The notes beneath the pieces were generated by a model. The model worked only from the letters and a program-made list of their open reading frames with translations, had not been told where the DNA came from and did not search any database. Below, in pieces: positions 1 to 64,000 of a stretch of DNA of 64,000 nt. The position numbers and the translations under genes are program-made. Position 1 is the first letter of the stretch. Each line of letters begins with the position of its first letter. Origin of the DNA: Bacteroidales bacterium (GTDB lineage: Bacteria; Bacteroidota; Bacteroidia; Bacteroidales; VadinHA17); assembly GCA_016715075.1 (NCBI GenBank), contig JADKBK010000006.1, positions 95,509 through 159,508 of the forward strand. Reading direction: 5' to 3'.

Positions 1-873
1 GTCGTAGCTGAATGTAAGTATTTTCGATCCCTTGGGTATCTCACTTAACTTCTGGTTAACAGCAGCGAGAGATGCTCCGGAAGATATTCCAACGAACAGA
101 CCTTCTTCCTTTGCTGCCCTTCTCGTAAATTCAAATGCATCATCTTTGCTGACTTTAATTATTCCATCAAGCAGATCTGTTTTTAGTATGGAAGGAACAA
201 ATCCGGCTCCGATACCCTGTAAGGGGTGAGGGCCAGGCGCTCCGCCACTTAGAACAGGAGACAGCTCAGGCTCTACTGCAAAAACCTTAAGCTTTGGAAA
301 TTTCTTTTTCAGAACTTCAGCACAGCCGGTAATATGTCCTCCGGTACCTACACCGGTAATAAGATAGTCTATTCCATCAGGGAAGTCTTTAAGGATTTCC
401 TGTGCAGTAGTGTTCCTGTGAATAATTGTATTAGCTTCGTTATCGAACTGCATAGGCATCCAGGCGTCTGGTGTTTCAGATGTTAATTCCCTTGCGCGTT
501 CAATAGCTCCCTTCATACCTTTTTCACGCGGAGTGAGAACAAATTCTGCTCCGTATGAGCTCATGATTTTCCTTCGTTCAACCGACATTGATTCGGGCAT
601 CACAAGTATTAGCCTGTATCCTTTTACTGCTGCAACCAGTGCAAGTCCGATCCCGGTATTGCCGGAAGTCGGTTCAATGATAACACTACTTGATTTGAGC
701 AGACCTTTCTTTTCTGCATCTTCAATCATTGAGAGCGCAATCCTGTCTTTTATGCTGGCTCCCGGATTGGTTCTCTCAAGCTTAACCCAAACTGAGTGAT
801 CCTTGCCGAACAGCCTGTTGATCTTAACATGGGGTGTATTTCCTATTGTATCAAGAATGGAATTTGCTTTCAT
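1..873 (-). CDS. cysK: cysteine synthase A (O-acetylserine sulfhydrylase); 3' end runs off the window
   Basis: Manual minus-strand translation from ATG 873-871 reads [72 protein letters not shown].. with no stop down to position 1. The ORF track omits it because it is open at the window edge. Confidence 0.9.
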
Positions 874-895
874 TTTTTAAATTATTAATTGTGTT

Positions 896-1669
896 TCAGA
901 TTATAAAATTTATCGGTTCCTGGTAACCGGTCTGGTTTCTTACTATTATCTCACTTTTATGATAGACAACTGAAAAAGGTGCTATACTCTCAGTCAGCCA
1001 GACATTACCCCCGATGATGCTGTTTCTCCCGACCACTGTTTCTCCTCCAAGAATAGTGCAACCTGCATAAAGAATAACATTATCTTCTATAGTCGGATGT
1101 CTTTTAATTGAAGCCTTGCTCTTATCCACGCTTAAAGCGCCCAGAGTAACACCCTGGTAAAGTTTAACATTATTGCCGATATTGGCTGTTTCTCCTATAA
1201 CGATCCCTGTTCCATGATCAATTGAGAATGGAACGCCGATCGTCGCTCCGGGATGAATATCAATTCCTGTAACCCTGTGAGCATATTCGGTTACCATTCT
1301 GGGATAAAGGGGGACTGATAATTTGGAGAGGAAATTCGCCAGCCGATAGCAGAAAATAGCGAAAAAACCGGGATAGATTGCAATTACTTCAATCTGCTGT
1401 GTTGCCGCCGGATCAGATTCAAGAATGAAATCGGCATCCCTGAGCAGTACTTTTTTTATATTGTCAAGATTGTTGAAAAAACGCTTTGTGACCTCCTCAT
1501 TCTTATCTGTAAGTCCTTCAAGTATCTCGTGGATCTGGTCCTGAAGGTTTTGACGGTTGCTTTCAATTTCTGCATCCGTATAAGAATGAGTTGTAGGAAA
1601 AAGCATTTCAAAGATTGATTTTATTGACTTTTCAACGGCTCTTTGATTGGGTATTGTAATAGCTGACAT
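896..1669 (-). CDS. cysE: serine O-acetyltransferase
   Basis: 257-aa ORF with the hexapeptide-repeat SAT core GATIGVPFSIDHGTGIVIGETANIGNNVKLYQGVTLG. It sits between cysK and metY. Confidence 0.85.
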   Translation of the reverse strand: MSAITIPNQRAVEKSIKSIFEMLFPTTHSYTDAEIESNRQNLQDQIHEILEGLTDKNEEVTKRFFNNLDNIKKVLLRDADFILESDPAATQQIEVIAIYPGFFAIFCYRLANFLSKLSVPLYPRMVTEYAHRVTGIDIHPGATIGVPFSIDHGTGIVIGETANIGNNVKLYQGVTLGALSVDKSKASIKRHPTIEDNVILYAGCTILGGETVVGRNSIIGGNVWLTESIAPFSVVYHKSEIIVRNQTGYQEPINFII

Positions 1670-1772
1670 GGCAAGGTTCCTTTATGAATTTTCTAAATAC
1701 TTTAATAAATTAATGACCATATGACTATTCTTGTCATGCCAACTAAGTTACATTTTTTATTCAAGACTACTC

Positions 1773-2975
<1,203 letters not shown>

Positions 2976-3121
2976 TTATTTACCTGGTTATTGTTAAACA
3001 GTTTTAACGGCTTTTAGTTAATCCCTGCTTCAGTTTACACCTGATTTCTTTTATGATAATCAGTGATACAAAGATGCATCCGTCTCAGATTATGAGGAAT
3101 ACCCTGTTTAAGGCATTTTAT

Positions 3122-3184
3122 ATACCACAAACATGGTATGATATTTAAATATGGAGTCCGGTCAATATACCACAGATATGGTAT
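3122..3184. promoter_or_regulatory. two 7-2-7 inverted repeats (TACCACA-nn-yATGGTA), candidate NarL/FixJ-type operator pair upstream of metY
   Basis: ATACCACAAACATGGTAT at 3122-3139 and ATACCACAGATATGGTAT at 3167-3184, 45 nt centre to centre. They lie 170-235 nt upstream of the metY ATG (2951) and abut the stop of the LuxR-type regulator gene. Confidence 0.35.
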
Positions 3185-3189
3185 CGAAA

Positions 3190-3858
3190 TCAGATATGAT
3201 ACTCAATAAGGTTAATCCATCCCGCCTTAATGGCATACATAATGAGTTCGGAGACACTTGTAACACCAAGCTTCCGGAATATATTCTTACGATGTGTTAT
3301 CACGGTATGAATGCTGATATACTTTCTCAGCGCAATCTCTTTGGTAGTCAGTCCATCTGCAATAAGCCTGACAATGTCCATTTCGGAATTTGTAAGCTGA
3401 CCAGCCTCTTCTCCAGAACTCTTTTTATCATTTGGTTCAAAAAGGAGATCGAGCAGTTCATTTGAGTAGAATTTTCTGCCTTTCAGTGTAGCAGCAAGAG
3501 CTTCAAAGAACTCTTCCTTACCAGTGGTCTTAAGTATAATATTGTTGATGCCAAGATTATTCAGTTCAAGCATCTCGGCCCTGGTCAGGCCGTTCGTCAT
3601 AACAAGTATCCTAAGATGAGGGTGATTGGCTATTATCTCCTTTAACTCCGACAGGCCCGACAAATCAATAAAAGAGGGATCTGTGATCAGCAGTGAGATG
3701 TAATTCCCTGCCAGTTCTGAGGCGAGATCTTTTTTTTCTGTTACTACTTTGCTTACATAGAAACGACTGTCATTCTGAAGAATCATATTCAGGGATTCCG
3801 TGATAAGGAACTGGCTGTCGGCAATCAGAACCCCGATATTATTCTCAGTGCTGGTCAT
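3190..3858 (-). CDS. NarL/FixJ-family response regulator (receiver + LuxR-type HTH), no adjacent kinase
   Basis: 222-aa ORF. The C-terminal HTH reads LTNSEMDIVRLIADGLTTKEIALRKYISIHTVITHRKNIFRKLGV. The receiver keeps the putative phospho-Asp (LLITD), T (VMT) and K (ILK), but the first acidic pair is AD rather than DD. Confidence 0.75.
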   Translation of the reverse strand: MTSTENNIGVLIADSQFLITESLNMILQNDSRFYVSKVVTEKKDLASELAGNYISLLITDPSFIDLSGLSELKEIIANHPHLRILVMTNGLTRAEMLELNNLGINNIILKTTGKEEFFEALAATLKGRKFYSNELLDLLFEPNDKKSSGEEAGQLTNSEMDIVRLIADGLTTKEIALRKYISIHTVITHRKNIFRKLGVTSVSELIMYAIKAGWINLIEYHI

Positions 3859-3872
3859 TTGTTAATTTTTTT

Positions 3873-5010
3873 TCAGGAAAGTGCATTGCCCAGATCTGCA
3901 AGCAGATCATCAATATGTTCAATGCCAATTGAGAGCCGGATAAGGTTTTCAGTGACACCTATTTTTTTCCTGAGCTCCTCAGGAAAGGCCTCATGTGTCA
4001 TCAGGGCCGAATAGTTAGCAAGAGATTCTACTCCTCCAAGGCTGTCAGCCAGCTGAAATACCTTTAGTTTCCCAAAGAAAGTGTTGGCCTCCCTGATCCC
4101 GCCTTTTATCTTGAAAGAAACAACTCCTCCGAATCCCGTCATCTGCTTCTTTGCTATTTCATGACCCGGATGGTCATCCAGGCCAGGGAAATAGACCTCT
4201 ATTGCATTAGGCTGCTTCTGAAGAAACCGGGCAACTTTCATTGCATTTTCTTCATGCTGTTTCATTCTTATTGCCAGCGTCTTAACTCCTCTAAGGGTAA
4301 GCCAGGAGTCGAAAGGGGAGGGAACTGCACCGACAGATTTCTGTACGAGTTTGATTTTTTCATACAGATCGTCATCATTGAGGATAACTGCGCCGCCGAT
4401 AAGATCAGAATGGCCGTTTATATACTTTGTTGTGCTGTGTATTACTATGTCAGCCCCCAGAAGAAGCGGTTTCTGAAAATATGGTGTGGCAAAAGTGTTA
4501 TCGACAACTGATATGGCCTTTCTTTTTCTGGACAAGTCAGCAATGGCTGCGATATCAAAAAATCTTAAGAATAGGATTTGTGGGAGTCTCGATCCATACC
4601 ATCTTCGTTGAAGGAAGAAAAGAGTTCTCTATTGCACTGAGATCAGTAAAATCGGTAAAGGTGAAGTTAATGTTAAATGGTTCCAGTATCTGTTTGATAA
4701 GGCGGTATGTTCCTCCGTACATGTCTTCTGGGACAATAACGTGATCACCCGGGCGAAGAATTGAGAATATCGCATGTTCAGCTGCAAGACCTGATGAGAA
4801 AGTCAGTCCGTGCTTTCCCTCCTCAAGTGAAGCAAGACATTCATCAAGGGCTGTACGTGTGGGATTGCCAACGCGTGAATATTCATAACCCTTATGTTTG
4901 TTAATCTGTTCCTGGGTGAATGTTGATGTCTGATAGATAGGAACAATAGTAGCTCCTGTCGCCTCGTCAGCTGCCTGTCCTACCCAGATTGCTTTTGTCT
5001 CAAATTTCAT
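3873..5010 (-). pseudogene. cystathionine gamma-synthase/beta-lyase family PLP enzyme (MetB/MetC-like), split by a +1 frameshift
   Basis: ORFs 4555-5010 (..WIETPTNPILKIF*) and 3873-4535 (..VVDNTFATPYFQKPLLLGADIVIHSTTKYINGHSD..) are the two halves of one enzyme. Removing one A from the A6 run at 4557-4562 restores ..LKIFDIAAIADLSRKRKAISVVDN... Confidence 0.8.
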
Positions 5011-5230
5011 TGATATAAAATTAAAATTTTCTAAAATTAAATATTTTTTGAATATTCATTCAGTTAGATTCCAAATATCTTCATTTCAAATAGTTAATCT
5101 GTTTTATGCTGAATTTTAAGCGTAAAATTAAATTTGTGCCTTTTAAAATTAAGGCATATTAAGAATATAACCCATGCTGTCTGAATATTTTTCAACCAGA
5201 GCCTGCCAGTGAAAGCTGTCTTAATAATGA

Positions 5231-6061
5231 TTACCTGGCGGAATTTATAACAGCTTCTTTTACTGAATCAGAGAGCATCTCGTTCATGGAACCTGAGCGG
5301 TAGCCAATGAGATCTATCGTGACAAATTTGAATCCTGATTTAAGACAAATATCAGTCAGTTTTTCTTTCATCTTCCAGGCTTTGTCCATCTCTGATGGTA
5401 TGAATTCAAACCTGGCCAGGTTTTCGTGGCTTCTTATTCTAAACTGACTGAATCCCAGGCTTCTGACAGAATATTCAGCCATAGCAAGCCTGTCAAGTTT
5501 CGGTTTTGTAATCTGTTCCCCATAAGGGATGCGTGACGCAAGACATGCATATGATGGTTTTGAAGCAGTCGGCAAATGAAATTCTTCTGAATAATGTCGA
5601 ATATCGCTTTTTGAAAAACCTGCCTCGGCAAGCGGGGAAATTACACTTTTTTCCTTCTTCGCTTTCATCCCAGGTCTGTAATCCTTCATATCTTCAGCGT
5701 TGCTTCCATCGAAAACAACATCGAAGCCTTCCTTTGCTGCAATGAATTGAATTTTGCCGAAGAGTTCACTTTTACAAAAATAACACCTGTCTGGAGGATT
5801 GGCAGCATATTCGGGATTATCTATCTCCTCCGTAATGATTATTCTATGCTTGATTTCCATCATCTCTGCAAGAGCCTTTGATTCTTCAAGTTCATAGAAA
5901 GGATTTGTACTGGAAGTAGCAGTAATCAGTAAAAGGTTGTCTCCATAAACATCTTTAGCCACCCTGGCCAGAAAAGTACTGTCAACCCCACCTGAAAAGG
6001 CAACTACTGCATTCCTATATTCTTTGAGTCTGGCTTTTAATAGATTTAGTTTATTCTCCAT
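5231..6061 (-). CDS. larE: LarE-type ATP-dependent sulfur insertase (PP-loop ATP pyrophosphatase, TIGR00268-like)
   Basis: 276 aa. It has the PP-loop AFSGGVDSTF, plus DYRPGMKA, SYACLASRIPYG and GYRSGSMNE that parallel LarE. The three Cys (CYFCK + ACLASR) suggest the Fe-S-cluster type. Confidence 0.7.
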   Translation of the reverse strand: MENKLNLLKARLKEYRNAVVAFSGGVDSTFLARVAKDVYGDNLLLITATSSTNPFYELEESKALAEMMEIKHRIIITEEIDNPEYAANPPDRCYFCKSELFGKIQFIAAKEGFDVVFDGSNAEDMKDYRPGMKAKKEKSVISPLAEAGFSKSDIRHYSEEFHLPTASKPSYACLASRIPYGEQITKPKLDRLAMAEYSVRSLGFSQFRIRSHENLARFEFIPSEMDKAWKMKEKLTDICLKSGFKFVTIDLIGYRSGSMNEMLSDSVKEAVINSAR

Positions 6062-6082
6062 TTGTCAATATTTTTTATATTC

Positions 6083-7592
6083 TTACTTTCTGTAAAGACA
6101 GCATTCAGGCAATGATTTATATTTAACATCATCGGCTTTAAAAAGTTCGTTATCATGTCCAACTTTCGCAATTGCCTTCCCTGATAATTTTATCATTTGT
6201 TCTGGTACTGTCAAAATCTAATGAGAGCCTGCCTGTTTTTAGCTCCCATACAGCATTGATGACACCTTCCACTTCCAACGCGGCTTTTTCAATCCTCGTC
6301 TTGCACATATCGCATTTCCCCGATACACTGAAGACCGAGTGAGTTATGTTCCCTTCCGGTGTTTTTGTACCGTTCATCATACTTGGCTTTCCGGCAAGCT
6401 GAGCAGCGGCATCAACACTGAATGTACCGCTGGTTACAATTTCTTCACCTTCGGAAAGGCCGTCAGTAACCACATAACTCTCTCCAAGCATCGGGCCAAG
6501 ACCTATCTCACGTACTTTAAATACCGGTTCATCCATCAGAGGCTGTTTAACATAAACAATTGATCTCTTTCCTGTCCATAAAACAGCTGATTTTGGAATT
6601 ATAAGACTGTTATCGTAACCTTCGAGTAAAGAGGTGACAGTACCTGTCGCAAACATTTCAGGTTTTAGCTTCCCTGATTGATTGCCTGTTTCAACCCTTA
6701 CTTTAGCCACCCTTGTAACAGGGTCAATGACAGGATCAATGAAGACAATAATGCCTTTAAAGTCAATACCTGGCATTGCCTGTATGGAAAACGAGATTTT
6801 TGCATTAATTTGCAGGAACTGGAGATCGCTTTCGTAGGCATCAAACATGATCCAGACTTTCGAAAGGTCTGCAATTTCAAATAAAACTGTACCCTGTGAA
6901 ACATGATCACCGGAGTTAACCCTTCGGGCAGTCACAGTTCCGGCTGTATTTGAAACCACTTCAAAATTGTTTATGATAACACCTGATTGTTCAATTTTCC
7001 CTATCTGTTCATCTGTGAGTTTCAGCTGTCTGAGCTTTTCCCTGGCAGCTTCATATAATTGAGGTTGCAATTGTTTGGTCTTAACAGTTTCCAGTAATTC
7101 CATCTGGGCAGTTATAAGTTCCGATGAATAGATTTCTGCCAGTACCTGGCCTTTCTTCACTGATTCCCCTGTAAAGTTTACGAACAATTTTTCAATCCGG
7201 CCAGGAAAATGGGCAACCTGACTCTGGAACAGTCTTTCGTCAGCCTGTACTTTTCCATATAGGCGCACATCTTTTACAGCCATTTGCTTTTTAACAACTG
7301 AGGTAAGTACATTGGCTAACTGAGCCTCCTCTTTGCTTAGATGAATACTCTCAGGATCAACCAGCGCAGCGCTGCCTTCTCCCAGCGGAATTAATTCCAT
7401 ACCGCAGATAGGACATTTCCCTGGTTCTGTCATTCTTATGTGGGGATGCATGGAGCATGTCCAAATTGAGCTTTGTACAGCCTCTGTTGACTGAGCTGCG
7501 TTTTTAACGCTTTGTGAGGAATGAAATATGAGCCAGCCGGCAAAAAATCCTGCAAGCAGGGATGTAATTATAATTATTATTCTATTTTTCAT
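6083..7592 (-). pseudogene. cusB: RND efflux periplasmic adaptor (CusB/CzcB-like) with N-terminal metal-binding motif and C-terminal CDMC HMA-like domain; 3' frameshift
   Basis: ORF 6153-7592 (479 aa) carries WTCSMHPHIRMTEPGKCPICGMELIP, a barrel-sandwich hybrid region and C-terminal SGKCDMCKTRIEKA. The conserved tail KAIAKVGHDNELFKADDVKYKSLPECCLYRK* is encoded in another frame down to the stop at 6083-6085. The shift is at CCC 6179-6181. Confidence 0.75.
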
Positions 7593-7675
7593 TTTTCAAT
7601 GTTGTAATAAGTTGATATGCTTTGATATATGAAATACATTGAGATGCAATTCTTTTCATCTGTTTCTTCGAATTT

Positions 7676-9139
7676 CTATCTGATTATGCCAATTTCCATA
7701 TTTCCTAACCTTTTTAACCATGCCACAGCTATGTTGAAATCAGCCATTGCCTCTGACTGTTTAAACTCATAATCGAGTGTTTGCTGGCGGATACGCAGAA
7801 CATCGGTAAGTCCAGCTGATGCAACAGTAAAGTTTTTTAGCATGAGGTCGAATGATTTGGATGCCAGTGTGTATTGATTATCATATAGTTTAACTCTCCG
7901 GCTGGCATCCTGATAAAGCTGAATGGCCTGATAATACTCTGTCTGCAGTGAATTGGAAATGAACTGGTAATTGCGGGAAGAAGCATCCTTCAAAAGATCG
8001 GCTTCTGTGTTCATCGCATTGTAGTTGCTCCTGTAAACCGGCAATGTAACTGTTAACATTGGCATCATCATATCTTTACCATTCATAGAAGGTTCAGCCA
8101 TACCACTGTTTGATTTATCTATCAGGGAATAATTCAACCCAATACCAACCATCGGATAGCCCATTCTTGTTACCATTTTTTTTCTGGCATCAATCGACTG
8201 CATCTCAAAATCCAGCATATCCAGCATTGGGTTATTTGCCAGCATACTATCAGATACAGCAATCAGTGAAAAATCAAGTGAGTCGATGGTGATAGTATCA
8301 GGAATATAAACCGGTGAGCTTACTGGTCTGTTAAGATAGCTGTTAAACTGAGCTGTTACTGTGCTTTGCCGATTCTTGAGTAAGGCAATATTATTCTCCA
8401 GATCACCTTCCTCAATCTGTATCGTGTAAATATCCGATAGTCCTATACTGCCGGATGCCTGACCCATCGAACTGCTCTGCATTGATGAAGAGGTCTGACC
8501 TGAAATCGAAGAAGCGGAATTGTTCTGATCTGCAGACATTGTTTGCATCCCGGAAGCGGCTGTGGAAGTATTCTGAGCAGGGGAGGAGGATACTGGTACT
8601 TTGGCAGAAGCTGTTCCCTCATTTTCTGTTGGCGCTGATTTGAACCTTACAAGGGCGAGTCGTTCAATTATTTTTAGAATTTCAACATTCTTTTCCGAGA
8701 TACTGATATTTTTCCGGAGTTTATATAATTCATACCAGGTACGTTGTATGTCATAATAAAGCTGAATCTTGGCATCACGGAAAAGCTCGAATTTTGCTTT
8801 TGCCATAAGGCTCATTTCATCTCTGGCTGATTTCAGAACACCAAACCAGGGGAACATCTGCATTAATCTTAAGTCGGCTACCTGGTTCCCGTTAATGAGT
8901 TCCATTGGTTGCAGGAATACGCCGAGGCTTAACTCCGGATCTGGCAGGGTTCCGACCTGTGGAATTTTCTGGAGGCTTGCCTGATATTCACTGAATTTTT
9001 GCAAAACCAGGGGATTATTCTTAGCAGCAATCCCGAGATATTTGATAAGAGAATCAGGATATTGCTGACTGTTTCCGGTATGCCAGAAACATGTTGCAAC
9101 CAATGTCAAAAATACTTTAATGCAAGCTGATATTTTCAT
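7676..9139 (-). CDS. TolC-family outer-membrane efflux protein with Ser/Thr/Gln-rich low-complexity insert
   Basis: 487-aa ORF with a signal peptide and TolC-like repeat halves, positioned between the RND pump and the adaptor. The low-complexity stretch is SSSPAQNTSTAASGMQTMSADQNNSASSISGQTSSSMQSSSMGQASGS. Confidence 0.75.
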   Translation of the reverse strand: MKISACIKVFLTLVATCFWHTGNSQQYPDSLIKYLGIAAKNNPLVLQKFSEYQASLQKIPQVGTLPDPELSLGVFLQPMELINGNQVADLRLMQMFPWFGVLKSARDEMSLMAKAKFELFRDAKIQLYYDIQRTWYELYKLRKNISISEKNVEILKIIERLALVRFKSAPTENEGTASAKVPVSSSPAQNTSTAASGMQTMSADQNNSASSISGQTSSSMQSSSMGQASGSIGLSDIYTIQIEEGDLENNIALLKNRQSTVTAQFNSYLNRPVSSPVYIPDTITIDSLDFSLIAVSDSMLANNPMLDMLDFEMQSIDARKKMVTRMGYPMVGIGLNYSLIDKSNSGMAEPSMNGKDMMMPMLTVTLPVYRSNYNAMNTEADLLKDASSRNYQFISNSLQTEYYQAIQLYQDASRRVKLYDNQYTLASKSFDLMLKNFTVASAGLTDVLRIRQQTLDYEFKQSEAMADFNIAVAWLKRLGNMEIGIIR

Positions 9140-9143
9140 CTGT

Positions 9144-12100
9144 TTATTGACTGTTTAAGACTCTGGTATTGATTTTATTGGTATGATTTACAGATCCTTC
9201 CCTCCACATAGACTGTAATAACGGTACTACGAAGATCGTCATTACCTGGATTAGCATTCCGCCAAAAGCCGGGATTGCCATTGGGACCATAATATCAGCT
9301 CCTTTGCCTGTAGAAGATAGAACTGGCAACAAAGCAATTACAGCAACAGCTGTAGTCATCATTGCCGGGCGGACACGCTTCTTACCGGCAAGTATTACTG
9401 CCTCACGTACATCATGTACAGTGGCTGGCTTTTTATCCTCGAATACCTGGTGAATATAGGTTCCCATAATTACTCCATCATTTGTAGCAATTCCGAATAG
9501 GGCAATAAATCCTACCCATACAGCCACACTGAGGTTCACTGGGTGCATCTGGAACATATCCCGCAGGTTCATACCGGAAACTGAAAAATTCATAAACCAT
9601 TCCTGCCCATATAACCATAGCATTATGAAACCTCCTGAGAATGCAACAAACACGCCGGAAAAATGTATAAATGATGCGGTAATTGTTCTGAATTGAAAAT
9701 ACAAAAGCATGAAAATCATAATCAGGCTTAAAGGAATGACGATAGACAGTCTTTTAGTGGCACGGAGCTGGTGCTCATAATTTCCTGCAAATTTATATGT
9801 AACTCCCTCTGGCAACCTTATTGTTCCGGATTCCAGTTTCTGTTTTATAACCTTTTCGGCATCCTGCACTACGTTGACCTCAGCTTTACCCTCAATCTTA
9901 TCGAAGATGACATAACCCACGAGGAAAGTATTTTCGCTTCTGATCATCTGGGCTCCGCGGGCATAGTCAATATCAGCAATATCACCCAGAGGTATCTGAA
10001 CGCCATTCATTGCCGGCACAAGAATCCGTTTAATATCTTCAGGATTATCACGCAGCTCCCTGGCATACCTCACGCGCAGCGGAAACCTCTCACGGCCTTC
10101 CACTGAGGTAGAAAGTGTCATTCCGCCAATGGCAACCTGCAAAACCTCCTGCACATTGCTGACTGACATTCCGTAGCGTGCCATGGCTTCACGGTTAAGC
10201 CTTATCTCAAGATAGGGAGCTCCCACTGCACGATCATAGAAAACCGCTGAAGATTTTATTGATGGAACTTCTTTTAATGCCTGTTCAAAAATCATCCCGG
10301 CCTGTTCAATTGAATTGAGGTCAGGACCAAAGACTTTTAATCCCATAGGAGCACGCATTCCTGTTGACAGCATTACAAGACGTGTTTCAATAGGCTGTAA
10401 TTTGGGTGCAGATGTCAGACCCGGAATATCAGTTACTTTCACTATCTCTTTCCAGATATCGATTGGTTTTTTGATATGCGGGCGCCATTGACGGAAATAT
10501 TCCCCATTATTATCTGGAATAAGACTGTCAGCCGGAATAACTCTGAATGTCTCACTATTCAGATTGTATGTGGAATTACCTTTAAGAATATAATTACCCT
10601 TCCTGTCAACTTTAAACTGCATACGGTGCCCGTTTTCATCGAGAATATATTCAGACCGGTAGTTAATTGTATTCTCAAACATCTGGACAGGAGCAGGGTC
10701 GAGGGCTGAATTTACACGTCCCCATTTACCCACAGCAACTTCCACTTCGGGAATGGCAGAGAGACGTTTGTCGAGAGTCTCAATATATTCCAGATTTTTT
10801 TCGATGCTTGAATGAGGCATACTGGTGGGCATGAGTAAGAATGATCCCTCATCAAGTGACGGCATAAACTCCTTACCTGTACCCGGAAATGTCTTAATTG
10901 CACTCTGCCAGAAAGTTGTTTGCCGGAATGTTTTCCATCCTGCCTTTTCAGCACCTGCTGAAACAACCCGGAATATCTTGTCAAAACCGAGCCAGACAAG
11001 CAGACCAAAGAAAAGGGTGAAAGCTGGGATCATCAGAAACTTCCATTTATTCAGTAAAGCCCATCGGAGTATAGTCTCATAATAATGGACCATAGACATA
11101 AGTGCAATGAGAATAACTGAAATAATGACTGTGACAAAAATGAAATTGCTGAATTCGCTGTTATGAGCTCCCAATGGCAGCCATTCAATTGAAAGATACC
11201 ATGTTGCAAAAAGTACAGTTATAAAGATGTTAATATTGTTGGGAAAATCTTTACGTTTTTCATGCCACCTGTAATCATATAGATTGTTTATTCCGACTCC
11301 AATTAATGCCAGTGCGGGCCACATATGCCAGAAAAACATAAAAAATAACCCCGCAGCTATCAGCAAGCTATTCCATATTTGTTTGATTTTTTTCCTGTCG
11401 AAACTGATATTGAAAATTAAATGGACAAGAGTTGGCAGTGCTACAATACCCAGGATAAATGCGGAAAGCAGGGCAAACGTTTTTGTGAAGGCAAGCGGAT
11501 GAAATAGTTTTCCCTCTGAGGCCTGCATGGCAAATACAGGGAGGAAGCTTACAATAGTCGTTGCAATAGAAGTTACGACTGCAGCTCTGACCTCTGTTGT
11601 TGCCTGATAAATAACTTCCAATAATCTTTTTCCTCTGATGCCTTTGTTTTCCGGCATCTCAAGATGACGCAGAATATTCTCCACATCTACAATGCCGATA
11701 TCAACCATAACACCAATGGCAATGGCAATTCCTGAGAGAGCAACAATATTTGCCTCAATCCCGAAAAGCCTCATCATAATAAATGTCATTAATACACCAA
11801 TGGGCTGAATTTCATGTGATAGAGCTGATTCAAGTGTACCAATAGTCTCCCTGATCAGACCTGTCCTGTCATAGAAGGGGACTACTGTTACTTTCGAGAC
11901 AGTCCCGTCAGGTAAAGTTTTCTGAGGCAATCCAGCTTCAATTTCCTTAATTTTCTCCTTAACATTGTTAATTACGTCCATTGGATTTGAGCCATACCTG
12001 GCAACTACAACAGCTCCGACTGCTTCGGAACCCCATTTGTCGAGACCACCACGGCGTGTAGCAGGTCCATAAGCAACCTGAGCCACATCCTTAATCCTTA

Positions 12101-12923
12101 CCGGAACGTTATTACGGACAGCAACTACTGAGATCTCAAGATCATTCAGGCTCTTAACATAACCCAGTCCGCGAATAATATATTCTACATTATTAAGCTC
12201 AATTGTTTCGGCGCCGATATCAAGATTGCTGTTCTTCACAGCATTCATCACATCCATGACCGAAACATTGTACGCCTTCATGGCATCAGGGTTAAGATCA
12301 ACCTGGTATTCTTTTATGAATCCCCCGGCAGATGCGACTTCAGCTACCCCTTCAGCAGATGAGAGACTATATTTAACATAAAAATCCTGTATAGTACGCA
12401 ATTCCTGAGGATCCCATCCGCCATTAGGTGTTCCTGTTTTCGGATCACGGCCTTCAAGAGTATACCAGTATATCTGGCCAAGAGCCGTCGCATCAGGCCC
12501 AAGCGAGGGTTGTACTCCATCCGGTAAAGTCCCGGGAGGAAGGGAATTAAGCTTTTCAAGAATCCTTGACCTGCTCCAGTAAAACTCAACGTTGTCCTTA
12601 AATATTATGTAGATGAAGGACATACCGAACATTGAAGTACTCCTGATTGTCTGAACACCCGGAATACCAAGCAATGCCGTTGTCAGCGGGTAGGATATCT
12701 GGTCCTGGATATCTTTCGGCGAACGTCCCATCCACTCTGTAGAAACGATCTGCTGGTTTTCGCCAATATCAGGAATTGCATCCACAGGCACCGGATCCCT
12801 GGGCAAAAATCGTGATGTAAGATTGAAAGGCATGGTAACCAATCCCATCACCACAAAGGCAAGAAGAAAGATGAATGTGATCAGCCTGTTTTCGAGAAAA
12901 TATTTTACAAGACGGTTGAACAT
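9144..12923 (-). CDS. cusA: CusA/CzcA-family heavy-metal RND efflux pump (long form, 1259 aa)
   Basis: RND hallmarks include GIEANIVALSGIAIAIGVMVDIGIVDVENILRHL and IALFGIATNDGVIMGTYI. There is an extra hydrophobic insert between the two halves. TM2 appears to be missing (see finding). Confidence 0.8.
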   Translation of the reverse strand: MFNRLVKYFLENRLITFIFLLAFVVMGLVTMPFNLTSRFLPRDPVPVDAIPDIGENQQIVSTEWMGRSPKDIQDQISYPLTTALLGIPGVQTIRSTSMFGMSFIYIIFKDNVEFYWSRSRILEKLNSLPPGTLPDGVQPSLGPDATALGQIYWYTLEGRDPKTGTPNGGWDPQELRTIQDFYVKYSLSSAEGVAEVASAGGFIKEYQVDLNPDAMKAYNVSVMDVMNAVKNSNLDIGAETIELNNVEYIIRGLGYVKSLNDLEISVVAVRNNVPVRIKDVAQVAYGPATRRGGLDKWGSEAVGAVVVARYGSNPMDVINNVKEKIKEIEAGLPQKTLPDGTVSKVTVVPFYDRTGLIRETIGTLESALSHEIQPIGVLMTFIMMRLFGIEANIVALSGIAIAIGVMVDIGIVDVENILRHLEMPENKGIRGKRLLEVIYQATTEVRAAVVTSIATTIVSFLPVFAMQASEGKLFHPLAFTKTFALLSAFILGIVALPTLVHLIFNISFDRKKIKQIWNSLLIAAGLFFMFFWHMWPALALIGVGINNLYDYRWHEKRKDFPNNINIFITVLFATWYLSIEWLPLGAHNSEFSNFIFVTVIISVILIALMSMVHYYETILRWALLNKWKFLMIPAFTLFFGLLVWLGFDKIFRVVSAGAEKAGWKTFRQTTFWQSAIKTFPGTGKEFMPSLDEGSFLLMPTSMPHSSIEKNLEYIETLDKRLSAIPEVEVAVGKWGRVNSALDPAPVQMFENTINYRSEYILDENGHRMQFKVDRKGNYILKGNSTYNLNSETFRVIPADSLIPDNNGEYFRQWRPHIKKPIDIWKEIVKVTDIPGLTSAPKLQPIETRLVMLSTGMRAPMGLKVFGPDLNSIEQAGMIFEQALKEVPSIKSSAVFYDRAVGAPYLEIRLNREAMARYGMSVSNVQEVLQVAIGGMTLSTSVEGRERFPLRVRYARELRDNPEDIKRILVPAMNGVQIPLGDIADIDYARGAQMIRSENTFLVGYVIFDKIEGKAEVNVVQDAEKVIKQKLESGTIRLPEGVTYKFAGNYEHQLRATKRLSIVIPLSLIMIFMLLYFQFRTITASFIHFSGVFVAFSGGFIMLWLYGQEWFMNFSVSGMNLRDMFQMHPVNLSVAVWVGFIALFGIATNDGVIMGTYIHQVFEDKKPATVHDVREAVILAGKKRVRPAMMTTAVAVIALLPVLSSTGKGADIMVPMAIPAFGGMLIQVMTIFVVPLLQSMWREGSVNHTNKINTRVLNSQ

Positions 12924-12988
12924 AATGGATAAAAATTATCCGGGTCATGAAAAATGATTAATTCCTGACCCGGAAGCTATGGATTGGA

Positions 12989-13347
12989 TTATTTTGATCT
13001 TTCATAATGGCAGCAACCAGGTAGTTTGGTGTAAACATCATCCTGTGCTTTGTATTTTTCAGTATCGTGTCCAACTGCAGCAAGTTTTTGCTGAGTCCAT
13101 CCTTGCTTGTTTTGGAAGGGTCATAAGCAACTGTTAGAATCTGTGTTTTTTCAATCCACGAGGCAGTCGTTGCACCATCAGCTTTAACCGCTGTTTCAAT
13201 ACGCTCCTTGCACATGTCGCATTTACCCCATACCTTGAAGGATTCTGTCTTCTGCTGGACGGCGGCTTTGGCACCTGACTGGGCTGAACTGTTAATTCCA
13301 ATAACAGTCAGCATTACAATGGCGATAAATAAAGTAATGGTTTTCAT
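12989..13347 (-). pseudogene. small secreted HMA-like metal-binding protein (GKCDMCKERIE motif); frameshift before the conserved tail
   Basis: ORF 12958-13347 has a signal peptide and WGKCDMCKERIETAVK. The tail LAAVGHDTEKYKAQDDVYTKLPGCCHYERSK* is in the -1 frame and ends at 12989-12991. The shift is at the T5 run 13085-13089 (A5 on the coding strand). Confidence 0.6.
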
Positions 13348-13425
13348 AATGAATTATATATTAAATGATTAAATAAGAAATACTACATCCTGGAGTTGAT
13401 CTTGGTAAGATTTCTAGTATTCTTT

Positions 13426-13612
13426 AATCTGTGTTACTTTGTGAGATACTTTGTGCCAGCAGAAAAAGTAGTTTTTACCCCCCAACCCCCCAGGGGGGGC
13501 TTTAAAACTTATTGGTTTTAAATAAGTCCCCCCTGGGGGATTTAGGGGTGTCACAGAGAAAATCGACTTTTTCTACAGCCACCAGGGATACCCAAAGGTA
13601 CACCAGAGATTT
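13426..13612. repeat. intergenic element A: ~190-bp imperfect palindrome with two inverted C-tract/G-tract core modules
   Basis: The arms AATCTGTGTTACTTTGTGAGATACTTTGTGCCAGCAGAAAAAGTAG.. and ..CGACTTTTTCTACAGCCACCAGGGATACCCAAAGGTACACCAGAGATT are inverted. The core-like modules sit at 13475-13500 and 13527-13550. Confidence 0.7.
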
Positions 13613-13646
13613 AGAAGAGTAATCCCTGTTAAATCAGAAAGTAAAA

Positions 13647-14066
13647 TCAGATTTGGAAAATGCAGATTACCTGCTGTTCGACACAGACAGGAGTGTATAC
13701 TCCAGGTGGTCTTTTTGAACCTGATACAAGTGAGCCAAACATCTCCATACCGGAGAGTTGAATGTCGTTCAGGATAAATGAATGGATTAATATCTGCCCG
13801 GGCTCTAAAAGCTGGAAACAGACAGAAGGTACATAGATTGAACTTATTTTGAATGAATGAATTACATCTTCACAGCAGTGTCTCGAAAACAGATCGATTG
13901 TTGATTTAGATCCCGTCTGGTGTTCCATACCACATGTAGCAACCTCACCTGTCAGTGATACTTTTGCTGCTGAAATCTGTCCTCCGCAATAATGTGAAGC
14001 GATCTTAACATTTAACCCTGTTAAGAGTATCAGCAGTGTCAGCGATATGGAGAGTATGTATTTCAT
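13647..14066 (-). CDS. small membrane protein, HYC_CC_PP-like family (metal-efflux associated)
   Basis: Contains SHYCGG, HCCED and RPPGVY motifs and an N-terminal TM segment. The likely start is MKYILSISL at 14066; the track ORF extends to a GTG at 14102 that abuts the cysN stop. Confidence 0.5.
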   Translation of the reverse strand: MKYILSISLTLLILLTGLNVKIASHYCGGQISAAKVSLTGEVATCGMEHQTGSKSTIDLFSRHCCEDVIHSFKISSIYVPSVCFQLLEPGQILIHSFILNDIQLSGMEMFGSLVSGSKRPPGVYTPVCVEQQVICIFQI

Positions 14067-14102
14067 CCAGTTGAGAAACAATCCTGTGACAAATAAGTTC
14101 AC

Positions 14103-15371
14103 CTAAACGACCATTCCGGCTGCTACGGTCTCATTTGTTCCTTCGTCAATGAATATCATACTGCCTGTGATATTGTTCTCTTTATATGGGTCAAAAAATA
14201 CCGGTTTGGATGTCTTTATGCTGATGTATGCAAGATCGTTCATATTTACCACCAGATTTTCATAATCATGTTCAAGGGTATCAATGTTCATCCTGTAGCC
14301 AACAGATTTTACAATGCATCCTGCTTCATTACTGTTCATGCGGATAAGATATTTTCCGCCAACCTTCATAGGCAGTTCATTGAACCAGCAGATCATAAGG
14401 TTGATATCCTGACTGATAACCGGCAGATCATTTGAACCTGCCAGCATGTCACCGCGGCTGATATCTATCTGGTCTTCAAGGGAAATTGCGACAGAATCTC
14501 CGCCGATTGACTCAGATATTGTTTTTCCGAACATATCAATGCTACTGATTTTTGATTTGCGCAGTGACGGGAGCACAGTAACCTCATCACCCGGTCTGAA
14601 TACTCCTCCGGCAACTCTTCCTGCATAGCCCCTGTAATCATGAAATTCGGAGGTATGGGGGCGAATTATTGTCTGAACGGGAAAGCGTTGATGCAAAGGA
14701 TTCTTATTCTTCCTTATTTCAATTGTCTCAATAAGGTGAAGGAATGTTTTCCCGCTGTACCATTTCATGTTTTCAGAATTGTCAACAACGTTATCTCCAT
14801 ATTTGGCACTTATCGGAATATAATGAGGATCTTCAATTTTAAGTTTTTTAACAAGCGCTGACAGTTCCGTTTTTATATCGGTGAAGACAGATTCAGACCA
14901 GTTCACCATATCCATCTTGTTAATACAGAATATTATGTGCCTGATGTCAAGGAGCGAAGCTATATAGGAATGCCTCAGAGTCTGTTCGAGTACACCCTTT
15001 CTTGCATCGATAAGTATTACAGCAAGATCGGCAGTGCTTGCTCCTGTAACCATGTTCCTGGTATACTGGATATGACCCGGTGTGTCAGCAATAATGAACT
15101 TTCTGGCAGGAGTTGCAAAATATCTGTAGGCTACATCAATTGTAATTCCCTGTTCCCTTTCTGCTCTCAGTCCGTCTGTCAGGAGTGAGAGATCAAGTTC
15201 TTCCCTGCCTAGCCTCTTTCCAGACTGAACTATGTGCTCCATCTGGTCCTCAAAGATTGATTTGCTGTCATACAGAAGCCTTCCTATGAGCGTACTCTTT
15301 CCGTCATCCACACTGCCAGCTGTAGTAAATCTCAGAAGACTCTTGTTTTTGCTTTTACCGTTTATTGTCAT
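14103..15371 (-). CDS. cysN: sulfate adenylyltransferase subunit 1 (GTPase), no fused APS-kinase domain
   Basis: 422 aa with the G1 motif GSVDDGKSTLIGRLL, then DTPGH and NKMD. Confidence 0.9.
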   Translation of the reverse strand: MTINGKSKNKSLLRFTTAGSVDDGKSTLIGRLLYDSKSIFEDQMEHIVQSGKRLGREELDLSLLTDGLRAEREQGITIDVAYRYFATPARKFIIADTPGHIQYTRNMVTGASTADLAVILIDARKGVLEQTLRHSYIASLLDIRHIIFCINKMDMVNWSESVFTDIKTELSALVKKLKIEDPHYIPISAKYGDNVVDNSENMKWYSGKTFLHLIETIEIRKNKNPLHQRFPVQTIIRPHTSEFHDYRGYAGRVAGGVFRPGDEVTVLPSLRKSKISSIDMFGKTISESIGGDSVAISLEDQIDISRGDMLAGSNDLPVISQDINLMICWFNELPMKVGGKYLIRMNSNEAGCIVKSVGYRMNIDTLEHDYENLVVNMNDLAYISIKTSKPVFFDPYKENNITGSMIFIDEGTNETVAAGMVV

Positions 15372-15382
15372 TTGAATCTATT

Positions 15383-15609
15383 TCCTTAAACTTTGAACCT
15401 TAAACCTTAAACCTTAAACCTTAAACCTTGAACTTTAATTACCCACCCCTGGCCCCTCCCAGGAGGGGAACCGGATTCCACTGCGCCCTGCGCCCTGCGC
15501 CCCGAATTTACCCACCCCTGACCCCTCCCAGGAGGGGAACCTGTATCCATTGCGCCTTACGCCCTCAGCCCTGAGCCCTACGCCCAGCCTTCGCTAAAGC
15601 TACGGCTGG
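15383..15609. repeat. intergenic element B between cysD and cysN: heptamer arrays + two core modules + terminal hairpin
   Basis: (ACCTTAA)~8 at 15383-15438. Core 1 TTACCCACCCCTGGCCCCTCCCAGGAGGGGAACC at 15439-15472. (CTGCGCC)3 at 15481-15501. Core 2 at 15508-15541. (CTNNGCC)5 at 15550-15584. Hairpin CCAGCC..GGCTGG at 15584-15609. Confidence 0.8.
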
Positions 15610-15622
15610 CACTGCCTGAGCC

Positions 15623-16528
15623 TTAGAAATATCCTTCCTTCTTCCTGTCTTCCATTGCTGCCTCTGACCGCTTATCGTCATATCTGCCACCTCTTTCGGT
15701 GACCCTGGTTGCTGCGATTTCAGCAATGATCTCTTCCAGTGACTGAGCTTTTGAGAGAGTTACACCGGTACAGGTTATATCTCCAATAGTACGGCAGCGG
15801 ACATCAGCCTCGAATACCTCTTCATTAGGTTTTAACTGCATAAAAGGTGCCCATGCAAGATAAGTGCCGTTTCGGCTGAATATTTTTCTTCTGTGGGTAT
15901 AGTAAAGATCCGGAAGCTTTATGTTCTCAGTTAGTATGTATTGCCAAACGTCAAGCTCAGTCCAGTTACTTATCGGGAAAACCCTGAAATGTTCTCCCTG
16001 GTGTTTTTTACCATTGAATATATTCCATAGTTCAGGCCGCTGGTTTTTCGGATCCCATTGTCCAAATTCATTCCTGTGAGAAAAGAAGCGCTCCTTGGCC
16101 CTTGCTTTTTCCTCATCACGCCTGCCACCTCCTATAGCTACATCGAGTCTGAGTTCTTCAACTGCATCGAGCAATGTTACTGACTGAGCCTTATTACGGC
16201 TGGCATTTATTCCCTGTTCCTCTTTTACTCTTCCCCGATCGATAGAGTCCTGGACATAGCGGACTATGAGGTCTGCCCCGAATTCTTTCGCCAGATCGTC
16301 CCGGAATTTGAGTGTCTCCTCAAAATTATGGCCTGTATCTATATGCATCAGGGTGAAAGGTATTTTGGATGGCCAGAATGCCTTCCTTGCAAGATGTACA
16401 AGCACTATGGAATCCTTTCCTCCCGAAAACAATAACACCTTGTTCTCGAACTGGGCAGCTACTTCCCTCATCACAAAAATTGCCTCATTTTCAAGCTCCC
16501 TGAGGTGTTCATTATTAATATCCAACAT
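15623..16528 (-). CDS. cysD: sulfate adenylyltransferase subunit 2
   Basis: 301 aa with the PP-loop LFSGGKDS and the C-terminus DRKKEGYF. Confidence 0.9.
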   Translation of the reverse strand: MLDINNEHLRELENEAIFVMREVAAQFENKVLLFSGGKDSIVLVHLARKAFWPSKIPFTLMHIDTGHNFEETLKFRDDLAKEFGADLIVRYVQDSIDRGRVKEEQGINASRNKAQSVTLLDAVEELRLDVAIGGGRRDEEKARAKERFFSHRNEFGQWDPKNQRPELWNIFNGKKHQGEHFRVFPISNWTELDVWQYILTENIKLPDLYYTHRRKIFSRNGTYLAWAPFMQLKPNEEVFEADVRCRTIGDITCTGVTLSKAQSLEEIIAEIAATRVTERGGRYDDKRSEAAMEDRKKEGYF

Positions 16529-16553
16529 TGTTGTATTGATTTTTTCCGTTCAA

Positions 16554-17274
16554 TTACTTAACATGACAACCGCATTCCTTATTGCCTTCATTTTCCCACC
16601 ACCAGCGGCCGGAGCGAAAATCATTTCCCCTTAAGAACTGGCCTTGTGCATGGCTCACAGCCTATGCTCAAATAACCCTTGTCATACAATGAATTATATG
16701 GAATACTGTTTTCCTTGATATAGTTATCGACATCTTCCAGCGACCAGTCAAACAGGGGATGAAAATTGAAAAGCTTCTTGTCACTGTCATATTCCAGATC
16801 ACTCATCTGGCTCCTGTTACCGGACTGGTCTGCCCTTATCCCTGAGATCCAGCAAGCCATCCCTGCCAATGCTCTGCTAAGGGGTACAACCTTTCTTAAC
16901 CTGCAGCATTCCTTGCGGTTATCTATTGACTCAAAGAAACTGAAGGGCCCTTTTTCCGTGACCAGCTTCTCAACTGAAAGATAATCCGGGAAATAGACCT
17001 CAATTTTTTTCCTGTATTTTATTGTGGTCTGTGAAAACACCTCATATGTCTCAGGGAATAATCTGCCTGTGTCAAGCGTTACAACCCTGATTGGCAGATT
17101 GTTGGAAAATATTTTCTGTGTAATAACCTGATCTTCGACTCCAAAACTTGTAGTAAATATTACCTGGCCGGGAAAAAGAGTAGTAAGGATCTCAAGTCGA
17201 TCTTCAATCGATTTACCTGACAACTGATCCCTCAACTCCTTTAACTTCATATTGTTTGTCATTTTGTTTTGCAT
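16554..17274 (-). pseudogene. cysH: assimilatory adenylyl-sulfate (APS/PAPS) reductase, Fe-S type; 3' frameshift removes the catalytic tail
   Basis: ORF 16621-17274 ends ..SIGCEPCTRPVLKGK*. The conserved tail GNDFRSGRWWWENEGNKECGCHVK* is encoded in another frame down to the stop at 16554-16556, with the shift within TTTCCCC 16624-16630. The CC (KECCRLRK) and CxxC (CEPC) motifs are present. Confidence 0.85.
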
Positions 17275-17563
17275 TCGATTTTGTCCAAAGTTTTAGTTTA
17301 ATCTTGTGTATGTGAGCCCATAGCCGCTCATGGAAATAGTAGAGAATTGTCTTGGTGAGTACTTCTACACTGCCTATTGAAAGTGCTATTGTAACTTTCC
17401 CGGTGATAAAATAGCTGATTATCATTGTGTCGATCGTGCCAACAATACGCCAGGAAACAGATTTCATGATGCTTTTAATCGGTTTATCGGCCCGGTCGCT
17501 TACTTTAAGGACAGCACCCGGAACAAACTTTTCTTCAGGCTGGTTTAACAGTACATCAAGCAT
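17213..17563 (-). CDS. DUF2061-like small membrane protein at the head of the cysHDN operon
   Basis: 116-aa ORF with SVSWRIVGTIDTMIISYFITG..ILYYFHERLW. Its 3' end overlaps the cysH ORF by 62 nt, so the true end is uncertain. Confidence 0.5.
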   Translation of the reverse strand: MLDVLLNQPEEKFVPGAVLKVSDRADKPIKSIMKSVSWRIVGTIDTMIISYFITGKVTIALSIGSVEVLTKTILYYFHERLWAHIHKIKLKLWTKSNAKQNDKQYEVKGVEGSVVR

Positions 17564-17578
17564 AGATTAATTTTTGAA

Positions 17579-17586
17579 CAAAGATA
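17579..17586 (-). promoter_or_regulatory. Bacteroidota-type -7 box (TATCTTTG) upstream of the DUF2061-cysHDN operon
   Basis: The minus strand reads gtcTATCTTTGttc about 16 nt upstream of the ATG at 17563, with a TTG about 20 nt further upstream. Confidence 0.3.
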
Positions 17587-17795
17587 GACTCTAGAATTAT
17601 ATGATTCAATGGCAATTATGCGACAAACAAATGAGTATTTATACATATCGGGCTATATGTACTTAACTCCATTTTAACAATTAAAAAAGGAATTCTTTTT
17701 ATTAATTGGCAGTTTATCAGAAGTAATTTGTCATTTCTGCCCTCAGAACAGACCCGGGAACCGGAATGAATCAGAGGCAATAATACTAAAGTGAA

Positions 17796-19249
17796 TCAGC
17801 TGGTTTTTTTAGAGGCTATCTGCTTAATCCGCCGGACCAGATTTCTGAGATCATTCTCTGTTGTTACCGGATTTATAATTGTTACTCTTAACCAGATTTT
17901 ATTTTCAAGTTCCACTTGTACAATATAGAACGATCCCTCTTTGACTATGCTCTCCCTGATTTTTGAATTCAGACTATTCAGCTGATTATCATTATATTCT
18001 GTGGGAGCATACCTGAAACATACTATATTACTCTCAGGTTCTGCAGCCAGCTCAAAATCGTCAGCGGACTTAATAAAAACAGCGAAAGATGCTGCAAGAT
18101 CGTACCTGCTATCGATATATTGGCGATAATAACTTTCCCTGTAATATTTCAGTGCGGTATATGCTATTATTCCCAGGGAACTTTTGGTGCATTCAATAGT
18201 TCTGATTGCGCTGTCATACCAGGGCAAGCTCTTTGATTTCTGAAAAAGGTAGGAAGCTTTCTGCGCAAAAGTTTCGAATGACCTTTCTCCGTTCTTAAAC
18301 ATTATAAGTGTATTGAGTGCAGGTACTAGAAGCATTTTATGAAAGTCGATTACCACCGAATCGGCTCTTTCAATTCCCCTGACAAGGTTTCTGTATTTTT
18401 CAGAAAACAGAACCCCCATTCCATGAGCTCCATCAACATGCATCCATAAGTTATGTTCCTCACAGAAATCTGCGATGGAGCTCAGGTCATCATAGGTCCC
18501 TGTTGCAGTGGAGCATGCGTTTGCAACCACCGATATCACATTCAATCCTTTCTGCTCGGCTTCCTTTTTCAACTTGAGGAGAAGAGCTGTTTTCATCCTG
18601 TAACCTGCATCCACCGGAATCCGGATAACGGATTCATTTCCAAGTCCATGATTCTGACATTTCTGCCGATACTGTAATGTGCCTGGTCTGAGATCATATA
18701 TCCGGGTCTTTTTGCATCGTGTATCCCTTCCTCCCAGATATTGTAGTCAGTCTTTGCCTGTCTTGCTGCCAGCATTGCTGTCAGGTTCCCCGCTGTTCCT
18801 CCGTGCGTGAAGATCCCGTCATATCCCGTGTTATATCCAATGAGTGAACCAAAAAGTTCGATGATATTCCTTTCCATTGCCATTGAAACAGGTCCCATTT
18901 CATAAATTGCAGCACCATTGTTCAGAAGCGAAGTGCAAACCTGAACAAGGGCAGTAAGGGGTAGGGGTGAAGTGACCTGATGGCCTATGTAATGCGGATG
19001 ATGAAGGTGATTTGACATCGAAATGATCCTTCTTATAAACTCGTCAAACGGCTCTTTGTCACCACCACCTGAGGTAAATGAAAATACCCCTGAAAGATCA
19101 TCAGGTTCATTCCAGGGAAGGACAGCCATCTCTTTGCCAGAAAGCGCTTCGCTCAGGTATTCTGACAGTGTATCAATTACCTGATGCCCCAGTTTTCTGA
19201 ACTCCTCAGGATCAAAGGGCTTTGGAATTACAGATTCAGTTTTATTCAT
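17796..19249 (-). pseudogene. group II pyridoxal-dependent amino-acid decarboxylase, split by a frameshift
   Basis: ORFs 18593-19249 (..HPHYIGHQVTSPLP..THGGTAGNLTAM..DQAHYSIGRNVRIM) and 17796-18614 (..ANACSTATGTYDD..WMHVDGAHG..DFHKMLLVP) are N- and C-terminal halves. Adding one base at TTTCC 18637-18641 restores ..IMDLGNESVIRIPVDAGYRM... Confidence 0.75.
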
Positions 19250-20081
19250 TCTTTTTGTTTAATAAAAGTTCTGTTTTCAATCCCATCACAAAGGATCCGA
19301 TTATTATGTCGTCAGGATAAATTTCAAGTTCGGTAAACAGCTCGTTTAATGTCAAATTATTCTTCAGCATCAGCATGAAAAGCTGTACAATTCCGCAATA
19401 GCCTTCGGGTTCATCTGTGCCGAAATCATAAGAAGTGACCTGTCTGTTGTAGTGCCTGAAGAAATTAATAAGGATCTCAAATCTTTTCCTGTGAAGCTGA
19501 ACATAATTATTGCCTGTGCCAAATATACTTTCGAAGTTTTCAAATCTTCTTGCTGCGTTTGCAATAATAAGATCTCCAAGCTTATCAGGTCCTATATTTC
19601 GGGTGAGGTATATTTCCGAATACCTGTATATCCCCGTGAAACCAAAGGCATCAAGATCATCAGCTACTGAGAGTACCGTCAGAAGATCATTTCTGTCACT
19701 TTCTGAAGGATAATCCTTCCTGTCGTGATTCTCTACGGTATCCAGTACATCTTTATACTCCTCAGCGGAGAGGTTGTTGTTTTCAAGGAACCTGATACAA
19801 AATTCCCTGCTGTGTTTTCCGTGACGCGGTCCGGTTTCTACAGACATCCCTGAATCGTGGAGGTAACAGGCAATAATAAGTTTGGAAGGCAGACAGGCTG
19901 GTTTGCTGTTATGCTGCTTTAGCGGGATATATAGTAATTCTCTGGCATAGCTCCATACCCGGCGGTGATGGTCGATGCCGTGAGAAGGAAGAACTTTTTC
20001 ATCATAAACAGAGACAAAAAAATCTTCAAGGATCTGCCTGAACATTAATTCAGCAGATTCTATATTTTCAGTCAGATTCAT
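19242..20081 (-). CDS. HD-domain phosphohydrolase-like protein
   Basis: 279 aa with HGIDHHRRV and ACYLHDSGM (HD motif). It overlaps the decarboxylase start by 8 nt. Confidence 0.55.
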   Translation of the reverse strand: MNLTENIESAELMFRQILEDFFVSVYDEKVLPSHGIDHHRRVWSYARELLYIPLKQHNSKPACLPSKLIIACYLHDSGMSVETGPRHGKHSREFCIRFLENNNLSAEEYKDVLDTVENHDRKDYPSESDRNDLLTVLSVADDLDAFGFTGIYRYSEIYLTRNIGPDKLGDLIIANAARRFENFESIFGTGNNYVQLHRKRFEILINFFRHYNRQVTSYDFGTDEPEGYCGIVQLFMLMLKNNLTLNELFTELEIYPDDIIIGSFVMGLKTELLLNKKNE

Positions 20082-20089
20082 GTCGGGTC

Positions 20090-20119
20090 AAAAAAAAAGC
20101 AAAAGACGAGCCTTTTGCT
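20090..20119 (-). terminator. rho-independent terminator after the small 81-aa gene
   Basis: The minus strand reads AGCAAAAG-GCTCGT-CTTTTGCT followed by a T9 run, 25 nt downstream of the stop at 20145. Confidence 0.65.
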
Positions 20120-20144
20120 TTTAAACAGGCTGTCAGGAGACGAA

Positions 20145-20390
20145 TCAATAATTGATCATCTTCTTGGCTAAATCCAGTATTGTAGTGTCATCAAATGTTA
20201 CAATACCTCCGTCCGGCCCCTGTTCAAAATGTATTCCAACGCTTTGGCCCTTATCAAAGTTTCTCCCTCCGAAGTAGTTTCTGACTGTCTCCTCGTTCAA
20301 TTCCAGTTTATCTGCAATCTGTCTTATACTACCGGAGGGTAACTGGTCTTTAATCTTCCGGAGTTCATTAAAAGTGATTGTGTTAGACAT
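20145..20390 (-). CDS. small hypothetical protein, possible HTH
   Basis: 81-aa ORF with its own TAACTTTG box upstream and a terminator downstream. I do not recognise a family. Confidence 0.4.
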   Translation of the reverse strand: MSNTITFNELRKIKDQLPSGSIRQIADKLELNEETVRNYFGGRNFDKGQSVGIHFEQGPDGGIVTFDDTTILDLAKKMINY

Positions 20391-20440
20391 GTTTTTATTG
20401 ATTAGTTTGTCAATATAATTGAATAAATGGCATCAAGACC

Positions 20441-20448
20441 CAAAGTTA
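20441..20448 (-). promoter_or_regulatory. -7 box TAACTTTG upstream of the 81-aa gene
   Basis: The minus strand reads gatTAACTTTGggtc about 50 nt upstream of the ATG at 20390. Confidence 0.3.
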
Positions 20449-20568
20449 ATCATTAAATAGGTAACTTGAAAAATCAGCTTAACAATTTTGTAACAAATGG
20501 AATAAATTTAACTTTTTATTCAGGAATCATTTCTTACTGAAAGCTTTGTACCAATCCGATTCAGAGAT

Positions 20569-21324
20569 TCAGAGTTTCTTCATCAGATCGAGAAACAAAT
20601 CCAAACCTTTTCTCTTTGGTTCGTCAAGGTTATAATCTATATTGTCAGTGAGGTATTTATGAAGGATATCACCGGTTATTGTTCCAGTGTTGCCAAACTT
20701 TTTTACAACTTTTTCAATATTGTTTACTCCCAGGCCCAGCGCCTTATTGAAATCTGAAACAAAGTCTATATCCAATTCCTTGTTGGAGGTCCAGCAGGCA
20801 AAAACAAAAGGAAGACCTGAAAAGTATTTCCATTCCAGTGCAAGGTCAATTTTGAATCTGAAACTTTTTTCGTAATCAAAACACTGGTCCCCGATAAGCA
20901 CCACAGCTTCATGTAATCCAATATTTCTGAAATCAAATCCCTTTGATGTGTTCATCCATCTGAATTCCCGGTTCCAGAAATTCTTTGCCAGAATTTTAGA
21001 GAGGGTCACTGAAGAGCGGGAACGGTAATCCAGATAAATAGTCTCTATTTCCTCAAACTGGCAGTTACTAAGCAGAAGGACTGTCCTTACATTCCCGTTT
21101 GCTCCGATGCAGTAGTCGCTGATTATATGATATTCCTTGAGCGAAGGCAGAGCGGCGACAGGGATCAGGCCGATATCAGCTTTGCCATTTATCAGTTTGG
21201 CGGCACAATCGGCAGGATGATCTGTTTCAAGAATGACATTCTTATCAAATCCGCTTTCCGTCAATCCATAGATAAACGGATAGGTGTTTGCATATTTAAC
21301 AGCCGAAATTCTGATTTTTTCCAT
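20569..21324 (-). CDS. mqnA: chorismate dehydratase (futalosine-pathway menaquinone biosynthesis)
   Basis: 251 aa. The N-terminus MEKIRISAVKYANTYPFIYGL and the periplasmic-binding-like fold pattern are typical of MqnA. Confidence 0.65.
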   Translation of the reverse strand: MEKIRISAVKYANTYPFIYGLTESGFDKNVILETDHPADCAAKLINGKADIGLIPVAALPSLKEYHIISDYCIGANGNVRTVLLLSNCQFEEIETIYLDYRSRSSVTLSKILAKNFWNREFRWMNTSKGFDFRNIGLHEAVVLIGDQCFDYEKSFRFKIDLALEWKYFSGLPFVFACWTSNKELDIDFVSDFNKALGLGVNNIEKVVKKFGNTGTITGDILHKYLTDNIDYNLDEPKRKGLDLFLDLMKKL

Positions 21325-21351
21325 TCCCTTTTTTCCAACGTCTAAAAATAC

Positions 21352-21359
21352 TACTTTTG
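21352..21359 (+). promoter_or_regulatory. -7 box TACTTTTG upstream of purB
   Basis: Perfect TAnnTTTG match 41 nt upstream of the ATG at 21400. Confidence 0.35.
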
Positions 21360-21399
21360 TAGATATGTTATATCATATTAATATTCAATCTGAATAATA

Positions 21400-22743
21400 A
21401 TGGAATTAAATTTTCTTACTGCCATATCTCCGCTTGATGGAAGATACAGACAGAAAGTTGATGAACTTGATTTATATTTTTCCGAATTCGGTCTTATCAG
21501 GTATCGTCTCATGGTGGAAGTTGAATACTTCATTTCCCTGTGCGATATTCCTCTTCCTCAGCTTACCGATTTTAAGAAGGATAATTATAAGGTACTGAGG
21601 TCAATATATGAAGATTTTGATTTGTCGGATGCTGAAAAGATCAAAGAGAGAGAGAAGATTACCAATCATGATATAAAGGCAATAGAGTACTTTTTAAAAG
21701 AGAGATTCTTCCAGTCAGGATGGGGTAAATGGTCTGAGTTCATCCATTTTGGCCTGACATCCCAGGATATCAATAATACTGCTATTCCTTTATCAATCAA
21801 AGATGCACTTATCAATGTATATTTCCCAATACTCTACGAGGTTAGGGAGACACTTGCTACTTTTGCAGATGAGTGGAAAGATATTCCGATGCTTGCCAGA
21901 ACGCACGGACAACCCGCGTCTCCCACAAGACTGGGAAAGGAGATTGAGGTGTTTGTATCGAGGCTGGACGGGCAGATCAAATATTTCGGACAGATACCAT
22001 ACAGCGCCAAATTCGGAGGGGCAACGGGCAACTTAAATGCACATAAAGTGGCCTTTCCTGAAATTGACTGGATAACTTTTGCAAATAACTTCGTCAATGA
22101 AGAGCTCGGATTACAGCGATCGAGTCCCACAACACAAATAGACCATTACGATAATCTGGCTGCATTATTTGACAATATGAGAAGGATAAACGTTATCCTT
22201 ATTGATATGGCACGCGATATCTGGTCATATATTTCAATGGAATATTTCAGGCAGAAGATCAAAAAAGGAGAGATCGGATCTTCGGCAATGCCTCATAAGG
22301 TAAATCCAATCGACTTTGAAAATGGTGAAGGAAACCTTGGCTATGCTAACGCTATATTTGAGCATCTTGCAATGAAACTGCCGGTATCAAGGCTTCAGCG
22401 CGACCTTACCGATTCAACTGTCCTGAGAAATATTGGCGTCCCCATCGGACACTCTGTTCTGGCTTTCAATTCACTTCTGAAAGGACTAAATAAGCTTATT
22501 GTCAACACAGAAAAGATAAACCTAGATCTCGAAAACAACTGGGCTGTGGTATCGGAAGCAATTCAGACAATCCTGAGACGTGAAGGATATCCAAAACCTT
22601 ATGAAGCGCTTCTTGATCTTACAAGGACAAATCAGAAAATCACAAGTGATTCTATCTCCGCTTTCATTGATAATCTTGAACTTAGCTCTGAAGTCAAGGA
22701 GGAGCTGAAGGCGATCACTCCATTTAATTATACCGGTTTTTAA
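21400..22743 (+). CDS. purB: adenylosuccinate lyase
   Basis: 447 aa with ISPLDGRYRQK, GLTSQDINNTA and the signature GSSAMPHKVNP. Confidence 0.9.
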   Translation: MELNFLTAISPLDGRYRQKVDELDLYFSEFGLIRYRLMVEVEYFISLCDIPLPQLTDFKKDNYKVLRSIYEDFDLSDAEKIKEREKITNHDIKAIEYFLKERFFQSGWGKWSEFIHFGLTSQDINNTAIPLSIKDALINVYFPILYEVRETLATFADEWKDIPMLARTHGQPASPTRLGKEIEVFVSRLDGQIKYFGQIPYSAKFGGATGNLNAHKVAFPEIDWITFANNFVNEELGLQRSSPTTQIDHYDNLAALFDNMRRINVILIDMARDIWSYISMEYFRQKIKKGEIGSSAMPHKVNPIDFENGEGNLGYANAIFEHLAMKLPVSRLQRDLTDSTVLRNIGVPIGHSVLAFNSLLKGLNKLIVNTEKINLDLENNWAVVSEAIQTILRREGYPKPYEALLDLTRTNQKITSDSISAFIDNLELSSEVKEELKAITPFNYTGF

Positions 22744-22758
22744 AACATTACAGAATTC

Positions 22759-24579
22759 ATGAAAAATTTAAGGGTGCTGATTCGGTACCTTGCACCATAT
22801 AAGTGGGCGGCTGTCCGTAATATTCTTTATAACCTTTTGAGTGCACTTTTTGCACTGCTCTCCTTTACTCTGGTAATTCCTTTCCTGAAGATCCTTTTTA
22901 ACAGAGTGGAGACAGTCAGCCATCCCGGAGATTTTGAGATGTCTTTAAGTTACTTCTCCGATTTCGGAAGGTATTATCTTTCTGATTTCATTGCGGTAAA
23001 CGGGCAATCAGGTGCTTTGATACTGGTGGTTATTATCGTTATAGTGGCGAGCCTTTTTAAAAACGGTTTTATTTTTCTGGCCTACAGCAGCATGTCGTTT
23101 ATCAGGGCCAGTACTGTGCGGGATATCAGAAGGAACCTGTATCATAAATTATTAAGACTTCCATTGTCATTTTTTACGGAAGCAAGGAAGGGCGACGTAA
23201 TGACAAGGATCTCAAATGATGTCCAGGAAATTGAAGTCTCGGTAATGGCTTCACTTAATATCTTCTTTAAGGATCCTATGTACATTATAATCTATGTGAT
23301 TTATCTGTTTGTCAGCAGCTTTGAATTAACTCTTTTTGCCCTGGCCCTGTTACCCATCAGCGGGTGGCTTATTGGACGGGCAAGCCGGACCTTGAGGTCA
23401 TCTGCATTTTTAAGCCAGCAGTATCTTGGCAGACTTCTTTCAGTAGTTGAGGAGACTCTCACAGGGTTACGGATTGTAAAGGGTTTCAATGCCGAGGAAA
23501 AGATGAAGGTACAGTTTGCCGAATCCAATGACAGGTATTCCAAAGTTTTTAAGCGAGTGATAAGGAAAGCCTATCTTGCAACTCCATTGAGCGAATTCCT
23601 CGGAACGATAGTTGTAATGGTACTTATGTATGTCGGTGGCAAGCTTGTTCTGAACGATTCCAGTAGTATGACCCCGGATAAGCTGATTGCCTACCTGATT
23701 ATATTTTCCCAGATAATACCTCCTGCCAAAAGCATAACCACCGGTATGTTTGCTATTCAGAAAGGCATGGCCTCTATTGACAGGGTGGACCATATTCTCA
23801 ATGCTGAAGAGAAAATTATTGAGAAAGAGAATGCTATTGCAATCGACGGCTTCAATGAGACTATTGAATTTCGGGGAGTCTGGTATGCATATAACAGTGA
23901 ACCGGTACTCCGTGATGTAAGCCTTAAGATAAAAAAAGGACAGACAGTAGCAATTGTTGGAAAATCAGGAGCGGGCAAATCAACACTTGCCGACCTTCTT
24001 CCCCGGTTTATGGATGTTGATCAGGGAAGTATCCTTATTGACGGGTTGGATATCCGCGATCTTAAGGTCAGGAATCTCCGTTACCTGATGGGTATTGTAA
24101 GCCAGCAACCATTGTTGTTCAATACCTCCTTCAAACAAAACATAGCATTCGGTGTCGAAAACTTTAATATGGAACAGATCGAATATGCAGCCAGGATTGC
24201 CAATGCCCACGAATTCATCATTGAAACTGAAGATGGATATGAGAACCTTGTAGGGGAATCGGGCAATAAGCTCAGTGGCGGGCAGCGGCAGCGGATCAGC
24301 ATAGCGAGAGCGATAATGGCTAATCCCCCCATACTTATCCTTGATGAGGCAACTTCGGCACTCGACACCGAATCTGAAAGGCTGGTGCAGGATGCAATAA
24401 TTAAACTTATGAAAAGCAGGACATCCATAGTTATAGCACACAGGCTTTCCACAATACTACATGCTGATCTTATCGTTGTTATGGATGAAGGGAGAATTGT
24501 CGAAACCGGAACTCATGCCGAACTGATGGAAAAAGAAGACGGATTCTACAAAAAACTTCATAGTTTTCAGGCTATCTAG
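22759..24579 (+). CDS. ABC transporter, fused permease/ATPase (MsbA-like exporter)
   Basis: 606 aa with six N-terminal TM segments, Walker A GKSGAGKST, signature LSGGQRQR and Walker B ILILDEATS. Confidence 0.85.
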   Translation: MKNLRVLIRYLAPYKWAAVRNILYNLLSALFALLSFTLVIPFLKILFNRVETVSHPGDFEMSLSYFSDFGRYYLSDFIAVNGQSGALILVVIIVIVASLFKNGFIFLAYSSMSFIRASTVRDIRRNLYHKLLRLPLSFFTEARKGDVMTRISNDVQEIEVSVMASLNIFFKDPMYIIIYVIYLFVSSFELTLFALALLPISGWLIGRASRTLRSSAFLSQQYLGRLLSVVEETLTGLRIVKGFNAEEKMKVQFAESNDRYSKVFKRVIRKAYLATPLSEFLGTIVVMVLMYVGGKLVLNDSSSMTPDKLIAYLIIFSQIIPPAKSITTGMFAIQKGMASIDRVDHILNAEEKIIEKENAIAIDGFNETIEFRGVWYAYNSEPVLRDVSLKIKKGQTVAIVGKSGAGKSTLADLLPRFMDVDQGSILIDGLDIRDLKVRNLRYLMGIVSQQPLLFNTSFKQNIAFGVENFNMEQIEYAARIANAHEFIIETEDGYENLVGESGNKLSGGQRQRISIARAIMANPPILILDEATSALDTESERLVQDAIIKLMKSRTSIVIAHRLSTILHADLIVVMDEGRIVETGTHAELMEKEDGFYKKLHSFQAI

Positions 24580-24591
24580 AAAAAAAATAAT

Positions 24592-26406
24592 ATGCGTTAC
24601 AAACTTAAGATTCTTATAATATTTGTTTTTATATCAGGTTCAAACCTGATGGGACAATCCGGGAAACATGCATTTTTCCTTACTTCGACCGATTTTATCC
24701 TCGACGGTATGCCATTTCAGATTATCAGCGGAGAAATACATCCTGCAAGAATTCCTGCAGAGTACTGGAGGCATCGGGTGCAGATGGCAAAAGCTATGGG
24801 ATGCAATACCATAGCTGCCTATATTTTCTGGAACTATCATGAATCGGAAGAGGGGAAGTATGATTTTACAACGGGCAATCATAATCTCCAGGAATTCTTT
24901 AAGATCGTTCAGGAAGAAGGGATGTGGCTTATTGTACGTCCGGGGCCATATGTCTGTGCTGAATGGGAGTTCGGGGGTATTCCTCCGTACCTTCTTCGTA
25001 TTCCCGACATTAAATTAAGATGCATGGATCCAAGGTATATGACTGCTGCGGAAAGGTATATTTCAAAGCTGGCTGAAGAGATCAAGCCATTTATGGTTAC
25101 CAGGGGAGGTCCAATACTCATGATGCAGATTGAAAACGAATATGGCAGCTTCGGAAATGACAGGAATTACATGCATCGTCTGAAAGAGGTATGGAAAGCG
25201 TCGGGTGTTGATATTGCAACATTCACCGGTGATGGCCCTACGGAATATATGCTTGAAGCCGGTTCTCTTGAGGGAAGTGCAGTAGGCCTCGATCCAGGAA
25301 GTTCACAGGCTGATTTTGACCTTGGAGCCAAAATGAATCCTGGAGTTCCTGTTTTCAGCAGTGAAACGTACCCTGGCTGGCTTACACACTGGGGAGAAGA
25401 ATGGATCAGACCTGATACTACACAGTTGTTGAAAGACGTGAAATTCCTTATGGATAATAGGAAATCATTTAATCTCTACGTCTTGCACGGGGGGACCAAT
25501 TTTGGTTTTACGGCGGGTGCAAATTCGGGTGGAAAAGGGTATGAGCCTGATGTTACAAGCTATGATTATGACGCCCCAGTAACAGAACAAGGGCAGATCA
25601 CACCAAAATATCTTGCTCTCAGAAAACTTATCGGTTCATATCTTCCCAAAGGGAAAAAACTACCTCCAATTCCTGAGCCTGTTCCGGCAATGGAAATTGC
25701 TCCTATCGGATTGCAGCCATTTGCAAGTGTCTGGGATAAACTTCCTCAGCCGGTAATGACTGTCCAGCCAAAGCCAATGGAGGCATTCGGCCAGGATTAT
25801 GGATTTATTCTCTACAGTACTGAACTTATAGGACACAAATCAGGAAAGCTTGTTGTTACCGACATACACGATTATGCAACTGTTTTCCTTAACGGGGTTT
25901 ATATCGGTAAACTCGACAGGAGGGAAGGGATAAATTCAATTGAGATCCCTGCAAGCAATGTTAAGAATCCGGTTCTTGAAATCCTGGTTGAGGCAATGGG
26001 TCGTATAAATTTTGCACAGTACATGATCGACCGAAAGGGAATTACCGACAGAGTGACACTGAACGGAATGACTCTCATGAACTGGAAGGTCTATAATCTT
26101 CCTATGGATAAGAAATATGTGTATGATCTCAGATCTTCAGGTACAACACTCAAAAAACCAGGCATATTCTTCAGAGGCACCTTTTTCATCCAAAAAGGAG
26201 GTGATACCTATTTTGATGTCATCAACTACACAAAAGGTGTGGTCTGGATAAATGGCCATAACCTGGGCAGGTACTGGAATATTGGTCCCCAGGTTAGGCT
26301 TTACTGCCCTTCATCATGGTTATATGAGGGCGCGAATGAGATCCTGATCTTCGACCTTCATCTGACAGAACCAAAGCCGGTTCTTGGAATGAAAACCCTG
26401 CAGTAA
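24592..26406 (+). CDS. beta-galactosidase, glycoside hydrolase family 35
   Basis: 604 aa with a signal peptide. Contains FQIISGEIHPARIP..WRHRVQMAKAMGCNTI..YIFWNYHE and QIENEYG. Confidence 0.8.
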   Translation: MRYKLKILIIFVFISGSNLMGQSGKHAFFLTSTDFILDGMPFQIISGEIHPARIPAEYWRHRVQMAKAMGCNTIAAYIFWNYHESEEGKYDFTTGNHNLQEFFKIVQEEGMWLIVRPGPYVCAEWEFGGIPPYLLRIPDIKLRCMDPRYMTAAERYISKLAEEIKPFMVTRGGPILMMQIENEYGSFGNDRNYMHRLKEVWKASGVDIATFTGDGPTEYMLEAGSLEGSAVGLDPGSSQADFDLGAKMNPGVPVFSSETYPGWLTHWGEEWIRPDTTQLLKDVKFLMDNRKSFNLYVLHGGTNFGFTAGANSGGKGYEPDVTSYDYDAPVTEQGQITPKYLALRKLIGSYLPKGKKLPPIPEPVPAMEIAPIGLQPFASVWDKLPQPVMTVQPKPMEAFGQDYGFILYSTELIGHKSGKLVVTDIHDYATVFLNGVYIGKLDRREGINSIEIPASNVKNPVLEILVEAMGRINFAQYMIDRKGITDRVTLNGMTLMNWKVYNLPMDKKYVYDLRSSGTTLKKPGIFFRGTFFIQKGGDTYFDVINYTKGVVWINGHNLGRYWNIGPQVRLYCPSSWLYEGANEILIFDLHLTEPKPVLGMKTLQ

Positions 26407-26427
26407 GAAAATCACATCGCTGGGTTT

Positions 26428-27471
26428 TCAGATTTGCCTTTCAGGTAACAGTGATCTTAGGATATACATTTCCAGTTCCTCATAGTCACGTCTGTCAGTG
26501 CAATCTGCTATGAATTTTTCATCAATATCCCTCGATATTTCCAGAAGGCGCAGAAACATCTCCCTGCTGTTGCTAAGGTGTCTTGTAGCTGAGTCGTCTT
26601 TCTGGCTCCTCATGGCTTTTACATCCAGGCCAACCCATTCTCCGTTTTTTCCATAATCATGCTTATCAAGAATACGTACCTGGTTGAATGCCCTGCGAAT
26701 GTCAACAGATCCGAAAGTCTTGTCCTGATCGAATTTCAAGCCATTTTGATCATTCAGGTGGACTGTCCATAGTTTATTGAATGACATTGCAAAGCCCATT
26801 TCATCAGATGGATCCAGACCGGCAAGAATGGCATGAGCGCTTTCAATATTCACACCCACTCTTTTAGGATCGGAACAGAGCAGTGCTAACGCCACTGCAT
26901 GTCCCGTTGTTGGTATATAAGTATGATCCATCGGCTCATTCGGCTTTGGTTCAACACATACCCTTATGGCAGGATCATATTCCAGCATCTGATTGATGGA
27001 ATCTACTATTCTCTCAGTGGCTACCTTACTGTCTTTTGATTCGCGTATATAGGTGCCTTCCCTTGCCAGCCAGAGCACCAGCAGATCTGTTCCCAGAGCT
27101 TGTGCAATATCTATGGCGCGTTTACTCCTGTCGTTAGCATATTTTCTGCAAGAGGGATCATTTGAAGTATAACCTCCGTCAATGGTTCTCTCATCTTCCC
27201 ATAACCTGGGAGCGACAAATTCAGCAATCAGTCCATGATCATCTAGTATTTTTTTGAGCTCTTTCGCCCTTGCTGATATCTGTTGAGGAGTGAGATCATT
27301 CATTTCAGGCACAGCATCATCATCATGAAACTGCACTCCGTCAAATCCCAGCTTTTTGTAAAGCGGAAGCTTATTTGTGAAACTTAGTGATTTGCGCACT
27401 GAGGGACCAAAAGGATCGGCACCTTCATGTATGTTCCACGGCCCGAAGGTAAATCTGAAAATTCCTGCCAT
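26428..27471 (-). CDS. xylose-isomerase-family TIM-barrel sugar isomerase (class I XylA-like, short)
   Basis: 347 aa. FTFGPWNI..DPFG..FHDDD, VEPKPNEP and HLNDQNG parallel the class I xylose isomerase signatures. Confidence 0.6.
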   Translation of the reverse strand: MAGIFRFTFGPWNIHEGADPFGPSVRKSLSFTNKLPLYKKLGFDGVQFHDDDAVPEMNDLTPQQISARAKELKKILDDHGLIAEFVAPRLWEDERTIDGGYTSNDPSCRKYANDRSKRAIDIAQALGTDLLVLWLAREGTYIRESKDSKVATERIVDSINQMLEYDPAIRVCVEPKPNEPMDHTYIPTTGHAVALALLCSDPKRVGVNIESAHAILAGLDPSDEMGFAMSFNKLWTVHLNDQNGLKFDQDKTFGSVDIRRAFNQVRILDKHDYGKNGEWVGLDVKAMRSQKDDSATRHLSNSREMFLRLLEISRDIDEKFIADCTDRRDYEELEMYILRSLLPERQI

Positions 27472-27509
27472 ATTTTTATTTTTTTTAGGTTATTTAAATT
27501 TTTACCGCT

Positions 27510-29007
27510 CTATACTTTAGATACCGGATTATTCCATTTAAGAGTTGTTATTGAATGTTTCTTCAGTTTCTGGACTGCCATCCTTCCTTTCCATACAATT
27601 TTGCAGTCAGTCTCATCTCCATTGTTGATTATATTCAGCACTATACTGCCATCCGGATTCTGAAATCCTGCAAAATTCAGCTGCTGTGATCCTCCGGCAG
27701 AATTTACGCGATATGCCCCAGGTTTTATGAATTTGCTGAAGTGACCAAGGTAATAATATAAACCTGTGTAGGTAACTTTTTTTGTCTCACGTTCTATTAT
27801 GACTACAGGATGCTGCTGATTCGGATCAGGATCGCCGTGAGGCACTGAAATCAGCCACGGGCCTCCGTTCTGGTCAAGGATCATATTCCAGTAGATCCAT
27901 CCCGAAATCCAGTTCTTCATATCATTCATTATCATATTGCCCCAGAACTCGCCATCCGAAAATTCATATACAGGTGACTTCGCCGGACCTCCCGGAGGAA
28001 AGAGAGTTCCTGTGACATAACATACTTCTGTCATCCATATGGGAAGGTCAGGAAATTTGTTATGCAACTCCGCGACTGTAGAAAATTTGTCCCAGTCGTA
28101 ACCATGGACGGTCAGTGAATGAACATTCTTTTTGATGTCAGGATCACTGAGAACAGGCAGGGAATTTAGTTAATGCTTCCGGGCGGTTCGATGTTTCCCC
28201 AAACTGGATTTTGGTTGAGAGACCATCAGCCTTTAACTGTGGGGCGACATAGTTTTTAATCAGTTCACCTATTACACTGTAGGTCACATTCGAGTACCAT
28301 GGATTATGGGCCTCATTAAATAAATTAAGGTAGTTTATTGTTATGCCCTGGTCTGCATAAGCCTTTATAAATCTCGAATAGTACTTTGCCAATGCCCTGT
28401 AGTATTCCGGCTTTATGTGTTTCTCTCCATCCTTTAGACTAAAGTACATCCAGTCAGGCGCAAAATCCATAGGAGATTCAATTTCAAACTTTCCGAATCT
28501 TGCAGCCGCTTTTATGAATGCCACAAGTCCATCCGGTCCAAGATCACGTTCTATACTGAAATGCGTCATTGCAGTATCTCCGGGAGTATCATTAAAGGTA
28601 TACCAGGGTCCTGCAGAGGCAAAGTCGCATGCAGTGATCGGGGATTTCATCAGAGTGTACCCTGAGCCAGCTTCAGGATCAAAGAGATTTCGCAGAACGC
28701 TGTCTTTTGATTCGGTATTCAGAGAGTTTAGACAAATCATTCCAGCCTCATTGAATGTGGCGCCAAAGCCATCTATCCTTTGGAAGCGGGAGGCTGTGTC
28801 AATTTCAATAACAGGCATATCAGATTCTGTTTTCTCTGTAAAAGATAACCCGGGCAGCTTAGTCAGCCTGTCTCCATCCTGGGATGAGGAATAAACTGTA
28901 ATATCAGGTTCTTTCTCTCTCTGGCACTGAATACTAAATAGCAGAGTGGCAGCGATAAACCCTGTAACTGCATAGCGTTTTAACTCAGAGGTGATTTTTT
29001 CTTTCAT
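27510..29007 (-). pseudogene. glycoside hydrolase family 30 (glucosylceramidase-like), split by a frameshift
   Basis: ORFs 28144-29007 (signal peptide, FQRIDGFGATFNEAG) and 27510-28067 (PIWMTEVCY..) are halves of one enzyme. The linking peptide LPVLSDPDIKKNVHSLTVHGYDWDKFSTVAELHNKFPDLPIWMTE is in a third frame. The shift is at GGG 28160-28162. Confidence 0.75.
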
Positions 29008-29077
29008 ATTTCAAATTATTTTTGATAATTAACTGATTAGCTTGCCAGGCACTTTTTCCAGACAATTCCGGAAAATG

Positions 29078-30277
29078 TTACTTAATTTCCAGAATAGTAC
29101 CCGCTATATGACGTGTTCCATTTTCTTTATTGAAATAGTAGGTAACCAATACCCTGTTGCCATCCATCAGAACAGGCCATGAATAACCGATATCGGAATT
29201 CCCGCCATCCTCCCTTAGTACAATTTCCTGTGCAGTTGCAAAGTCGGTACACTCAGGATTAAGAATCCTGGCACGGATCCCAAAAGGTTTGTGCCTGTAG
29301 CCATAAGTCAAAAGCACGCGGTTATCAGGTAATCGTATCGCATTTAAAGGATGTCCCTGGAAGCCCATTGATTTCCATCCTGTAAAAGATTTTCCTCCGT
29401 CGGTTGACCTCGCAATACAAGCCATATCATCATAATCAGCAGTCCTCAGGAATGCTACAATGTCTCCTTTAGGAGTTTCATAGACTGATGTTTCATTGAA
29501 AGTTACTTTGGGATCTGCTGCAACAGGACATGAATATTTCCAGGTCATGCCTTTATCAGATGATATAAGGAGATGTGTTGAACTCCTGTCTGAAGTGTCA
29601 CCTGCAGCCACAACCCATAGGATTCGTCCATCTGCTGCCTCATATAATGCTCCCCTGTTAAATGCAGGTATAGGGTCTCCAAGCGCATTAAAATATATTT
29701 CAGGGGTGATATGCGGAGGGTAGAGCGGTCCCTGCCAGCTTTTGCCAAAGTCTGAAGACCGAAGAAGATATCCTCCGAGAAATATTGCTCCTCCGGCGTC
29801 AGCGTAGGGTTTTTTAAGATTGGGCAGACCATCTTCACGCACAAATGCCCATCCGTAACTGGTGCAAAGAAGTGTCCCATCGCGTAATTCCAGCAAACAG
29901 GGATCCTGTGATCCGCCAAATGGGTGAGCATAGATCAGTTGAGGTTCTGTTGTCCAGTTCTCTCCGTCTTTCGACTTCACACTCATGAGGTAGCTGTTCG
30001 GGTCAACATGGCTGGTGCCATTTTCTCCGAAAATTTTCCGGTCCGGAGCCCGCCTGAAGGCAACGAGGTAGTCACCTGACGGAAGTCTTACAACAGATGG
30101 GAATGAAGAATAAAAGATGGGATCCTCATATATAATGATATCTTTTATTTTCCGTACACCCGGATCAGCTCCCGGAGGATCATGATCACCACCCTTTGCG
30201 GTAAAGGAAGAAATAATACATGCTATTGTGATTAGTGAGTATAGTCTGAATATTTTCATAGTATTAAAAATGATCAT
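29078..30277 (-). CDS. BNR/Asp-box repeat glycosidase-like protein (sialidase fold), secreted
   Basis: 399 aa with a signal peptide and four Asp-boxes: SKDGENW, SSDFGKSW, SSDKGMTW, STDGGKSF. Confidence 0.6.
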   Translation of the reverse strand: MIIFNTMKIFRLYSLITIACIISSFTAKGGDHDPPGADPGVRKIKDIIIYEDPIFYSSFPSVVRLPSGDYLVAFRRAPDRKIFGENGTSHVDPNSYLMSVKSKDGENWTTEPQLIYAHPFGGSQDPCLLELRDGTLLCTSYGWAFVREDGLPNLKKPYADAGGAIFLGGYLLRSSDFGKSWQGPLYPPHITPEIYFNALGDPIPAFNRGALYEAADGRILWVVAAGDTSDRSSTHLLISSDKGMTWKYSCPVAADPKVTFNETSVYETPKGDIVAFLRTADYDDMACIARSTDGGKSFTGWKSMGFQGHPLNAIRLPDNRVLLTYGYRHKPFGIRARILNPECTDFATAQEIVLREDGGNSDIGYSWPVLMDGNRVLVTYYFNKENGTRHIAGTILEIK

Positions 30278-31353
30278 CTTTTAACACGGGCATTACCTTT
30301 CCAGATACTCCAGATCTGCTCTTCATCGGCAGGTTGTGCATAGTCTGTCATTGAAGTGGTGGCGAGTGCACCGCAGGCCCACCCGAATTCCATCCATTTT
30401 GATGGATCCCATCCCTTCAGTATAGCATAGAGCATTCCACCCACAAAGCCATCACCGCCTCCAATCCTGTCGAGTACATATATCTCTCTGGGTTCTGCAA
30501 CATGCCAGTTCTCACCCTCAAGCATTATAGCGCCCCAGAGATGATTATTGGTGCTGATCACCTGCCTCAGTGTGGTTGCAAAGACAGATGCTTCAGGGAA
30601 GGCTTGTTTTACCCTGCTGATCATATCCTTGAAACTGTCAATATGACCGGAAAGATCTTGCCCCCCTTCTTCAGGACCCTTGATTCCCAGGCAAAGCTGG
30701 AAATCCTCCTCATTGCCAACAAGTATATCAGCTGAGGCGGCAATCTCAGTGAAGATCTCCCGTAACTCATTTGCACGTCCCTTCCAGAATGATGCCCGGT
30801 AGTTCAGATCGAATGAAATTTTTGTTCCGCATCTTTTTGCGGCTCTTGCGAGTTCCAGACAGAATTTGCCGGTCTCAGGAGAAAGTGCTGATATCAGTCC
30901 TGAGAGGTGCAGTATCTGTACTCCTTCAATGGCAAAGATCCTTTCAAGATCGAAATCCTTGACGTTCAGAGTTCTTCCAACTTCTCCAGCCCTGTCATTC
31001 TGGACCCGGGGTCCACGCACTCCATAGCCGCTGTCAGCAATATTGAACTGGTGGCGAAATCCCCATGGTCCTCCCTGTTCTACCTCTGCTCCCTCATAGT
31101 TCATATGCCTGCCGGCAAGACTGTCCTTGATGAGCCTGGCGATCGGACTGTCCTTCACAAATGTCGTTAACACTTTTACGGGCAGGCCAAGATACGAAGA
31201 GATGCTGGCTACATTTGTTTCAGCACTTGTGGCATGCATGTAGAAAGTGTCGCTGCTGTGAGTAGGCTGTCCGTTGACGGGGGTTATGCGAACACCCATA
31301 CTGGTTGGCACCAGCAGGGACCATGCGCAATTATTTTTTATTTCTATTTTCAC
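30274..31353 (-). CDS. kdgK: PfkB-family sugar kinase, 2-dehydro-3-deoxygluconokinase-like
   Basis: 359 aa with the ribokinase-fold C-terminal motif DRIGGGDGFVGG, in a hexuronate gene context. Confidence 0.6.
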   Translation of the reverse strand: MKIEIKNNCAWSLLVPTSMGVRITPVNGQPTHSSDTFYMHATSAETNVASISSYLGLPVKVLTTFVKDSPIARLIKDSLAGRHMNYEGAEVEQGGPWGFRHQFNIADSGYGVRGPRVQNDRAGEVGRTLNVKDFDLERIFAIEGVQILHLSGLISALSPETGKFCLELARAAKRCGTKISFDLNYRASFWKGRANELREIFTEIAASADILVGNEEDFQLCLGIKGPEEGGQDLSGHIDSFKDMISRVKQAFPEASVFATTLRQVISTNNHLWGAIMLEGENWHVAEPREIYVLDRIGGGDGFVGGMLYAILKGWDPSKWMEFGWACGALATTSMTDYAQPADEEQIWSIWKGNARVKR

Positions 31354-31386
31354 AGAAACTAATTTTAAAATTATTATTATTAAGTA

Positions 31387-32571
31387 TTAACTGCAAGCGC
31401 TGACAAATGCCTTTGCTGCAGCCTCAATTTCACTATCTGTCGAATTAATATTAATTCCCCATCCGGCCCCGAGTCCGCCGTCAACCACACCTACACTGAT
31501 ATTCATACTCCTGCTGAGAATATCATCAGTCTTCGGATATGAACCCTTAGTATGAGGCTGTCCGATTTTTTTCAGGTGCGCGAGAACATGTTCCATATTG
31601 GCGTATACATGCCATCCACTCTGATCCACCGTTTTTGATCCCAGTGCTTTGGATACTTTTACCGCCTGCTCCCTGGTATCAAAAATTACAGTACAAAGTG
31701 TAGCGCAATCACCATCCGGATCGTTGAGAGTTCTGAATCTGAATCCTCCGGCCTTTGAAATGAGATTTTTCAGAATGGCTCTCTTCTCACGTAATGTGGA
31801 AACTATCCTGTCAAGCTTTCCCAACTGAGCAATGGCTACTGCCGCCGACAGTTCATTCATCCTGAAGTTCAGACCAAGTAAGACCCTGTTCCCGACTTCA
31901 ACACCCGTTCTGTTTGGCTTATGACCCTGATCATGCATCCCAAAGGCAATTTCATACAGATCTTTGTCGTTTGTTGCTACAAGGCCGCCATCACCGCTGT
32001 TAATCGTTTTAAAAATATTAAGTGAAAAAGCACCTATATTTCCAATAGTCCCGATCTTTTTCCCCTTATAGGATGCACCGGCAGCCTGGCAGGCATCTTC
32101 AAGAACGTACAACCCATGTTTTTTGGCAATTGCCATGATCCTGTCCATATCACAAGGATTACCAAGCATATGCACCGGCAATATCGCTTTGGTACGCTCT
32201 GTGATCCTGTGTTCTATGTCAGAGGGATCGAGACACAGACTCTCATCAATTTCAGCCAGAACTGGTACTAAGCCCATGAAAATAAGTGAAGAATAGCTGG
32301 CGACAAAGGTATAAGCCGGAACAATAATTTCATCACCCGGCTTTAATCCCAATGCAGCCGCTGAAACCAGCAATGAGGATGTCCCTGAGGAAGTTGCAAG
32401 AGCGTACTCTGCATTGCAATACTCAGCAAAAGCCTTTTCAAGAGTATAGACTTTTTTCAGAAACCTCGGATCTTTCTCATCCCCGTAGCGAAAGAGATAG
32501 CCACTTTGCAAAACTTCAAGAGCAGCATCCAGCTCTTCTTTACCAAACCAATAAACTCCTGGCCCCGGCAT
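31387..32571 (-). CDS. DegT/DnrJ/EryC1/StrS-family PLP aminotransferase
   Basis: 394 aa with ALATSSGTSSL, ILPVHMLGNP, and the lysine in FSLNIFKTINSGDGG. Confidence 0.75.
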   Translation of the reverse strand: MPGPGVYWFGKEELDAALEVLQSGYLFRYGDEKDPRFLKKVYTLEKAFAEYCNAEYALATSSGTSSLLVSAAALGLKPGDEIIVPAYTFVASYSSLIFMGLVPVLAEIDESLCLDPSDIEHRITERTKAILPVHMLGNPCDMDRIMAIAKKHGLYVLEDACQAAGASYKGKKIGTIGNIGAFSLNIFKTINSGDGGLVATNDKDLYEIAFGMHDQGHKPNRTGVEVGNRVLLGLNFRMNELSAAVAIAQLGKLDRIVSTLREKRAILKNLISKAGGFRFRTLNDPDGDCATLCTVIFDTREQAVKVSKALGSKTVDQSGWHVYANMEHVLAHLKKIGQPHTKGSYPKTDDILSRSMNISVGVVDGGLGAGWGININSTDSEIEAAAKAFVSACS

Positions 32572-32683
32572 AATAACCTCCTTTTATATTATTGTTAATA
32601 TTTCAAATTACCACTGTTTCCAAATTTAGAAACTTTAAGTCTATTTATATCCCGAAAGAGTGATTCATTTAATTTCCTCTTTG

Positions 32684-32707
32684 AACACCCTGGAGATCCA
32701 GGGTGTT
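32684..32707. other. perfect 10-bp stem hairpin AACACCCTGG-AGAT-CCAGGGTGTT in the uxaE/DegT spacer
   Basis: Read directly from the sequence. It lies about 115 nt downstream of the uxaE stop, with no clear U-tract on the minus strand. Confidence 0.4.
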
Positions 32708-32819
32708 TTAACCTCTATATATTCCCCTGGCTGAACGGCTGACATGCTCAAAGTCATACTGAGGTTTTTATTATGGTATACAAAGGATTCACCAAAATCC
32801 GGAACCTGTTAGCTGAATA

Positions 32820-34073
32820 TTACTTTATATCAAATAACCTGCATATATGCCTGCTGAAAATGTTTTCATAAACGGATTCTGATACTTTATCTTCATATTT
32901 GTCAAGCAGGCTGAAATATGTATCCATTTTATGTGCAGCCAGCTTATATGCCACGTGAAGCAGCTGCCTCATATCCGGATTATAGTTACTGTTACCCGGG
33001 ATATGCCTTATAGCTGCAGCAAATCTTTCCTGATTCCATACCGCTACTTCCTTTTTTGAAGGGAGATGCGAAATCCTGATGTCAATCACATCCGCATAAG
33101 GGGCACATAATTCTTCAATCATATCAAGCGATTCAAAATAGATCTCCTTAACAAAGTCAAGGGCTTCTCCTCCGGATACTGCCAGGCCAATGACTTCTTC
33201 TAGCCAGGTAGTTCCTGCAGTTTTAATATGAATGCCTTTATTGAATTTGCGGACAATTGATCCTATGGATGGGTAGATCGCAAATTTATCTGAGCCTGAG
33301 TGAATACTCATTTTGAGGTTTTCCGGTAATCCGAATTCCCTGACCGCATAATCAATTACCTTAAGGTCTGATTCAAATTCCAGATTAAAAGCTTGCGGGT
33401 CACCAACATAATCAACTCCTTTATTGAATCTTCCCGAGAATTTGGGAGCTATTGTCTGAACAGGGATATTTTCCAAAGCAAGCATCCGGAGAATGAAAAA
33501 GAGCTCTGCCGGCGTCTGTGGCTCAGGAACTTCATCCATTGAGACCTCAGTAATAAAATTGCCTCTTCCTTTGGCTTTTTCAATTTTCCGGTAAATATCC
33601 CATGCCTTAAGGGCTGCGAAAAGATACTTCTCAGTTATATTAATGATCTGCTGTTTTGAGATGTTAAACGACCTTGCAATGCCGGGAATTTTAAGCTCCC
33701 CTTCATATTTTAATGCACCTGAGAGGAACTCTTTTATCTCATTATCATCCGCTTTACTCCCAATATATGAGGCCACATCAATTGTGAAGAAATCAGAACT
33801 ATCTATGAACCTGTCCACGGTATCGAAATTTATATGATCAGCATCAACAAAGTATTCTTTAAGGAACCCGGCTTTTTTTGTTGCGTGATCGGCCTCTGTC
33901 CTTACATCTGAAGGTTGAGTGCCAATTGTCATATGCTCCCTGTTGGATTTATTCCAGACAGGGGTTATTTCTATTCCATGCTTTGAGGCTTCAGTAATTG
34001 CTTTCAGCTGTGCTGTGCCCTGATGGCCAAACCTGTCACCAAGTCCAAAGGAATATTTTCCAAGTGTTTTCAT
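32820..34073 (-). CDS. uxaE: tagaturonate/fructuronate epimerase family protein
   Basis: 417 aa. SFGLGDRFG, VDADH, EVSMDEVPEPQTP and SIHSGSDKFAIYP..HIKTAGTTWLE parallel the Thermotoga UxaE motifs as I recall them. Confidence 0.65.
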   Translation of the reverse strand: MKTLGKYSFGLGDRFGHQGTAQLKAITEASKHGIEITPVWNKSNREHMTIGTQPSDVRTEADHATKKAGFLKEYFVDADHINFDTVDRFIDSSDFFTIDVASYIGSKADDNEIKEFLSGALKYEGELKIPGIARSFNISKQQIINITEKYLFAALKAWDIYRKIEKAKGRGNFITEVSMDEVPEPQTPAELFFILRMLALENIPVQTIAPKFSGRFNKGVDYVGDPQAFNLEFESDLKVIDYAVREFGLPENLKMSIHSGSDKFAIYPSIGSIVRKFNKGIHIKTAGTTWLEEVIGLAVSGGEALDFVKEIYFESLDMIEELCAPYADVIDIRISHLPSKKEVAVWNQERFAAAIRHIPGNSNYNPDMRQLLHVAYKLAAHKMDTYFSLLDKYEDKVSESVYENIFSRHICRLFDIK

Positions 34074-34109
34074 ATGTGTCGTTTGATTTTCGTATTTATT
34101 TACATTATG

Positions 34110-35166
34110 CTAAACAAAGAAGTCAACATTTTCAGATGTGATTATATCTACAGGAAGGTACTCTATTTTTTCAGGCATCTTATTGAGTGAAAGGAATTCG
34201 AAGAGCTTCTTAACTGCCTTATATGTCTGTTCTTCCGGACGCTGTCCGATAAGGAAGCGTATATTTCCTGATTGCAGATACAGTACATTTTTATCCAGTA
34301 GGTCATATCCGATGAGGTTAATGGTTTTTAATCCTTTTTCCTCGAGACAGGCAGCAATCAGATAGGATTTCGACCCCGACATGAATATTGAACCTATTCC
34401 TGGATTCACACTGAAAGCTCCATCGATAGCGTTTCTGATATTGTCCTGAGTAGGGTCGGCTATGCTGATTTGAATCTTTTTACCCCTGTTGCGGCCCGAT
34501 TTCCCGAAATAGCCAAGAAAACCCTGCATACGTTTGTTAAGGTGAGGTACATTCTGGATGTTTCTTGCGAAATTGATAATTAAAATGTCGCTCTCAGCCG
34601 GAGTAATCATATCAGCAAGCTGTCCGGCTACTCTTCCACTTCTGTAAATATCCTCCCCGATATATGCCAGGAAATTTGTATTTTCAATAAATCCGTCAAC
34701 AAAAACAAATGGAATGTTTATTTCATTAAGTCCCGAGCAGAAGACTACTGATTCAGATTTGAATATAGGAGCGAGCAATACCCCGTCAGGTTTTCATACT
34801 AAGAATATTCCTTGACTTTCTCTGAAAATCTTCCTCATTGAACATATCAAAAGTGATCTGAGTGAGACTTACACGGAACAGGTCAAGCTCTTCGATAGCC
34901 CTGTTTATCCCTGCTGAATGCTTTTCCCAGAAAACGTTATCCTTAGAAGGCTCGGGAAGAAGTGATATGAGATGATAGCCTTTTCTTGATTTTAATACCT
35001 GGGCCATAACATCAGGGGAATAATTTGTCTCTTTCAGTATCTGCCTGACCTTTTCCCTGGTTTTTGCAGCAACCCCATCCCGTTCATGCAACACCCTGTC
35101 GACAGTCCCAATCGATACTCCGGCAAGCCTTGCAATATCTTTTATTCTGCTTTTCTTCGGCGTCAT
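34110..35166 (-). pseudogene. LacI-family transcriptional regulator, split by a +1 frameshift between the HTH and sugar-binding domains
   Basis: ORFs 34786-35166 (IKDIARLAGVSIGTVDRVLH) and 34110-34778 are halves of one regulator. Removing one T from the T4 run at 34791-34794 restores ..NILSMKPDGVLLAPIFKSE... Confidence 0.8.
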
Positions 35167-35218
35167 GAACGGTTTATCAGTATAGTGAGATTATGCACAG
35201 TTTACAGCTTTTAATTTC

Positions 35219-35353
35219 GGACTTCGGTCTTCACTTGTTTTAACCCACCCCTAACCCCTCCAGGGAGGGGAATCAGGAGCATCGGACTTCGGACTTCGGA
35301 CTTCGGACTTCCGACTTCGGACTTCCGACTTCCGACTTCGGACTTCCGACTTC
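35219..35353. repeat. intergenic element C: core module + ~10 tandem heptamers (SGACTTC)
   Basis: GGACTTC GGTCTTC at 35219-35232. Core TTAACCCACCCCTAACCCCTCCAGGGAGGGGAATC at 35240-35274. (GGACTTC/CGACTTC) x ~10 at 35284-35353. The element ends 5 nt from the exuT stop. Confidence 0.8.
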
Positions 35354-35358
35354 ACCTT

Positions 35359-36647
35359 TTATTTAATAATCGGTTTAAGATCATCACCCAGGGGAGTCAT
35401 AGTCGGCATCATCCAGTGTACTATTCCAAGAATGACAAGATATAAAGTGCCGGCGATCAGGAAGGCAAAGAAATAGCCCTCTTTTCCCTGGGCATCGAGT
35501 ACTGAACCCAGGCTGAAATCGGCAATAATTCCTGATATAGCTCCGATCATACCTCCAATACCTACGACAGAGGCAGTTGCCTTTTTCGGGAAAATGTCAC
35601 TCGCGAAAGTGAAGACATTGGCAGACCATGCCTGGTGTCCTGCGGCAGCAATTCCTATCAGGACAATTGCAATCCATTGGTTATCAGTTTTTGTAGCGAA
35701 GGAGACAGGTAGTATTATTATTCCGCACAGGAGGAGGGTTATTTTACGGGAGAAATTAATGCTTCTTCCGCTTTTTATCAGTTTTGATGAAAACCATCCG
35801 CCCAATACACTTCCAAAATCAGCCAGTACATAGATTATGATGAGCGGAAGGGCAAGTGTTTTAATATTTATGCCAAACTGGTCGAAGAGGAATTTTCCTC
35901 CCCAGAAGAGATAGAACCACCATACAGCATCAAGGACCTTTGTAAGGAGAATGCCCAGGTTTGTTTCAGGGGCAAGACCCTGGCCCAGGGGATCTTCTCA
36001 GTTGTTTCAACGTCAGAGTCACTTAGTATGTATTCCAATTCAGCAGCTGACAGCTTGGGGTTGTCCTCGGGCTTCTTATATATCTTAAGCCACATAAAAA
36101 CCCATAACCCTGACAGGACTCCTGTAAGCAGAAAGGGATATCTCCATCCGTCACCGTTATCGGCAACAAGGAACATAACAACAATGGGAGCGAGGATAGC
36201 GCCAATACTTGTAGCTGCATTAAATATGCCTGTTGCCAAAGCTCTCTCTTTTTTGGGAAACCATTCTGCAACGGTTTTTATGCTTGCAGGAAAGTTACCA
36301 GCTTCACCGAAACCGAGACCAAACCTGGCCAGGATGAATCCTATAAGCGCAAAGCTTTTGGATATAGTGGCGTGCAGCATTCCAAAAATGCTCCAGATTA
36401 TTATTGAAAGGGTAAAGCCCTTCTTGGTTCCGAGCCGGTCGATAAGGCGGCCCATAAGAAGTAGTCCTATTGCATATGCCGTTTTAAAAGACATGTTTAC
36501 AAGTGCATAATCCTTATTGGACCATTTGAAAATCTCCATTAGCTTGGGAGCCATTACTCCCAGTAAACTTCTGTCGAAGTAGTTAATTGTCAGAGCGAAG
36601 AAGAGCATTGCCAATATTCGCCAGCGATAGTTTCCGGTAGTACTCAT
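35359..36647 (-). pseudogene. exuT: MFS hexuronate transporter, split by a frameshift
   Basis: ORFs 35868-36647 and 35359-35805 are halves of one transporter. The continuation KVLDAVWWFYLFWGGKFLFDQFGINIKTLALPLIIIYVLADFGSVLGGWFSSKL is in another frame. One base is missing at about TTT 35939-35941. Confidence 0.75.
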
Positions 36648-36679
36648 AGGTTTGTCTTCAGGTTATATTAAAAGCTGTT

Positions 36680-38134
36680 TTATACGTTGTAGGTTGTCGA
36701 AGCTGTTGTTCCTCCTCTTCCTGTCCAGTTGGTATGAAAAAACTCTCCCCGCGGCTTATCTGTCCGTTCATATGTGTGGGCGCCGAAGTAATCCCGCTGC
36801 GCCTGCAGAAGGTTTGCAGGCAGCTTCTCGCAACGATAGCCGTCATAATACCCAAGTGCAGATGATATTGCCGGTACGGGGATCCCGTTTGTAACAGCCG
36901 CAGAGACCACTCTTCTCCATCCACCCTGTGCCTTCTCCACCTTCCCGTTGAAGAAGGGATCAAGAAGAAGATTGGTTATTGAAGGGTTATTATCAAATGC
37001 CTCTTTTATCTTTCCGAGAAACGCCGATCTGATTATACAACCGCCTCTCCACATAAGTGCTATTCCGCCATAATTGAGTTTCCATTTATACTCTTCAGCG
37101 GCAGCTTTCATGAGGGCGTATCCCTGAGCATACGAGACCATTTTGGAAGCATACAGTGCATCCCTTATATCATTAATGAATCCTGCCTTATCGCCTGTGA
37201 AAACCGGTACCGGGCCCTTAAGTATTCCTGAGGCCTGAACCCTCTCATCTTTAACAGCAGAGAGACATCTTGAAAAGACAGCTTCCCCTATCAGTGTCAA
37301 TGGAATTCCAAGATCAAGAGCTGCAATACCTGTCCATTTGCCGGTCCCTTTCTGCCCGGCTGTGTCAAGGATCTTATCTACCAGTGGTTTGCCGTCAGTA
37401 TCTTTAAATCCAAGGATATCTCGCGTTATTTCAATGAGATAACTGTTGAGTTCACCTTCGTTCCATTCCCTGAAAATTGCATGCATCTCATCGGCTGTAA
37501 GGTGGAGCAGATCTCTCATAATCTGATAAGCTTCTGTTATGAGCTGCATATCACCATATTCGATACCGTTATGAACCATTTTTACAAAATGACCGGCTCC
37601 ATTTTCACCAACCCAGTCACAGCAGGGAGATCCGTCTTCAACCTTTGCTGCAATTGCCTGAAAGATAGGTTTGACATATGGCCAGGCTTCTTTTGATCCC
37701 CCGGGCATTATTGAAGGTCCCAGGAGAGCTCCTTCTTCGCCTCCGGAAACCCCGGTTCCTATATAGAGGAATCCCTTCTTTTCTACCATTGCTGTCCTTC
37801 TGTTGGTATCCGGAAAATGAGTGTTGCCACCGTCAATGATTATGTCACCCGGAGAAAGAAGGGGGAGAAGTGTTTCAATCATCTCATCAACAGCACTTCC
37901 GGCTTTAATCATAAGCATAATTTTCCTGGGTTGTGCGAGAGAGCCAACCAACTCTTCCACCGAGTGGGTTCCTGTTATATTTTTCCCTTTTGCCCTTCCC
38001 CCAAGAAAGTCGTCAACCTTCTTTGTGGAACGGTTGTAAACGGATACCTGAAATCCCTTGCTCTCCATATTGAGTACAAGATTCTCACCCATTACTGCCA
38101 GGCCTATTAATCCAATGTCAGATAATTTGTTCAT
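36680..38134 (-). CDS. gnd: 6-phosphogluconate dehydrogenase, decarboxylating
   Basis: 484 aa with IGLIGLAVMGENLVLN, GGNTHF and HNGIEYGDMQLI. Confidence 0.9.
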   Translation of the reverse strand: MNKLSDIGLIGLAVMGENLVLNMESKGFQVSVYNRSTKKVDDFLGGRAKGKNITGTHSVEELVGSLAQPRKIMLMIKAGSAVDEMIETLLPLLSPGDIIIDGGNTHFPDTNRRTAMVEKKGFLYIGTGVSGGEEGALLGPSIMPGGSKEAWPYVKPIFQAIAAKVEDGSPCCDWVGENGAGHFVKMVHNGIEYGDMQLITEAYQIMRDLLHLTADEMHAIFREWNEGELNSYLIEITRDILGFKDTDGKPLVDKILDTAGQKGTGKWTGIAALDLGIPLTLIGEAVFSRCLSAVKDERVQASGILKGPVPVFTGDKAGFINDIRDALYASKMVSYAQGYALMKAAAEEYKWKLNYGGIALMWRGGCIIRSAFLGKIKEAFDNNPSITNLLLDPFFNGKVEKAQGGWRRVVSAAVTNGIPVPAISSALGYYDGYRCEKLPANLLQAQRDYFGAHTYERTDKPRGEFFHTNWTGRGGTTASTTYNV

Positions 38135-38177
38135 GATTGATTAGTTTATTTATTAATGTTTCTTTTTGACCATATTT

Positions 38178-38240
38178 GGTTCTGGGTACTGGTTTCTGGT
38201 TTCTGGGTTCGATCACCCAGCACCCAGCACCCAGCACCTA
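38178..38240. repeat. intergenic element D: inverted heptamer arms (GGTTCTG-like x5 / GCACCCA x~4)
   Basis: GGTTCTG GGTACTG GTTTCTG GTTTCTG GGTTCGA TCACCCA GCACCCA GCACCCA GCACCTA. It starts 3 nt from the oxidoreductase stop. Coordinates were checked against ORF 38156-38368. Confidence 0.8.
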
Positions 38241-38243
38241 TTT

Positions 38244-39230
38244 TCAGCGTAGTCCCTTATAGTATCCCTCCACCACTTCATCCATCACCCTGCTTGTCCG
38301 GGCCCCGCTTTCTCCGGTACTGGGAGAAACGCCTTTTCCTTCCAGTGCCCTTACTATTTTGTCAATAAGGAAGTACTGGACATGCTCGGGGCGTTCATTG
38401 ATAAATTCCTGCCGGCCTGATTCATTTACTAAAACAATCGGTTCAAAGCTGAAGGTTGAGAATCTTATTGATCCTGTTGTTCCGGTTATTTCAATAATAT
38501 CTCTGTTACTCTCTTTTGAAGCATTGAAGCACCAGGTTCCCACCCCGGCAATATCTCCGGGAAAAACAAACTCGGCGGTAACGAAATCTTCAGCTTTATA
38601 AAGTCCTCCCTGGTTCAGAGCTAACGATCGTATCTTCTGTACAGGTCCGAATAAATAATCAAAATAGTCAAGCTGATGGCTGGCAAGATCAAAAAAATGT
38701 CCGCCGCCTGATATATCCGGGTCAACCCGCCACGGCAACCTTCCAGATTTCTCATCATCTGAAGGAGACTTAAAAAGCTGAGTCTGAAGCAGACGCACTT
38801 TGCCGATACTGCCTTTTTCGATAAGATCCTTTACTTTCAGAAAACCAGGAAGTGCCCGTCTGTAATATGCCACAAAAACAGGGATCCCTGATTCCCGGGA
38901 TGCCGTATTGATTTTTGTACACTCAGCATAGTTAAGCGCCATTGGCTTTTCTATATAAACCGGCTTGCCTGCCTTTAATGTGGCTATTGCATACTCCATA
39001 TGGCTGGAAGGAGGTGTTGCAACATATACTGCGTTTACATCTTTATCATTAATGAGATCACGGGCATCAGAATAGAACTTTGGAACGTTATGTCTGGACG
39101 CATAGTCTTCAGCCAGCGAACGGTTTCTTCTCATAACCGCTATCAGTCTTGAGCCCTCAACCTTACTGAATGCAGGACCGCTTTTGACTTCCGTTACATT
39201 GCCGCAACCTATAATCCCCCAATTTATCAT
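38244..39230 (-). CDS. Gfo/Idh/MocA-family NAD(P)-dependent oxidoreductase
   Basis: 328 aa with the N-terminal Rossmann motif INWGIIGCGNV and EKPMA. Confidence 0.8.
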   Translation of the reverse strand: MINWGIIGCGNVTEVKSGPAFSKVEGSRLIAVMRRNRSLAEDYASRHNVPKFYSDARDLINDKDVNAVYVATPPSSHMEYAIATLKAGKPVYIEKPMALNYAECTKINTASRESGIPVFVAYYRRALPGFLKVKDLIEKGSIGKVRLLQTQLFKSPSDDEKSGRLPWRVDPDISGGGHFFDLASHQLDYFDYLFGPVQKIRSLALNQGGLYKAEDFVTAEFVFPGDIAGVGTWCFNASKESNRDIIEITGTTGSIRFSTFSFEPIVLVNESGRQEFINERPEHVQYFLIDKIVRALEGKGVSPSTGESGARTSRVMDEVVEGYYKGLR

Positions 39231-39248
39231 ATGATTCTCCTGTTAATT

Positions 39249-40523
39249 TCAGTTCGTTAATCTTTCCCTGGAAGTCCATAATCCAAGGGCAGGATTGGAA
39301 ATATAAAATATCTCCTCTCCGTCACTCATTATGTTTATTCCATCTTTAAGCTTTTCGGGATTATATTTTCCGATCATGGAACCCAGGTCGTGATATTTGA
39401 AATTGACGGATTCTATTTCGTCGCGGCTCAGATTTCCCGGGCAGTATGTTACAGAGAACCTTCCTTCGGAACTACCGTGAATAAGATGCGCAGCTGCACT
39501 AAGGTTATTCCTGAGTTCCTCATTTTCCTTAAGTGATTTAAGTGTGGCAGGAGTACCACGGTAGCCATATTTCCTTATTAACCGGTCAATCTCCCTGTCT
39601 TCCCCAAACTCTTTTAATCCAGGTGCAAGTACAATTAATTCACCATTGTCAGCCATAGCCATTCTTGTCCTGTAGATGCTCTTGTTTCCAAGCCATGTGC
39701 TTTTAAATTCGGCAGGATCAAGATAGACAACCACTTTCTTCAATGGTTTATCGAGAATTCAGAAGTTAACCTTAAGTGATAATTCAGCAGCAAGCCTGAA
39801 TACCTCTTCGTCATCACCTATAAAAAGACCCCTGATCACCAGCTTCCCTGTATCATCCCGTCCAATAACCGTATGAACATAAACAACAGGCAGATGCTTC
39901 ATAAACTCAGCTGCAGCATGATTAAGGAGATTCCTTACCGGGTTGCTGTATTTGCCCATGATCTTCTCCATCCCGCAAACAGCACCTACGAAATGGCTCT
40001 TATTTATTCCTTCCGGTCCTCCGGTACCGATAAGAAGATTCTTATTGAAATTAGCCATTCCGATCACTTCATGAGGTACAACCTGACCCACTGAAAGTAT
40101 CAGATCATGGCCGCCATTATATACCAGCTTATTGAGCTGAGCAGGCCACGAATAATCAAGTGCCCCGTTTGTAATTGCCGAAACGTACTCTCCTGGTACA
40201 GTACCGATTGTGACAACGTCATTTCTCCAGTCATGGATCCGGAAAAGATCTTTCGGTACCCCCCGGAACATCTGATCAAGCTGAGTGTCAGTCATTGGGG
40301 CATGTGTCCCCAATGCAGGCAGGATATCTTTAAGATTGCTCTTATAGTAGTTGTAAATCAGGGTTGTCAGATCGCCTGCTCTTGAGTGGTAACGGGTAAA
40401 GTCCGGAGGAACAACAAGCACTCTTTCTCTTTTTCCAAGCTTATCCAGGGCAGACCTGAGGCCATATTCCAGATCACTTTGCCCGATTACAGTATTTTCG
40501 GAACCAGACTTGTAGTAGATCAT
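39249..40523 (-). pseudogene. LarA-like (DUF2088, nickel-pincer-dependent racemase/epimerase family) gene interrupted by one in-frame TGA
   Basis: ORFs 39759-40523 and 39249-39743 are in the same frame, reading ..LSLKVNF-TGA-ILDKPLKKVVVYLDP.., for a total of ~424 codons, the length of LarA. Contains VLVVPPDFTRYHSRAG and GQVVPHEVIGMANFNK. Confidence 0.7.
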
Positions 40524-40578
40524 TATTTAACTTTTATATTGTACATTTATATAAAACAGTTCTGTTTTTTTATTTACA

Positions 40579-40669
40579 GGTTCTGGGTTCTGGGTTCTGG
40601 GTTCTGGGTTCTGAGTTCCAGCACCCAGCACCCAGCACCCAGCACCCAGCACCCAGCATCCAGCACCCC
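40579..40669. repeat. intergenic element E: (GGTTCTG)5 - AGTTCCA - (GCACCCA)5 GCATCCA GCACCCC inverted heptamer arms
   Basis: Read from the sequence. Copy number was confirmed from the track translations that cross it (FWVLGSGFWVL..STQHPAPSTQHPA on +; GAGCWVLGAGCWVLGAG..TQNPEPRTQNPEP on -). It ends 3 nt from the uxuB stop. Confidence 0.85.
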
Positions 40670-40672
40670 TTT

Positions 40673-41515
40673 TCACACTCCACTGTATGCACTGAATCCA
40701 CCGTCGACCGGAATCACGACTCCCGTAACGAATTTGGAGAGGTCGGAGATAAGGTATAACAGAGTCCCGCAAAGCTCTTCAGGTGCACAATATCTTTCCA
40801 TCGGGGTTCCCTTGAGTACCTTAAGTCCTCTGGGTGTTGGACCGCCAGTTTTTTCATCAATCAGCAGGAAACGGTTCTGGTTGGTGAGCAGAAATCCCGG
40901 TGCAATGGCATTTACACGTACTCCCGTTTTCGAGAAATGGACAGCAAGCCATTGGGTGAAATTATTAACCGCTGCCTTGGCAGCTGAATATGCGGCAATT
41001 TTTGTGAGCGGCCGGTATGAATTCATGGATGAAATATTTATTATTACCCCTGACTTCTTTCTGACCATATCCGTGGCAAACACCATGGTAGGTATTAATG
41101 TTCCCTTGAAATTGATATCAAAAACCTTCTCGAAGCCTTCTATCTGAAGTCCGAAAAATGTGTCTTCAATATTCTCGTTGTCAGTCCCTTCCATTTTTTC
41201 TACTTTGGTAGTACCGGCAGGCGAATTACCTCCGGCACCGTTAATGAGGATATCGATCGGACCTAATTTGTCATTGATTTCAGTTTTTGCTGCCAGGAGA
41301 GATGCTTTATCAAGGACATTTGCCGACAAACCTATTGAATGTATTCCGAATTCCTTTTTAATTTCTCCGGCTACTTTATCGGCTGCCTCCCTGTTCAGGT
41401 CAAGAATGGCGCATTTGACTCCCTGATCAGCGAGCGCTTTCGCCATGACGGAACAAATTACACCACCGCCACCGGTTATAACCGCAACTTTGTCCCTTAA
41501 GTTAAACTCATTCAT
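40673..41515 (-). CDS. uxuB: SDR-family D-mannonate/fructuronate oxidoreductase (in the current sequence fused in frame to uxaC)
   Basis: C-terminal ~280 aa of the 781-aa ORF. It begins at the internal MNEFNLRDKVAVITGGGGVIC (ATG 41515-41513) and has YSAAK as the catalytic motif. Confidence 0.7.
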   Translation of the reverse strand: MNEFNLRDKVAVITGGGGVICSVMAKALADQGVKCAILDLNREAADKVAGEIKKEFGIHSIGLSANVLDKASLLAAKTEINDKLGPIDILINGAGGNSPAGTTKVEKMEGTDNENIEDTFFGLQIEGFEKVFDINFKGTLIPTMVFATDMVRKKSGVIINISSMNSYRPLTKIAAYSAAKAAVNNFTQWLAVHFSKTGVRVNAIAPGFLLTNQNRFLLIDEKTGGPTPRGLKVLKGTPMERYCAPEELCGTLLYLISDLSKFVTGVVIPVDGGFSAYSGV

Positions 41516-42928
41516 TTCAGTTTGTTTTTTTATAAAGTTAAAATAGTTCTTTGCATTTGTATAGGATATGCCTTCTATCAAAGGCTTCAGTAACTCCTCT
41601 TCATCCGGAATAAGTCCTTTCTCAACCTGGTCTCCAATAAAATTGCAGACCAAACGTCTGAAATATTCATGGCGTGGATAGGAGAGAAAACTTCTTGAAT
41701 CAGTCACCATTCCGACGAACCTTCTCAGCAGGCCCAGTGATGTCAGATCTCTGAGGTGTTTTTCCATGCCATGCATCTGATCAAGAAACCACCATGCAGC
41801 ACCATACTGAACCTTCATGGGATAGCTTCCGTCATTGAAATTGCCCGCCATTGTGATCATCATCTCGTTATCTGAAGGATTGAGATTATAGAGGATAGTC
41901 CTTGAAAGCTGATCGGTATTGTCGAGCGCATCCAGAAATTTGGACATCTTAAAGGCATCCTGTGATACTCCTATAGAATCCCAGCCGGTATCAGCACCCA
42001 TCTGCCTGAATTTTCTTGAATTGTTATTTCTAAGAGCTCCGACATGAAATTGTTGCGTCCAGCCCTTTTCATGATTCATTTTGCAGAGCTCGATCATAAT
42101 GGCTGACCGGTACTTCTCAGTCTCTTCTGATGATAAGGTATTTCCCCTGAGAAGCTTCTTGAAAATAGCATTCACCTCCGAAGGCGTGCATTCAGAATAA
42201 TAGAAGCGGTCCATACCATGATCAGATAGCCGGCATCCTGCTTCATGAAAGAATGAATGTCTTCTGTGAAGTGCTTCAATAAGGTTGTAAAATGTCCTTA
42301 TGCCTGAACCACTAGAGTGTGCAAGATGCTGAACATATTTTTTGAATTTTTCCGGATCATCAGTTTTGAGGACATTATCCGGCCTGAAGGTGGGCAGTAC
42401 TGTCGTCTCGAAAGTTTTTTTAAGCTTAATGTGATGTTCAAGTGAATCTGCCGGATCATCAGTGGTGCAGATGATCTCTGCATTCATTTTTCTTATCATT
42501 GATCTGGTAGTGAACTCCTTTGTCCTGAGCATGGCTGATGCTTTTTCATATATCCCTTCAGCAGAAGAGGGTGAGAGGAGTTCATAAATATCGAAATACC
42601 TTGCCAGCTCAAGATGTGTCCAGTGATATAGCGGATTTCCCACAGTTGCCGGGACTGTCTCAGCCCATTTCCGGAACTTCTCAATGTCAGAAGCATTTCC
42701 AGTGCAGTATCTTTCGGTTACTCCATTGCCCCGCATTGCCCTCCATTTATAGTGATCACCTTCAAGCCACGCCTGCGAAAGATTGCTGAAATGACGATCA
42801 TCAGCGATCATGGCAGGGGAGAGATGACAGTGAAAATCTATTATAGGTTGATTTTCAGCATATTTATGATAAAGCTTTCCGGCAGTTTTATTCCCAAGCA
42901 GAAAATTCTCATTAATAAATGACTTCAT
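41516..42928 (-). CDS. uxaC: glucuronate isomerase (no stop codon before uxuB in this sequence)
   Basis: The likely start is MKSFINENFLLGNKTAGKLYHKYAENQPIIDFHCHLSP at 42928; the track ORF starts 30 codons upstream at a non-ATG codon. The body ends ..NAKNYFNF, followed by the linker IKKQTE. Confidence 0.8.
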
Positions 42929-43165
42929 ATCTTCCAGAGGATTGTAAAAATATTTAAATTTGAAGATTATTGTTTCGTTAACGATCACGAAATTATGAAA
43001 TTCAATCCAATTATTCAAGAAATATGTGAAATGTCATTAATAATAGCGTTTCAGTTTTTCAGAGTTAGAATGATTATAGCATAGAATTATTATAAAATTT
43101 AACTATAGGTTTATTCCTGAACCATTATTCAGTTTTCATTTGACATCAATTTTAAAACGAAATCC

Positions 43166-44314
43166 ATGAAAAATCCAAAACCCATTCTTCTGTTTTTACT
43201 CATTCTGACATTTTTTTCATCATGTTCCAATAATAAGCCAGTAGCTTCTTTCAGGGACGATCTCACAGTCAGTGACGTTAAAAATGTTCTGAAAGCAATT
43301 GCAGACTGGCAGATCAAAACACCCCTTACCCATCATACGGCTGACTGGACAAATGCAGCTCTGTATGCAGGAATGGTGCAGTGGGCCGGAATAGCAGGTG
43401 ATGATACTTATTATGAATGGCTGAAAGGTAAAGCTGAGCTGAATGCATGGTCAGATAAAAAACCTGATACTCCGCTTGGCAGATATCATGCAGATGATTA
43501 TTGTGTTGGCCAGACCTACATAGAACTTTACAGAAAGTATAAGGATATTAAAATGATTGAACCGGTGAGAGCACATCTGGATAGTATTCTCCAGGATCCG
43601 GCAACCGGCTCACTTGAGTTTACATATACAGACACCTATTGGCCAACTGAGCGCTGGGCCTGGTGTGATGCTCTTTTCATGGGACCGACAGTTTGGACTA
43701 AAATGGCTAATGTGACAGGAGAGAAGAAATACCTCGACTTTATGTTCCAGGAATTCCAGTTAACGACTGATTATCTTTATGATAAGGAGGAATATCTATA
43801 TTACAGGGATTCCAGATATTTCACTATGAAGGAAGCTAATGGAAAAAAAGTCTTCTGGGGACGCGGCAACGGATGGGTATTTGCCGGCCTTCCTGTGATA
43901 TTAACTGAGCTACCGGCAGGATATGAAAATAAAGAATATTTTGTGAAAATTTATAAAGATATGGCTGCAAAGATTCTCTCACTTCAGTCAGCTGATGGTT
44001 TCTGGCATGCAAGTTTGCTGGATCCTGCCAGTTATCCCAATCCGGAGATGAGCGCCACTGCATTTTTTGTCTATGGCTTTGCCTGGGGCATTAATAATGG
44101 TTACCTTGATAAGGAAACTTATCTGCCTGCTATAATTAAAGGATGGAAATCAATGGTTACTAATGTGGGACCGGATGGAAAAGTGGGCTTCATACAGCCA
44201 ATTGGAGCAGATCCCAAAGCCGTCACAAAAGATATGACTGAAGTTTATGGTGTCGGAGGATTTCTCATGGCCGGGACAGAAATCACAAAGCTTATAAATA
44301 ACGGGATATTGTAA
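43166..44314 (+). CDS. unsaturated uronyl hydrolase, GH105/GH88 fold (lipoprotein)
   Basis: 382 aa with the lipobox FFSSCS and WAWCDALFMGP, (alpha/alpha)6-type motifs, next to kduI-kduD. Confidence 0.7.
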   Translation: MKNPKPILLFLLILTFFSSCSNNKPVASFRDDLTVSDVKNVLKAIADWQIKTPLTHHTADWTNAALYAGMVQWAGIAGDDTYYEWLKGKAELNAWSDKKPDTPLGRYHADDYCVGQTYIELYRKYKDIKMIEPVRAHLDSILQDPATGSLEFTYTDTYWPTERWAWCDALFMGPTVWTKMANVTGEKKYLDFMFQEFQLTTDYLYDKEEYLYYRDSRYFTMKEANGKKVFWGRGNGWVFAGLPVILTELPAGYENKEYFVKIYKDMAAKILSLQSADGFWHASLLDPASYPNPEMSATAFFVYGFAWGINNGYLDKETYLPAIIKGWKSMVTNVGPDGKVGFIQPIGADPKAVTKDMTEVYGVGGFLMAGTEITKLINNGIL

Positions 44315-44365
44315 GAGGGAGGCCTCAGACTCCACACGAAAGTTTAAATCAAATTCCGAATTATT

Positions 44366-45202
44366 ATGAAAACAGAACTAAGATATGCATCACATCCGGA
44401 TGATGTTAAAAGCTATGATACAGGAAAGCTCAGGGATCAGTTTCTTATTGAAAATGTCTTTATACCTGATGATATTTCACTTGTTTACTCACTTTATGAC
44501 CGCTACATGGTAGGAGGGGCAATGCCTGTGACCAGGGAGCTGGCGCTTGAAACTTCAGAGCTGCTTAAATCAGAACAGTTTCTTGACCGCAGGGAGATGG
44601 GAATTATCAATATTGGAGGCGATGCCGAGGTTAAGGCAGGTGATCTGCTATATAAAATCGGGTTCAAAGAGGCACTTTATCTTGGAATGGGGACAAGGAA
44701 CGTTGTTTTCAGATCTGCCGATCCTGCTAATCCGGCCCGTCTGTATATTAACTCAGCGCCAGCACATCATGCTTACCCTTCACGAAAGATCACCAGGGCT
44801 GACGCTGAGATAGTAGTGCTTGGAAATCCTGAATCCTCAAATCATCGTACTCTTAATAAATTATTGGTAAACAGTATTGTACCCACCTGTCAGCTTCAGA
44901 TGGGGATGACAGAACTAAGGACGGGCAGTGTTTGGAATACAATGCCGGTTCATACACATAACAGACGGATGGAGGCGTACTTCTATTTTGAAGTCCCGGA
45001 GCACCAGGCTATATGTCATTTCATGGGAAATCCAGATGAGACAAGGCATATCTGGATGAAGAATGAACAAGCAGTCCTCTCGCCTTCATGGAGTATACAC
45101 AGCGCCGCGGGAACGTCGAATTATACCTTTATCTGGGGAATGGCAGGAGAGAACCTCGACTACGGGGACATGGATGTGCGGTACCCGGATACACTGAAAT
45201 AG
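44366..45202 (+). CDS. kduI: 5-dehydro-4-deoxy-D-glucuronate isomerase
   Basis: 278 aa, with N-terminus MKTELRYASHPDDVKSYDTGKLRDQFLIENVF and a cupin His cluster. Confidence 0.9.
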   Translation: MKTELRYASHPDDVKSYDTGKLRDQFLIENVFIPDDISLVYSLYDRYMVGGAMPVTRELALETSELLKSEQFLDRREMGIINIGGDAEVKAGDLLYKIGFKEALYLGMGTRNVVFRSADPANPARLYINSAPAHHAYPSRKITRADAEIVVLGNPESSNHRTLNKLLVNSIVPTCQLQMGMTELRTGSVWNTMPVHTHNRRMEAYFYFEVPEHQAICHFMGNPDETRHIWMKNEQAVLSPSWSIHSAAGTSNYTFIWGMAGENLDYGDMDVRYPDTLK

Positions 45203-45219
45203 GCCAGTCTATGTGACTT

Positions 45220-45311
45220 GCACCCCCCCCCGGCCCCCCCCGGAGGGAGGGGGTAAATCAGTGTTATTACCAGATTTTTACCCCCCACTCAGGGGGGGCC
45301 GGGGGGGTAAG
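45220..45311. repeat. intergenic element F: palindrome of two inverted poly-C/poly-G core modules
   Basis: Left arm GCAC9GGC8GGAGGGAGGGGGTAAATC, loop AGTGTTATTACCA, right arm GATTTTTACCCCCCACTCAGGGGGGGCCGGGGGGGTAAG. It lies between kduI and kduD. Confidence 0.8.
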
Positions 45312-45355
45312 AAATAGCAACAAAACATTTGAATTACACATAAACATTTCTATAT

Positions 45356-46150
45356 ATGACTGATTTATTTGATCTTACAGGTAAGGTAGCTCTGGTTACC
45401 GGAGGTACTCATGGCATAGGTCTTGCTACGGGTATCCTGCTTGCAAAGGCCGGAGCAAAAGTGTGTGTTAACGACCTGAATGAGGTGAAACTCCAGGCAT
45501 GCAGGGAGAACTACAAAAAGGCAGGACTTGATGTCTTTGTTCTCAGATTTGATGTCACTGACGAGGCTGATGTTGACAGGGGAATTGGCATAATTGAGAA
45601 GAGCGTCGGATCAGTCGATATACTGGTGAATAATGCCGGAATAATAAAGAGGATCCCCATACTTGAGATGGCAATATCTGACTATAAGCAGGTTATTGAG
45701 GTAGACCTGGTCGCACCCCTGATAGTCTCGAGGAGAGTAGTCCCGAAAATGATTGAAAAAAGGAGCGGGAAAATCATAAATATGTGTTCAATGATGAGCG
45801 TATACGGTCGAAATACGGTCTCCGCTTATGCTTCTGCCAAAGGCGGTTTAAAATTACTTACTCAGAGTATGACATGCGAGTGGGCAAAATATAATATTCA
45901 GATAAACGGCATAGGACCAGGCTATATTGCAACCGCGCAGACCGCACCGATACGGGAGAACGGTCATCCTTTCAATGATCTGGTTATGACCCGAACGCCT
46001 GCAGGGCGGTGGGGCGAACCGGAAGATGTGGCAAATGCAGCCCTGTTTCTTGCATCAAAAGCCAGTAATTTCGTAAATGGTCATATCCTTTTTGTGGACG
46101 GAGGGATCCTTGCTAACTTCGGATATGTTAAGGGGGAGAATGATCTCTGA
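45356..46150 (+). CDS. kduD: 2-dehydro-3-deoxy-D-gluconate 5-dehydrogenase / gluconate 5-dehydrogenase-type SDR
   Basis: 264 aa with TGGTHGIGLA, NNAG and YASAK, downstream of kduI. Confidence 0.8.
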   Translation: MTDLFDLTGKVALVTGGTHGIGLATGILLAKAGAKVCVNDLNEVKLQACRENYKKAGLDVFVLRFDVTDEADVDRGIGIIEKSVGSVDILVNNAGIIKRIPILEMAISDYKQVIEVDLVAPLIVSRRVVPKMIEKRSGKIINMCSMMSVYGRNTVSAYASAKGGLKLLTQSMTCEWAKYNIQINGIGPGYIATAQTAPIRENGHPFNDLVMTRTPAGRWGEPEDVANAALFLASKASNFVNGHILFVDGGILANFGYVKGENDL

Positions 46151-46228
46151 TCTCCAATCTCTAATCTGAGGTCAGAGTATTAAGAAATTTATTGCTAATG
46201 TTAAAAGTCAGCCCGAAGCCAATGACTT

Positions 46229-47155
46229 TTAACCTTTATTGTCCGGATTATCAGGATGATCATCTGAATAGGGCTTTGCATAAAGATCCTCAACTCTCAC
46301 CCTGTCTTTCTCAGGTTCAATGATAGTGACCACCTCACTCATCTCCTCCCTGGCTCTCGCATTGAAATAAAGAATGCAGGAAAAGAGCGGTATTAGAGGA
46401 AGTGTAAGGGCCCCGACAAGAGCAGACAGTATAATAAAAAGAGGATTCTGCGTCATATTGACAAGATCAGTGGTCTCTCCGGGGTTCGCAATTGTCTTGA
46501 TGAAGCTGCCCGTAAACGGCAGAAGGATAATACCCGAAAAGATTAATGTTAAAACAACTAAAATTATAAGAAATACAGCAACCCAACCAATGTTTGACCA
46601 GAAGTTCCTGTGCGAAAGTTTGATTGTCCTTGTAATAGTATCTGCTATATTGGCTTCCTCAGCCATCATAACAGGAAGAATAAAAAGGTAAAGGGTCATC
46701 ACATACAGAATTGAAAAAAAGACACCAACCACGAGAAGCAATATACCCAGAATAATAGCCACTGAGGCAGCAATCGCCAGCAGAATCATTACAATAAGAT
46801 AGGGTACAAAATATTTCATCGATTTCAGTACTGCAACTAAAATATTATTCTCGCTGCTGAGTGGGTTATATAGAATATAATACTGCAAAACGACACTAAA
46901 CAGAAGATTTATCAGGGAAATGATCAATACAGGAACCATCATCTCTTTCATTTTTCCCAGCATTAACATCGGATCTGTTATTGTGGAAAGTTCCTGAATA
47001 TTGACGTATGTGGAGATATACTGAAGCGCCAGCGACATTACGAAGGAGATCAGAAAAAGAGGAATAAACCTTTTCTTGTAAAAGTCCCACAATGAACTCA
47101 TTGCGGTATCTATATTGTGTTGCATATAAAGAGGGTGATTCCTGAACTGGTCCAT
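46229..47155 (-). CDS. polytopic membrane protein, unknown function
   Basis: 308-aa ORF with about 6 hydrophobic segments. I do not recognise a family. Confidence 0.4.
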   Translation of the reverse strand: MDQFRNHPLYMQHNIDTAMSSLWDFYKKRFIPLFLISFVMSLALQYISTYVNIQELSTITDPMLMLGKMKEMMVPVLIISLINLLFSVVLQYYILYNPLSSENNILVAVLKSMKYFVPYLIVMILLAIAASVAIILGILLLVVGVFFSILYVMTLYLFILPVMMAEEANIADTITRTIKLSHRNFWSNIGWVAVFLIILVVLTLIFSGIILLPFTGSFIKTIANPGETTDLVNMTQNPLFIILSALVGALTLPLIPLFSCILYFNARAREEMSEVVTIIEPEKDRVRVEDLYAKPYSDDHPDNPDNKG

Positions 47156-47417
47156 GGCACTTATTTTTTTCCAAATCTACTAATTATCTTTAAATTTATT
47201 TATTTAATTGCCAGTATCCCTTCTTTTAATGAATTTTAAAAGCTCACCCTGGACGCCGGTCAGAGTATATATAAATCTGTCTCGCTGATAATATTCAGCC
47301 AACTTAATATTATAAATTAAACTTTTTTCAAATTTTCTTGTTAATTAGTTGATTCATATGTTTTGGCGCATCTATAATAATAATTTTACAAATAATTAAT
47401 ACTAAAAAAATCACAAA

Positions 47418-48482
47418 ATGGGACTTAGAAAAATGATTATTCCTGTAGTACTGGCCGTTATTATTGGCCTTGGTCTATCGTCATGTAGCAGTAATTCAGA
47501 AAAAAAAGGTGGGCAAACCGGTGTGGAGTATTACAGATCTCTGCAGTTCAGCGAGACACCATATGATATTGAGAAAGGTACTCATCCTCTTACTGCAGAG
47601 CAGGCTGCTGCCGTAAATAATTACAAGTTTACTTATGACAATACAGGACGGCTTCTTTCAGTAGAATTCGGACGCAATAATGTTCTCCTAGACTATTCAT
47701 CATTGGGGGGGGCTGCAAAAATCACCTATGAGTATGCGGATAACAAGCAGCTTAAAAAGTATTTTAACAAGAATAATGAGCAGATTGAGTCGTCGGGAGT
47801 ATATACAGCCGAGTATACTCTTGATGATAAAGGTATCAGAAGCTCACTTAAATTCCTTAATAAAGAAGGAGCACCTGTTGAAAACAGGAATAAGATTCAT
47901 TTATACAACTGGAATATCCTGGCAGACGGAATGGTAAGGGAGCTCAGATATAATCTGGCTAATGAGGAGGTTGTGATGAATCCCTTCTGTCCCTTCTTTG
48001 AACTCAGATTCAGCTATAATGACAAAGGGTATATGACAAGGATGGCGAACTATAAGGCCGATACACTCTATAACTGTACAGCTGAAAACTGCGGTGATAT
48101 AGGTGTTTCTTATTTCACCTTCTCACCTAATGAAAATGGTGATGTCGAACAGTTTTCCGTATTCAATGTATTCGGACAGATGTCAAATCTCTACTGGGGC
48201 TGGTCAAAGCGCGTAACAAAAGTTGATGAAAATGGCTATTCCCTTGAAACAGAGGTTTATGATCAGGATAATGAATTTGTCACAGGAAAGCTTATTCCTG
48301 TTGAGCAGAATAAATATGATGAACACGGAGCTTTGATTGAGAGCAGAAATATGGATAAAAGCAGGAATCTGATCAACGATCCGGAGAGTGGCATTGCAAT
48401 TACTGAGTATAAATATGATGATCAGGGCAACCGTACAGAGACACTTACCTTTGACAAGGACAGGGTTCCTGTAAAAATTTAA
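47418..48482 (+). CDS. lipoprotein with YD/RHS-like short repeats
   Basis: 354 aa with the lipobox GLSSCS. Recurring Y-x-Y-D-x-x-G segments: FTYDNTGRL, YTLDDKGIR, FSYNDKGYM, YKYDDQGNR. Confidence 0.4.
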   Translation: MGLRKMIIPVVLAVIIGLGLSSCSSNSEKKGGQTGVEYYRSLQFSETPYDIEKGTHPLTAEQAAAVNNYKFTYDNTGRLLSVEFGRNNVLLDYSSLGGAAKITYEYADNKQLKKYFNKNNEQIESSGVYTAEYTLDDKGIRSSLKFLNKEGAPVENRNKIHLYNWNILADGMVRELRYNLANEEVVMNPFCPFFELRFSYNDKGYMTRMANYKADTLYNCTAENCGDIGVSYFTFSPNENGDVEQFSVFNVFGQMSNLYWGWSKRVTKVDENGYSLETEVYDQDNEFVTGKLIPVEQNKYDEHGALIESRNMDKSRNLINDPESGIAITEYKYDDQGNRTETLTFDKDRVPVKI

Positions 48483-48494
48483 CAGTTCTCTGAT

Positions 48495-49541
48495 ATGAAT
48501 ATTAGATATACACAGGTAGTTGCTGCAATTAGTTTATTAATAACTTTTATTGCGGGGTGCAGCGGTAATAATACTGCCATTAAGCCGGCAGCCGAGGCTC
48601 TTCCTGCTGAAAAAGTAACAGCTGCTCCTGTAATTGGAAATGAAACAGCTTTGCTGCTTAAGGATCTGATCGACAATGGCGATTACGTCAATAGTCAGGT
48701 TTTTCCTTCACTCATAAAGGCTTCAATAGTTCATGAAAATATTGGAAAGAATATTCTGGTAGTAGACCTGAGACCGGATGACCAATATTCTGCCGGACAT
48801 ATTAAAGGTGCCGTAAATAAACGATTTGAAGATCTGCCGGGCTATTTTGAAACGGGTATAAAGCCGTTTGAGTACGACAAGATAATAATGGTTTGTGCTG
48901 ACGGACAGCTTTCAAGCTATACGACCTGCCTGTTAAGGCTTATGGGCTATGGTAATGTATATGCAATGAGATGGGGAATGAGTGCATGGAACAAGAGCCT
49001 GGCACAAACGGCATGGCTGAAAGGTGTTTCTGGGAAATATGAAGCTAATCTTGAAACCATAGTGAATGAGAAGCCCATTGCAGGTACCATGCCCGACCTG
49101 GCTACAGGAAAGAGTACCGGAGAAGATATCGGAGCTGCAAGATTTAATAAACTTTTTGAAGCAGGGACCGGAGATATTATGATTTCAGCTGATGAAGTAT
49201 TTTCCCATCCTCAGAATTACTACATCATCAATCTCGAGAGAAAAGACAAATATGAAGACGGGCACATTCCCGGTGCAATACGGTATAAACCTGAAGCAAC
49301 TCTTGGATTTGCTGAAGAGATGGCTACTATTCCATCAGACAAACCAATAGTTGTTTATTGTGGTACCGGACATAATTCCGGATTCGCAACAGCCTTTTTC
49401 AGACTATTCGGATATGATGCCAGAACCTTAAAATATGGTAACAACAGCTTTATGTTCGATAAGATGTCTAAAGAGAGAGTGAGCCTGTCATGGCTTCCCT
49501 TCGGTGAGGCTGATATTAATAATTTTGAGACTGTAAAATAA
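48495..49541 (+). CDS. lipoprotein with two catalytic rhodanese domains
   Basis: 348 aa with the lipobox FIAGCSG. The active-site loops are CADGQLS and CGTGHNS. Confidence 0.7.
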   Translation: MNIRYTQVVAAISLLITFIAGCSGNNTAIKPAAEALPAEKVTAAPVIGNETALLLKDLIDNGDYVNSQVFPSLIKASIVHENIGKNILVVDLRPDDQYSAGHIKGAVNKRFEDLPGYFETGIKPFEYDKIIMVCADGQLSSYTTCLLRLMGYGNVYAMRWGMSAWNKSLAQTAWLKGVSGKYEANLETIVNEKPIAGTMPDLATGKSTGEDIGAARFNKLFEAGTGDIMISADEVFSHPQNYYIINLERKDKYEDGHIPGAIRYKPEATLGFAEEMATIPSDKPIVVYCGTGHNSGFATAFFRLFGYDARTLKYGNNSFMFDKMSKERVSLSWLPFGEADINNFETVK

Positions 49542-49563
49542 ACGTTCTCTTTAAATTAAAATT

Positions 49564-50031
49564 TCAGAATTCCGGTTTGGTCACTGTATCAGGCCGGAAT
49601 TCGCTATTAAAAGCTTCATTGTAGTCATTGCCAGTGAGGATATACAGATTTCTGCAACCAGTCTGACTTATCACCATCCAGATCCTGGCTGAAAGCGAAG
49701 GATCGGCTGAAGAAATGACAATAGCTCCCTTATGATTTTTAAGAATATCAAGATACTTTCTTTCCAGAAGTGAGTCAGGTGAAATATTTATTTCATCAAC
49801 TGAAGTACCTGCCAATCCTGTATTGCTTTTTTCAAGATTCACTATGAGCTTTTGCCCAGGCAGGCTTACAATTTCTGCAGGGCTTACTAAGTTAGCTCCA
49901 CCGAATGAAGGTTCAGCCCATTTCCTTGCATCATATTTAAAGCTTCCGGGGGTAAGTATTCTTGCGGCCAGAAGCATCAAAACCGGTATGGTTATAATGA
50001 GAATTATTCTGTATCTTTTAATCAGGTTCAT
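49564..50031 (-). CDS. membrane-anchored rhodanese-homology domain protein lacking the catalytic Cys
   Basis: 155 aa with an N-terminal TM segment. The loop reads ISSADPSLSAR, with Ser where the Cys is expected. Confidence 0.5.
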   Translation of the reverse strand: MNLIKRYRIILIITIPVLMLLAARILTPGSFKYDARKWAEPSFGGANLVSPAEIVSLPGQKLIVNLEKSNTGLAGTSVDEINISPDSLLERKYLDILKNHKGAIVISSADPSLSARIWMVISQTGCRNLYILTGNDYNEAFNSEFRPDTVTKPEF

Positions 50032-50052
50032 CAGTATGTGGTATTTGTCCTT

Positions 50053-50664
50053 TTATTCACATCCGCCATCAAGCTTTTTCGCTGCAATACGTTTCGACTC
50101 CATGAATTTCTGCTTCAGACTGTCAGGGAGAGAGTTAATTTCGCGGAACAATTTCCTGGCCCTCAACCTGTTTTCATACAGAGCATTCTCCCTGGCTGAT
50201 ATCTTCTCACCAGAGAAACTGCTGTTCATCACGGTGGTGAACCATTCATTCAATCCGCCTTTCATTACATAGGTGTTATTGTATTTTAACCCTCTGGCTA
50301 TAGCAAGAGCATAATTTGAGTTGAGATCTCCATTGGAATAAAAGATATATTTTGTTTTCCCGCTGTTTAATATCCTGTCCGGATCATTGTCCAGAAACTG
50401 ATCGTATGGTGCATTAATCGATCCGGGGATATTGAATGCATTGAATTCTTCTTTTGATCGGACATCAATCAGCTGCACAGTATTATCCTCTGATGCAACA
50501 TAACGTGCCACCTGATCTGTTGTAAGATAACTCTGCTGATCAAGTACTTCCATCAGTACCTTATCAGGTCTGCTGTTAAATGACCGGTTTGAGGACAGAG
50601 GCAGCAGAGCGAGAATAAGGCCAAGGCTTAAAAGTATTGCTGAAAGTTTTTCTCGTGAATTCAT
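50053..50664 (-). CDS. exported rhodanese-homology protein lacking the loop Cys, with a C-terminal ..DGGCE tail
   Basis: 203 aa with a signal peptide. Contains LIDVRSKEEFNAFNIPGSINAP, the loop FYSNGDLNS, and ends AAKKLDGGCE. Confidence 0.55.
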   Translation of the reverse strand: MNSREKLSAILLSLGLILALLPLSSNRSFNSRPDKVLMEVLDQQSYLTTDQVARYVASEDNTVQLIDVRSKEEFNAFNIPGSINAPYDQFLDNDPDRILNSGKTKYIFYSNGDLNSNYALAIARGLKYNNTYVMKGGLNEWFTTVMNSSFSGEKISARENALYENRLRARKLFREINSLPDSLKQKFMESKRIAAKKLDGGCE

Positions 50665-50675
50665 TTTTCTGAATT

Positions 50676-51278
50676 TTAAAGTTCGCTGGTAATATCAGGA
50701 CGGGAAAATCTCTTTTCAGCCATTTCCCCTATCCAGAACATGACTGCTGCTGTGGCTATCAGGAGGAATATGAAAAGCCCTTTCGGTATTCCCAGAGCCT
50801 CATCTATTTTTACCGGTCCCCTGTATGAACCATTTGCAAGGTTTTGTATCAGGGGATAGGTTTCAGCAAAAAGAATTGCTCCTGTCACTCCTCCGGCAAC
50901 ATAAACTATTGCATCAATCTTACCTATTGACATTGCGCTTAGTCCTGTTCCCGGACAAAACCCTCCCATAATAAATCCGGCACCCATGATCACTCCCCCA
51001 ACTATTGAAGCATATACATAAAACTCGTTTACAAATACCTGATTAAGGTTCAGTAAACCGAAGAAGCTAAGGAACTGAGACCCTACAAGGGCTACTATGG
51101 CTGCTGTAAAAAAGACCTTTATTACAGTGGTATCATAACCGTAGAACATGCCGACCAGTTTACGGCTTGATGAAAATCCCGCCTGTTCCAGTGCGAATCC
51201 GAAGCCTGTGCCTATCAACAGGGCAATTAATATATCGAGCCACTCAGGTATTGTTACAAGTGATGAAATTGGTCCCAT
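50676..51278 (-). CDS. YeeE/YedE-family sulfur-compound transporter half-protein
   Basis: The likely start is MGPISSLV at 51278, overlapping the upstream stop (TAATG). It contains GGFCPG. The track ORF start at 51401 is an upstream extension. Confidence 0.7.
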   Translation of the reverse strand: MGPISSLVTIPEWLDILIALLIGTGFGFALEQAGFSSSRKLVGMFYGYDTTVIKVFFTAAIVALVGSQFLSFFGLLNLNQVFVNEFYVYASIVGGVIMGAGFIMGGFCPGTGLSAMSIGKIDAIVYVAGGVTGAILFAETYPLIQNLANGSYRGPVKIDEALGIPKGLFIFLLIATAAVMFWIGEMAEKRFSRPDITSEL

Positions 51279-51787
51279 TATATCCAGTTTTTTCTGAAGA
51301 AGTAAGCAAAACCATATGCTGATCCGAAAATTGCAATCATAGTCACAAATCCGGCAACTGACAGAACAGCCATTCCTGACAGGGCTGCACCGCTTGTGCA
51401 TCCTCTCGCCAGCTGGGCGCCATAAACAAAGAAGAGCCCACCTGTAAAAGCAAATACCAGACGCCTGACATTTGAAATTTTGGGAGATTTTTCAATTTTA
51501 AATTTCAACCTGTTAGAAACTGCACCTGAAATAAACCCGCCGGCAACAACCCCCAATATTTCGAATGTGAGCCAGTTATTTAAAGGCTTTTTTCCATTTT
51601 CAAAGTATTTACTGTAGTAGATTGAATCTTCTGCATGCTGCCTGTCTACTGCTCCTATAATTGCAACCGCACAGTATTTCAATCCTCCGCTGGCGCCCAG
51701 ACCTCTCCCTGAAAGAAACATAGCCAGGAGAAGAACTATCCCAAGCATTGTTCCTACTAAATATGGATTCATGTATCCTTTTTTCAT
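51278..51787 (-). CDS. YeeE/YedE-family sulfur-compound transporter half-protein
   Basis: 169 aa with GRGLGASG and LARGCTSG motifs typical of the family. Confidence 0.7.
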   Translation of the reverse strand: MKKGYMNPYLVGTMLGIVLLLAMFLSGRGLGASGGLKYCAVAIIGAVDRQHAEDSIYYSKYFENGKKPLNNWLTFEILGVVAGGFISGAVSNRLKFKIEKSPKISNVRRLVFAFTGGLFFVYGAQLARGCTSGAALSGMAVLSVAGFVTMIAIFGSAYGFAYFFRKNWI

Positions 51788-51825
51788 TTGTATGAAATTA
51801 TTTCATTAACGGGTTCCCAATAGCA

Positions 51826-51833
51826 CAAAAATA
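51826..51833 (-). promoter_or_regulatory. -7 box TATTTTTG upstream of the YeeE/rhodanese operon
   Basis: The minus strand reads acTATTTTTGtgc about 38 nt upstream of the ATG at 51787. Confidence 0.3.
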
Positions 51834-52020
51834 GTAAAACCCTGTTACCATTCAAACAAGTGCAAACGATGGAAAGTTCATCTAAAATAAATTCTTGTAG
51901 ATTATTAATATGCAATTGCATTTAAGCTGAGATCTGAAGCCGTTAATATGATTCTAAGATTAGAAGGAGGAAGGCTAAGCATCCGGAATATCACTTAATT
52001 TTAAACTCGATGAATAATTG

Positions 52021-52028
52021 TACCTTTG
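52021..52028 (+). promoter_or_regulatory. -7 box TACCTTTG upstream of truA
   Basis: Perfect TAnnTTTG match 23 nt upstream of the ATG at 52051. It lies inside the track's longer ORF start (52018), which argues for the 52051 start. Confidence 0.35.
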
Positions 52029-52050
52029 TGTAATATTTAATAAAGATAAG

Positions 52051-52827
52051 ATGAGCCGGTTCAAACTTACAGTGGAATATGATGGCACCCGTTATTCAGG
52101 ATGGCAGATGCAAAAGGGGGGCAAGACAATACAGGGAGAACTGCTGGATGCCTGCAGGGAATTATTCGGTACCGGGGAGATTGATTTATTTGGTGCCGGT
52201 CGTACCGATGGAGGAGTGCATGCCCTTGCACAGGTGGCTCATCTTGGTGTGGATACAGATCTGGAACTGCTTCGTATAAAGTATGGAATAAACGACCGGC
52301 TGCCGCCGGATATAAGCATTATAAAAGTTGAAGAGGCTCATCCAAAATTCCATGCAAGGTACGATGCCAATGCGAGGAGTTATATTTATCAGATCAGCAG
52401 AAGGAGAACTGCATTTGGTAAAAAATTTGTCTGGTGGATAAAAGATCAGCTCGATGTTGAGAAAATGAATGAAGCAGCAAAGATTTTTCCAGGGCTTAAA
52501 GATTACCGGTCATTTACTGATGATGATCAGGAACAATCTTCAACAAAAGCAGAGGTCTTGCATGCATCTGTCACTGAATTTGGTGATTTGATAATTTTTC
52601 ATGTCATCGGATCGCATTTTCTTTGGAAACAGGTCCGTCGTATGACTGGTGTCCTGGTTGAAGCGGGACGTGGCAAACTCTCCTCTGCTGACATCGGCTC
52701 ATTCTTCAGGGCTAAATCGGATATTCCTGCCAGGCTTACAGCACCGCCGAGCGGCTTGTTCCTGGAAAGAGTCTATTACAAGAACGAGGAGGTTGTTTAC
52801 AGCACAAAACCGGTTATACATATATAA
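52051..52827 (+). CDS. truA: tRNA pseudouridine(38-40) synthase
   Basis: MSRFKLTVEYDGTRYSGWQMQ.. with GAGRTDGGVHA (catalytic Asp). Confidence 0.85.
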   Translation: MSRFKLTVEYDGTRYSGWQMQKGGKTIQGELLDACRELFGTGEIDLFGAGRTDGGVHALAQVAHLGVDTDLELLRIKYGINDRLPPDISIIKVEEAHPKFHARYDANARSYIYQISRRRTAFGKKFVWWIKDQLDVEKMNEAAKIFPGLKDYRSFTDDDQEQSSTKAEVLHASVTEFGDLIIFHVIGSHFLWKQVRRMTGVLVEAGRGKLSSADIGSFFRAKSDIPARLTAPPSGLFLERVYYKNEEVVYSTKPVIHI

Positions 52828-52888
52828 TTAGATTTTTTTGCAGATAGTTTTAAAAGAAGCAGCTTTTAACATTTGAAAAAAGACAAAT

Positions 52889-53851
52889 ATGAAAAGACGT
52901 GATTTTATTAAGACATCGGCCATTGTTGGTCCAATGGCGAGCCTGTTTCCTGCAGATCTTACTGCAATAGTCAGGGAATCGCTTCCCGGAAAGGTAGAGA
53001 AAAGGTCACTTGGACTTACAGGGGAAATGTTATCTATGATCGGATTCGGCGGGATAATTGTAAAAGATGCAACACCTGCTGAGGCATCAGACGCAGTAAA
53101 ACTTGCAATTGATTCAGGTGTTAATTACTTTGATGTTGCTCCGACATATGGTGATGCTGAGATAAAGCTCGGGCCTGCGCTCGAACCTTACAGAAAGAGT
53201 GTTTTTCTTGCATGTAAAACCACAGAAAGAGGCAGAGATGGCGCTCGTAAAGAACTTGAACAATCTCTTAGGAATCTACGTACTGACCATTTTGATCTCT
53301 ATCAGTTTCATGCAGTTATAACTCCTGAAGATGTTGAAAGTATTTTTGCACCTGGCGGAGCAATGGAAACCTATCAGGAGGCAAAGAAGGAGGGCAAAAT
53401 CCGTTTTCTGGGATTTTCAGCACACTCTGTGGAAGCAGCAATGGCAATGATGGACAGATATGATTTTGATACTATCCTGTTTCCTGTAAATTATGTTACG
53501 TGGAATGCAGGTAATTTCGGTCCACAGGTGCTTGAAAAGGCACATCAGAAAAAAATGGGCATTCTGGCACTGAAATCAATGGCAAAAGCTCCGCTGCCAA
53601 AAGGTGTTGAGAATAAGGAATACCCAAAATGCTGGTACGAACCACTGGTGACACCTGAGGATATTAAAATGGGACTTAGTTTTACCCTGTCACATCCCGT
53701 AACGGCTGCCCTTACACCTGGTGATATAAGATTGTTCAAAACAGCATTAAATGTAGCTTCATCCGTTAAGCCATTAAAAGATGCTGAGATTCAGGCGATA
53801 AAGGAAAAAGGTATCGCAGGTCAGCCTTTATTTAAATATCCAAGGGCTTAA
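52889..53851 (+). CDS. aldo/keto reductase with twin-arginine signal
   Basis: 320 aa. The N-terminus MKRRDFIKTSAIVG is a Tat motif. The AKR core includes NYFDVAPTYGDAE and DLYQFH. Confidence 0.75.
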   Translation: MKRRDFIKTSAIVGPMASLFPADLTAIVRESLPGKVEKRSLGLTGEMLSMIGFGGIIVKDATPAEASDAVKLAIDSGVNYFDVAPTYGDAEIKLGPALEPYRKSVFLACKTTERGRDGARKELEQSLRNLRTDHFDLYQFHAVITPEDVESIFAPGGAMETYQEAKKEGKIRFLGFSAHSVEAAMAMMDRYDFDTILFPVNYVTWNAGNFGPQVLEKAHQKKMGILALKSMAKAPLPKGVENKEYPKCWYEPLVTPEDIKMGLSFTLSHPVTAALTPGDIRLFKTALNVASSVKPLKDAEIQAIKEKGIAGQPLFKYPRA

Positions 53852-53865
53852 AACGATAGCACAGT

Positions 53866-54282
53866 CTAATTAAAGTACTTTAACTTCAGGTTGCATTTGG
53901 TATCATACACATAAAAGCACTCTTCCTCGCACTGTGCTTTTTCATATTTGACCCTTGGAGTTGCAGAGTCAACTGCAATAAAGGTTCCTTTGCTAGTAAT
54001 ATATGTTGCAGTGATGGTATACTTCTTATTAAGTATTACTGACTGGGTGAATGTCCTGCTGTAAGCGGGATAGCTTCCAACAAGAATGCTGTCCTCCAGG
54101 TTGCCTTCCCAGATCTGTACAAGTGATTCGTAATAGTAATCGGGGTCCAGATCTGCAAATAATTCGGCATCAACCGGCTCATCGGGTTTGCAGTCGGAAC
54201 ATTCTATAATAAAAGTCTGATCCTCGCAGGAGAAAGAAAAAACTAATATTAGAAGAGTCAGGATCCTGATAAATTTTCCCAT
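53866..54282 (-). CDS. small lipoprotein, unknown function
   Basis: 138-aa ORF with the lipobox VFSFSC, 4 nt downstream of the ankyrin gene. Confidence 0.35.
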   Translation of the reverse strand: MGKFIRILTLLILVFSFSCEDQTFIIECSDCKPDEPVDAELFADLDPDYYYESLVQIWEGNLEDSILVGSYPAYSRTFTQSVILNKKYTITATYITSKGTFIAVDSATPRVKYEKAQCEEECFYVYDTKCNLKLKYFN

Positions 54283-54286
54283 GCTT

Positions 54287-55753
54287 TCAATACCATTTTA
54301 AAGGTTTTACATCTGTTCTGATCCTGTCGAAAAACAACGTATACGACATACCAACCCTTAACCATACCGGTCCTATATGGTAAAACTGTGATTTTATATA
54401 TTCCATTCCTGTCAGAATTGAGAAGTTCTTTATATTCCATTTTATTGCAACATCGGGTATCATCACAAATTCATTGGCAGGAAATAATAATGTTCCTTTC
54501 ATTGTATGTCCAAAGGAATAACCTGCTTTGAGGGAGGCAGACAATAAAATATTTGATCTGAATGGATTCTCATAGAGTGTAAAGTCTTTAAATACACCTG
54601 CATATGCAAGATATCCTTTGTCAAAGTACTGATGAAACAAATTTTCGGAGTTTTGAACCAATACCCTGGTGTACCATAATTTCATATCTGTCCCGGCAAT
54701 AATCCCTCCGTTGAGAAATGGTTCCTTAAGTGACATGCTGAAACCGGTATAGTAATCTTTCATTGTAAACCGGGAAGATATTGTCACTGATGCCTGGTCG
54801 ATCCCGTATCTAATCTTTCCCGGGACATTATGCTCCTTCAGAAGGGGTATTAATTCCTTTCTCCTGTATTTTGCTGCCACCAGATAAGGATTTACTGCAT
54901 TTCCTGAAGTGATGTTCCACTTGTCTCCAATTTTGAGAAGATAATTTACCGCTTCGGTCTGGTTTGCTGATATTGCAAGGTCGAGGGCAGTATAATTCTC
55001 TTTATTCGTGGTATAAATGTCGACACCATGTTTGTACAAAAGATCCATTATCAGTGTATCGCCATTCAGTGCGGCCATCAGAAAGGGAGTATCTCCGTCA
55101 TTGTTCCTAGTTTCCATGTTGGCTCCGTTCTGAACAAGCAGGTCTGCTACATTAGCAAACCCGGCTATAATTGAAGCAAGCAAAGGAGTAACCCCTTCAT
55201 CTGATTTTTGGTCAATGTTTGCATTATAATATAACAGCATATCTGCAATATCGAGATAGCCGTATAATGCGGCATAGTGCAGTGGTGTTGCCCCATGTCT
55301 GTCCGGCAGGTCAACATCTGCCCCTGCTCTGATCAGCTCTTCACAGATATCCGGACTATCGTTTTTTACTGATATGAGAAGAGGTGTTTGGTAATCTGAA
55401 GTTACTTTATCAATTTCAGGTTTATATTTCAGCAAAGCTTTAACAGCCTCATACCTGTTGTTGATTACTGCGTAAATCAAAGGGGTGACTCCTTCATTTG
55501 TTGTACTATTGATATCAGCGCCAATCCTAATAAGACGATCAATCTCTGAAATATATCCGCGGGAAGCTGCAATCATCAGGTTTAAGCCGGATGAGCCTTC
55601 ATAAAATGATGGAACATAATCAGATGTGTCAATCAGCTCAATCCCATAATTATAAGTTTCAATTGTATCCTGCTGAGCTGAAATAGCAGCGGAATGGCAC
55701 AAAACAAGGCCATAGATCAACATTCGCAGTATATATTTCCTGTATACCGGCAT
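54287..55753 (-). CDS. secreted ankyrin-repeat protein with C-terminal beta-barrel-like domain
   Basis: 488 aa with a signal peptide and about 7 ankyrin repeats (GxTPLxxAxxxGxxxxxxxLL pattern). The last ~190 aa have alternating beta-strand character and end ..KPLKWY. Confidence 0.65.
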   Translation of the reverse strand: MPVYRKYILRMLIYGLVLCHSAAISAQQDTIETYNYGIELIDTSDYVPSFYEGSSGLNLMIAASRGYISEIDRLIRIGADINSTTNEGVTPLIYAVINNRYEAVKALLKYKPEIDKVTSDYQTPLLISVKNDSPDICEELIRAGADVDLPDRHGATPLHYAALYGYLDIADMLLYYNANIDQKSDEGVTPLLASIIAGFANVADLLVQNGANMETRNNDGDTPFLMAALNGDTLIMDLLYKHGVDIYTTNKENYTALDLAISANQTEAVNYLLKIGDKWNITSGNAVNPYLVAAKYRRKELIPLLKEHNVPGKIRYGIDQASVTISSRFTMKDYYTGFSMSLKEPFLNGGIIAGTDMKLWYTRVLVQNSENLFHQYFDKGYLAYAGVFKDFTLYENPFRSNILLSASLKAGYSFGHTMKGTLLFPANEFVMIPDVAIKWNIKNFSILTGMEYIKSQFYHIGPVWLRVGMSYTLFFDRIRTDVKPLKWY

Positions 55754-55918
55754 ATCGCAAAGTTAATTTTTTGATTCTTTATTATTTACATATTCTTCCA
55801 CAGAATCAGGAAATTTATTAAAAAATGTTATAATTAGCATCATTATATCAAATTTTGTAAAATATATGCACTCTTAATGAAATACTTTCTATTTTTACCG
55901 GATTAAAAAATAAAATAA

Positions 55919-57232
55919 TTGACCAGGTCTGCAAAAATAATTTTGTTTATCACCTTGCTTTTATTAGTAAGTATACATCCCGGAGCTCAGGAGAACAATG
56001 TGGTGATAGCTGATAAACTTGTACCGAGCAATGTAAGGATTACGAACAATACTCCGGGAGTTCAGGATTATCCGGATGCTGAAAAGGTGATTAATTCATT
56101 TATGCATAAATGGTCAATTGCCGGAGCATCAGTTGCAGTCTCCAGGAATGGGAGGCTTATTTTTGCGAGAGGCTTTGGATATGCCGATACCATAGCCAGG
56201 ACCCCGACTCAGCCATATAATCAGTTCAGAGTTGCAAGTATATCAAAACTTATTACGGCTATTGCAGTGATGAAACTTCAGGAGGAGGGAAAACTTTCAC
56301 TTGAGGCTAAAGTTTTTGGTCAGGATGGTATTCTGAATGATCCGTATTTCTCAGGACCTAAAGATAGCCGTGTAAATGATATTACTGTAGCTCAGCTTTT
56401 AAGTCATGAGGCCGGGTGGACGCAAAGATATGGAGATCAGATGTTTATGCCAATTGTTGTTGCAGAAGCCATGAAGGTCAAGCCACCGGTGGATACAAAG
56501 ACAATTGTCAGATTTGCTTTGGATAAAAGACTTCATTACACCCCTGGCATGGGACGGGCATATTCTAATCTGGGATACAGTGTCCTTGGTCTGGTTATTG
56601 AAAAAGTCAGCGGAATGTCATATGAAAAGTATTGTAAACATTCAGTTCTGGAACCGCTGGGCATATATGATATGACTATTGCAGGGAATCTTCCAACGGA
56701 AAAAGCTCCTTTCGAGGTGACATATTATGAGCCATCTGATGTAGTTCTCAAACCTTCTATTTATGGAACCGGTGAAATGGTTACTCCAAGGTATGGCGGT
56801 AATGATATAAGAGCTCTTGGAGGTGCAGGAGCCTGGATAGCTACAGCTCCGGATCTGATGAGATTATTGCTTGCTGTCGATGGATTTCAGACACGCCCCG
56901 ACATTTTAGGCAATCAGAGCATACAGTTCATGACCGACTTAAGCAATGGCTTTGCACCAGTAGGATGGAAAGGAACTGTGATGGACGGAAACTGGTGGAG
57001 AACAGGTTCATTCCCCGGAAGTGCAGGTATGCTTAAAAGACAACCAGACGGAACAGCTTGGGTGGTGCTTCTTAATTCCAGCGCCTGGAATGGTCCTGAA
57101 ATCTATTCCTATATAAGTAATATGATGAACAAGGTAGTTGCCCGGATCGATCCTTTACCGGAATATGATCTGTTCAATAATTCAATCCCACTGCCTTTAA
57201 ATTCTGCGTTAACAGAATATACAACAAGGTAA
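55919..57232 (+). CDS. serine hydrolase, beta-lactamase/PBP4* fold
   Basis: 437 aa with a TTG start in the track, a signal peptide and the SxxK motif VASISKLITA. Confidence 0.7.
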   Translation: MTRSAKIILFITLLLLVSIHPGAQENNVVIADKLVPSNVRITNNTPGVQDYPDAEKVINSFMHKWSIAGASVAVSRNGRLIFARGFGYADTIARTPTQPYNQFRVASISKLITAIAVMKLQEEGKLSLEAKVFGQDGILNDPYFSGPKDSRVNDITVAQLLSHEAGWTQRYGDQMFMPIVVAEAMKVKPPVDTKTIVRFALDKRLHYTPGMGRAYSNLGYSVLGLVIEKVSGMSYEKYCKHSVLEPLGIYDMTIAGNLPTEKAPFEVTYYEPSDVVLKPSIYGTGEMVTPRYGGNDIRALGGAGAWIATAPDLMRLLLAVDGFQTRPDILGNQSIQFMTDLSNGFAPVGWKGTVMDGNWWRTGSFPGSAGMLKRQPDGTAWVVLLNSSAWNGPEIYSYISNMMNKVVARIDPLPEYDLFNNSIPLPLNSALTEYTTR

Positions 57233-57234
57233 TA

Positions 57235-57960
57235 ATGTGTTTCACGGTTAATGTTAATCTTATTAAAGAGGAGCTTGAAAACCGTTATGGTGCGACCTTG
57301 ATAGATCCTGATAAATACAGGCCTAGTTATTATTATCACGCATACGCACTTCCGTCAATACCGTCAGTTTGTTCCCCGGAACCCACAAAGATAAGAGTTC
57401 TGAAATGGGGCCTCATACCATCATGGACAAGGAGCCCTGAGGATGCTGACATAATACGTTATAAAACATTCAATGCCAGGTCTGAGAGTATAGATACAAA
57501 ACCCTCATTCTCCTCATCGGTAAAATCAAAACGTTGCATTATTCCGGTTAAGGGGTTCTTTGAATGGCAACATTCAGGAAAGACGAAAACCCCATTTTAT
57601 ATTTTCCATTCAAATAATGAGATTTTGTCATTAGCCGGGGTGTTCGACGATTGGGTCGACAGCAGTACAGGTGAGCTTTATCTACTTTCTCCATTATTAC
57701 AACTGATGCAAATGACCTTATGGCTGAAATTCATAACTCCGCTAAAAAGAATGCCTGTTATCCTCGATAAACAATCAGAGGAAATCTGGATAAAACAATC
57801 CTCAACCCTCTCTGATGCTCTCTCAGTTCTCAGGCCTTACCCCTCTGATCTTCTTCAGGCCCATACTGTAAGTCCGCTGATAAATGACCGGGGAGCTGAC
57901 CGCAATACACCGGAGGTTATAAAGCCATATACCTATCCTTCTGGGAATACACTCTTTTAG
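57235..57960 (+). pseudogene. SOS-response-associated peptidase (SRAP/YedK family) carrying a compensated double frameshift
   Basis: It starts MC.. (Cys2) and has WGLIPSW and FNARSE motifs. The conserved block TFSIITTDANDLMAEIHNSAK is encoded at 57684-57746 in a different frame from the open ORF, which reads LLSPLLQLMQMTLWLKFITPLK there. Confidence 0.7.
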
Positions 57961-57971
57961 GTAGCCATCAG

Positions 57972-58227
57972 GATGTCATTCAATAGTCATTTATGTCATT
58001 GCGCAGGTCATTAGTGGTCGTTAAGTGGTCATTAAGTGGTCATTAAGTGGTCATTAAGTGGTCATTAAGTGGTCATTGGTCAGGTCTAGCAGTACTTTAC
58101 AATAAATGACGGCCGCAGGCCAAATGACCATCGAATGACGGCCGCAGGCCGAATGACTATGAATGACGCGGATTTTATACACTGTAGCCTTGGCGAAGGT
58201 GTAAGGCCGGATGACCATCGAATGATG
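57972..58227. repeat. intergenic element G: GTCATT-rich left arm with 11-mer array (GGTCATTAAGT x~5) and AATGAC-rich right arm
   Basis: 11-mer array at 58016-58070. The right arm repeats AATGACGGCCGCAGGCCRAATGACYATSG twice (58105-58160) and carries the hairpin-like module AGCCTTGGCGAAGGTGTAAGGCCGG. The element lies between convergent genes. Confidence 0.75.
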
Positions 58228-58243
58228 TTGATTGCGAATATTG

Positions 58244-58999
58244 TTATTGAGCCACAAAGTGATAGGAGAGGGTTCCTGTCTGTATTTTGGGTGAATTTAT
58301 GTCGGAATTAAACCTCGAAATTCCGGCTGTTGTTACTGCCGTCTCAATAAGGCAGGGATCGGAGGTGCTGCTTTCATTCTCCAGCACCTGTACTTTTTCA
58401 ACAATACCTTTCTGATTTACCTGAATCGACATCACAACCTTACCTTCACCCTGGCATTTATATATTGGAATAGGAAGGTAAGTGTGTGTCCTTCCTGCCA
58501 GATCATAATAAATCCGGGTTGGTCCCTTGTAATTGGCTGCCATCTCCTGTGACTTATCAGGACTATCAGGTTTATAGCGGGCAGTATCTTTCTCGCCAGT
58601 TGTTATGCTTTCATCATCTTTCATAGCGGTTGCCCTTTTCTGCTCGTCGATATAATTATCCTTTCCAAGCTTTCCGCTCTTTATAAGTTCCTCCTTGACT
58701 TTGTCAATATAGTCGTCAGGATTGATCCGGGGATCTCCCTTGTTTGCGAGGTTCCTGGCTATGTTGAGCATCTCTTTATCTCCCTGAAGGATCTTTTCAA
58801 CCGTAGTAGCTGGTACCTCTATCAGCTTTGCCTTATCTTCTTGCTTTATCTCATCCTCAGGTGTAAACTCTACCTGAAATACTTCCTTTATTTCATTACG
58901 CAGCGAACTTATCTGGAACGACATGAATATTATTCCGGCAATGAGATGGATTATCACAGTTCCGAGTATCCCCACAAGTTTCCCTTCATACTTTTTCAT
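58244..58999 (-). CDS. TonB C-terminal-domain protein (membrane-anchored)
   Basis: 251 aa with an N-terminal TM segment, a charged linker, and a C-terminal GEGKVVMSIQVNQKGIV..V pattern. Confidence 0.5.
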   Translation of the reverse strand: MKKYEGKLVGILGTVIIHLIAGIIFMSFQISSLRNEIKEVFQVEFTPEDEIKQEDKAKLIEVPATTVEKILQGDKEMLNIARNLANKGDPRINPDDYIDKVKEELIKSGKLGKDNYIDEQKRATAMKDDESITTGEKDTARYKPDSPDKSQEMAANYKGPTRIYYDLAGRTHTYLPIPIYKCQGEGKVVMSIQVNQKGIVEKVQVLENESSTSDPCLIETAVTTAGISRFNSDINSPKIQTGTLSYHFVAQ

Positions 59000-59119
59000 G
59001 AATGCGAAATTATAAATTATTACTTTTGTATACCTATCTGATCACTCTAATAATTTATTGTAACTCCAGTTTTTGCCTGTCAGATAATCAGGAAAGATTT
59101 ATTAAAACATAGAAATGAA

Positions 59120-59698
59120 ATGAAAACAGAACTGATTCTCGAGATTATACAGGAAAGATGGAGTCCATACGCCTTCTCTCCGGCTCCGGTAGAAGAATTC
59201 AAGCTGAAGGCGATGTTTGAGGCTGCAGGCTATGCTCCATCGTGTAATAATGAACAGCCATGGATATTTGTATATACCACACAGAATGACGGAAAAACAT
59301 TCAGTGATTACGTTGATTTCCTGAATGAGTCTAACCGGGTTTGGGCAAAAGAGGCCTATTCACTTGTGATAAGTATGGCAAGGACCCGATTCTCTAAAAA
59401 CAACAAGATCAACAGATATGCTTTCCATGATACGGGCATGGCCGTAACAAATATGCTTATGCAGGCGCTTGCGCTGGATATTTATGTTCACCAGATGGGC
59501 GGTTTTTCTGCTGAAAAGGTTAAAGAGTATTTCAGACTTGATGAAACTATTGAGCCTGTTGCTGTTATGGCAATAGGTTATATGGGTGACGGAAATAACC
59601 TTTCTCCTGAACTGTTAAAAAGAGATGAACAAAGACGACCCAGAAAATCGGTAAATGAGTATTCCTTTAGAAATTCACTGTCAAATTCCGCTTTCTGA
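59120..59698 (+). CDS. nitroreductase-family protein
   Basis: 192 aa with RWSPYAFS and APSCNNEQPW motifs. Confidence 0.75.
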   Translation: MKTELILEIIQERWSPYAFSPAPVEEFKLKAMFEAAGYAPSCNNEQPWIFVYTTQNDGKTFSDYVDFLNESNRVWAKEAYSLVISMARTRFSKNNKINRYAFHDTGMAVTNMLMQALALDIYVHQMGGFSAEKVKEYFRLDETIEPVAVMAIGYMGDGNNLSPELLKRDEQRRPRKSVNEYSFRNSLSNSAF

Positions 59699-59716
59699 TC
59701 GCGCCTATCTAAACTG

Positions 59717-60406
59717 CTATTTATTTTTTGTTTTTGCCTTTTTCCTGACCTTCGCCTCGGCAGGTTTATTAAACTTCTGATTTTTGAACAGCCCGTGTTT
59801 GATCCCGCTGACAAACTTTGCCCACGCGAAAGGATTAAGCAGGTTATTTACCGGATACTGCTGATGGGTTGCCATGGCATCAAAATTCTGATTCATGGCA
59901 TACCTGTAACCTGCCTCTGGTGAGACTCTTACACCAACCTGATTAGACATCGCCACATAGATTGAAGCCAGGTTATCATTCATGTTTTCAATGATAGGAT
60001 CAACCGGCTTTTCTTTTGTCATATCCTTGAGAAAATCATTATAGGTCTTCCATGGCAGGATCGTTACCTCACGGATTGTAATTGTATCAATATCAAGTAT
60101 AATGTCGACATTGCATTGCCTGCCTTCGAAAGCTTCCGGGATGATGGTATGGTATCTTTTAAATCCGAGGGCCCTGAAAAATATAGTATCATCAGCCGTA
60201 CTAGGTATGGAATAGATGCCGGTTCTTTCACTAACTGTGCCTCTTTTAAGCTTCTTGGAAATTACAGCAACGCCTGATACAGGTCTGTACGACTCATCGA
60301 CAATTAATCCGCTAACCTGAATGTATGCTTGTCTTTCAGTTGTCTGACCGTGAACGGCGAGAAAAGTGACAGTTGACAATAAAATAGTATAAATAACTCT
60401 GTTCAA
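59717..60406 (-). CDS. carboxypeptidase-regulatory-like domain protein (secreted)
   Basis: 229 aa with a signal peptide and VSGLIVDESYRPVSGVAVI..GTVSERTGIYSI. Confidence 0.45.
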   Translation of the reverse strand: MNRVIYTILLSTVTFLAVHGQTTERQAYIQVSGLIVDESYRPVSGVAVISKKLKRGTVSERTGIYSIPSTADDTIFFRALGFKRYHTIIPEAFEGRQCNVDIILDIDTITIREVTILPWKTYNDFLKDMTKEKPVDPIIENMNDNLASIYVAMSNQVGVRVSPEAGYRYAMNQNFDAMATHQQYPVNNLLNPFAWAKFVSGIKHGLFKNQKFNKPAEAKVRKKAKTKNK

Positions 60407-60673
60407 TTAGAACCCTGTTTTCTGATGCTTTTGTAATTCGTCTGCAAAATAATCATTATTGAGTGTAATGCTAAAACATTTAACCATTTTTTAACGTACT
60501 GACGGATCTTATATTTTCAACCTCATAAACTGTTTTCAATAATTTAGATCTTTCATCATATATTAATAATGAAAATATTCCAATATTTGTTTACTTGATT
60601 TTTACGATTATCACATAGCATACAATTACTATTATGATTCTCATTTTGTACCTCTTTATTATCTGATCCTTAT

Positions 60674-62278
60674 ATGAAAAAGCTACTGTTGCTTGGTGAT
60701 GAGGCAATTGCCCAGGCTGCGCTGGATGCGGGATTAAGCGGAATGTATGCTTACCCCGGTACTCCTTCAACCGAGATTATGGAATATATTCAGGCTTCAC
60801 CTGAAGCTGCTGACCGAAAAGTTCACAGGGAGTGGTCATCAAATGAAAAAACTGCCATGGAAGCAGCTCTTGGCATGTCATATGCCGGCAAAAGAGCAAT
60901 GGTGGCTATGAAGCACGTGGGACTTAATGTTGCAGCCGATGGTTTTATTAATTCAGCGATGACTGGTGTTAATGGAGGGCTGATAGTAGTATCGGCTGAT
61001 GATCCTTCGATGCATTCATCACAGAATGAACAGGATTCGAGATTTTATGGCCGTTTTGCCCTTGTCCCATGCTTCGAACCTTCAAATCAGCAGGAGGCAT
61101 ATGAGATGATCTTCGATGCCTTTGAGCTTTCGGAAAAATTCAGGATACCTGTATTGTTCAGGATCACAACCCGGCTTGCCCATTCAAGAGCCAGTGTGTC
61201 AGGAAGAGAGCCTGTTCCTGAGAAAAAGCTGACTCTTCCTGAAGATCCGGGTCAGTTTGTTCTGCTTCCCGCCATTGCCAGGAAAAAATACAAGAACCTG
61301 TTATCAACATTTGAAACTGTAAAGTATGATTTCAGACTTGGTAAGTATAATAATTTCAGTGATGGAAGGAAAAGAGAGCTTGGTATAATAGCATGCGGCA
61401 TTGCCTATAACTATCTTATGGAAAATATCAGTGATGCAGCCGATGATTTTCCTGTTCTGAAAATTTCTGCATACCCTTTTACAAAAGAGCTGATAGTTGA
61501 TATTACTTCACGTTGCGATGAAATTCTTGTTCTCGAAGAAGGGGCGCCGGTTGTTGAAGAAGCACTCAGGGGAATCCTTGACAACGGGATAAAGATTTAC
61601 GGAAGACTCGACGGTACTGTGCCTCGCGACGGAGAGCTTAATCCCTCCATTGTTGCCAGGGCTCTGGGATTACCTGTCAGTTTTGGTGATAACGTGCCAG
61701 CTGTGGTAAAGATGAGACCTCCTTCTTTTTGTAAAGGATGCGGACATGCTGATATGTTTACAGCTCTGAATGAAGCGGTTAATCCATTTGGTCCCGGAAG
61801 AGTTTTTTCTGATATCGGCTGCTATACTCTGGCAGCACTTCCTCCATATTGCTCAATAATTTCCTGTGTCGACATGGGTGCATCAGTTACTATGTCGGTC
61901 GGTGCTGCAGATGCCGGGTTATTTCCATCCATTGCAGTCATCGGGGATTCCACCTTTACTCATTCCGGGATGACAGGACTTCTTGATGCTGTAGTTAAGA
62001 ATTCACCTGTAACAATAATTATCACCGATAATTCAACCACAGGTATGACCGGCGGACAACAATCACAGGCAACAGGGAGATTAAGACAGATATGTGAGGG
62101 TCTGGGAGTCGCTTCTGAACATGTTATTGAGATCGTTCCTCTGCGGAAGAATCACGATGAGAACGTTCGTATTATGAGGGAAGAGTTTGAATATAAAGAT
62201 GTATCAGTGATAATCGCCTCACGTGAGTGCATTCAGACTGCAACCAGGAGAAAGCGGACAGAAGCATCAGCTGAATAA
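60674..62278 (+). CDS. iorA: indolepyruvate:ferredoxin oxidoreductase, alpha subunit (TPP-binding)
   Basis: 534 aa with N-terminus LLGDEAIAQAALDAGLSGMYAYPGTPSTEI, a C-terminal TPP motif GDSTFTHSG, and CKGCGH. Confidence 0.8.
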   Translation: MKKLLLLGDEAIAQAALDAGLSGMYAYPGTPSTEIMEYIQASPEAADRKVHREWSSNEKTAMEAALGMSYAGKRAMVAMKHVGLNVAADGFINSAMTGVNGGLIVVSADDPSMHSSQNEQDSRFYGRFALVPCFEPSNQQEAYEMIFDAFELSEKFRIPVLFRITTRLAHSRASVSGREPVPEKKLTLPEDPGQFVLLPAIARKKYKNLLSTFETVKYDFRLGKYNNFSDGRKRELGIIACGIAYNYLMENISDAADDFPVLKISAYPFTKELIVDITSRCDEILVLEEGAPVVEEALRGILDNGIKIYGRLDGTVPRDGELNPSIVARALGLPVSFGDNVPAVVKMRPPSFCKGCGHADMFTALNEAVNPFGPGRVFSDIGCYTLAALPPYCSIISCVDMGASVTMSVGAADAGLFPSIAVIGDSTFTHSGMTGLLDAVVKNSPVTIIITDNSTTGMTGGQQSQATGRLRQICEGLGVASEHVIEIVPLRKNHDENVRIMREEFEYKDVSVIIASRECIQTATRRKRTEASAE

Positions 62279-62295
62279 TTAAAAAATGAAAAAAA

Positions 62296-62880
62296 ATGAA
62301 GAATGACATCATACTATCCGGCGTCGGAGGTCAGGGGATCTTATCGATCGCTGCAGCAATAGGTCTGGCAGCTGTTGCCAATGAACTCTTCCTTAAACAG
62401 TCTGAGGTGCACGGCATGAGTCAGAGAGGCGGTGATGTTCAGTCTCACCTGAGACTGTCCGATAAGCCTGTATCCTCTGACCTGATCCCTCACGGGAAAG
62501 CAGATCTGATAATCTCTGTCGAACCTATGGAATCTTTAAGATATCTTCCCTGGCTTTCCGGAGAGGGATGGCTGGTGACAAATTCAAACCCCTTCATAAA
62601 TATTCCGGATTATCCGCCTGTCGAAGATATAATCACTGAGATCAAAAAAGTGAAGAATCATATTATTATTGACGCAGACACTATAGCAAAAGAGGTCGGA
62701 TCAGCCCGTTCAGGAAATATGGTCATACTGGGAGCTTCCTCATGGTTTATTGATATGTCTGAAGGTAGTATCCGTGAGGCAATAAAAAATCTCTTTGGAA
62801 AAAAAGGGGAGGAGATCGTTGAAGTCAACCTGAAAGCTTTTATGGCAGGACGAGCCTATACGGCTGGTATCAGATCCTGA
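62296..62880 (+). CDS. iorB: indolepyruvate:ferredoxin oxidoreductase, beta subunit
   Basis: 194 aa with GVGGQGILS and EVHGMSQRGG. Confidence 0.8.
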   Translation: MKNDIILSGVGGQGILSIAAAIGLAAVANELFLKQSEVHGMSQRGGDVQSHLRLSDKPVSSDLIPHGKADLIISVEPMESLRYLPWLSGEGWLVTNSNPFINIPDYPPVEDIITEIKKVKNHIIIDADTIAKEVGSARSGNMVILGASSWFIDMSEGSIREAIKNLFGKKGEEIVEVNLKAFMAGRAYTAGIRS

Positions 62881-63871
62881 ACAGCGCATTCAGGAAAATA
62901 AAGCCTGATGTGGGAAGATTAATTGAATAAGGAATAGAATTCTGATAATCGATAGCTAGTTTAAAATTTTCATTAAAATTCTTCTGAAGCCCGAATATCA
63001 CAAGGTTCCCATCTTTGGCAAAATTCCAGGGTTGGGTTTCACCGGGAATAGTTACAGAACCGGAATAATCATAACGGGCAAAGATCTCATATTTCCGTGA
63101 CAGTTTGACTGATCCTGTGGAGGAGATACCCCACACATCGTGTCCCTCAACTTTATCAATGCTGGTTTTATAGTGAAGGGATACTCCAAAATTGATCCAT
63201 TTGTTGTCAGTTCCTGCAAATGATGACAAAGTATATTGGAAAATTCCGTCGTTGTTGTTCAGATCGTTGTAAAACCTGAATGCGTAATGGTTGGTTGGCC
63301 TGTATGTCAATCCTGCAGCTGTTTTTACTCCGTTGTCAAGCTGGACTTCTGAATAACCCTCACCATTTGTTACTGCAATATCTGCGGAGAGTTTATCACT
63401 GATTTTGTAATCAAGTACCACACCAAGATCAGCAATATAGCCGTACTTGTTCCGTACTTCAAACTCATTTGAGATAAATCTTTTTCCCCAGAACTGCTGA
63501 AGATAATCGAAGTGCCTGGTTGTGGTCAGCCCGAATGAGACCTTAACCCTGTCTTTATCGTAGGTAACAGAAGCCTCTCTGAAAAATGCATATCTCCGAG
63601 GTGAAGCCTGCTTTGGAAGATCTTCCGGAGTACCTATGTTTAAGACTACTTTAAAGGAGAAATTGTTACCGGGAAGGTAGTTGTATCCGAAGTAGGCTCT
63701 GCTGATACCGAAACCGGTTGTTTTGGCAGTATCATTTAAATCGATATGAAAATCGGTGATAATCTGCATTATCGGTTTGCCTGATGTCGCCAGATCCTGA
63801 GAATGAGCGAATCCATGAAGAAAAAGTATAAACAGAAGGAAGGGCAGGATCCTTTTCATTGAAATTTGCAA
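62870..63871 (-). CDS. outer-membrane porin-like beta-barrel protein
   Basis: 333 aa with a signal peptide, an alternating beta-strand pattern and a terminal aromatic (..NALFRI). It overlaps the iorB end by 11 nt (convergent). Confidence 0.45.
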   Translation of the reverse strand: MQISMKRILPFLLFILFLHGFAHSQDLATSGKPIMQIITDFHIDLNDTAKTTGFGISRAYFGYNYLPGNNFSFKVVLNIGTPEDLPKQASPRRYAFFREASVTYDKDRVKVSFGLTTTRHFDYLQQFWGKRFISNEFEVRNKYGYIADLGVVLDYKISDKLSADIAVTNGEGYSEVQLDNGVKTAAGLTYRPTNHYAFRFYNDLNNNDGIFQYTLSSFAGTDNKWINFGVSLHYKTSIDKVEGHDVWGISSTGSVKLSRKYEIFARYDYSGSVTIPGETQPWNFAKDGNLVIFGLQKNFNENFKLAIDYQNSIPYSINLPTSGFIFLNALFRI

Positions 63872-64000
63872 TCGATCAGGTTGATTCCGGTTTTAGTTAA
63901 GTTAAATCTCTCAGTTTGGTGTAGGCTTTCAGAGAATTTGGCTCAAAGATATCAACAAATGATATTTATGCAAATTTTGCAAAGGCGATATTATTTGAAT

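Follow-up and report, generated by a model that had tools for sequence, protein, structure and literature searches.

What are the seven GC-rich spacers found along the window, the 64,000-nucleotide stretch of a Bacteroidales genome analysed here, and what maintains them? An initial annotation had reported seven such elements, with 7-nt tandem arrays and, in the last element, an 11-nt period, as a REP/BIME-like modular mosaic of few reused parts. All seven elements and both kinds of array were recovered where it had placed them, and the mosaic character was borne out. The spacers are real mosaics of two known bacterial repeat kinds, the BoxC/intrastrand-triplex motif (hereafter TM) and 7-base microsatellites. 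We are highly confident in classing the cores as TM/BoxC-type motifs and the arrays as heptamer simple-sequence repeats. The features are as follows, with the strand given for the oriented modules.

Element A, 13426–13612: long imperfect palindrome with an inverted doublet of TM variants (its arms are pair I17); outer arms of CTTTGTG / CACAGAG-like units.
A-left TM variant, 13477–13502, minus strand: the plus strand reads ACCCCCC AA CCCCCC A GGGGGGG, the purine strand being on minus.
A-right TM variant, 13524–13549, plus strand: TCCCCCC T GGGGGA TTT AGGGGTG.
Element B, 15383–15609: takes up the whole cysD|cysN spacer; made of three heptamer arrays and two canonical TMs, with a small hairpin at the end; contains a 69-nt duplication (repeat family D6).
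Heptamer array in B, 15384–15438: CCTTAAA x7.9.
Canonical TM B1, 15442–15470, minus strand: the purine (G-rich) strand is minus, the sense strand of cysD/cysN.
Heptamer array in B, 15481–15502: CTGCGCC x3.1.
Canonical TM B2, 15511–15539, minus strand: strict detector match.
Degenerate heptamer array in B, 15553–15585: CGCCCTA-like x4.7.
Element C, 35219–35353: MFS|LacI spacer; single canonical TM within a GGACTTC heptamer array.
Canonical TM C, 35244–35272, minus strand: strict detector match.
Heptamer array in C, 35282–35353: TCGGACT x10.3.
Element D, 38178–38240: GFO|6PGD spacer; hairpin with arms (GGTTCTG)n then (CACCCAG)n; lacks a TM.
Heptamer arrays in D, 38178–38210 and 38214–38238.
Element E, 40579–40669: the design of D but longer, (GGTTCTG)5.7 then (CCAGCAC)7.3; repeat family D1.
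Heptamer arrays in E, 40579–40618 and 40618–40668.
Element F, 45220–45311: KduI|KduD spacer; poly-C/poly-G TM variants as an inverted doublet, with inverted arms at 45225–45259 and 45273–45307 (pair I3).
F-right TM variant, 45281–45306: passes the strict TM test.
Extra heptamer array, 46143–46167: at the stop codon of KduD, ATCTCTA x3.6 plus a mini-hairpin; absent from the initial annotation.
Element G, 57972–58227: long imperfect palindrome; lacks a TM.
G arm, 11-nt array, 58006–58077: GGTCATTAAGT x6.6.
G arm, AATGAC(C) units carrying GGCCGCAGGCC mini-hairpins: 29-nt repeat at 58105–58168.

Read on its G-rich strand, the core of about 31 nt begins with a C-rich arm, continues with the G-rich arm that pairs with it by Watson-Crick bonds, and closes with a third, also G-rich arm, which mirrors the middle one with A replaced by T or A; the window variant is CCCCTCC/GGAGGGG/GGGGTGG. 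The canonical form, CCCACCCCTNNCCCCTCCNNGGAGGGGAA, has three window copies, at 15442, 15511 and 35244, and zero are expected in shuffled sequence even with 3 mismatches allowed. Seven copies had been claimed. Three of these (two in B, one in C) stood as canonical, while the left and right copies of A and F are four variants that keep the three-part design in a sequence other than that of the canonical core. The strict TM detector matches B1, B2, C and F-right, and misses A-left because the hairpin centre there leaves a loop of only 1 nt. The variant type of A-right also flanks a DUF559 gene at another locus (L175). D, E and G lack a TM, so that their tie to the other elements is one of architecture and co-location only, and G is grouped with the others by architecture only.

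The mirror relation of the third arm is a rule of the motif. In core-selected loci, when the A position moves within the purine arm, a T or A appears at the mirrored site of the third arm. Among independent protein-selected loci, a full mirror match was found in 93 of 111 informative hairpins, compared with 20 under a direct-repeat model and 35 expected from permuted arms, and across 24 purine-arm types the mirror model was better in 11 and the direct model in 1, the others being tied. The edges of the unit are sharp (AA...AA), with no conservation beyond them. This purine-motif class II design has been published, and TMECO, a variant from E. coli that is related to it, folds as a triplex in vitro (PMC4666352). 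The window cores are a variant form of this published BoxC / PIT / "TM" class II intrastrand-triplex motif (Holder 2015), on which earlier work was carried out in E. coli and cyanobacteria (PMC4666352). Heptamer tandem arrays are likewise documented in Cyanobacteria and Bacteroidetes (PMC4679880), and the view that the elements belong to no described family therefore fails for both parts.

The elements were found again in relatives and well outside them. At least 120 loci carry the 29-mer without a mismatch; they come from Cyanobacteria, Bacteroidota, Verrucomicrobiota, Planctomycetota and other groups, and 7-nt arrays often adjoin the motif. A period-7 array is present in 34 of 298 core flanks versus 9 of 670 control segments, and in all sequence analysed there are 225 arrays of period 7, 39 of period 8 and 5 or fewer of most other periods. 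Comparison of orthologous spacers in relatives revealed presence/absence, copy-number change and module swapping. Depending on the genome, the cysD|cysN spacer holds two cores, one or none alongside the same heptamer units, or else a 64-nt repeat of unrelated sequence; the CTGCGCC unit of B recurs, as GGCGCAG, at the orthologous position of both L121 and L125. Sites C, D, E and F vary in the same manner, by presence or absence and by swapped modules. At site C, relative L128 has an array but lacks the TM, and L126 and L130 have neither; at site D (GFO|6PGD), L126/L127 and L128 carry hairpins of other units whose arms are nevertheless complementary, and L130 has none. Such variable spacers mark fast-evolving repeats rather than conserved terminators.

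A further clue to what maintains the motif comes from its genomic company. TM modules belong to a family that spans phyla and in which the reference copies stand as inverted repeats on either side of a DUF559 (Vsr-like PD-(D/E)xK) nuclease gene. In core-selected loci with DUF559 genes, the 3′ core is present in 9 of 9 and an inverted copy lies upstream in most. When 80 loci were selected by protein instead, about 55–70% were TM-flanked, compared with 0.8% of control windows (15–17 of 2020 with a TM); the G-form lay upstream in 42–56, the C-form downstream in 35–51, and the wrong orientation occurred in 5–15. The motif even enters the protein, as the C-terminal PTPxPSxxG is an in-frame read-through of the core and is found in 77 of the best 120 database homologues. 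That inverted TM copies regularly bracket this small gene is an association we regard as almost certainly real. The 64-kb window itself has no DUF559 gene. We found no published description of it; the earlier study found no mobility-related genes near TM and does not contain the DUF559 link (PMC4666352). The DUF559 nuclease may be the partner enzyme that earlier studies did not find.

E. coli offers a comparison within one species. In K-12, a TMECO-type motif lies 170 nt downstream of ycjD. Among E. coli genomes sampled at even intervals, the median number of other motif places is 18 with the ycjD locus and 7 without it (Mann-Whitney p = 7e-9, a value uncorrected for phylogeny and confounded by phylogroup).

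The best overall explanation, which we consider fairly probable, is one of TM and microsatellite mosaics acting at the DNA level, with DUF559 as a candidate partner. The seven elements would be non-coding, non-autonomous intergenic repeat mosaics. Their first part would be the BoxC / PIT / TM module of about 31 nt, whose G-rich strand (pyrimidine arm, loop, purine arm, short linker, mirror third arm) could let single-stranded DNA adopt a triple helix of the purine-motif type; these modules would stand singly in B and C and as inverted doublets in A and F. The second part would be slippage-prone microsatellites, of period 7 in nearly all, some of which probably grew in this lineage as complementary hairpin arms (D and E, and likewise G with its 11-nt unit). 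Accumulation just past a stop codon would spare the next promoter or ribosome-binding site, and turnover between related genomes would be rapid. We infer that the DUF559 nuclease might recognise the folded motif and then maintain or disperse TM, a role that by analogy would resemble that of RAYT for REP/REPIN; that it acts on the motif at all we judge an even chance. A PD-(D/E)xK nuclease by itself is unable to rejoin DNA, which counts against this explanation, as do the weak covariation of protein and core, the motif places of O157:H7-type genomes and the failure to find a target-site duplication or clean empty site, all described below. If the nuclease role holds, the window copies would be orphan members of a DUF559-linked TM population.

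Alternatively, no dedicated enzyme may be involved: motifs and arrays would both arise at structure-prone G/C tracts, through replication slippage, gene conversion and template switching, and DUF559 genes would attract or tolerate the motifs, or use them for their own regulation or insulation. Array length does differ by whole heptamer units among relatives, and protein and core covary weakly (the nearest protein neighbour shares the core class in 47 of 63, versus 62% by chance). Genomes of the E. coli O157:H7 type lack ycjD and still keep about 12 motif places. The order cysS-DUF559-ispG is fixed across Bacteroidales genomes, so the gene itself is not jumping. Yet a sharp-edged 31-nt unit, identical across many phyla, is hard to obtain through local mutation, and mirror symmetry is beyond polymerase copying. 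That the two ends of a single gene family show an oriented enrichment of about 70-fold, in different phyla, indicates a specific relationship, and the upstream and downstream copies of one DUF559 locus share the same variant. We consider this alternative unlikely.

Slightly less likely still is a role at the RNA level as in REP/BIME, whereby intra-operon hairpins would shield the upstream mRNA from 3′ exonucleases, or cause attenuation or partial termination, and so set relative expression, e.g. of cysD versus cysN or KduI versus KduD. The initial annotation had every element start within about 35 nt of an upstream stop codon, and the distance is indeed 4–35 nt for all seven, with 12–79 nt to the next start. 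An element is present in 7 of 29 window spacers of at least 40 nt and in 0 of 7 divergent ones, the latter alone not being significant (about p = 0.1). The location of all seven after stop codons is also predicted by a functional 3′-end role and counts against the DNA-level explanation. As a rule of the family, however, it breaks down: 149 copies show both orientations (33 versus 20) and occupy convergent and divergent spacers. As for the flanking genes, cysD|cysN and KduI|KduD were named correctly, while the supposed uxuB is a UxaC-SDR fusion beside the LarA-like gene. Long imperfect hairpins had also been proposed, and those of A, D, E and F are very stable (z −4 to −7.6; A −5.5 to −6.5 on both strands, D −4 to −6.4, E −6.6 to −7.6), G reaching −2.8 to −3.7, but B and C have no global fold. 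The GFO|6PGD hairpin is kept in three lineages with differing units and complementary arms; against this, each heptad of D and E carries one mismatch, and orthologous sites are often empty or hold an unrelated element. No T-tail (U-tract) intrinsic terminator was called and no Rfam family matched at any of the seven, which together with the variable orthologous spacers rules out ordinary conserved terminators. The mirror rule of the third arm has no RNA rationale. RNA does not form purine-motif triplexes, and PIT elements, when tested, had no promoter or terminator activity (PMC4666352).

Thirdly, DUF559 could be a free-standing homing-type endonuclease whose target is the inverted TM doublet, the gene being inserted between the halves and solitary TMs spreading by another route. 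A group I intron homing endonuclease (PDB 3r3p) belongs to the same fold family, inward-facing doublets also occur with just a short spacer and no gene between them (e.g. in Bacterium UASB14), and DUF559 proteins are 53–67% identical across phyla. Identical DUF559 proteins, however, always share one genomic context, and the gene keeps its place between cysS and ispG in Bacteroidales so diverged that CysS identity is only 74–82%, which fits vertical inheritance and not homing. Neither a target-site duplication nor a clean empty site to pair with an occupied one was found among the core/DUF559 and E. coli loci examined, the E. coli allele alternative to the ycjD locus being an efflux-gene island. 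We therefore think homing improbable. An origin of the elements in faulty assembly of low-complexity sequence is hardly credible: four window genes are broken or fused relative to intact relatives, as indel-prone sequencing could explain, but assemblies made independently (NCBI, ENA, JGI, Logan) carry equivalent elements at the same orthologous positions, and an identical D-site element is present in two independent records, L126 and L127.

Among known systems, BoxC / PIT / TM (TMECO) is described by Bachellier in the 1990s, Hoyne et al. 2000 and Holder et al. 2015 (PMC4666352). The window modules share its class II order (pyrimidine arm, loop, purine arm, 3-nt loop, reverse-Hoogsteen arm), its triads G.G-C, T.A-T and A.A-T, conserved stems with variable loops, an intergenic location without strand bias, frequent inverted doublets, abundance in cyanobacteria and a link to variable loci. 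They differ from TMECO in having 7-nt stems (CCCCTCC/GGAGGGG/GGGGTGG) where TMECO has 9-nt CCCTCNCCC/GGGNGAGGG, and from the published motif in the Bacteroidales host, the setting within heptamer arrays and the DUF559 association. Heptamer repeats are known as cyanobacterial STRR and prokaryotic LSSR (Mazel 1990 and Mrazek 2007, to the extent that they are cited in PMC4679880; MacGregor 2015). Like these, the window arrays are intergenic, differ by 7-nt steps among relatives, belong to a kind found in Cyanobacteria and some Bacteroidetes, and mix different heptamers in a single spacer. Their units, CCTTAAA, CTGCGCC, TCGGACT, GGTTCTG and CACCCAG, are unlike TAACTGA and to our knowledge not among cyanobacterial STRR units; unlike STRR/LSSR, they lie beside TM modules and, in elements D and E, form complementary hairpin arms, an arrangement that we found rarely outside the window's lineage.

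MITEs resemble the elements in having inverted copies at either end of a short spacer, in non-autonomy and in high copy number, but single 31-nt TM units are far smaller, have no transposase and showed no target-site duplication. The SDR modules of Nostocaceae (Elhai et al. 2008), as later papers summarise them, are reportedly dispersed sharp-edged modules of 21–27 nt that insert at specific short sequences or within repeats. By that description they share with TM the sharp edges, the dispersal and the insertion within other repeats; we know of SDR reports from Nostocaceae only. Like REP/BIME/REPIN, the window elements are short GC-rich extragenic hairpins after stop codons in mosaic clusters and inverted doublets, and the reference loci, like REP/REPIN with RAYT, place a single-copy, vertically inherited nuclease gene between inverted repeat copies. 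The window motif nevertheless lacks a GTAG or CGTC tag, and REPs lack the third, mirror arm. The only RAYT-like gene encountered, in L122, has hairpins of another kind, GTCCC..GGGAC, on its flanks. The TM-linked gene encodes a DUF559 PD-(D/E)xK nuclease instead of a Y1 transposase, and the TM repeat sequence, unlike that of REPINs, is common to several phyla.

All seven GC-rich spacer elements reported by the initial annotation were located at the coordinates it claimed. The G+C content of the window is about 42%, and in the element-bearing spacers it rises to as much as 57–82% (40-nt windows). In the following list, core denotes the motif of about 31 nt that recurs among them.

A, 13426–13612: inverted doublet of variant cores (A-left and A-right), long hairpin
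B, 15383–15609: two canonical cores (B1 and B2) with arrays of 7-nt period, cysD|cysN spacer
C, 35219–35353: one canonical core with an array of 7-nt period
D, 38178–38240: long hairpin with arrays of 7-nt period, no core
E, 40579–40669: long hairpin with arrays of 7-nt period, no core
F, 45220–45311: inverted doublet of variant cores (F-left and F-right), long hairpin
G, 57972–58227: repeat-armed hairpin with an array of 11-nt period and a 29-nt repeat, no core

Tandem Repeats Finder recovered the heptamer arrays of B, C, D and E as well as the 11-nt array of G, and added the 29-nt repeat of G. Seven core copies had been claimed, but the canonical sequence, CCCACCCCTNNCCCCTCCNNGGAGGGGAA, for which no chance occurrence is expected in the window, is present only three times (B1, B2 and C), and the copies in A and F share the design with a different sequence. 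A, D, E and F were upheld as long hairpins, with z between −4 and −7.6, and no global fold was obtained for B or C. Two of the flanking gene pairs, cysD|cysN and KduI|KduD, were corroborated by Pfam, and the third is UxaC-SDR|LarA-like. The cores of the window are orphan modules, canonical in B and C and variant doublets in A and F, embedded in heptamer microsatellites, while D, E and G are repeat-armed hairpins without a core. Heptamer-armed hairpins are few outside the lineage of the window, to which they seem to be particular. A further, weak element of this kind, the eighth, which the initial annotation lacks, lies at 46143–46175, where an ATCTCTA array of 3.6 copies (46143–46167) and the mini-hairpin CTGAGGTCAGAG begin within the final codons of KduD. 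Four genes of the hexuronate operon (34110–43018) are broken or fused, and are either pseudogenes or the result of assembly indel errors: LacI is in two pieces (34110–34778 and 34786–35166, versus 351–361 aa in intact relatives), as are MFS (35359–35805 and 35868–36647, versus about 430 aa) and the LarA-like gene (39249–39743 and 39759–40523, versus 424 aa), and UxaC and SDR are joined in one 781-aa ORF (40673–43018, versus 467 and 280 aa).

On its G-rich strand the core reads CCCCTCC, loop, GGAGGGG, TTA, GGGGTGG(G). Arms 1 and 2 are complementary by Watson–Crick pairing, and arm 3 mirrors arm 2 with A changed to T. This mirror rule is maintained in variants at the same loci where the A is placed elsewhere, and is followed by variants as dissimilar as AGGAAG/GAAGGA, GAGGAGA/AGAGGTG and AAAGGGGGA/AGGGGGATT. 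It was confirmed statistically on two sets of loci, one selected by the core and one by protein. Among the loci chosen by protein, a full-length mirror match was found in 93 of 111 informative hairpins, against 20 for a direct-repeat model and 35 expected from permuted arms. The mirror model was the better one in 11 of 24 purine-arm types and the direct model in one, the remainder being tied. Mirror symmetry is beyond the reach of polymerase copying; it is the sequence signature of a purine-motif triple helix (G.G-C, T.A-T, A.A-T) that would be folded from one strand. Alternatively, the four G-runs of the canonical core could form a G-quadruplex, but the variants GAGAGGG, GAGGAGA and GGAAG obey the mirror rule without four such runs, and the triplex design is therefore preferred.

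This design is known. It was described first in E. coli as BoxC, rediscovered as the PIT element (Hoyne et al. 2000), and then named TM or TMECO, a class II intrastrand triplex motif (PMC4666352). In a class II motif a pyrimidine arm is followed, across a loop, by its purine complement, and a second, short loop leads to a third arm, antiparallel to the purine arm, in which G faces G and either T or A faces A; the stems are at least 6 nt and the loops 1–6 nt. A strict detector found B1, B2, C and F-right, and A-left, A-right and F-left fit the design with one imperfection each. The exact TMECO pattern, CCCTCNCCC N3-6 GGGNGAGGG N3 GGGNGAGGG, is unmatched; the window cores, CCCCTCC N2-4 GGAGGGG N3 GGGGTGG, are another sequence variant of the same design with 7-nt stems. 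Triplex formation was demonstrated by CD and NMR for the E. coli variant only (PMC4666352). RNA does not form purine-motif triplexes (PMC4666352), which favors an element acting at the level of DNA. The elements add new members to two known kinds of repeat, BoxC/PIT/TM and heptamer repeats, and are not the undescribed family that had been supposed. No Rfam family was matched by the elements at the gathering threshold, and at an E-value threshold only generic hairpin (miRNA-precursor) models appeared, far under their cut-offs. The resemblance to PARCEL coding repeats is a chance 10-mer match and unrelated.

The core is spread across phyla. Matches to a 29-mer in species-representative genomes gave at least 120 loci. 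Judged by record titles, the hosts among the matches listed include the cyanobacteria Okeania, Moorena, Symploca, Trichodesmium, Nostoc, Anabaena and Prochloron, and Pontibacter, Bacteroidales MAGs, Chitinophaga and Hyunsoonleella in the Bacteroidota; Verrucomicrobiota, Planctomycetota, Calditrichota, Moduliflexus (UASB14), Hydrogenedentota and others were also among them. High counts of the motif were reported for Microcystis, Anabaena and Nostoc (PMC4666352). Exact cores also occur, unexpectedly for these lineages, in MAGs of Bifidobacteriaceae (L013, L061 and L064) and Moraxellaceae (L050), which could reflect binning contamination or genuine transfer; those of L013 and L061 sit within long ORFs. 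The 130 distinct copies have sharp unit edges with AA at both ends and no conservation outside; stems are constant, and loop and linker vary. In Bacterium UASB14 (L014, L018, L039, L092, L095 and L100) the core belongs to a longer repeat that has many copies of identical sequence, in which two inward-facing cores enclose a 35-nt spacer, often adjoining assembly gaps.

Most copies (117 of 149) are intergenic, and most of the "in-gene" copies fall in short spurious ORFs. In co-directional spacers the G-rich strand is mRNA-sense in 33 copies and the C-rich strand in 20; a further 19 copies lie in convergent and 15 in divergent spacers. Inverted doublets occur in elements A and F and at Verrucomicrobia and UASB14 loci. 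Intergenic location, lack of strand bias and occasional doublets are thus shared with the class as known from E. coli MG1655, where 23 intergenic copies include five inverted doublets without strand bias (Holder et al. 2015, PMC4666352). Placement just after stop codons, which the initial annotation had emphasized, does hold in the window, where the elements start 4–35 nt past the upstream stop and end 12–79 nt before the next start codon. It is not a rule of the family, because both orientations and convergent and divergent spacers are occupied, and it probably reflects tolerance instead of function. A role as intrinsic terminator was rejected: terminator-like sites in 34000–47000 never coincide with C–F, and T-runs are absent after A, B and G. 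Earlier work on the motif found neither promoter nor terminator activity (PMC4666352).

The core is linked to heptamer arrays. It often lies inside or adjoining 7-nt arrays in cyanobacterial loci and Bacteroidales MAGs, and 34 of 298 core flanks contained 7-nt units in arrays of three or more copies, versus 9 of 670 control segments. In the 1.44 Mb of sequence analysed, tandem arrays of period 7 numbered 225, compared with 39 of period 8, 12 of period 9 and at most 5 of each other period from 5 to 12. Like STRR/LSSR repeats, the arrays are intergenic, consist of 7-nt units joined head to tail in at least 3 copies, and differ in copy number among relatives; the window units presumably differ from those of STRR1-3. 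Heptamer repeats varying by 7-nt steps among strains are known from Cyanobacteria and a few Bacteroidetes (PMC4679880), and the units found in the window by Tandem Repeats Finder are unlike the TAACTGA unit of that study. The arrays probably arise by slippage. Accumulated target-site duplications were considered as a source and rejected, since the flanking units are often unlike on the two sides, as in element B, and the junctions are unclean.

Relatives with about 75–80% DNA identity were located via CysN and UxaC homologues, and their orthologous spacers show rapid turnover and module swapping. The window's two cores and three arrays at site B correspond to one core with the units GGCGCAG, GGTGCTG and AGGTTCA in one relative (L125), and to heptamers and a small CCCC/GGGG hairpin with no core in another (L121). 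Three others (L122–L124; L122 9676–10000) hold an unrelated 64-nt unit with GATTGCTTCGTCGCAAGCTCCTCGCAATGACGG, in 4–5 tandem copies in one relative, the number varying by sample; this hairpin sequence is widespread in other phyla. Site C is a GGAAGTC array without a core in L128 and is empty in L126 and L130. A heptamer-armed hairpin occupies site D in three lineages, with unlike units and arms that are still complementary, and is absent from one. The arms of this palindrome are exchanged relative to the gene between the window (38178–38240) and L126 (14539–14640), the sense strand reading GGTGCTG...CAGAACC versus GGTTCTG...CAGCACC, as if it had been inverted. Site E is a one-armed (GCAGGGT)n array in L128 and carries no repeat in L126 and L130, and site F has a different long palindrome in L126 and is empty in L128 and L130. 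The elements are real: their appearance in independent assemblies excludes an assembly artefact, and given their turnover they are not ordinary conserved terminators. The motif has been linked with locus rearrangement (PMC4666352).

Translation of the long ORFs that contain a core revealed a protein of about 120 aa encoded directly 5′ of it in Bacteroidales, Nostoc, Cyanothece, Flavobacteriaceae, Pontibacter and Brocadiaceae loci. The protein belongs to Pfam DUF559 (E = 2.6e-30), with a Vsr-like PD-(D/E)xK fold. Among solved structures it is nearest to 3hrl, with a distant match to the group I intron homing endonuclease 3r3p; among NCBIfam models the E. coli YcjD equivalog comes closest, matched under cut-off. 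A core stands at the 3′ end of DUF559 in nine of nine loci, within 25 nt in eight, with the C-rich strand coding-sense, and in most of the nine an inverted core or core variant lies directly upstream. The hairpins point outward from the gene and the third arms toward it. An unbiased set of 80 loci was obtained from metagenomes by aligning nuclease domains only. The G-form was found within 160 nt upstream in 42–56 of 80 loci and the C-form within 140 nt downstream in 35–51 of 77; motifs in the wrong orientation numbered 5–15, and control windows of the same loci gave a motif in 15–17 of 2020. The up- and downstream copies of one locus are the same variant. Protein similarity and core class are weakly related, which fits recognition of structure, or no recognition. 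When the protein database was queried with the tail removed, 77 of the 120 closest homologues ended in PTPxPSxxG, a C-terminal tail that is the core read in frame, and many more had decayed or multiple copies of the core.

Several loci depart from the simple arrangement. Upstream of DUF559, the 3-nt linker between purine arm and third arm is often a second small GC-rich hairpin of 12–25 nt (L144, L167, L169, L186, L193, L194 and L206), and the purine arm of L038 itself encloses a small hairpin. In L038 (1100–4294) the DUF559 ORF also runs through about 17 tandem core-holding units of 63 nt (in translation ...KPTPDHSQEGNPKEDNPAKMI...) into ispG, giving a chimeric ORF of 1064 aa; L224 has a similar tandem run 3′ of DUF559.

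Identical DUF559 proteins on 12–16 contigs always share one context. The order cysS-DUF559-ispG recurs in at least eight distinct Bacteroidales loci, with CysS 74–82% and IspG 67–81% identical to the reference. This fixed context indicates that DUF559 is positionally fixed and apparently vertically inherited in Bacteroidales, unlike an insertion sequence.

The association extends to E. coli. In K-12 a TMECO-type motif (CCCTCT GGGG AGAGGG TTA GGGTGAGGGG) lies about 170 nt downstream of ycjD, the DUF559 member. Roughly the final 55 nt of ycjD are duplicated between the two (L217 2700–2907, the ycjD-fabI interval), and the 3′ end of ycjD itself (CACCCTCTCCC...GAGGGGG) resembles a decayed motif. 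Of 5426 complete E. coli genomes, 3378 carry the gene. Genomes without it, O157:H7 included, have a cluster of MFS, outer-membrane and RND efflux genes between sapF and fabI instead (L225, O157:H7; L226, Esc23), so that the ycjD-plus-motif segment and the efflux island are alternative alleles; a clean empty site was not found in the E. coli genomes compared. In an evenly spaced sample of E. coli genomes, other motif-like places had a median of 18 (11–27) with the ycjD-linked locus and 7 (1–17) without (Mann–Whitney p = 7e-9, uncorrected for phylogroup). The higher count fits a maintenance role, subject to the same correction for phylogroup, and the motifs persist in genomes without ycjD.

Other means of dispersal were weighed. 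For a possible MITE origin, inverted doublets are present, no target-site duplication is visible at the edges, and a nuclease instead of a transposase is found in the related full element. Like REP sequences, the window elements are extragenic imperfect palindromes of 20–40 nt in mosaic clusters; the GTAG or CGTC tetranucleotide at the hairpin foot is absent, the motif being flanked by AA...AA. A RAYT partner was rejected, as tblastn placed no Y1 gene beside any core. The only nearby Y1_Tnp (RAYT/IS200-like) gene, of 162 aa at L122 13505–13993, lies between unrelated GTCCC(T)ACGGGAC hairpins, a separate REP/RAYT-type system within the same lineage. The absence of transposase and integrase remnants around the motif is stated by the earlier survey (PMC4666352). 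Phage as a vector was dismissed, the core occurring in 6 viral contigs only.

Tentatively, and short of calling it probable, we propose that BoxC/triplex repeats serve as cis partners to nucleases of the DUF559 type (YcjD-like, Vsr-fold). A nuclease gene fixed between inverted motifs would encode a protein recognizing the triplex-hairpin folded in single-stranded DNA, and the protein would maintain or disperse the genome-wide set of orphan motifs. The heptamer arrays may be by-products of nicking by the nuclease and subsequent repair. BoxC/PIT/TM elements have been catalogued for some 30 years, and to our knowledge no mechanism of their spread is known. If the proposal is correct, it would explain how a repeat family lacking a mechanism since the 1990s arose and spread, and DUF559 would gain a function. 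The oriented association reaching E. coli ycjD makes the question of spread directly testable in a model organism. A literature search of incomplete coverage found no published link of DUF559 or ycjD with these motifs, and an earlier description is possible; DUF559, ycjD and Bacteroidetes are unmentioned in Holder et al. 2015 (PMC4666352).

The window extends two known repeat classes to one uncultured lineage of Bacteroidales, combined in one mosaic. For annotation, the elements flag hypervariable spacers and give rise to spurious ORFs as well as to read-through tails, PTPNPSQEGN being an example. The proposed partnership would be a second, cross-phylum system resembling RAYT/REPIN. It differs from REP/BIME and REPIN-RAYT in that the gene flanked by the motif is DUF559 and not a Y1 transposase; similarly to DUF559 in Bacteroidales, RAYTs are positionally fixed and vertically inherited.

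Follow-up and report, generated by a model that had tools for sequence, protein, structure and literature searches.

A composite repeat element between cysD and cysN in a Bacteroidales genome, probably a local cluster of dispersed repeats

The genes for the two subunits of sulfate adenylyltransferase, cysD and cysN, are separated in this Bacteroidales genome by a spacer that is a composite repeat element. This spacer is probably a locally expanded cluster of two dispersed-repeat classes together with one lineage-specific hairpin, rather than a dedicated switch of the sulfur genes. Dispersal within the source genome was judged from the 64-kb window, by which we mean the whole stretch of DNA analysed. 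A preliminary description had suggested that the spacer could set the CysD:CysN ratio; a device specific to cysDN is not supported, on two counts. The modules of the spacer are generic repeats that stand at other intergenic sites and across phyla, and relatives at equal protein distance carry unrelated arrays (L126, L131 and L136), none (L223) or a spacer of just 14 nt (L210).

Anatomy of the cysD–cysN spacer

Both flanking cistrons lie on the same strand, and the mRNA-sense strand of the spacer is the G-rich strand (Table 1). The upstream cistron ends in ...KKEGYF-TAA with its stop codon at 15625–15623, and its homologues at 86–95% identity are labelled CysD by their sources. The downstream cistron starts with ATG-ACA-ATA-AAC at 15371, has an N-terminus (MTINGKSKNKSLLRFTTAGSVDDGKST) that can be aligned with those of relatives and, judged by its Pfam domains, has no CysC fusion. 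The coordinates first given for the element proved exact to the base and span the entire distance from the cysD stop to the cysN ATG. The impression that this spacing is abnormal was borne out, as the gap of 251 nt compares with 1 nt in E. coli K-12 and, across a set of 65 Bacteroidota-type relatives at greater distance, with a median of 36 nt, 4 of them having overlapping genes. The order and strand of the two genes are conserved in 77/77 relatives measured, and spacers of 80–251 nt are found in the source genome and in all 12 of the 12 relatives of at least 86% identity. Long, repeat-filled cysD–cysN spacers are the norm in the clade.

Table 1 Features of the cysD–cysN region and other repeat loci of the 64-kb window
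Feature	Coordinates	Strand	Description
Inverted doublet	13477–13552		Poly-C/poly-G core variant: ACCCCCCAACCCCCCAGGGGGGG, 28 nt, TCCCCCCTGGGGGATTTAGGGGTGT; REPIN-like
cysN (GTPase subunit)	14103–15371	−	422 aa, downstream cistron; GTP_EFTU (E 8e-43) and GTP-eEF1A_C
Intercistronic spacer	15372–15622	−	Composite repeat element, 251 nt, cysD stop to cysN ATG
ACCTTAA ×7.9 array	15384–15438	−	TRF unit CCTTAAA, 85% matches, score 82; mRNA sense AAGGUUU/AAGGUUC
Core copy 2	15439–15472	−	TTACCCACCCCTGGCCCCTCCCAGGAGGGGAACC; with 15473–15505, the second copy of the 69-nt duplicated module
CTGCGCC ×3.1 array	15481–15502	−	mRNA sense GGGCGCA; TRF 100% matches
Core copy 1	15508–15541	−	Plus strand TTACCCACCCCTGACCCCTCCCAGGAGGGGAACC
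Degenerate G-rich heptamers	15551–15585	−	mRNA sense GGGCGYA/GGGCUSA, ~5 units; TRF period 7 ×4.7, 76% matches
Hairpin CCAGCC..GGCTGG	15584–15609	−	26 nt; begins 13 nt past the cysD stop
cysD (sulfate adenylyltransferase subunit 2)	15623–16528	−	301 aa, upstream cistron; Pfam PAPS_reduct E 3e-44
Sister element with third core (35242–35272)	35216–35353	−	Core inside GAAGTCC/TCGGACT heptamers (×10 plus 2)
Sister element, mutually inverted arrays	38178–38238	−	GGTTCTG ×4.7, CACCCAG ×3.6
Sister element, inverted arrays	40579–40668	−	GGTTCTG ×5.7, CCAGCAC ×7.3; between Lar_N gene and uxaC fusion gene
Second inverted doublet	45220–45312		Poly-C/poly-G variant, …CCCCCCACTCAGGGGGGGCCGGGGGGG; 0 expected by chance

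Repeat finding, with tandem arrays called by Tandem Repeats Finder (TRF), recovered the anatomy originally reported, namely the heptamers, two cores, the CTGCGCC ×3 array, the degenerate heptamers and the hairpin. Two 67-nt copies (15439–15505 and 15508–15574), lying 69 nt apart and 85% identical, both open with TTACCCACCCCTGRCCCCTCCCAGGAGGGGAACC and carry the core modules of 34 nt each within the 69-nt duplication. Read in the mRNA sense, core copy 1 has a C/G hairpin of 7 bp, which a 3-nt linker joins to a mirror G-tract, GGGGTGG. For the central 19 nt of the core, the window has two exact matches and a third with 3 mismatches (35255–35273); 100 dinucleotide-preserving shuffles gave none. 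The AU-rich ACCTTAA array provides the bulk of the cysN leader, as only 12 nt separate its end from the ATG; the final 30 nt of the spacer have 27% GC, and an AU-rich cysN leader is found in 11/11 lineages. The hairpin is predicted to fold as CCAGCC-GUA-GC-UUUA-GC-GAA-GGCUGG, with 6 bp, a 3×3 GNA/GAA internal loop and 2 bp. It has one copy in the 64-kb window and is found elsewhere only at the orthologous site of L122–L125.

A coding reading of the spacer was rejected, as an in-frame stop precedes the cysN ATG. The small ORFs called by JGI in the spacers of relatives had no Pfam match, and the JGI annotation lengthened cysN by 74 codons across the element, which calls for caution on the part of gene callers. 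It is extremely improbable that the element is an assembly artefact of misjoined or expanded repeats, an objection that the preliminary description itself had raised. Two short-read contigs from the same or related strains end here (L001 at 3 nt past the cysD stop and L127 inside a heptamer array), but the orthologous element lies between the same genes in 4 independent JGI metagenome assemblies, the flanking reading frames are intact, and the two 69-nt modules, with their non-identical cores, differ at 15% of positions, unlike collapsed or duplicated reads.

Variation and conservation among relatives

The comparison of cysD–cysN spacing that had been suggested as a check gave a divided answer, with the same element in L122–L125 and unrelated or near-absent spacers in others. 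The short form of the element in these relatives has one core, 153–160 nt and a variable number of heptamers. L122, L123 and L125 (95% CysD identity) have a spacer of 160 nt and 3 ACCTTAA units fewer than the source, and L124 has exactly one fewer again. The 69-nt module with core copy 2 is missing from all four and aligns as an insertion relative to L122 and L124. L209 shows this layout too, with a variant core and remnants of the AAGGTTY array. The element was inherited from an ancestor common to the source and its metagenomic relatives and later grew by extra heptamer units and by the 69-nt duplication bearing the second core. Beyond this group, L126, L131, L136, L142, L155 and L190 have spacers with unrelated heptamers, and L223 combines a repeat-free 93-nt cysD–cysN spacer with heptamers in its cysH–cysD spacer.

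Compared with its closest relative, L122, the spacer is identical at 126/160 positions (79%), whereas fourfold-degenerate sites are saturated, at 39–43% identity. The hairpin with its flank is identical at 36/40 positions, compared with ~40% at fourfold sites. This difference indicates that the element is maintained, whether selection or concerted evolution is the cause. Conservation far above the neutral level, notably that of the single-copy hairpin, would also fit a function in cysDN expression and is a counterpoint to reading the spacer as a cluster of dispersed repeats.

Transcription, folding and cysN translation

Co-transcription of the element with cysD and cysN on the minus strand, as proposed at the outset, is plausible from these predictions. 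A scan of 14900–16900 returned no intrinsic terminator on either strand, no spacer hairpin being followed by a U-run, and no sigma-70-type promoter on the minus strand, under a model that does not cover Bacteroidetes promoters. The motif TAnnTTTG, reportedly identified by Bayley et al. in 2000 as the −7 box of Bacteroidetes promoters, is absent from the spacer and the last 140 nt of cysD. The idea that the spacer splits the operon, by a terminator for cysD, a promoter of its own for cysN or both, could draw on the length of the spacer, its GC-rich hairpins and the blindness of the promoter scan; given the lack of terminator-like sites and of the −7 box, and the constant order and strand of the two genes, we regard it as very unlikely.

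Searches against Rfam 15 gave 0 matches at the gathering score in the whole window, and a relaxed search of 15300–15700 gave a best sub-threshold match of 17 bits (E ~2–10). The folding energy of the spacers was no better than that of shuffled controls (median z of −0.29 over 34 spacers, with −1.6 for the source spacer), and selection for global RNA structure is thus unsupported. In the minimum free energy (MFE) predictions, the AAGGUUU array pairs weakly with itself or with the 5' sequence of cysN and never with the G-rich part.

At 251 nt, the distance would be too great for translational coupling, and cysN would therefore be initiated independently. Bacteroidota start translation without Shine-Dalgarno pairing, and cysN may be initiated from the unstructured AAGGUUU-array leader, with the upstream GC-rich modules acting at most as generic intercistronic structures. 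If so, a two-subunit enzyme can tolerate the complete loss of translational coupling. A role of the element in the CysD:CysN ratio is plausible from the sequence, and any such influence would be incidental, or a by-product open to tuning, rather than its raison d'être.

The stronger proposal gives the spacer a dedicated and tunable role in regulating cysN after transcription: either the translation of cysN or the stability of cysD mRNA would be set by the transcribed heptamers and G-rich modules, and heptamer slippage would serve as a rheostat of the CysD:CysN ratio. The similarity of the spacer to that of L122 despite saturated synonymous sites, the conserved post-stop hairpin and the retention of the ATG-proximal AAGGTTY array in the source, L122 and L209 (as remnants) would suit such a regulator, as would the one-unit heptamer polymorphism between the near-identical strains L124 and L122/L123/L125. 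Intercistronic REPs can stabilise upstream mRNA, as REP elements within E. coli operons reportedly do (Newbury et al. in 1987), and the hmw1A (ATCTTTC)n repeat of H. influenzae is a proven precedent (PMC12721329). However, the spacer is quite unlike this one, or nearly absent, in relatives at equal protein distance (L126, L128, L210 and L223), the components are generic repeats at unrelated genes, and the predicted folding is no better than that of shuffles. No long hairpin of the hmw type is predicted, as pairing between the AAGGUUU units and the G-rich part is impossible, and sulfate activation is atypical as a contingency function. Taken together, a dedicated regulator appears unlikely, and the spacer is better read as a cluster of dispersed repeats.

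Other repeat loci in the window

Heptamer arrays occur at 4 loci within the 64 kb, all between ORFs, and the 3 loci besides cysD–cysN lie between same-strand genes. Outside the cysD–cysN spacer, TRF called period-7 arrays of ×10.3, ×4.7, ×3.6, ×5.7 and ×7.3. The sister element with the third core is flanked by a minus-strand LacI-type gene (34786–35166) and an MFS fragment (35359–35805). The mutually inverted arrays at 38178–38238, between 6PGD and GFO/IDH/MocA genes, are predicted to be able to form a long imperfect hairpin. The left-hand member of the doublet at 13477–13552 belongs to the GGGGG family of mirror-rule variants.

The core repeat and its mirror rule

On its G-rich strand, the core comprises a 7-nt pyrimidine arm, a 2-nt loop, a purine arm, a 3-nt linker and a G-tract mirroring the purine arm, with a unit length of 31–34 nt. 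In an anchored test, 172 of the ~196 main-type copies followed the mirror rule at a linker length of 3 nt precisely, and the third-strand base opposite A was T in 211 cases and A in 30, counts in which copies of one variant are related by descent. Other linker lengths fit the rule almost never. More than 20 further arm variants likewise follow it at 3 nt, their hairpins perfect and their third segments mirror images. The core thus joins a purine tract, its mirror image (G opposite G, T or A opposite A) and a complementary pyrimidine tract, the sequence pattern of an H-DNA-like purine-motif triplex. We infer from covariation that the G-rich strand can fold into a hairpin plus a third strand, an intramolecular triplex of which the mirror G-tract would be the mark. 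MFE folding instead pairs the third segment with the C arm by Watson-Crick bonds, an alternative that was rejected, as it leaves the T at the mirror position unexplained. The source cores have four G-tracts (GGGAGGGGYCAGGGGTGGG); a G-quadruplex was rejected as the conserved feature, since L122 and L209 have orthologous cores that are without four G3 tracts but keep the mirror pattern.

The exact core motif was found at 120 or more loci in filamentous cyanobacteria, Bacteroidota, Moduliflexus/UASB14, Verrucomicrobiota, Calditrichota and others, including exact copies in Nostoc and Anabaena (L055, L062 and L083), and a 27-nt motif with four free positions is common to cyanobacteria, Bacteroidota and other phyla. 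The core is often located inside heptamer arrays. Perfect period-7 runs abut 28/84 cyanobacterial cores, compared with 5/84 control positions, and runs of period 5, 6, 8 or 9 are almost never found beside these 84 copies. Tandem copies exist, inverted doublets also occur in L110 and L118, and a core is nested in the loop of another core in L033, L082, L095 and L109, a nesting absent from the 64-kb window. The orientation bias is weak: the G-rich strand is the sense strand of the flanking genes at a ratio of 13:3 in Bacteroidota, where copies are non-independent, and 11:9 in cyanobacteria.

A test for MITEs found no consistent target-site duplication at the core/heptamer junctions, though inverted doublets exist. 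Phage carriage was rejected, as 2.9 million viral contigs contained 10 solo cores with no DUF559 alongside. A CRISPR array in L050, where cores recur every 63 nt, was likewise rejected because the intervening 31-nt segments are constant, which makes it a plain tandem repeat, placed in frame with DUF559 on one side and ispG on the other.

Association with DUF559 genes

A small gene flanked by cores matches Pfam PF04480 (DUF559; E 2e-30), which we take to be a Vsr-like, homing-endonuclease-related PD-(D/E)xK endonuclease. We know of no function for this very large family. Of the 9 DUF559 genes examined, 8 are preceded by a G-strand core and have a C-strand core at their stop codon, and a ...PTPxPSxEGN C-terminus, which is translated core, is found in 79 of the best 120 DUF559 homologues. 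No DUF559 gene is present in the 64-kb window. The core may spread as a non-autonomous partner of the small endonuclease gene with its inverted flanking cores. As a counterpoint, the DUF559 proteins matched exactly occupy fixed syntenic positions, for example cysS–ispG, so that recent mobility of the gene is putative.

Neither the core string nor its mirror (triplex) signature nor the link between DUF559 and the core was found described in the literature searched. As a tentative extension, with the odds somewhat against it, the cores could be an undescribed cross-phylum superfamily of mini-elements with a G-strand triplex (G*G-C / T*A-T) and DUF559 partners flanked by inverted cores, paralleling REPIN-RAYT with another enzyme and another DNA structure, the composite of core and heptamers having been co-opted in this Bacteroidales lineage as a conserved module of variable length, where it would tune cysN. 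Should the mirror rule and the bracketing of DUF559 genes hold up across phyla, DUF559 would gain a concrete substrate, and bacterial small dispersed repeats would gain both a mechanism of spread and a non-B DNA structure.

Comparison with known systems

The element was compared with two repeat classes of heterocystous cyanobacteria, the STRR heptamer arrays, reportedly described by Mazel et al. in 1990, and the small dispersed repeats SDR1-8, reportedly described by Elhai et al. in 2008 in Genome Res 18:1484. Like STRRs, the element and its 3 sister loci are intergenic 7-nt tandem arrays of several copies each; the host differs, being a member of the Bacteroidales, as the names of its nearest CysD homologues (Bacteroidales/Bacteroidetes) indicate, and not a heterocystous cyanobacterium. 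Like SDRs as reportedly described in that study, the core is a short hairpin unit embedded in tandem heptamers at intergenic sites (for example at 35216–35353) and forms nested and tandem copies, and its more than 20 arm variants share one fold through compensatory changes. The name 'small dispersed repeats' and the 2008 study are cited by later authors (PMC3116915, PMC5861425). SDRs are reported to be confined to Nostocaceae (PMC5861425), whereas the core is found in Bacteroidales and many phyla; it also measures 31–34 nt, whereas SDR units reportedly measure 21–27 nt, and no description of the mirror (triplex) signature or of the DUF559 link was found for any such repeat.

Direct repeats of the intergenic heptamer TAACTGA were described in Beggiatoaceae, Cyanobacteria and some Bacteroidetes by MacGregor 2015, with a translational role proposed without demonstration (PMC4679880). 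Both sets of heptamers are intergenic, often intra-operon and directly before start codons without a Shine-Dalgarno sequence, and both are patchy across phyla, an array being missing at the same site in close relatives. The difference lies in the units, which here are AAGGTTT, GGGCGCA and others, with many unit types per genome and in combination with the hairpin core. Heptamer repeats in Xanthomonas and Nostoc were shown to form G-quadruplexes by Rehm et al. 2015 (PMC4692102). These too are G-rich, as is GGGCGCA ×3 here, and intergenic, including sites within operons (pecE–pecF in Rehm et al.), but L122 and L209 do not retain the four-tract pattern in their orthologous cores, and the largest array, AAGGTTT, cannot form a G-quadruplex.

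In H. influenzae, the (ATCTTTC)n repeat of the hmw1A 5'-UTR pairs with a G-rich region and is cut by RNase III, and expression is inverse to the repeat number (PMC12721329). The present element resembles it as a heptamer repeat of variable copy number in a probably transcribed leader near a G-rich region; it differs in that no hairpin between array and G-rich region is predicted and in its position in the intercistronic spacer of a housekeeping operon.

The REP/BIME and REPIN-RAYT system of Proteobacteria (Bertels and Rainey 2011; PMC3116915) offers a further parallel. Like REPs, the core is short, GC-rich, palindromic and extragenic, stands singly or in inverted doublets (both doublets of the window, L110 and L118) and lies between the cistrons of operons. 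It is without the GTAG/CGTC tag of REPs, has an additional mirror G-tract and is associated with heptamer arrays. As in the REPIN-RAYT system, a putative partner gene is bracketed by inverted repeat copies, and here a DUF559/Vsr-like PD-(D/E)xK endonuclease takes the place of the Y1 (IS200/IS605-type) transposase.

The cysD–cysN spacer and its repeats

Base-by-base inspection of the region and a listing of its ORFs placed the cysD stop codon (C-terminus ...KKEGYF-TAA) at 15625–15623 and the cysN ATG at 15371, so that 15372–15622, the interval proposed in the preliminary description, is exactly the intercistronic spacer of 251 nt. Homologues 86–95% identical are named sulfate adenylyltransferase subunit 2 or CysD in Bacteroidales or Bacteroidetes MAGs. 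Tandem-repeat, repeat-pair and hairpin analyses of the spacer recovered every component previously named, and the window contains three copies of the core's heart, as against none in 100 shuffles.

JGI calls lengthen cysN to 496 aa, carrying its frame across the repeat element for 74 codons so that it overlaps cysD, and give cysD longer N-termini (317–350 aa) in the close relatives L122, L123 and L125; these long calls are probably annotation artefacts due to the repeats. Assemblies built from short reads of the strain itself or of related strains stop exactly at the element: L001, 98.35% identical to window 15620–17740, ends 3 nt past the cysD stop, and L127 terminates within a GCCGGTA array. 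Elsewhere in the window, a pyridoxal-dependent decarboxylase gene (17796–19249, minus strand) apparently comprises two overlapping ORFs of 272 and 218 aa, its L125 counterpart being a single gene of 484 aa; the split could reflect a frameshift, a pseudogene or a sequencing error.

Features of the window and of the loci compared with it
Locus	Position	Strand	CysD identity	Feature
Window	14103–15371	minus		cysN, 422-aa ORF, GTP_EFTU and eEF1A-C domains
Window	15623–16528	minus		cysD, 301-aa ORF, PAPS_reduct protein
Window	15384–15438			CCTTAAA ×7.9 array
Window	15439–15505, 15508–15574			two 67-nt copies, 69 nt apart, 85% identical, 34-nt core at start of each
Window	15481–15502			CTGCGCC ×3.1 array
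Window	15553–15585			degenerate period-7 array ×4.7
Window	15584–15609			26-nt hairpin
Window	35282–35353, 38178–38238, 40579–40668			further heptamer arrays
L122	3045–4535		95%	extended JGI cysN call (position); orthologous element, 160 nt
L123	3184–4674		95%	as L122
L125	3896–5386		95%	as L122
L124			95%	L122-type element minus exactly one heptamer, 153 nt
L126			93% (97% over C-terminal 119 aa)	GGCGACA ×3 and GCCGGTA ×5
L209			92%	window's part order, variant core (CCCCCT/AGGGGG/GGGGGA), without hairpin
L129	2242–2458		about 91%	different repeat, gattgcttcgtcgca...gctcctcgcaatgac, three copies
L210			91%	14-nt spacer
L131			about 90%	GGTGCTG arrays
L223 (complete MAG OW818650.1)			88%	93-nt repeat-free spacer
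L136			about 86%	TGCGTCG ×6
L050	1100–2400			DUF559 (Vsr-like) locus
L037	3039–3371			DUF559 (Vsr-like) locus
L104	139–492			DUF559 (Vsr-like) locus
L106	5785–6135			DUF559 (Vsr-like) locus
L074	2003–2368			DUF559 (Vsr-like) locus
L062	1568–1924			DUF559 (Vsr-like) locus
L224	1501–1941			DUF559 (Vsr-like) locus
L226	1501–1920			DUF559 (Vsr-like) locus

The tandem repeats of the window are mostly of period 7. Each of the three further heptamer arrays occupies the gap between two minus-strand genes, and the third core copy lies within the array region 35216–35353. The other two are pairs of mutually inverted arrays (GGTTCTG versus CAGCACC-type units) that lie immediately past the upstream gene's stop codon and yield long hairpins, mismatched once in every 7 nt; similar inverted pairs fill the cysD–cysN spacers of two other loci, L131 and L190. 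A poly-C/poly-G variant of the core forms two inverted doublets (13477–13552 and 45220–45312, spacing ~30 nt). In gene sense, the window's repeat loci share one layout, in which a stop codon is followed by GC-rich repeats, an AU-rich leader and an ATG. Tandem repeats of other periods were observed at 58006–58168 (GGTCATTAAGT ×6.6 and a 29-nt unit ×2.2).

History of the spacer in relatives

Spacers were measured in the contexts of close CysD homologues and in 80 metagenome loci. They span 80–217 nt (median 135, n = 12) in relatives at least 86% identical, with a median of 36 nt in more distant ones (≤40 nt in 33 of 65, including four overlaps) and a gap of 1 nt in E. coli K-12. The element of L122, L123 and L125 contains the window's hairpin, two G-rich heptamers, one core and 4–5 GGTTCAA/AAGGTTY units; upon alignment, the window equals the L122 version enlarged by ~10 nt of G-rich heptamers, by an inserted 69-nt stretch of heptamers with the second core, and by three more AAGGTTT units. 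Other lineages do without the element. The L129 spacer is filled by an unlike repeat, showing that a different repeat family has settled at this junction. The cysH–cysD spacer of L223 carries AAACGAT ×6.4, and in L131 a core copy (2434–2464) lies in the cysH–cysD spacer instead of the cysD–cysN spacer.

The window and L122 agree at 39–43% of the fourfold-degenerate sites in cysD and cysN, and all other pairs at 28–43%, indicating that synonymous sites are saturated. In the spacer, 126 of the 160 aligned columns are identical to L122 (79%, a value that array alignments inflate), as are 36 of 40 positions in the single-copy hairpin and its 5′ flank. Conversion or re-insertion can homogenise the multi-copy core and so raise identity, and the core's four free positions, all of which differ between orthologous copies, fit its replacement. 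This account does not extend to the hairpin, which is single-copy within the 64-kb window, unless the hairpin is repeated elsewhere in the genome. The saturated fourfold sites, together with the spacer and hairpin identities, indicate that something maintains the spacer in the window/L122/L209 lineage.

Distribution of the core and its association with DUF559 genes

An exact-pattern scan with CCCACCCCTNNCCCCTCCNNGGAGGGG, using one genome per species, found the core at at least 120 loci. The matches listed include filamentous cyanobacteria (Okeania, Moorena, Symploca, Trichodesmium, Nostoc, Anabaena and Prochloron), Bacteroidota (Bacteroidales MAGs, Pontibacter, Chitinophaga and Hyunsoonleella), and Moduliflexus/UASB14, Verrucomicrobiota, Calditrichota, Hydrogenedentota, Planctomycetota and others; viral contigs hold just 10 solo copies. 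The cyanobacterial core typically splits a heptamer array, with an identical unit on either side. A perfect period-7 run adjoins 28 of 84 cyanobacterial copies versus 5 of 84 control positions, and runs of period 5, 6, 8 or 9 number 0–4. In Bacteroidales MAGs (L015, L114, L006 and L120), the flanks are degenerate heptamers of the window's kinds (ctgcgct/ctgagcc, aaccttg and cccagca). Cyanobacterial cores are sometimes in tandem (L024) or nested in another copy's loop (L033, L082, L095 and L109). Because the same repeat kinds occupy other spacers of the window and recur across phyla, the element is not a dedicated sulfate-activation device.

At seven of these 120 loci, a DUF559 ORF of ~120 aa (PF04480, E 2e-30) ends at or reads into the core, the C-rich strand of which lies in the gene's sense. 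A G-strand core is located 15–70 nt upstream of the start in 8 of the 9 DUF559 genes examined (two further genes included), and the gene is thus bracketed by inverted cores, as at the eight small Vsr-like endonuclease loci tabulated. In 79 of the best 120 DUF559 homologues from a 5.8-billion-protein collection, the C-terminus ...KNKPTPxPSxEGN is the core in frame 3; four of the 120 have a THP-stop ending, with the TAA within the core, and several carry tandem tails. The core and a constant 31-nt segment are amplified to a 63-nt tandem repeat at L050 (~15 copies, 1460–2400) and L224 (5 copies, 1900–2200); at L050, it follows the DUF559 ORF in frame and continues into the ispG gene as a 21-aa protein repeat, KPTPDHSQEGNPKEDNPAKMI. 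The DUF559 proteins that were traced exactly occupy fixed syntenic sites, such as cysS–ispG, and no DUF559 gene lies within the 64-kb window, so current mobility is putative.

A mirror rule in the core

On its G-rich strand the core reads CCCCTCC-NN-GGAGGGG-NNA-GGGGTGG, and its final segment mirrors the purine arm with T replacing A. We scanned all perfect pyrimidine/purine hairpins in the collected sequences, anchoring the third segment at a fixed linker length. The rule is obeyed by 172 of ~196 main-type copies with a linker of exactly 3 nt, and by more than 20 other arm types; at other linker lengths, the anchored scan gave almost no mirror fits. In the window, the mirrored G-tract is seen for instance at 15439–15472, 15508–15541 and 35242–35272. 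Examples are CCCTCTCC..GGAGAGGG-ttg-GGGTGAGG, TCCCCTC..GAGGGGA-ttt-AGGGGTG, CCCCCCTT..AAGGGGGG-tta-GGGGGGAT, CCTCCCC..GGGGAGG-tta-GGTGGGG, CCCCTCT..AGAGGGG-ttt-GGGGTGT and TCTCCC..GGGAGA-ttt-AGAGGG. The third-segment base opposite A is T in 211 cases and A in 30. Judged from sequence, the core's three-way covariation is the pattern that an antiparallel purine-motif triplex needs (G*G-C, T*A-T or A*A-T) and the signature of a putative intramolecular one; Watson–Crick alternatives for the third segment leave it unexplained. The mRNA and the non-template DNA strand of the cysD–cysN spacer both correspond to its G-rich strand.

Possible function of the spacer

The element contains no Rfam family, and no terminator or sigma-70-type promoter was predicted on the minus strand. 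The Bacteroidetes TAnnTTTG box is absent from the spacer as well. Whole-spacer folding was no better than that of dinucleotide shuffles (median z −0.29, 34 spacers; window −1.6, or −2.3 with flanks; L122 −0.1), and the folding models indicate that local hairpins are real. The last 30 nt upstream of the cysN ATG have 17–33% GC in 11 of 11 lineages, and across the start region the mean probability of being unpaired is 0.5–0.8. We propose that cysN would be initiated independently from an AU-rich leader, in the window the AAGGUUU array, with the GC-rich modules upstream acting at most as generic intercistronic structures, like REP elements.

The preliminary description suggested that the element could set the CysD:CysN ratio. 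Its best experimental precedent is the heptamer 5′-UTR of hmw1A in H. influenzae, which is defined by a long hairpin between the repeat array and a G-rich region (PMC12721329); no such hairpin is predicted in the cysD–cysN spacer. An effect on cysN expression is possible, but modulation of cysN is unlikely to be the primary explanation. The element is real and inherited: dispersed repeats clustered within a putatively transcribed operon spacer, and still undergoing change. The mirror rule with its triplex signature and the DUF559 partnership are more interesting leads than the element itself.

Comparison with known repeat systems

The literature searched contained neither the core string nor a link between DUF559 and repeats. 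Elhai et al. (2008) reportedly described small dispersed repeats that are 21–27 nt long, lie within tandem heptamers, are nested and have a common fold. Compared by description only, the core and its heptamers match them in embedding, nesting and shared fold. Such repeats are reported from Nostocaceae alone (PMC5861425). TAACTGA heptamer arrays are common to Beggiatoaceae, Cyanobacteria and five Bacteroidetes, where they are intergenic, within operons and beside start codons, and missing in close relatives (MacGregor 2015, PMC4679880); G-rich heptamers occur in Xanthomonas and Nostoc, for example in the pecE–pecF gap (Rehm 2015, PMC4692102). The element is a variant of a known heptamer and small-repeat kind, in a combination not described before in this phylum.

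The inverted arrangement of the window's poly-C/poly-G doublets resembles that of REPINs. DUF559 belongs to the VSR/DUF559 clade of PD-(D/E)xK nucleases, one member of which is a group I intron homing endonuclease (PMC3424549). RAYT genes are flanked by REPs (PMC3116915), as DUF559 genes are bracketed by cores, although the enzyme differs; by analogy, the DUF559–core association looks like a REP–RAYT-type partnership with a different enzyme.
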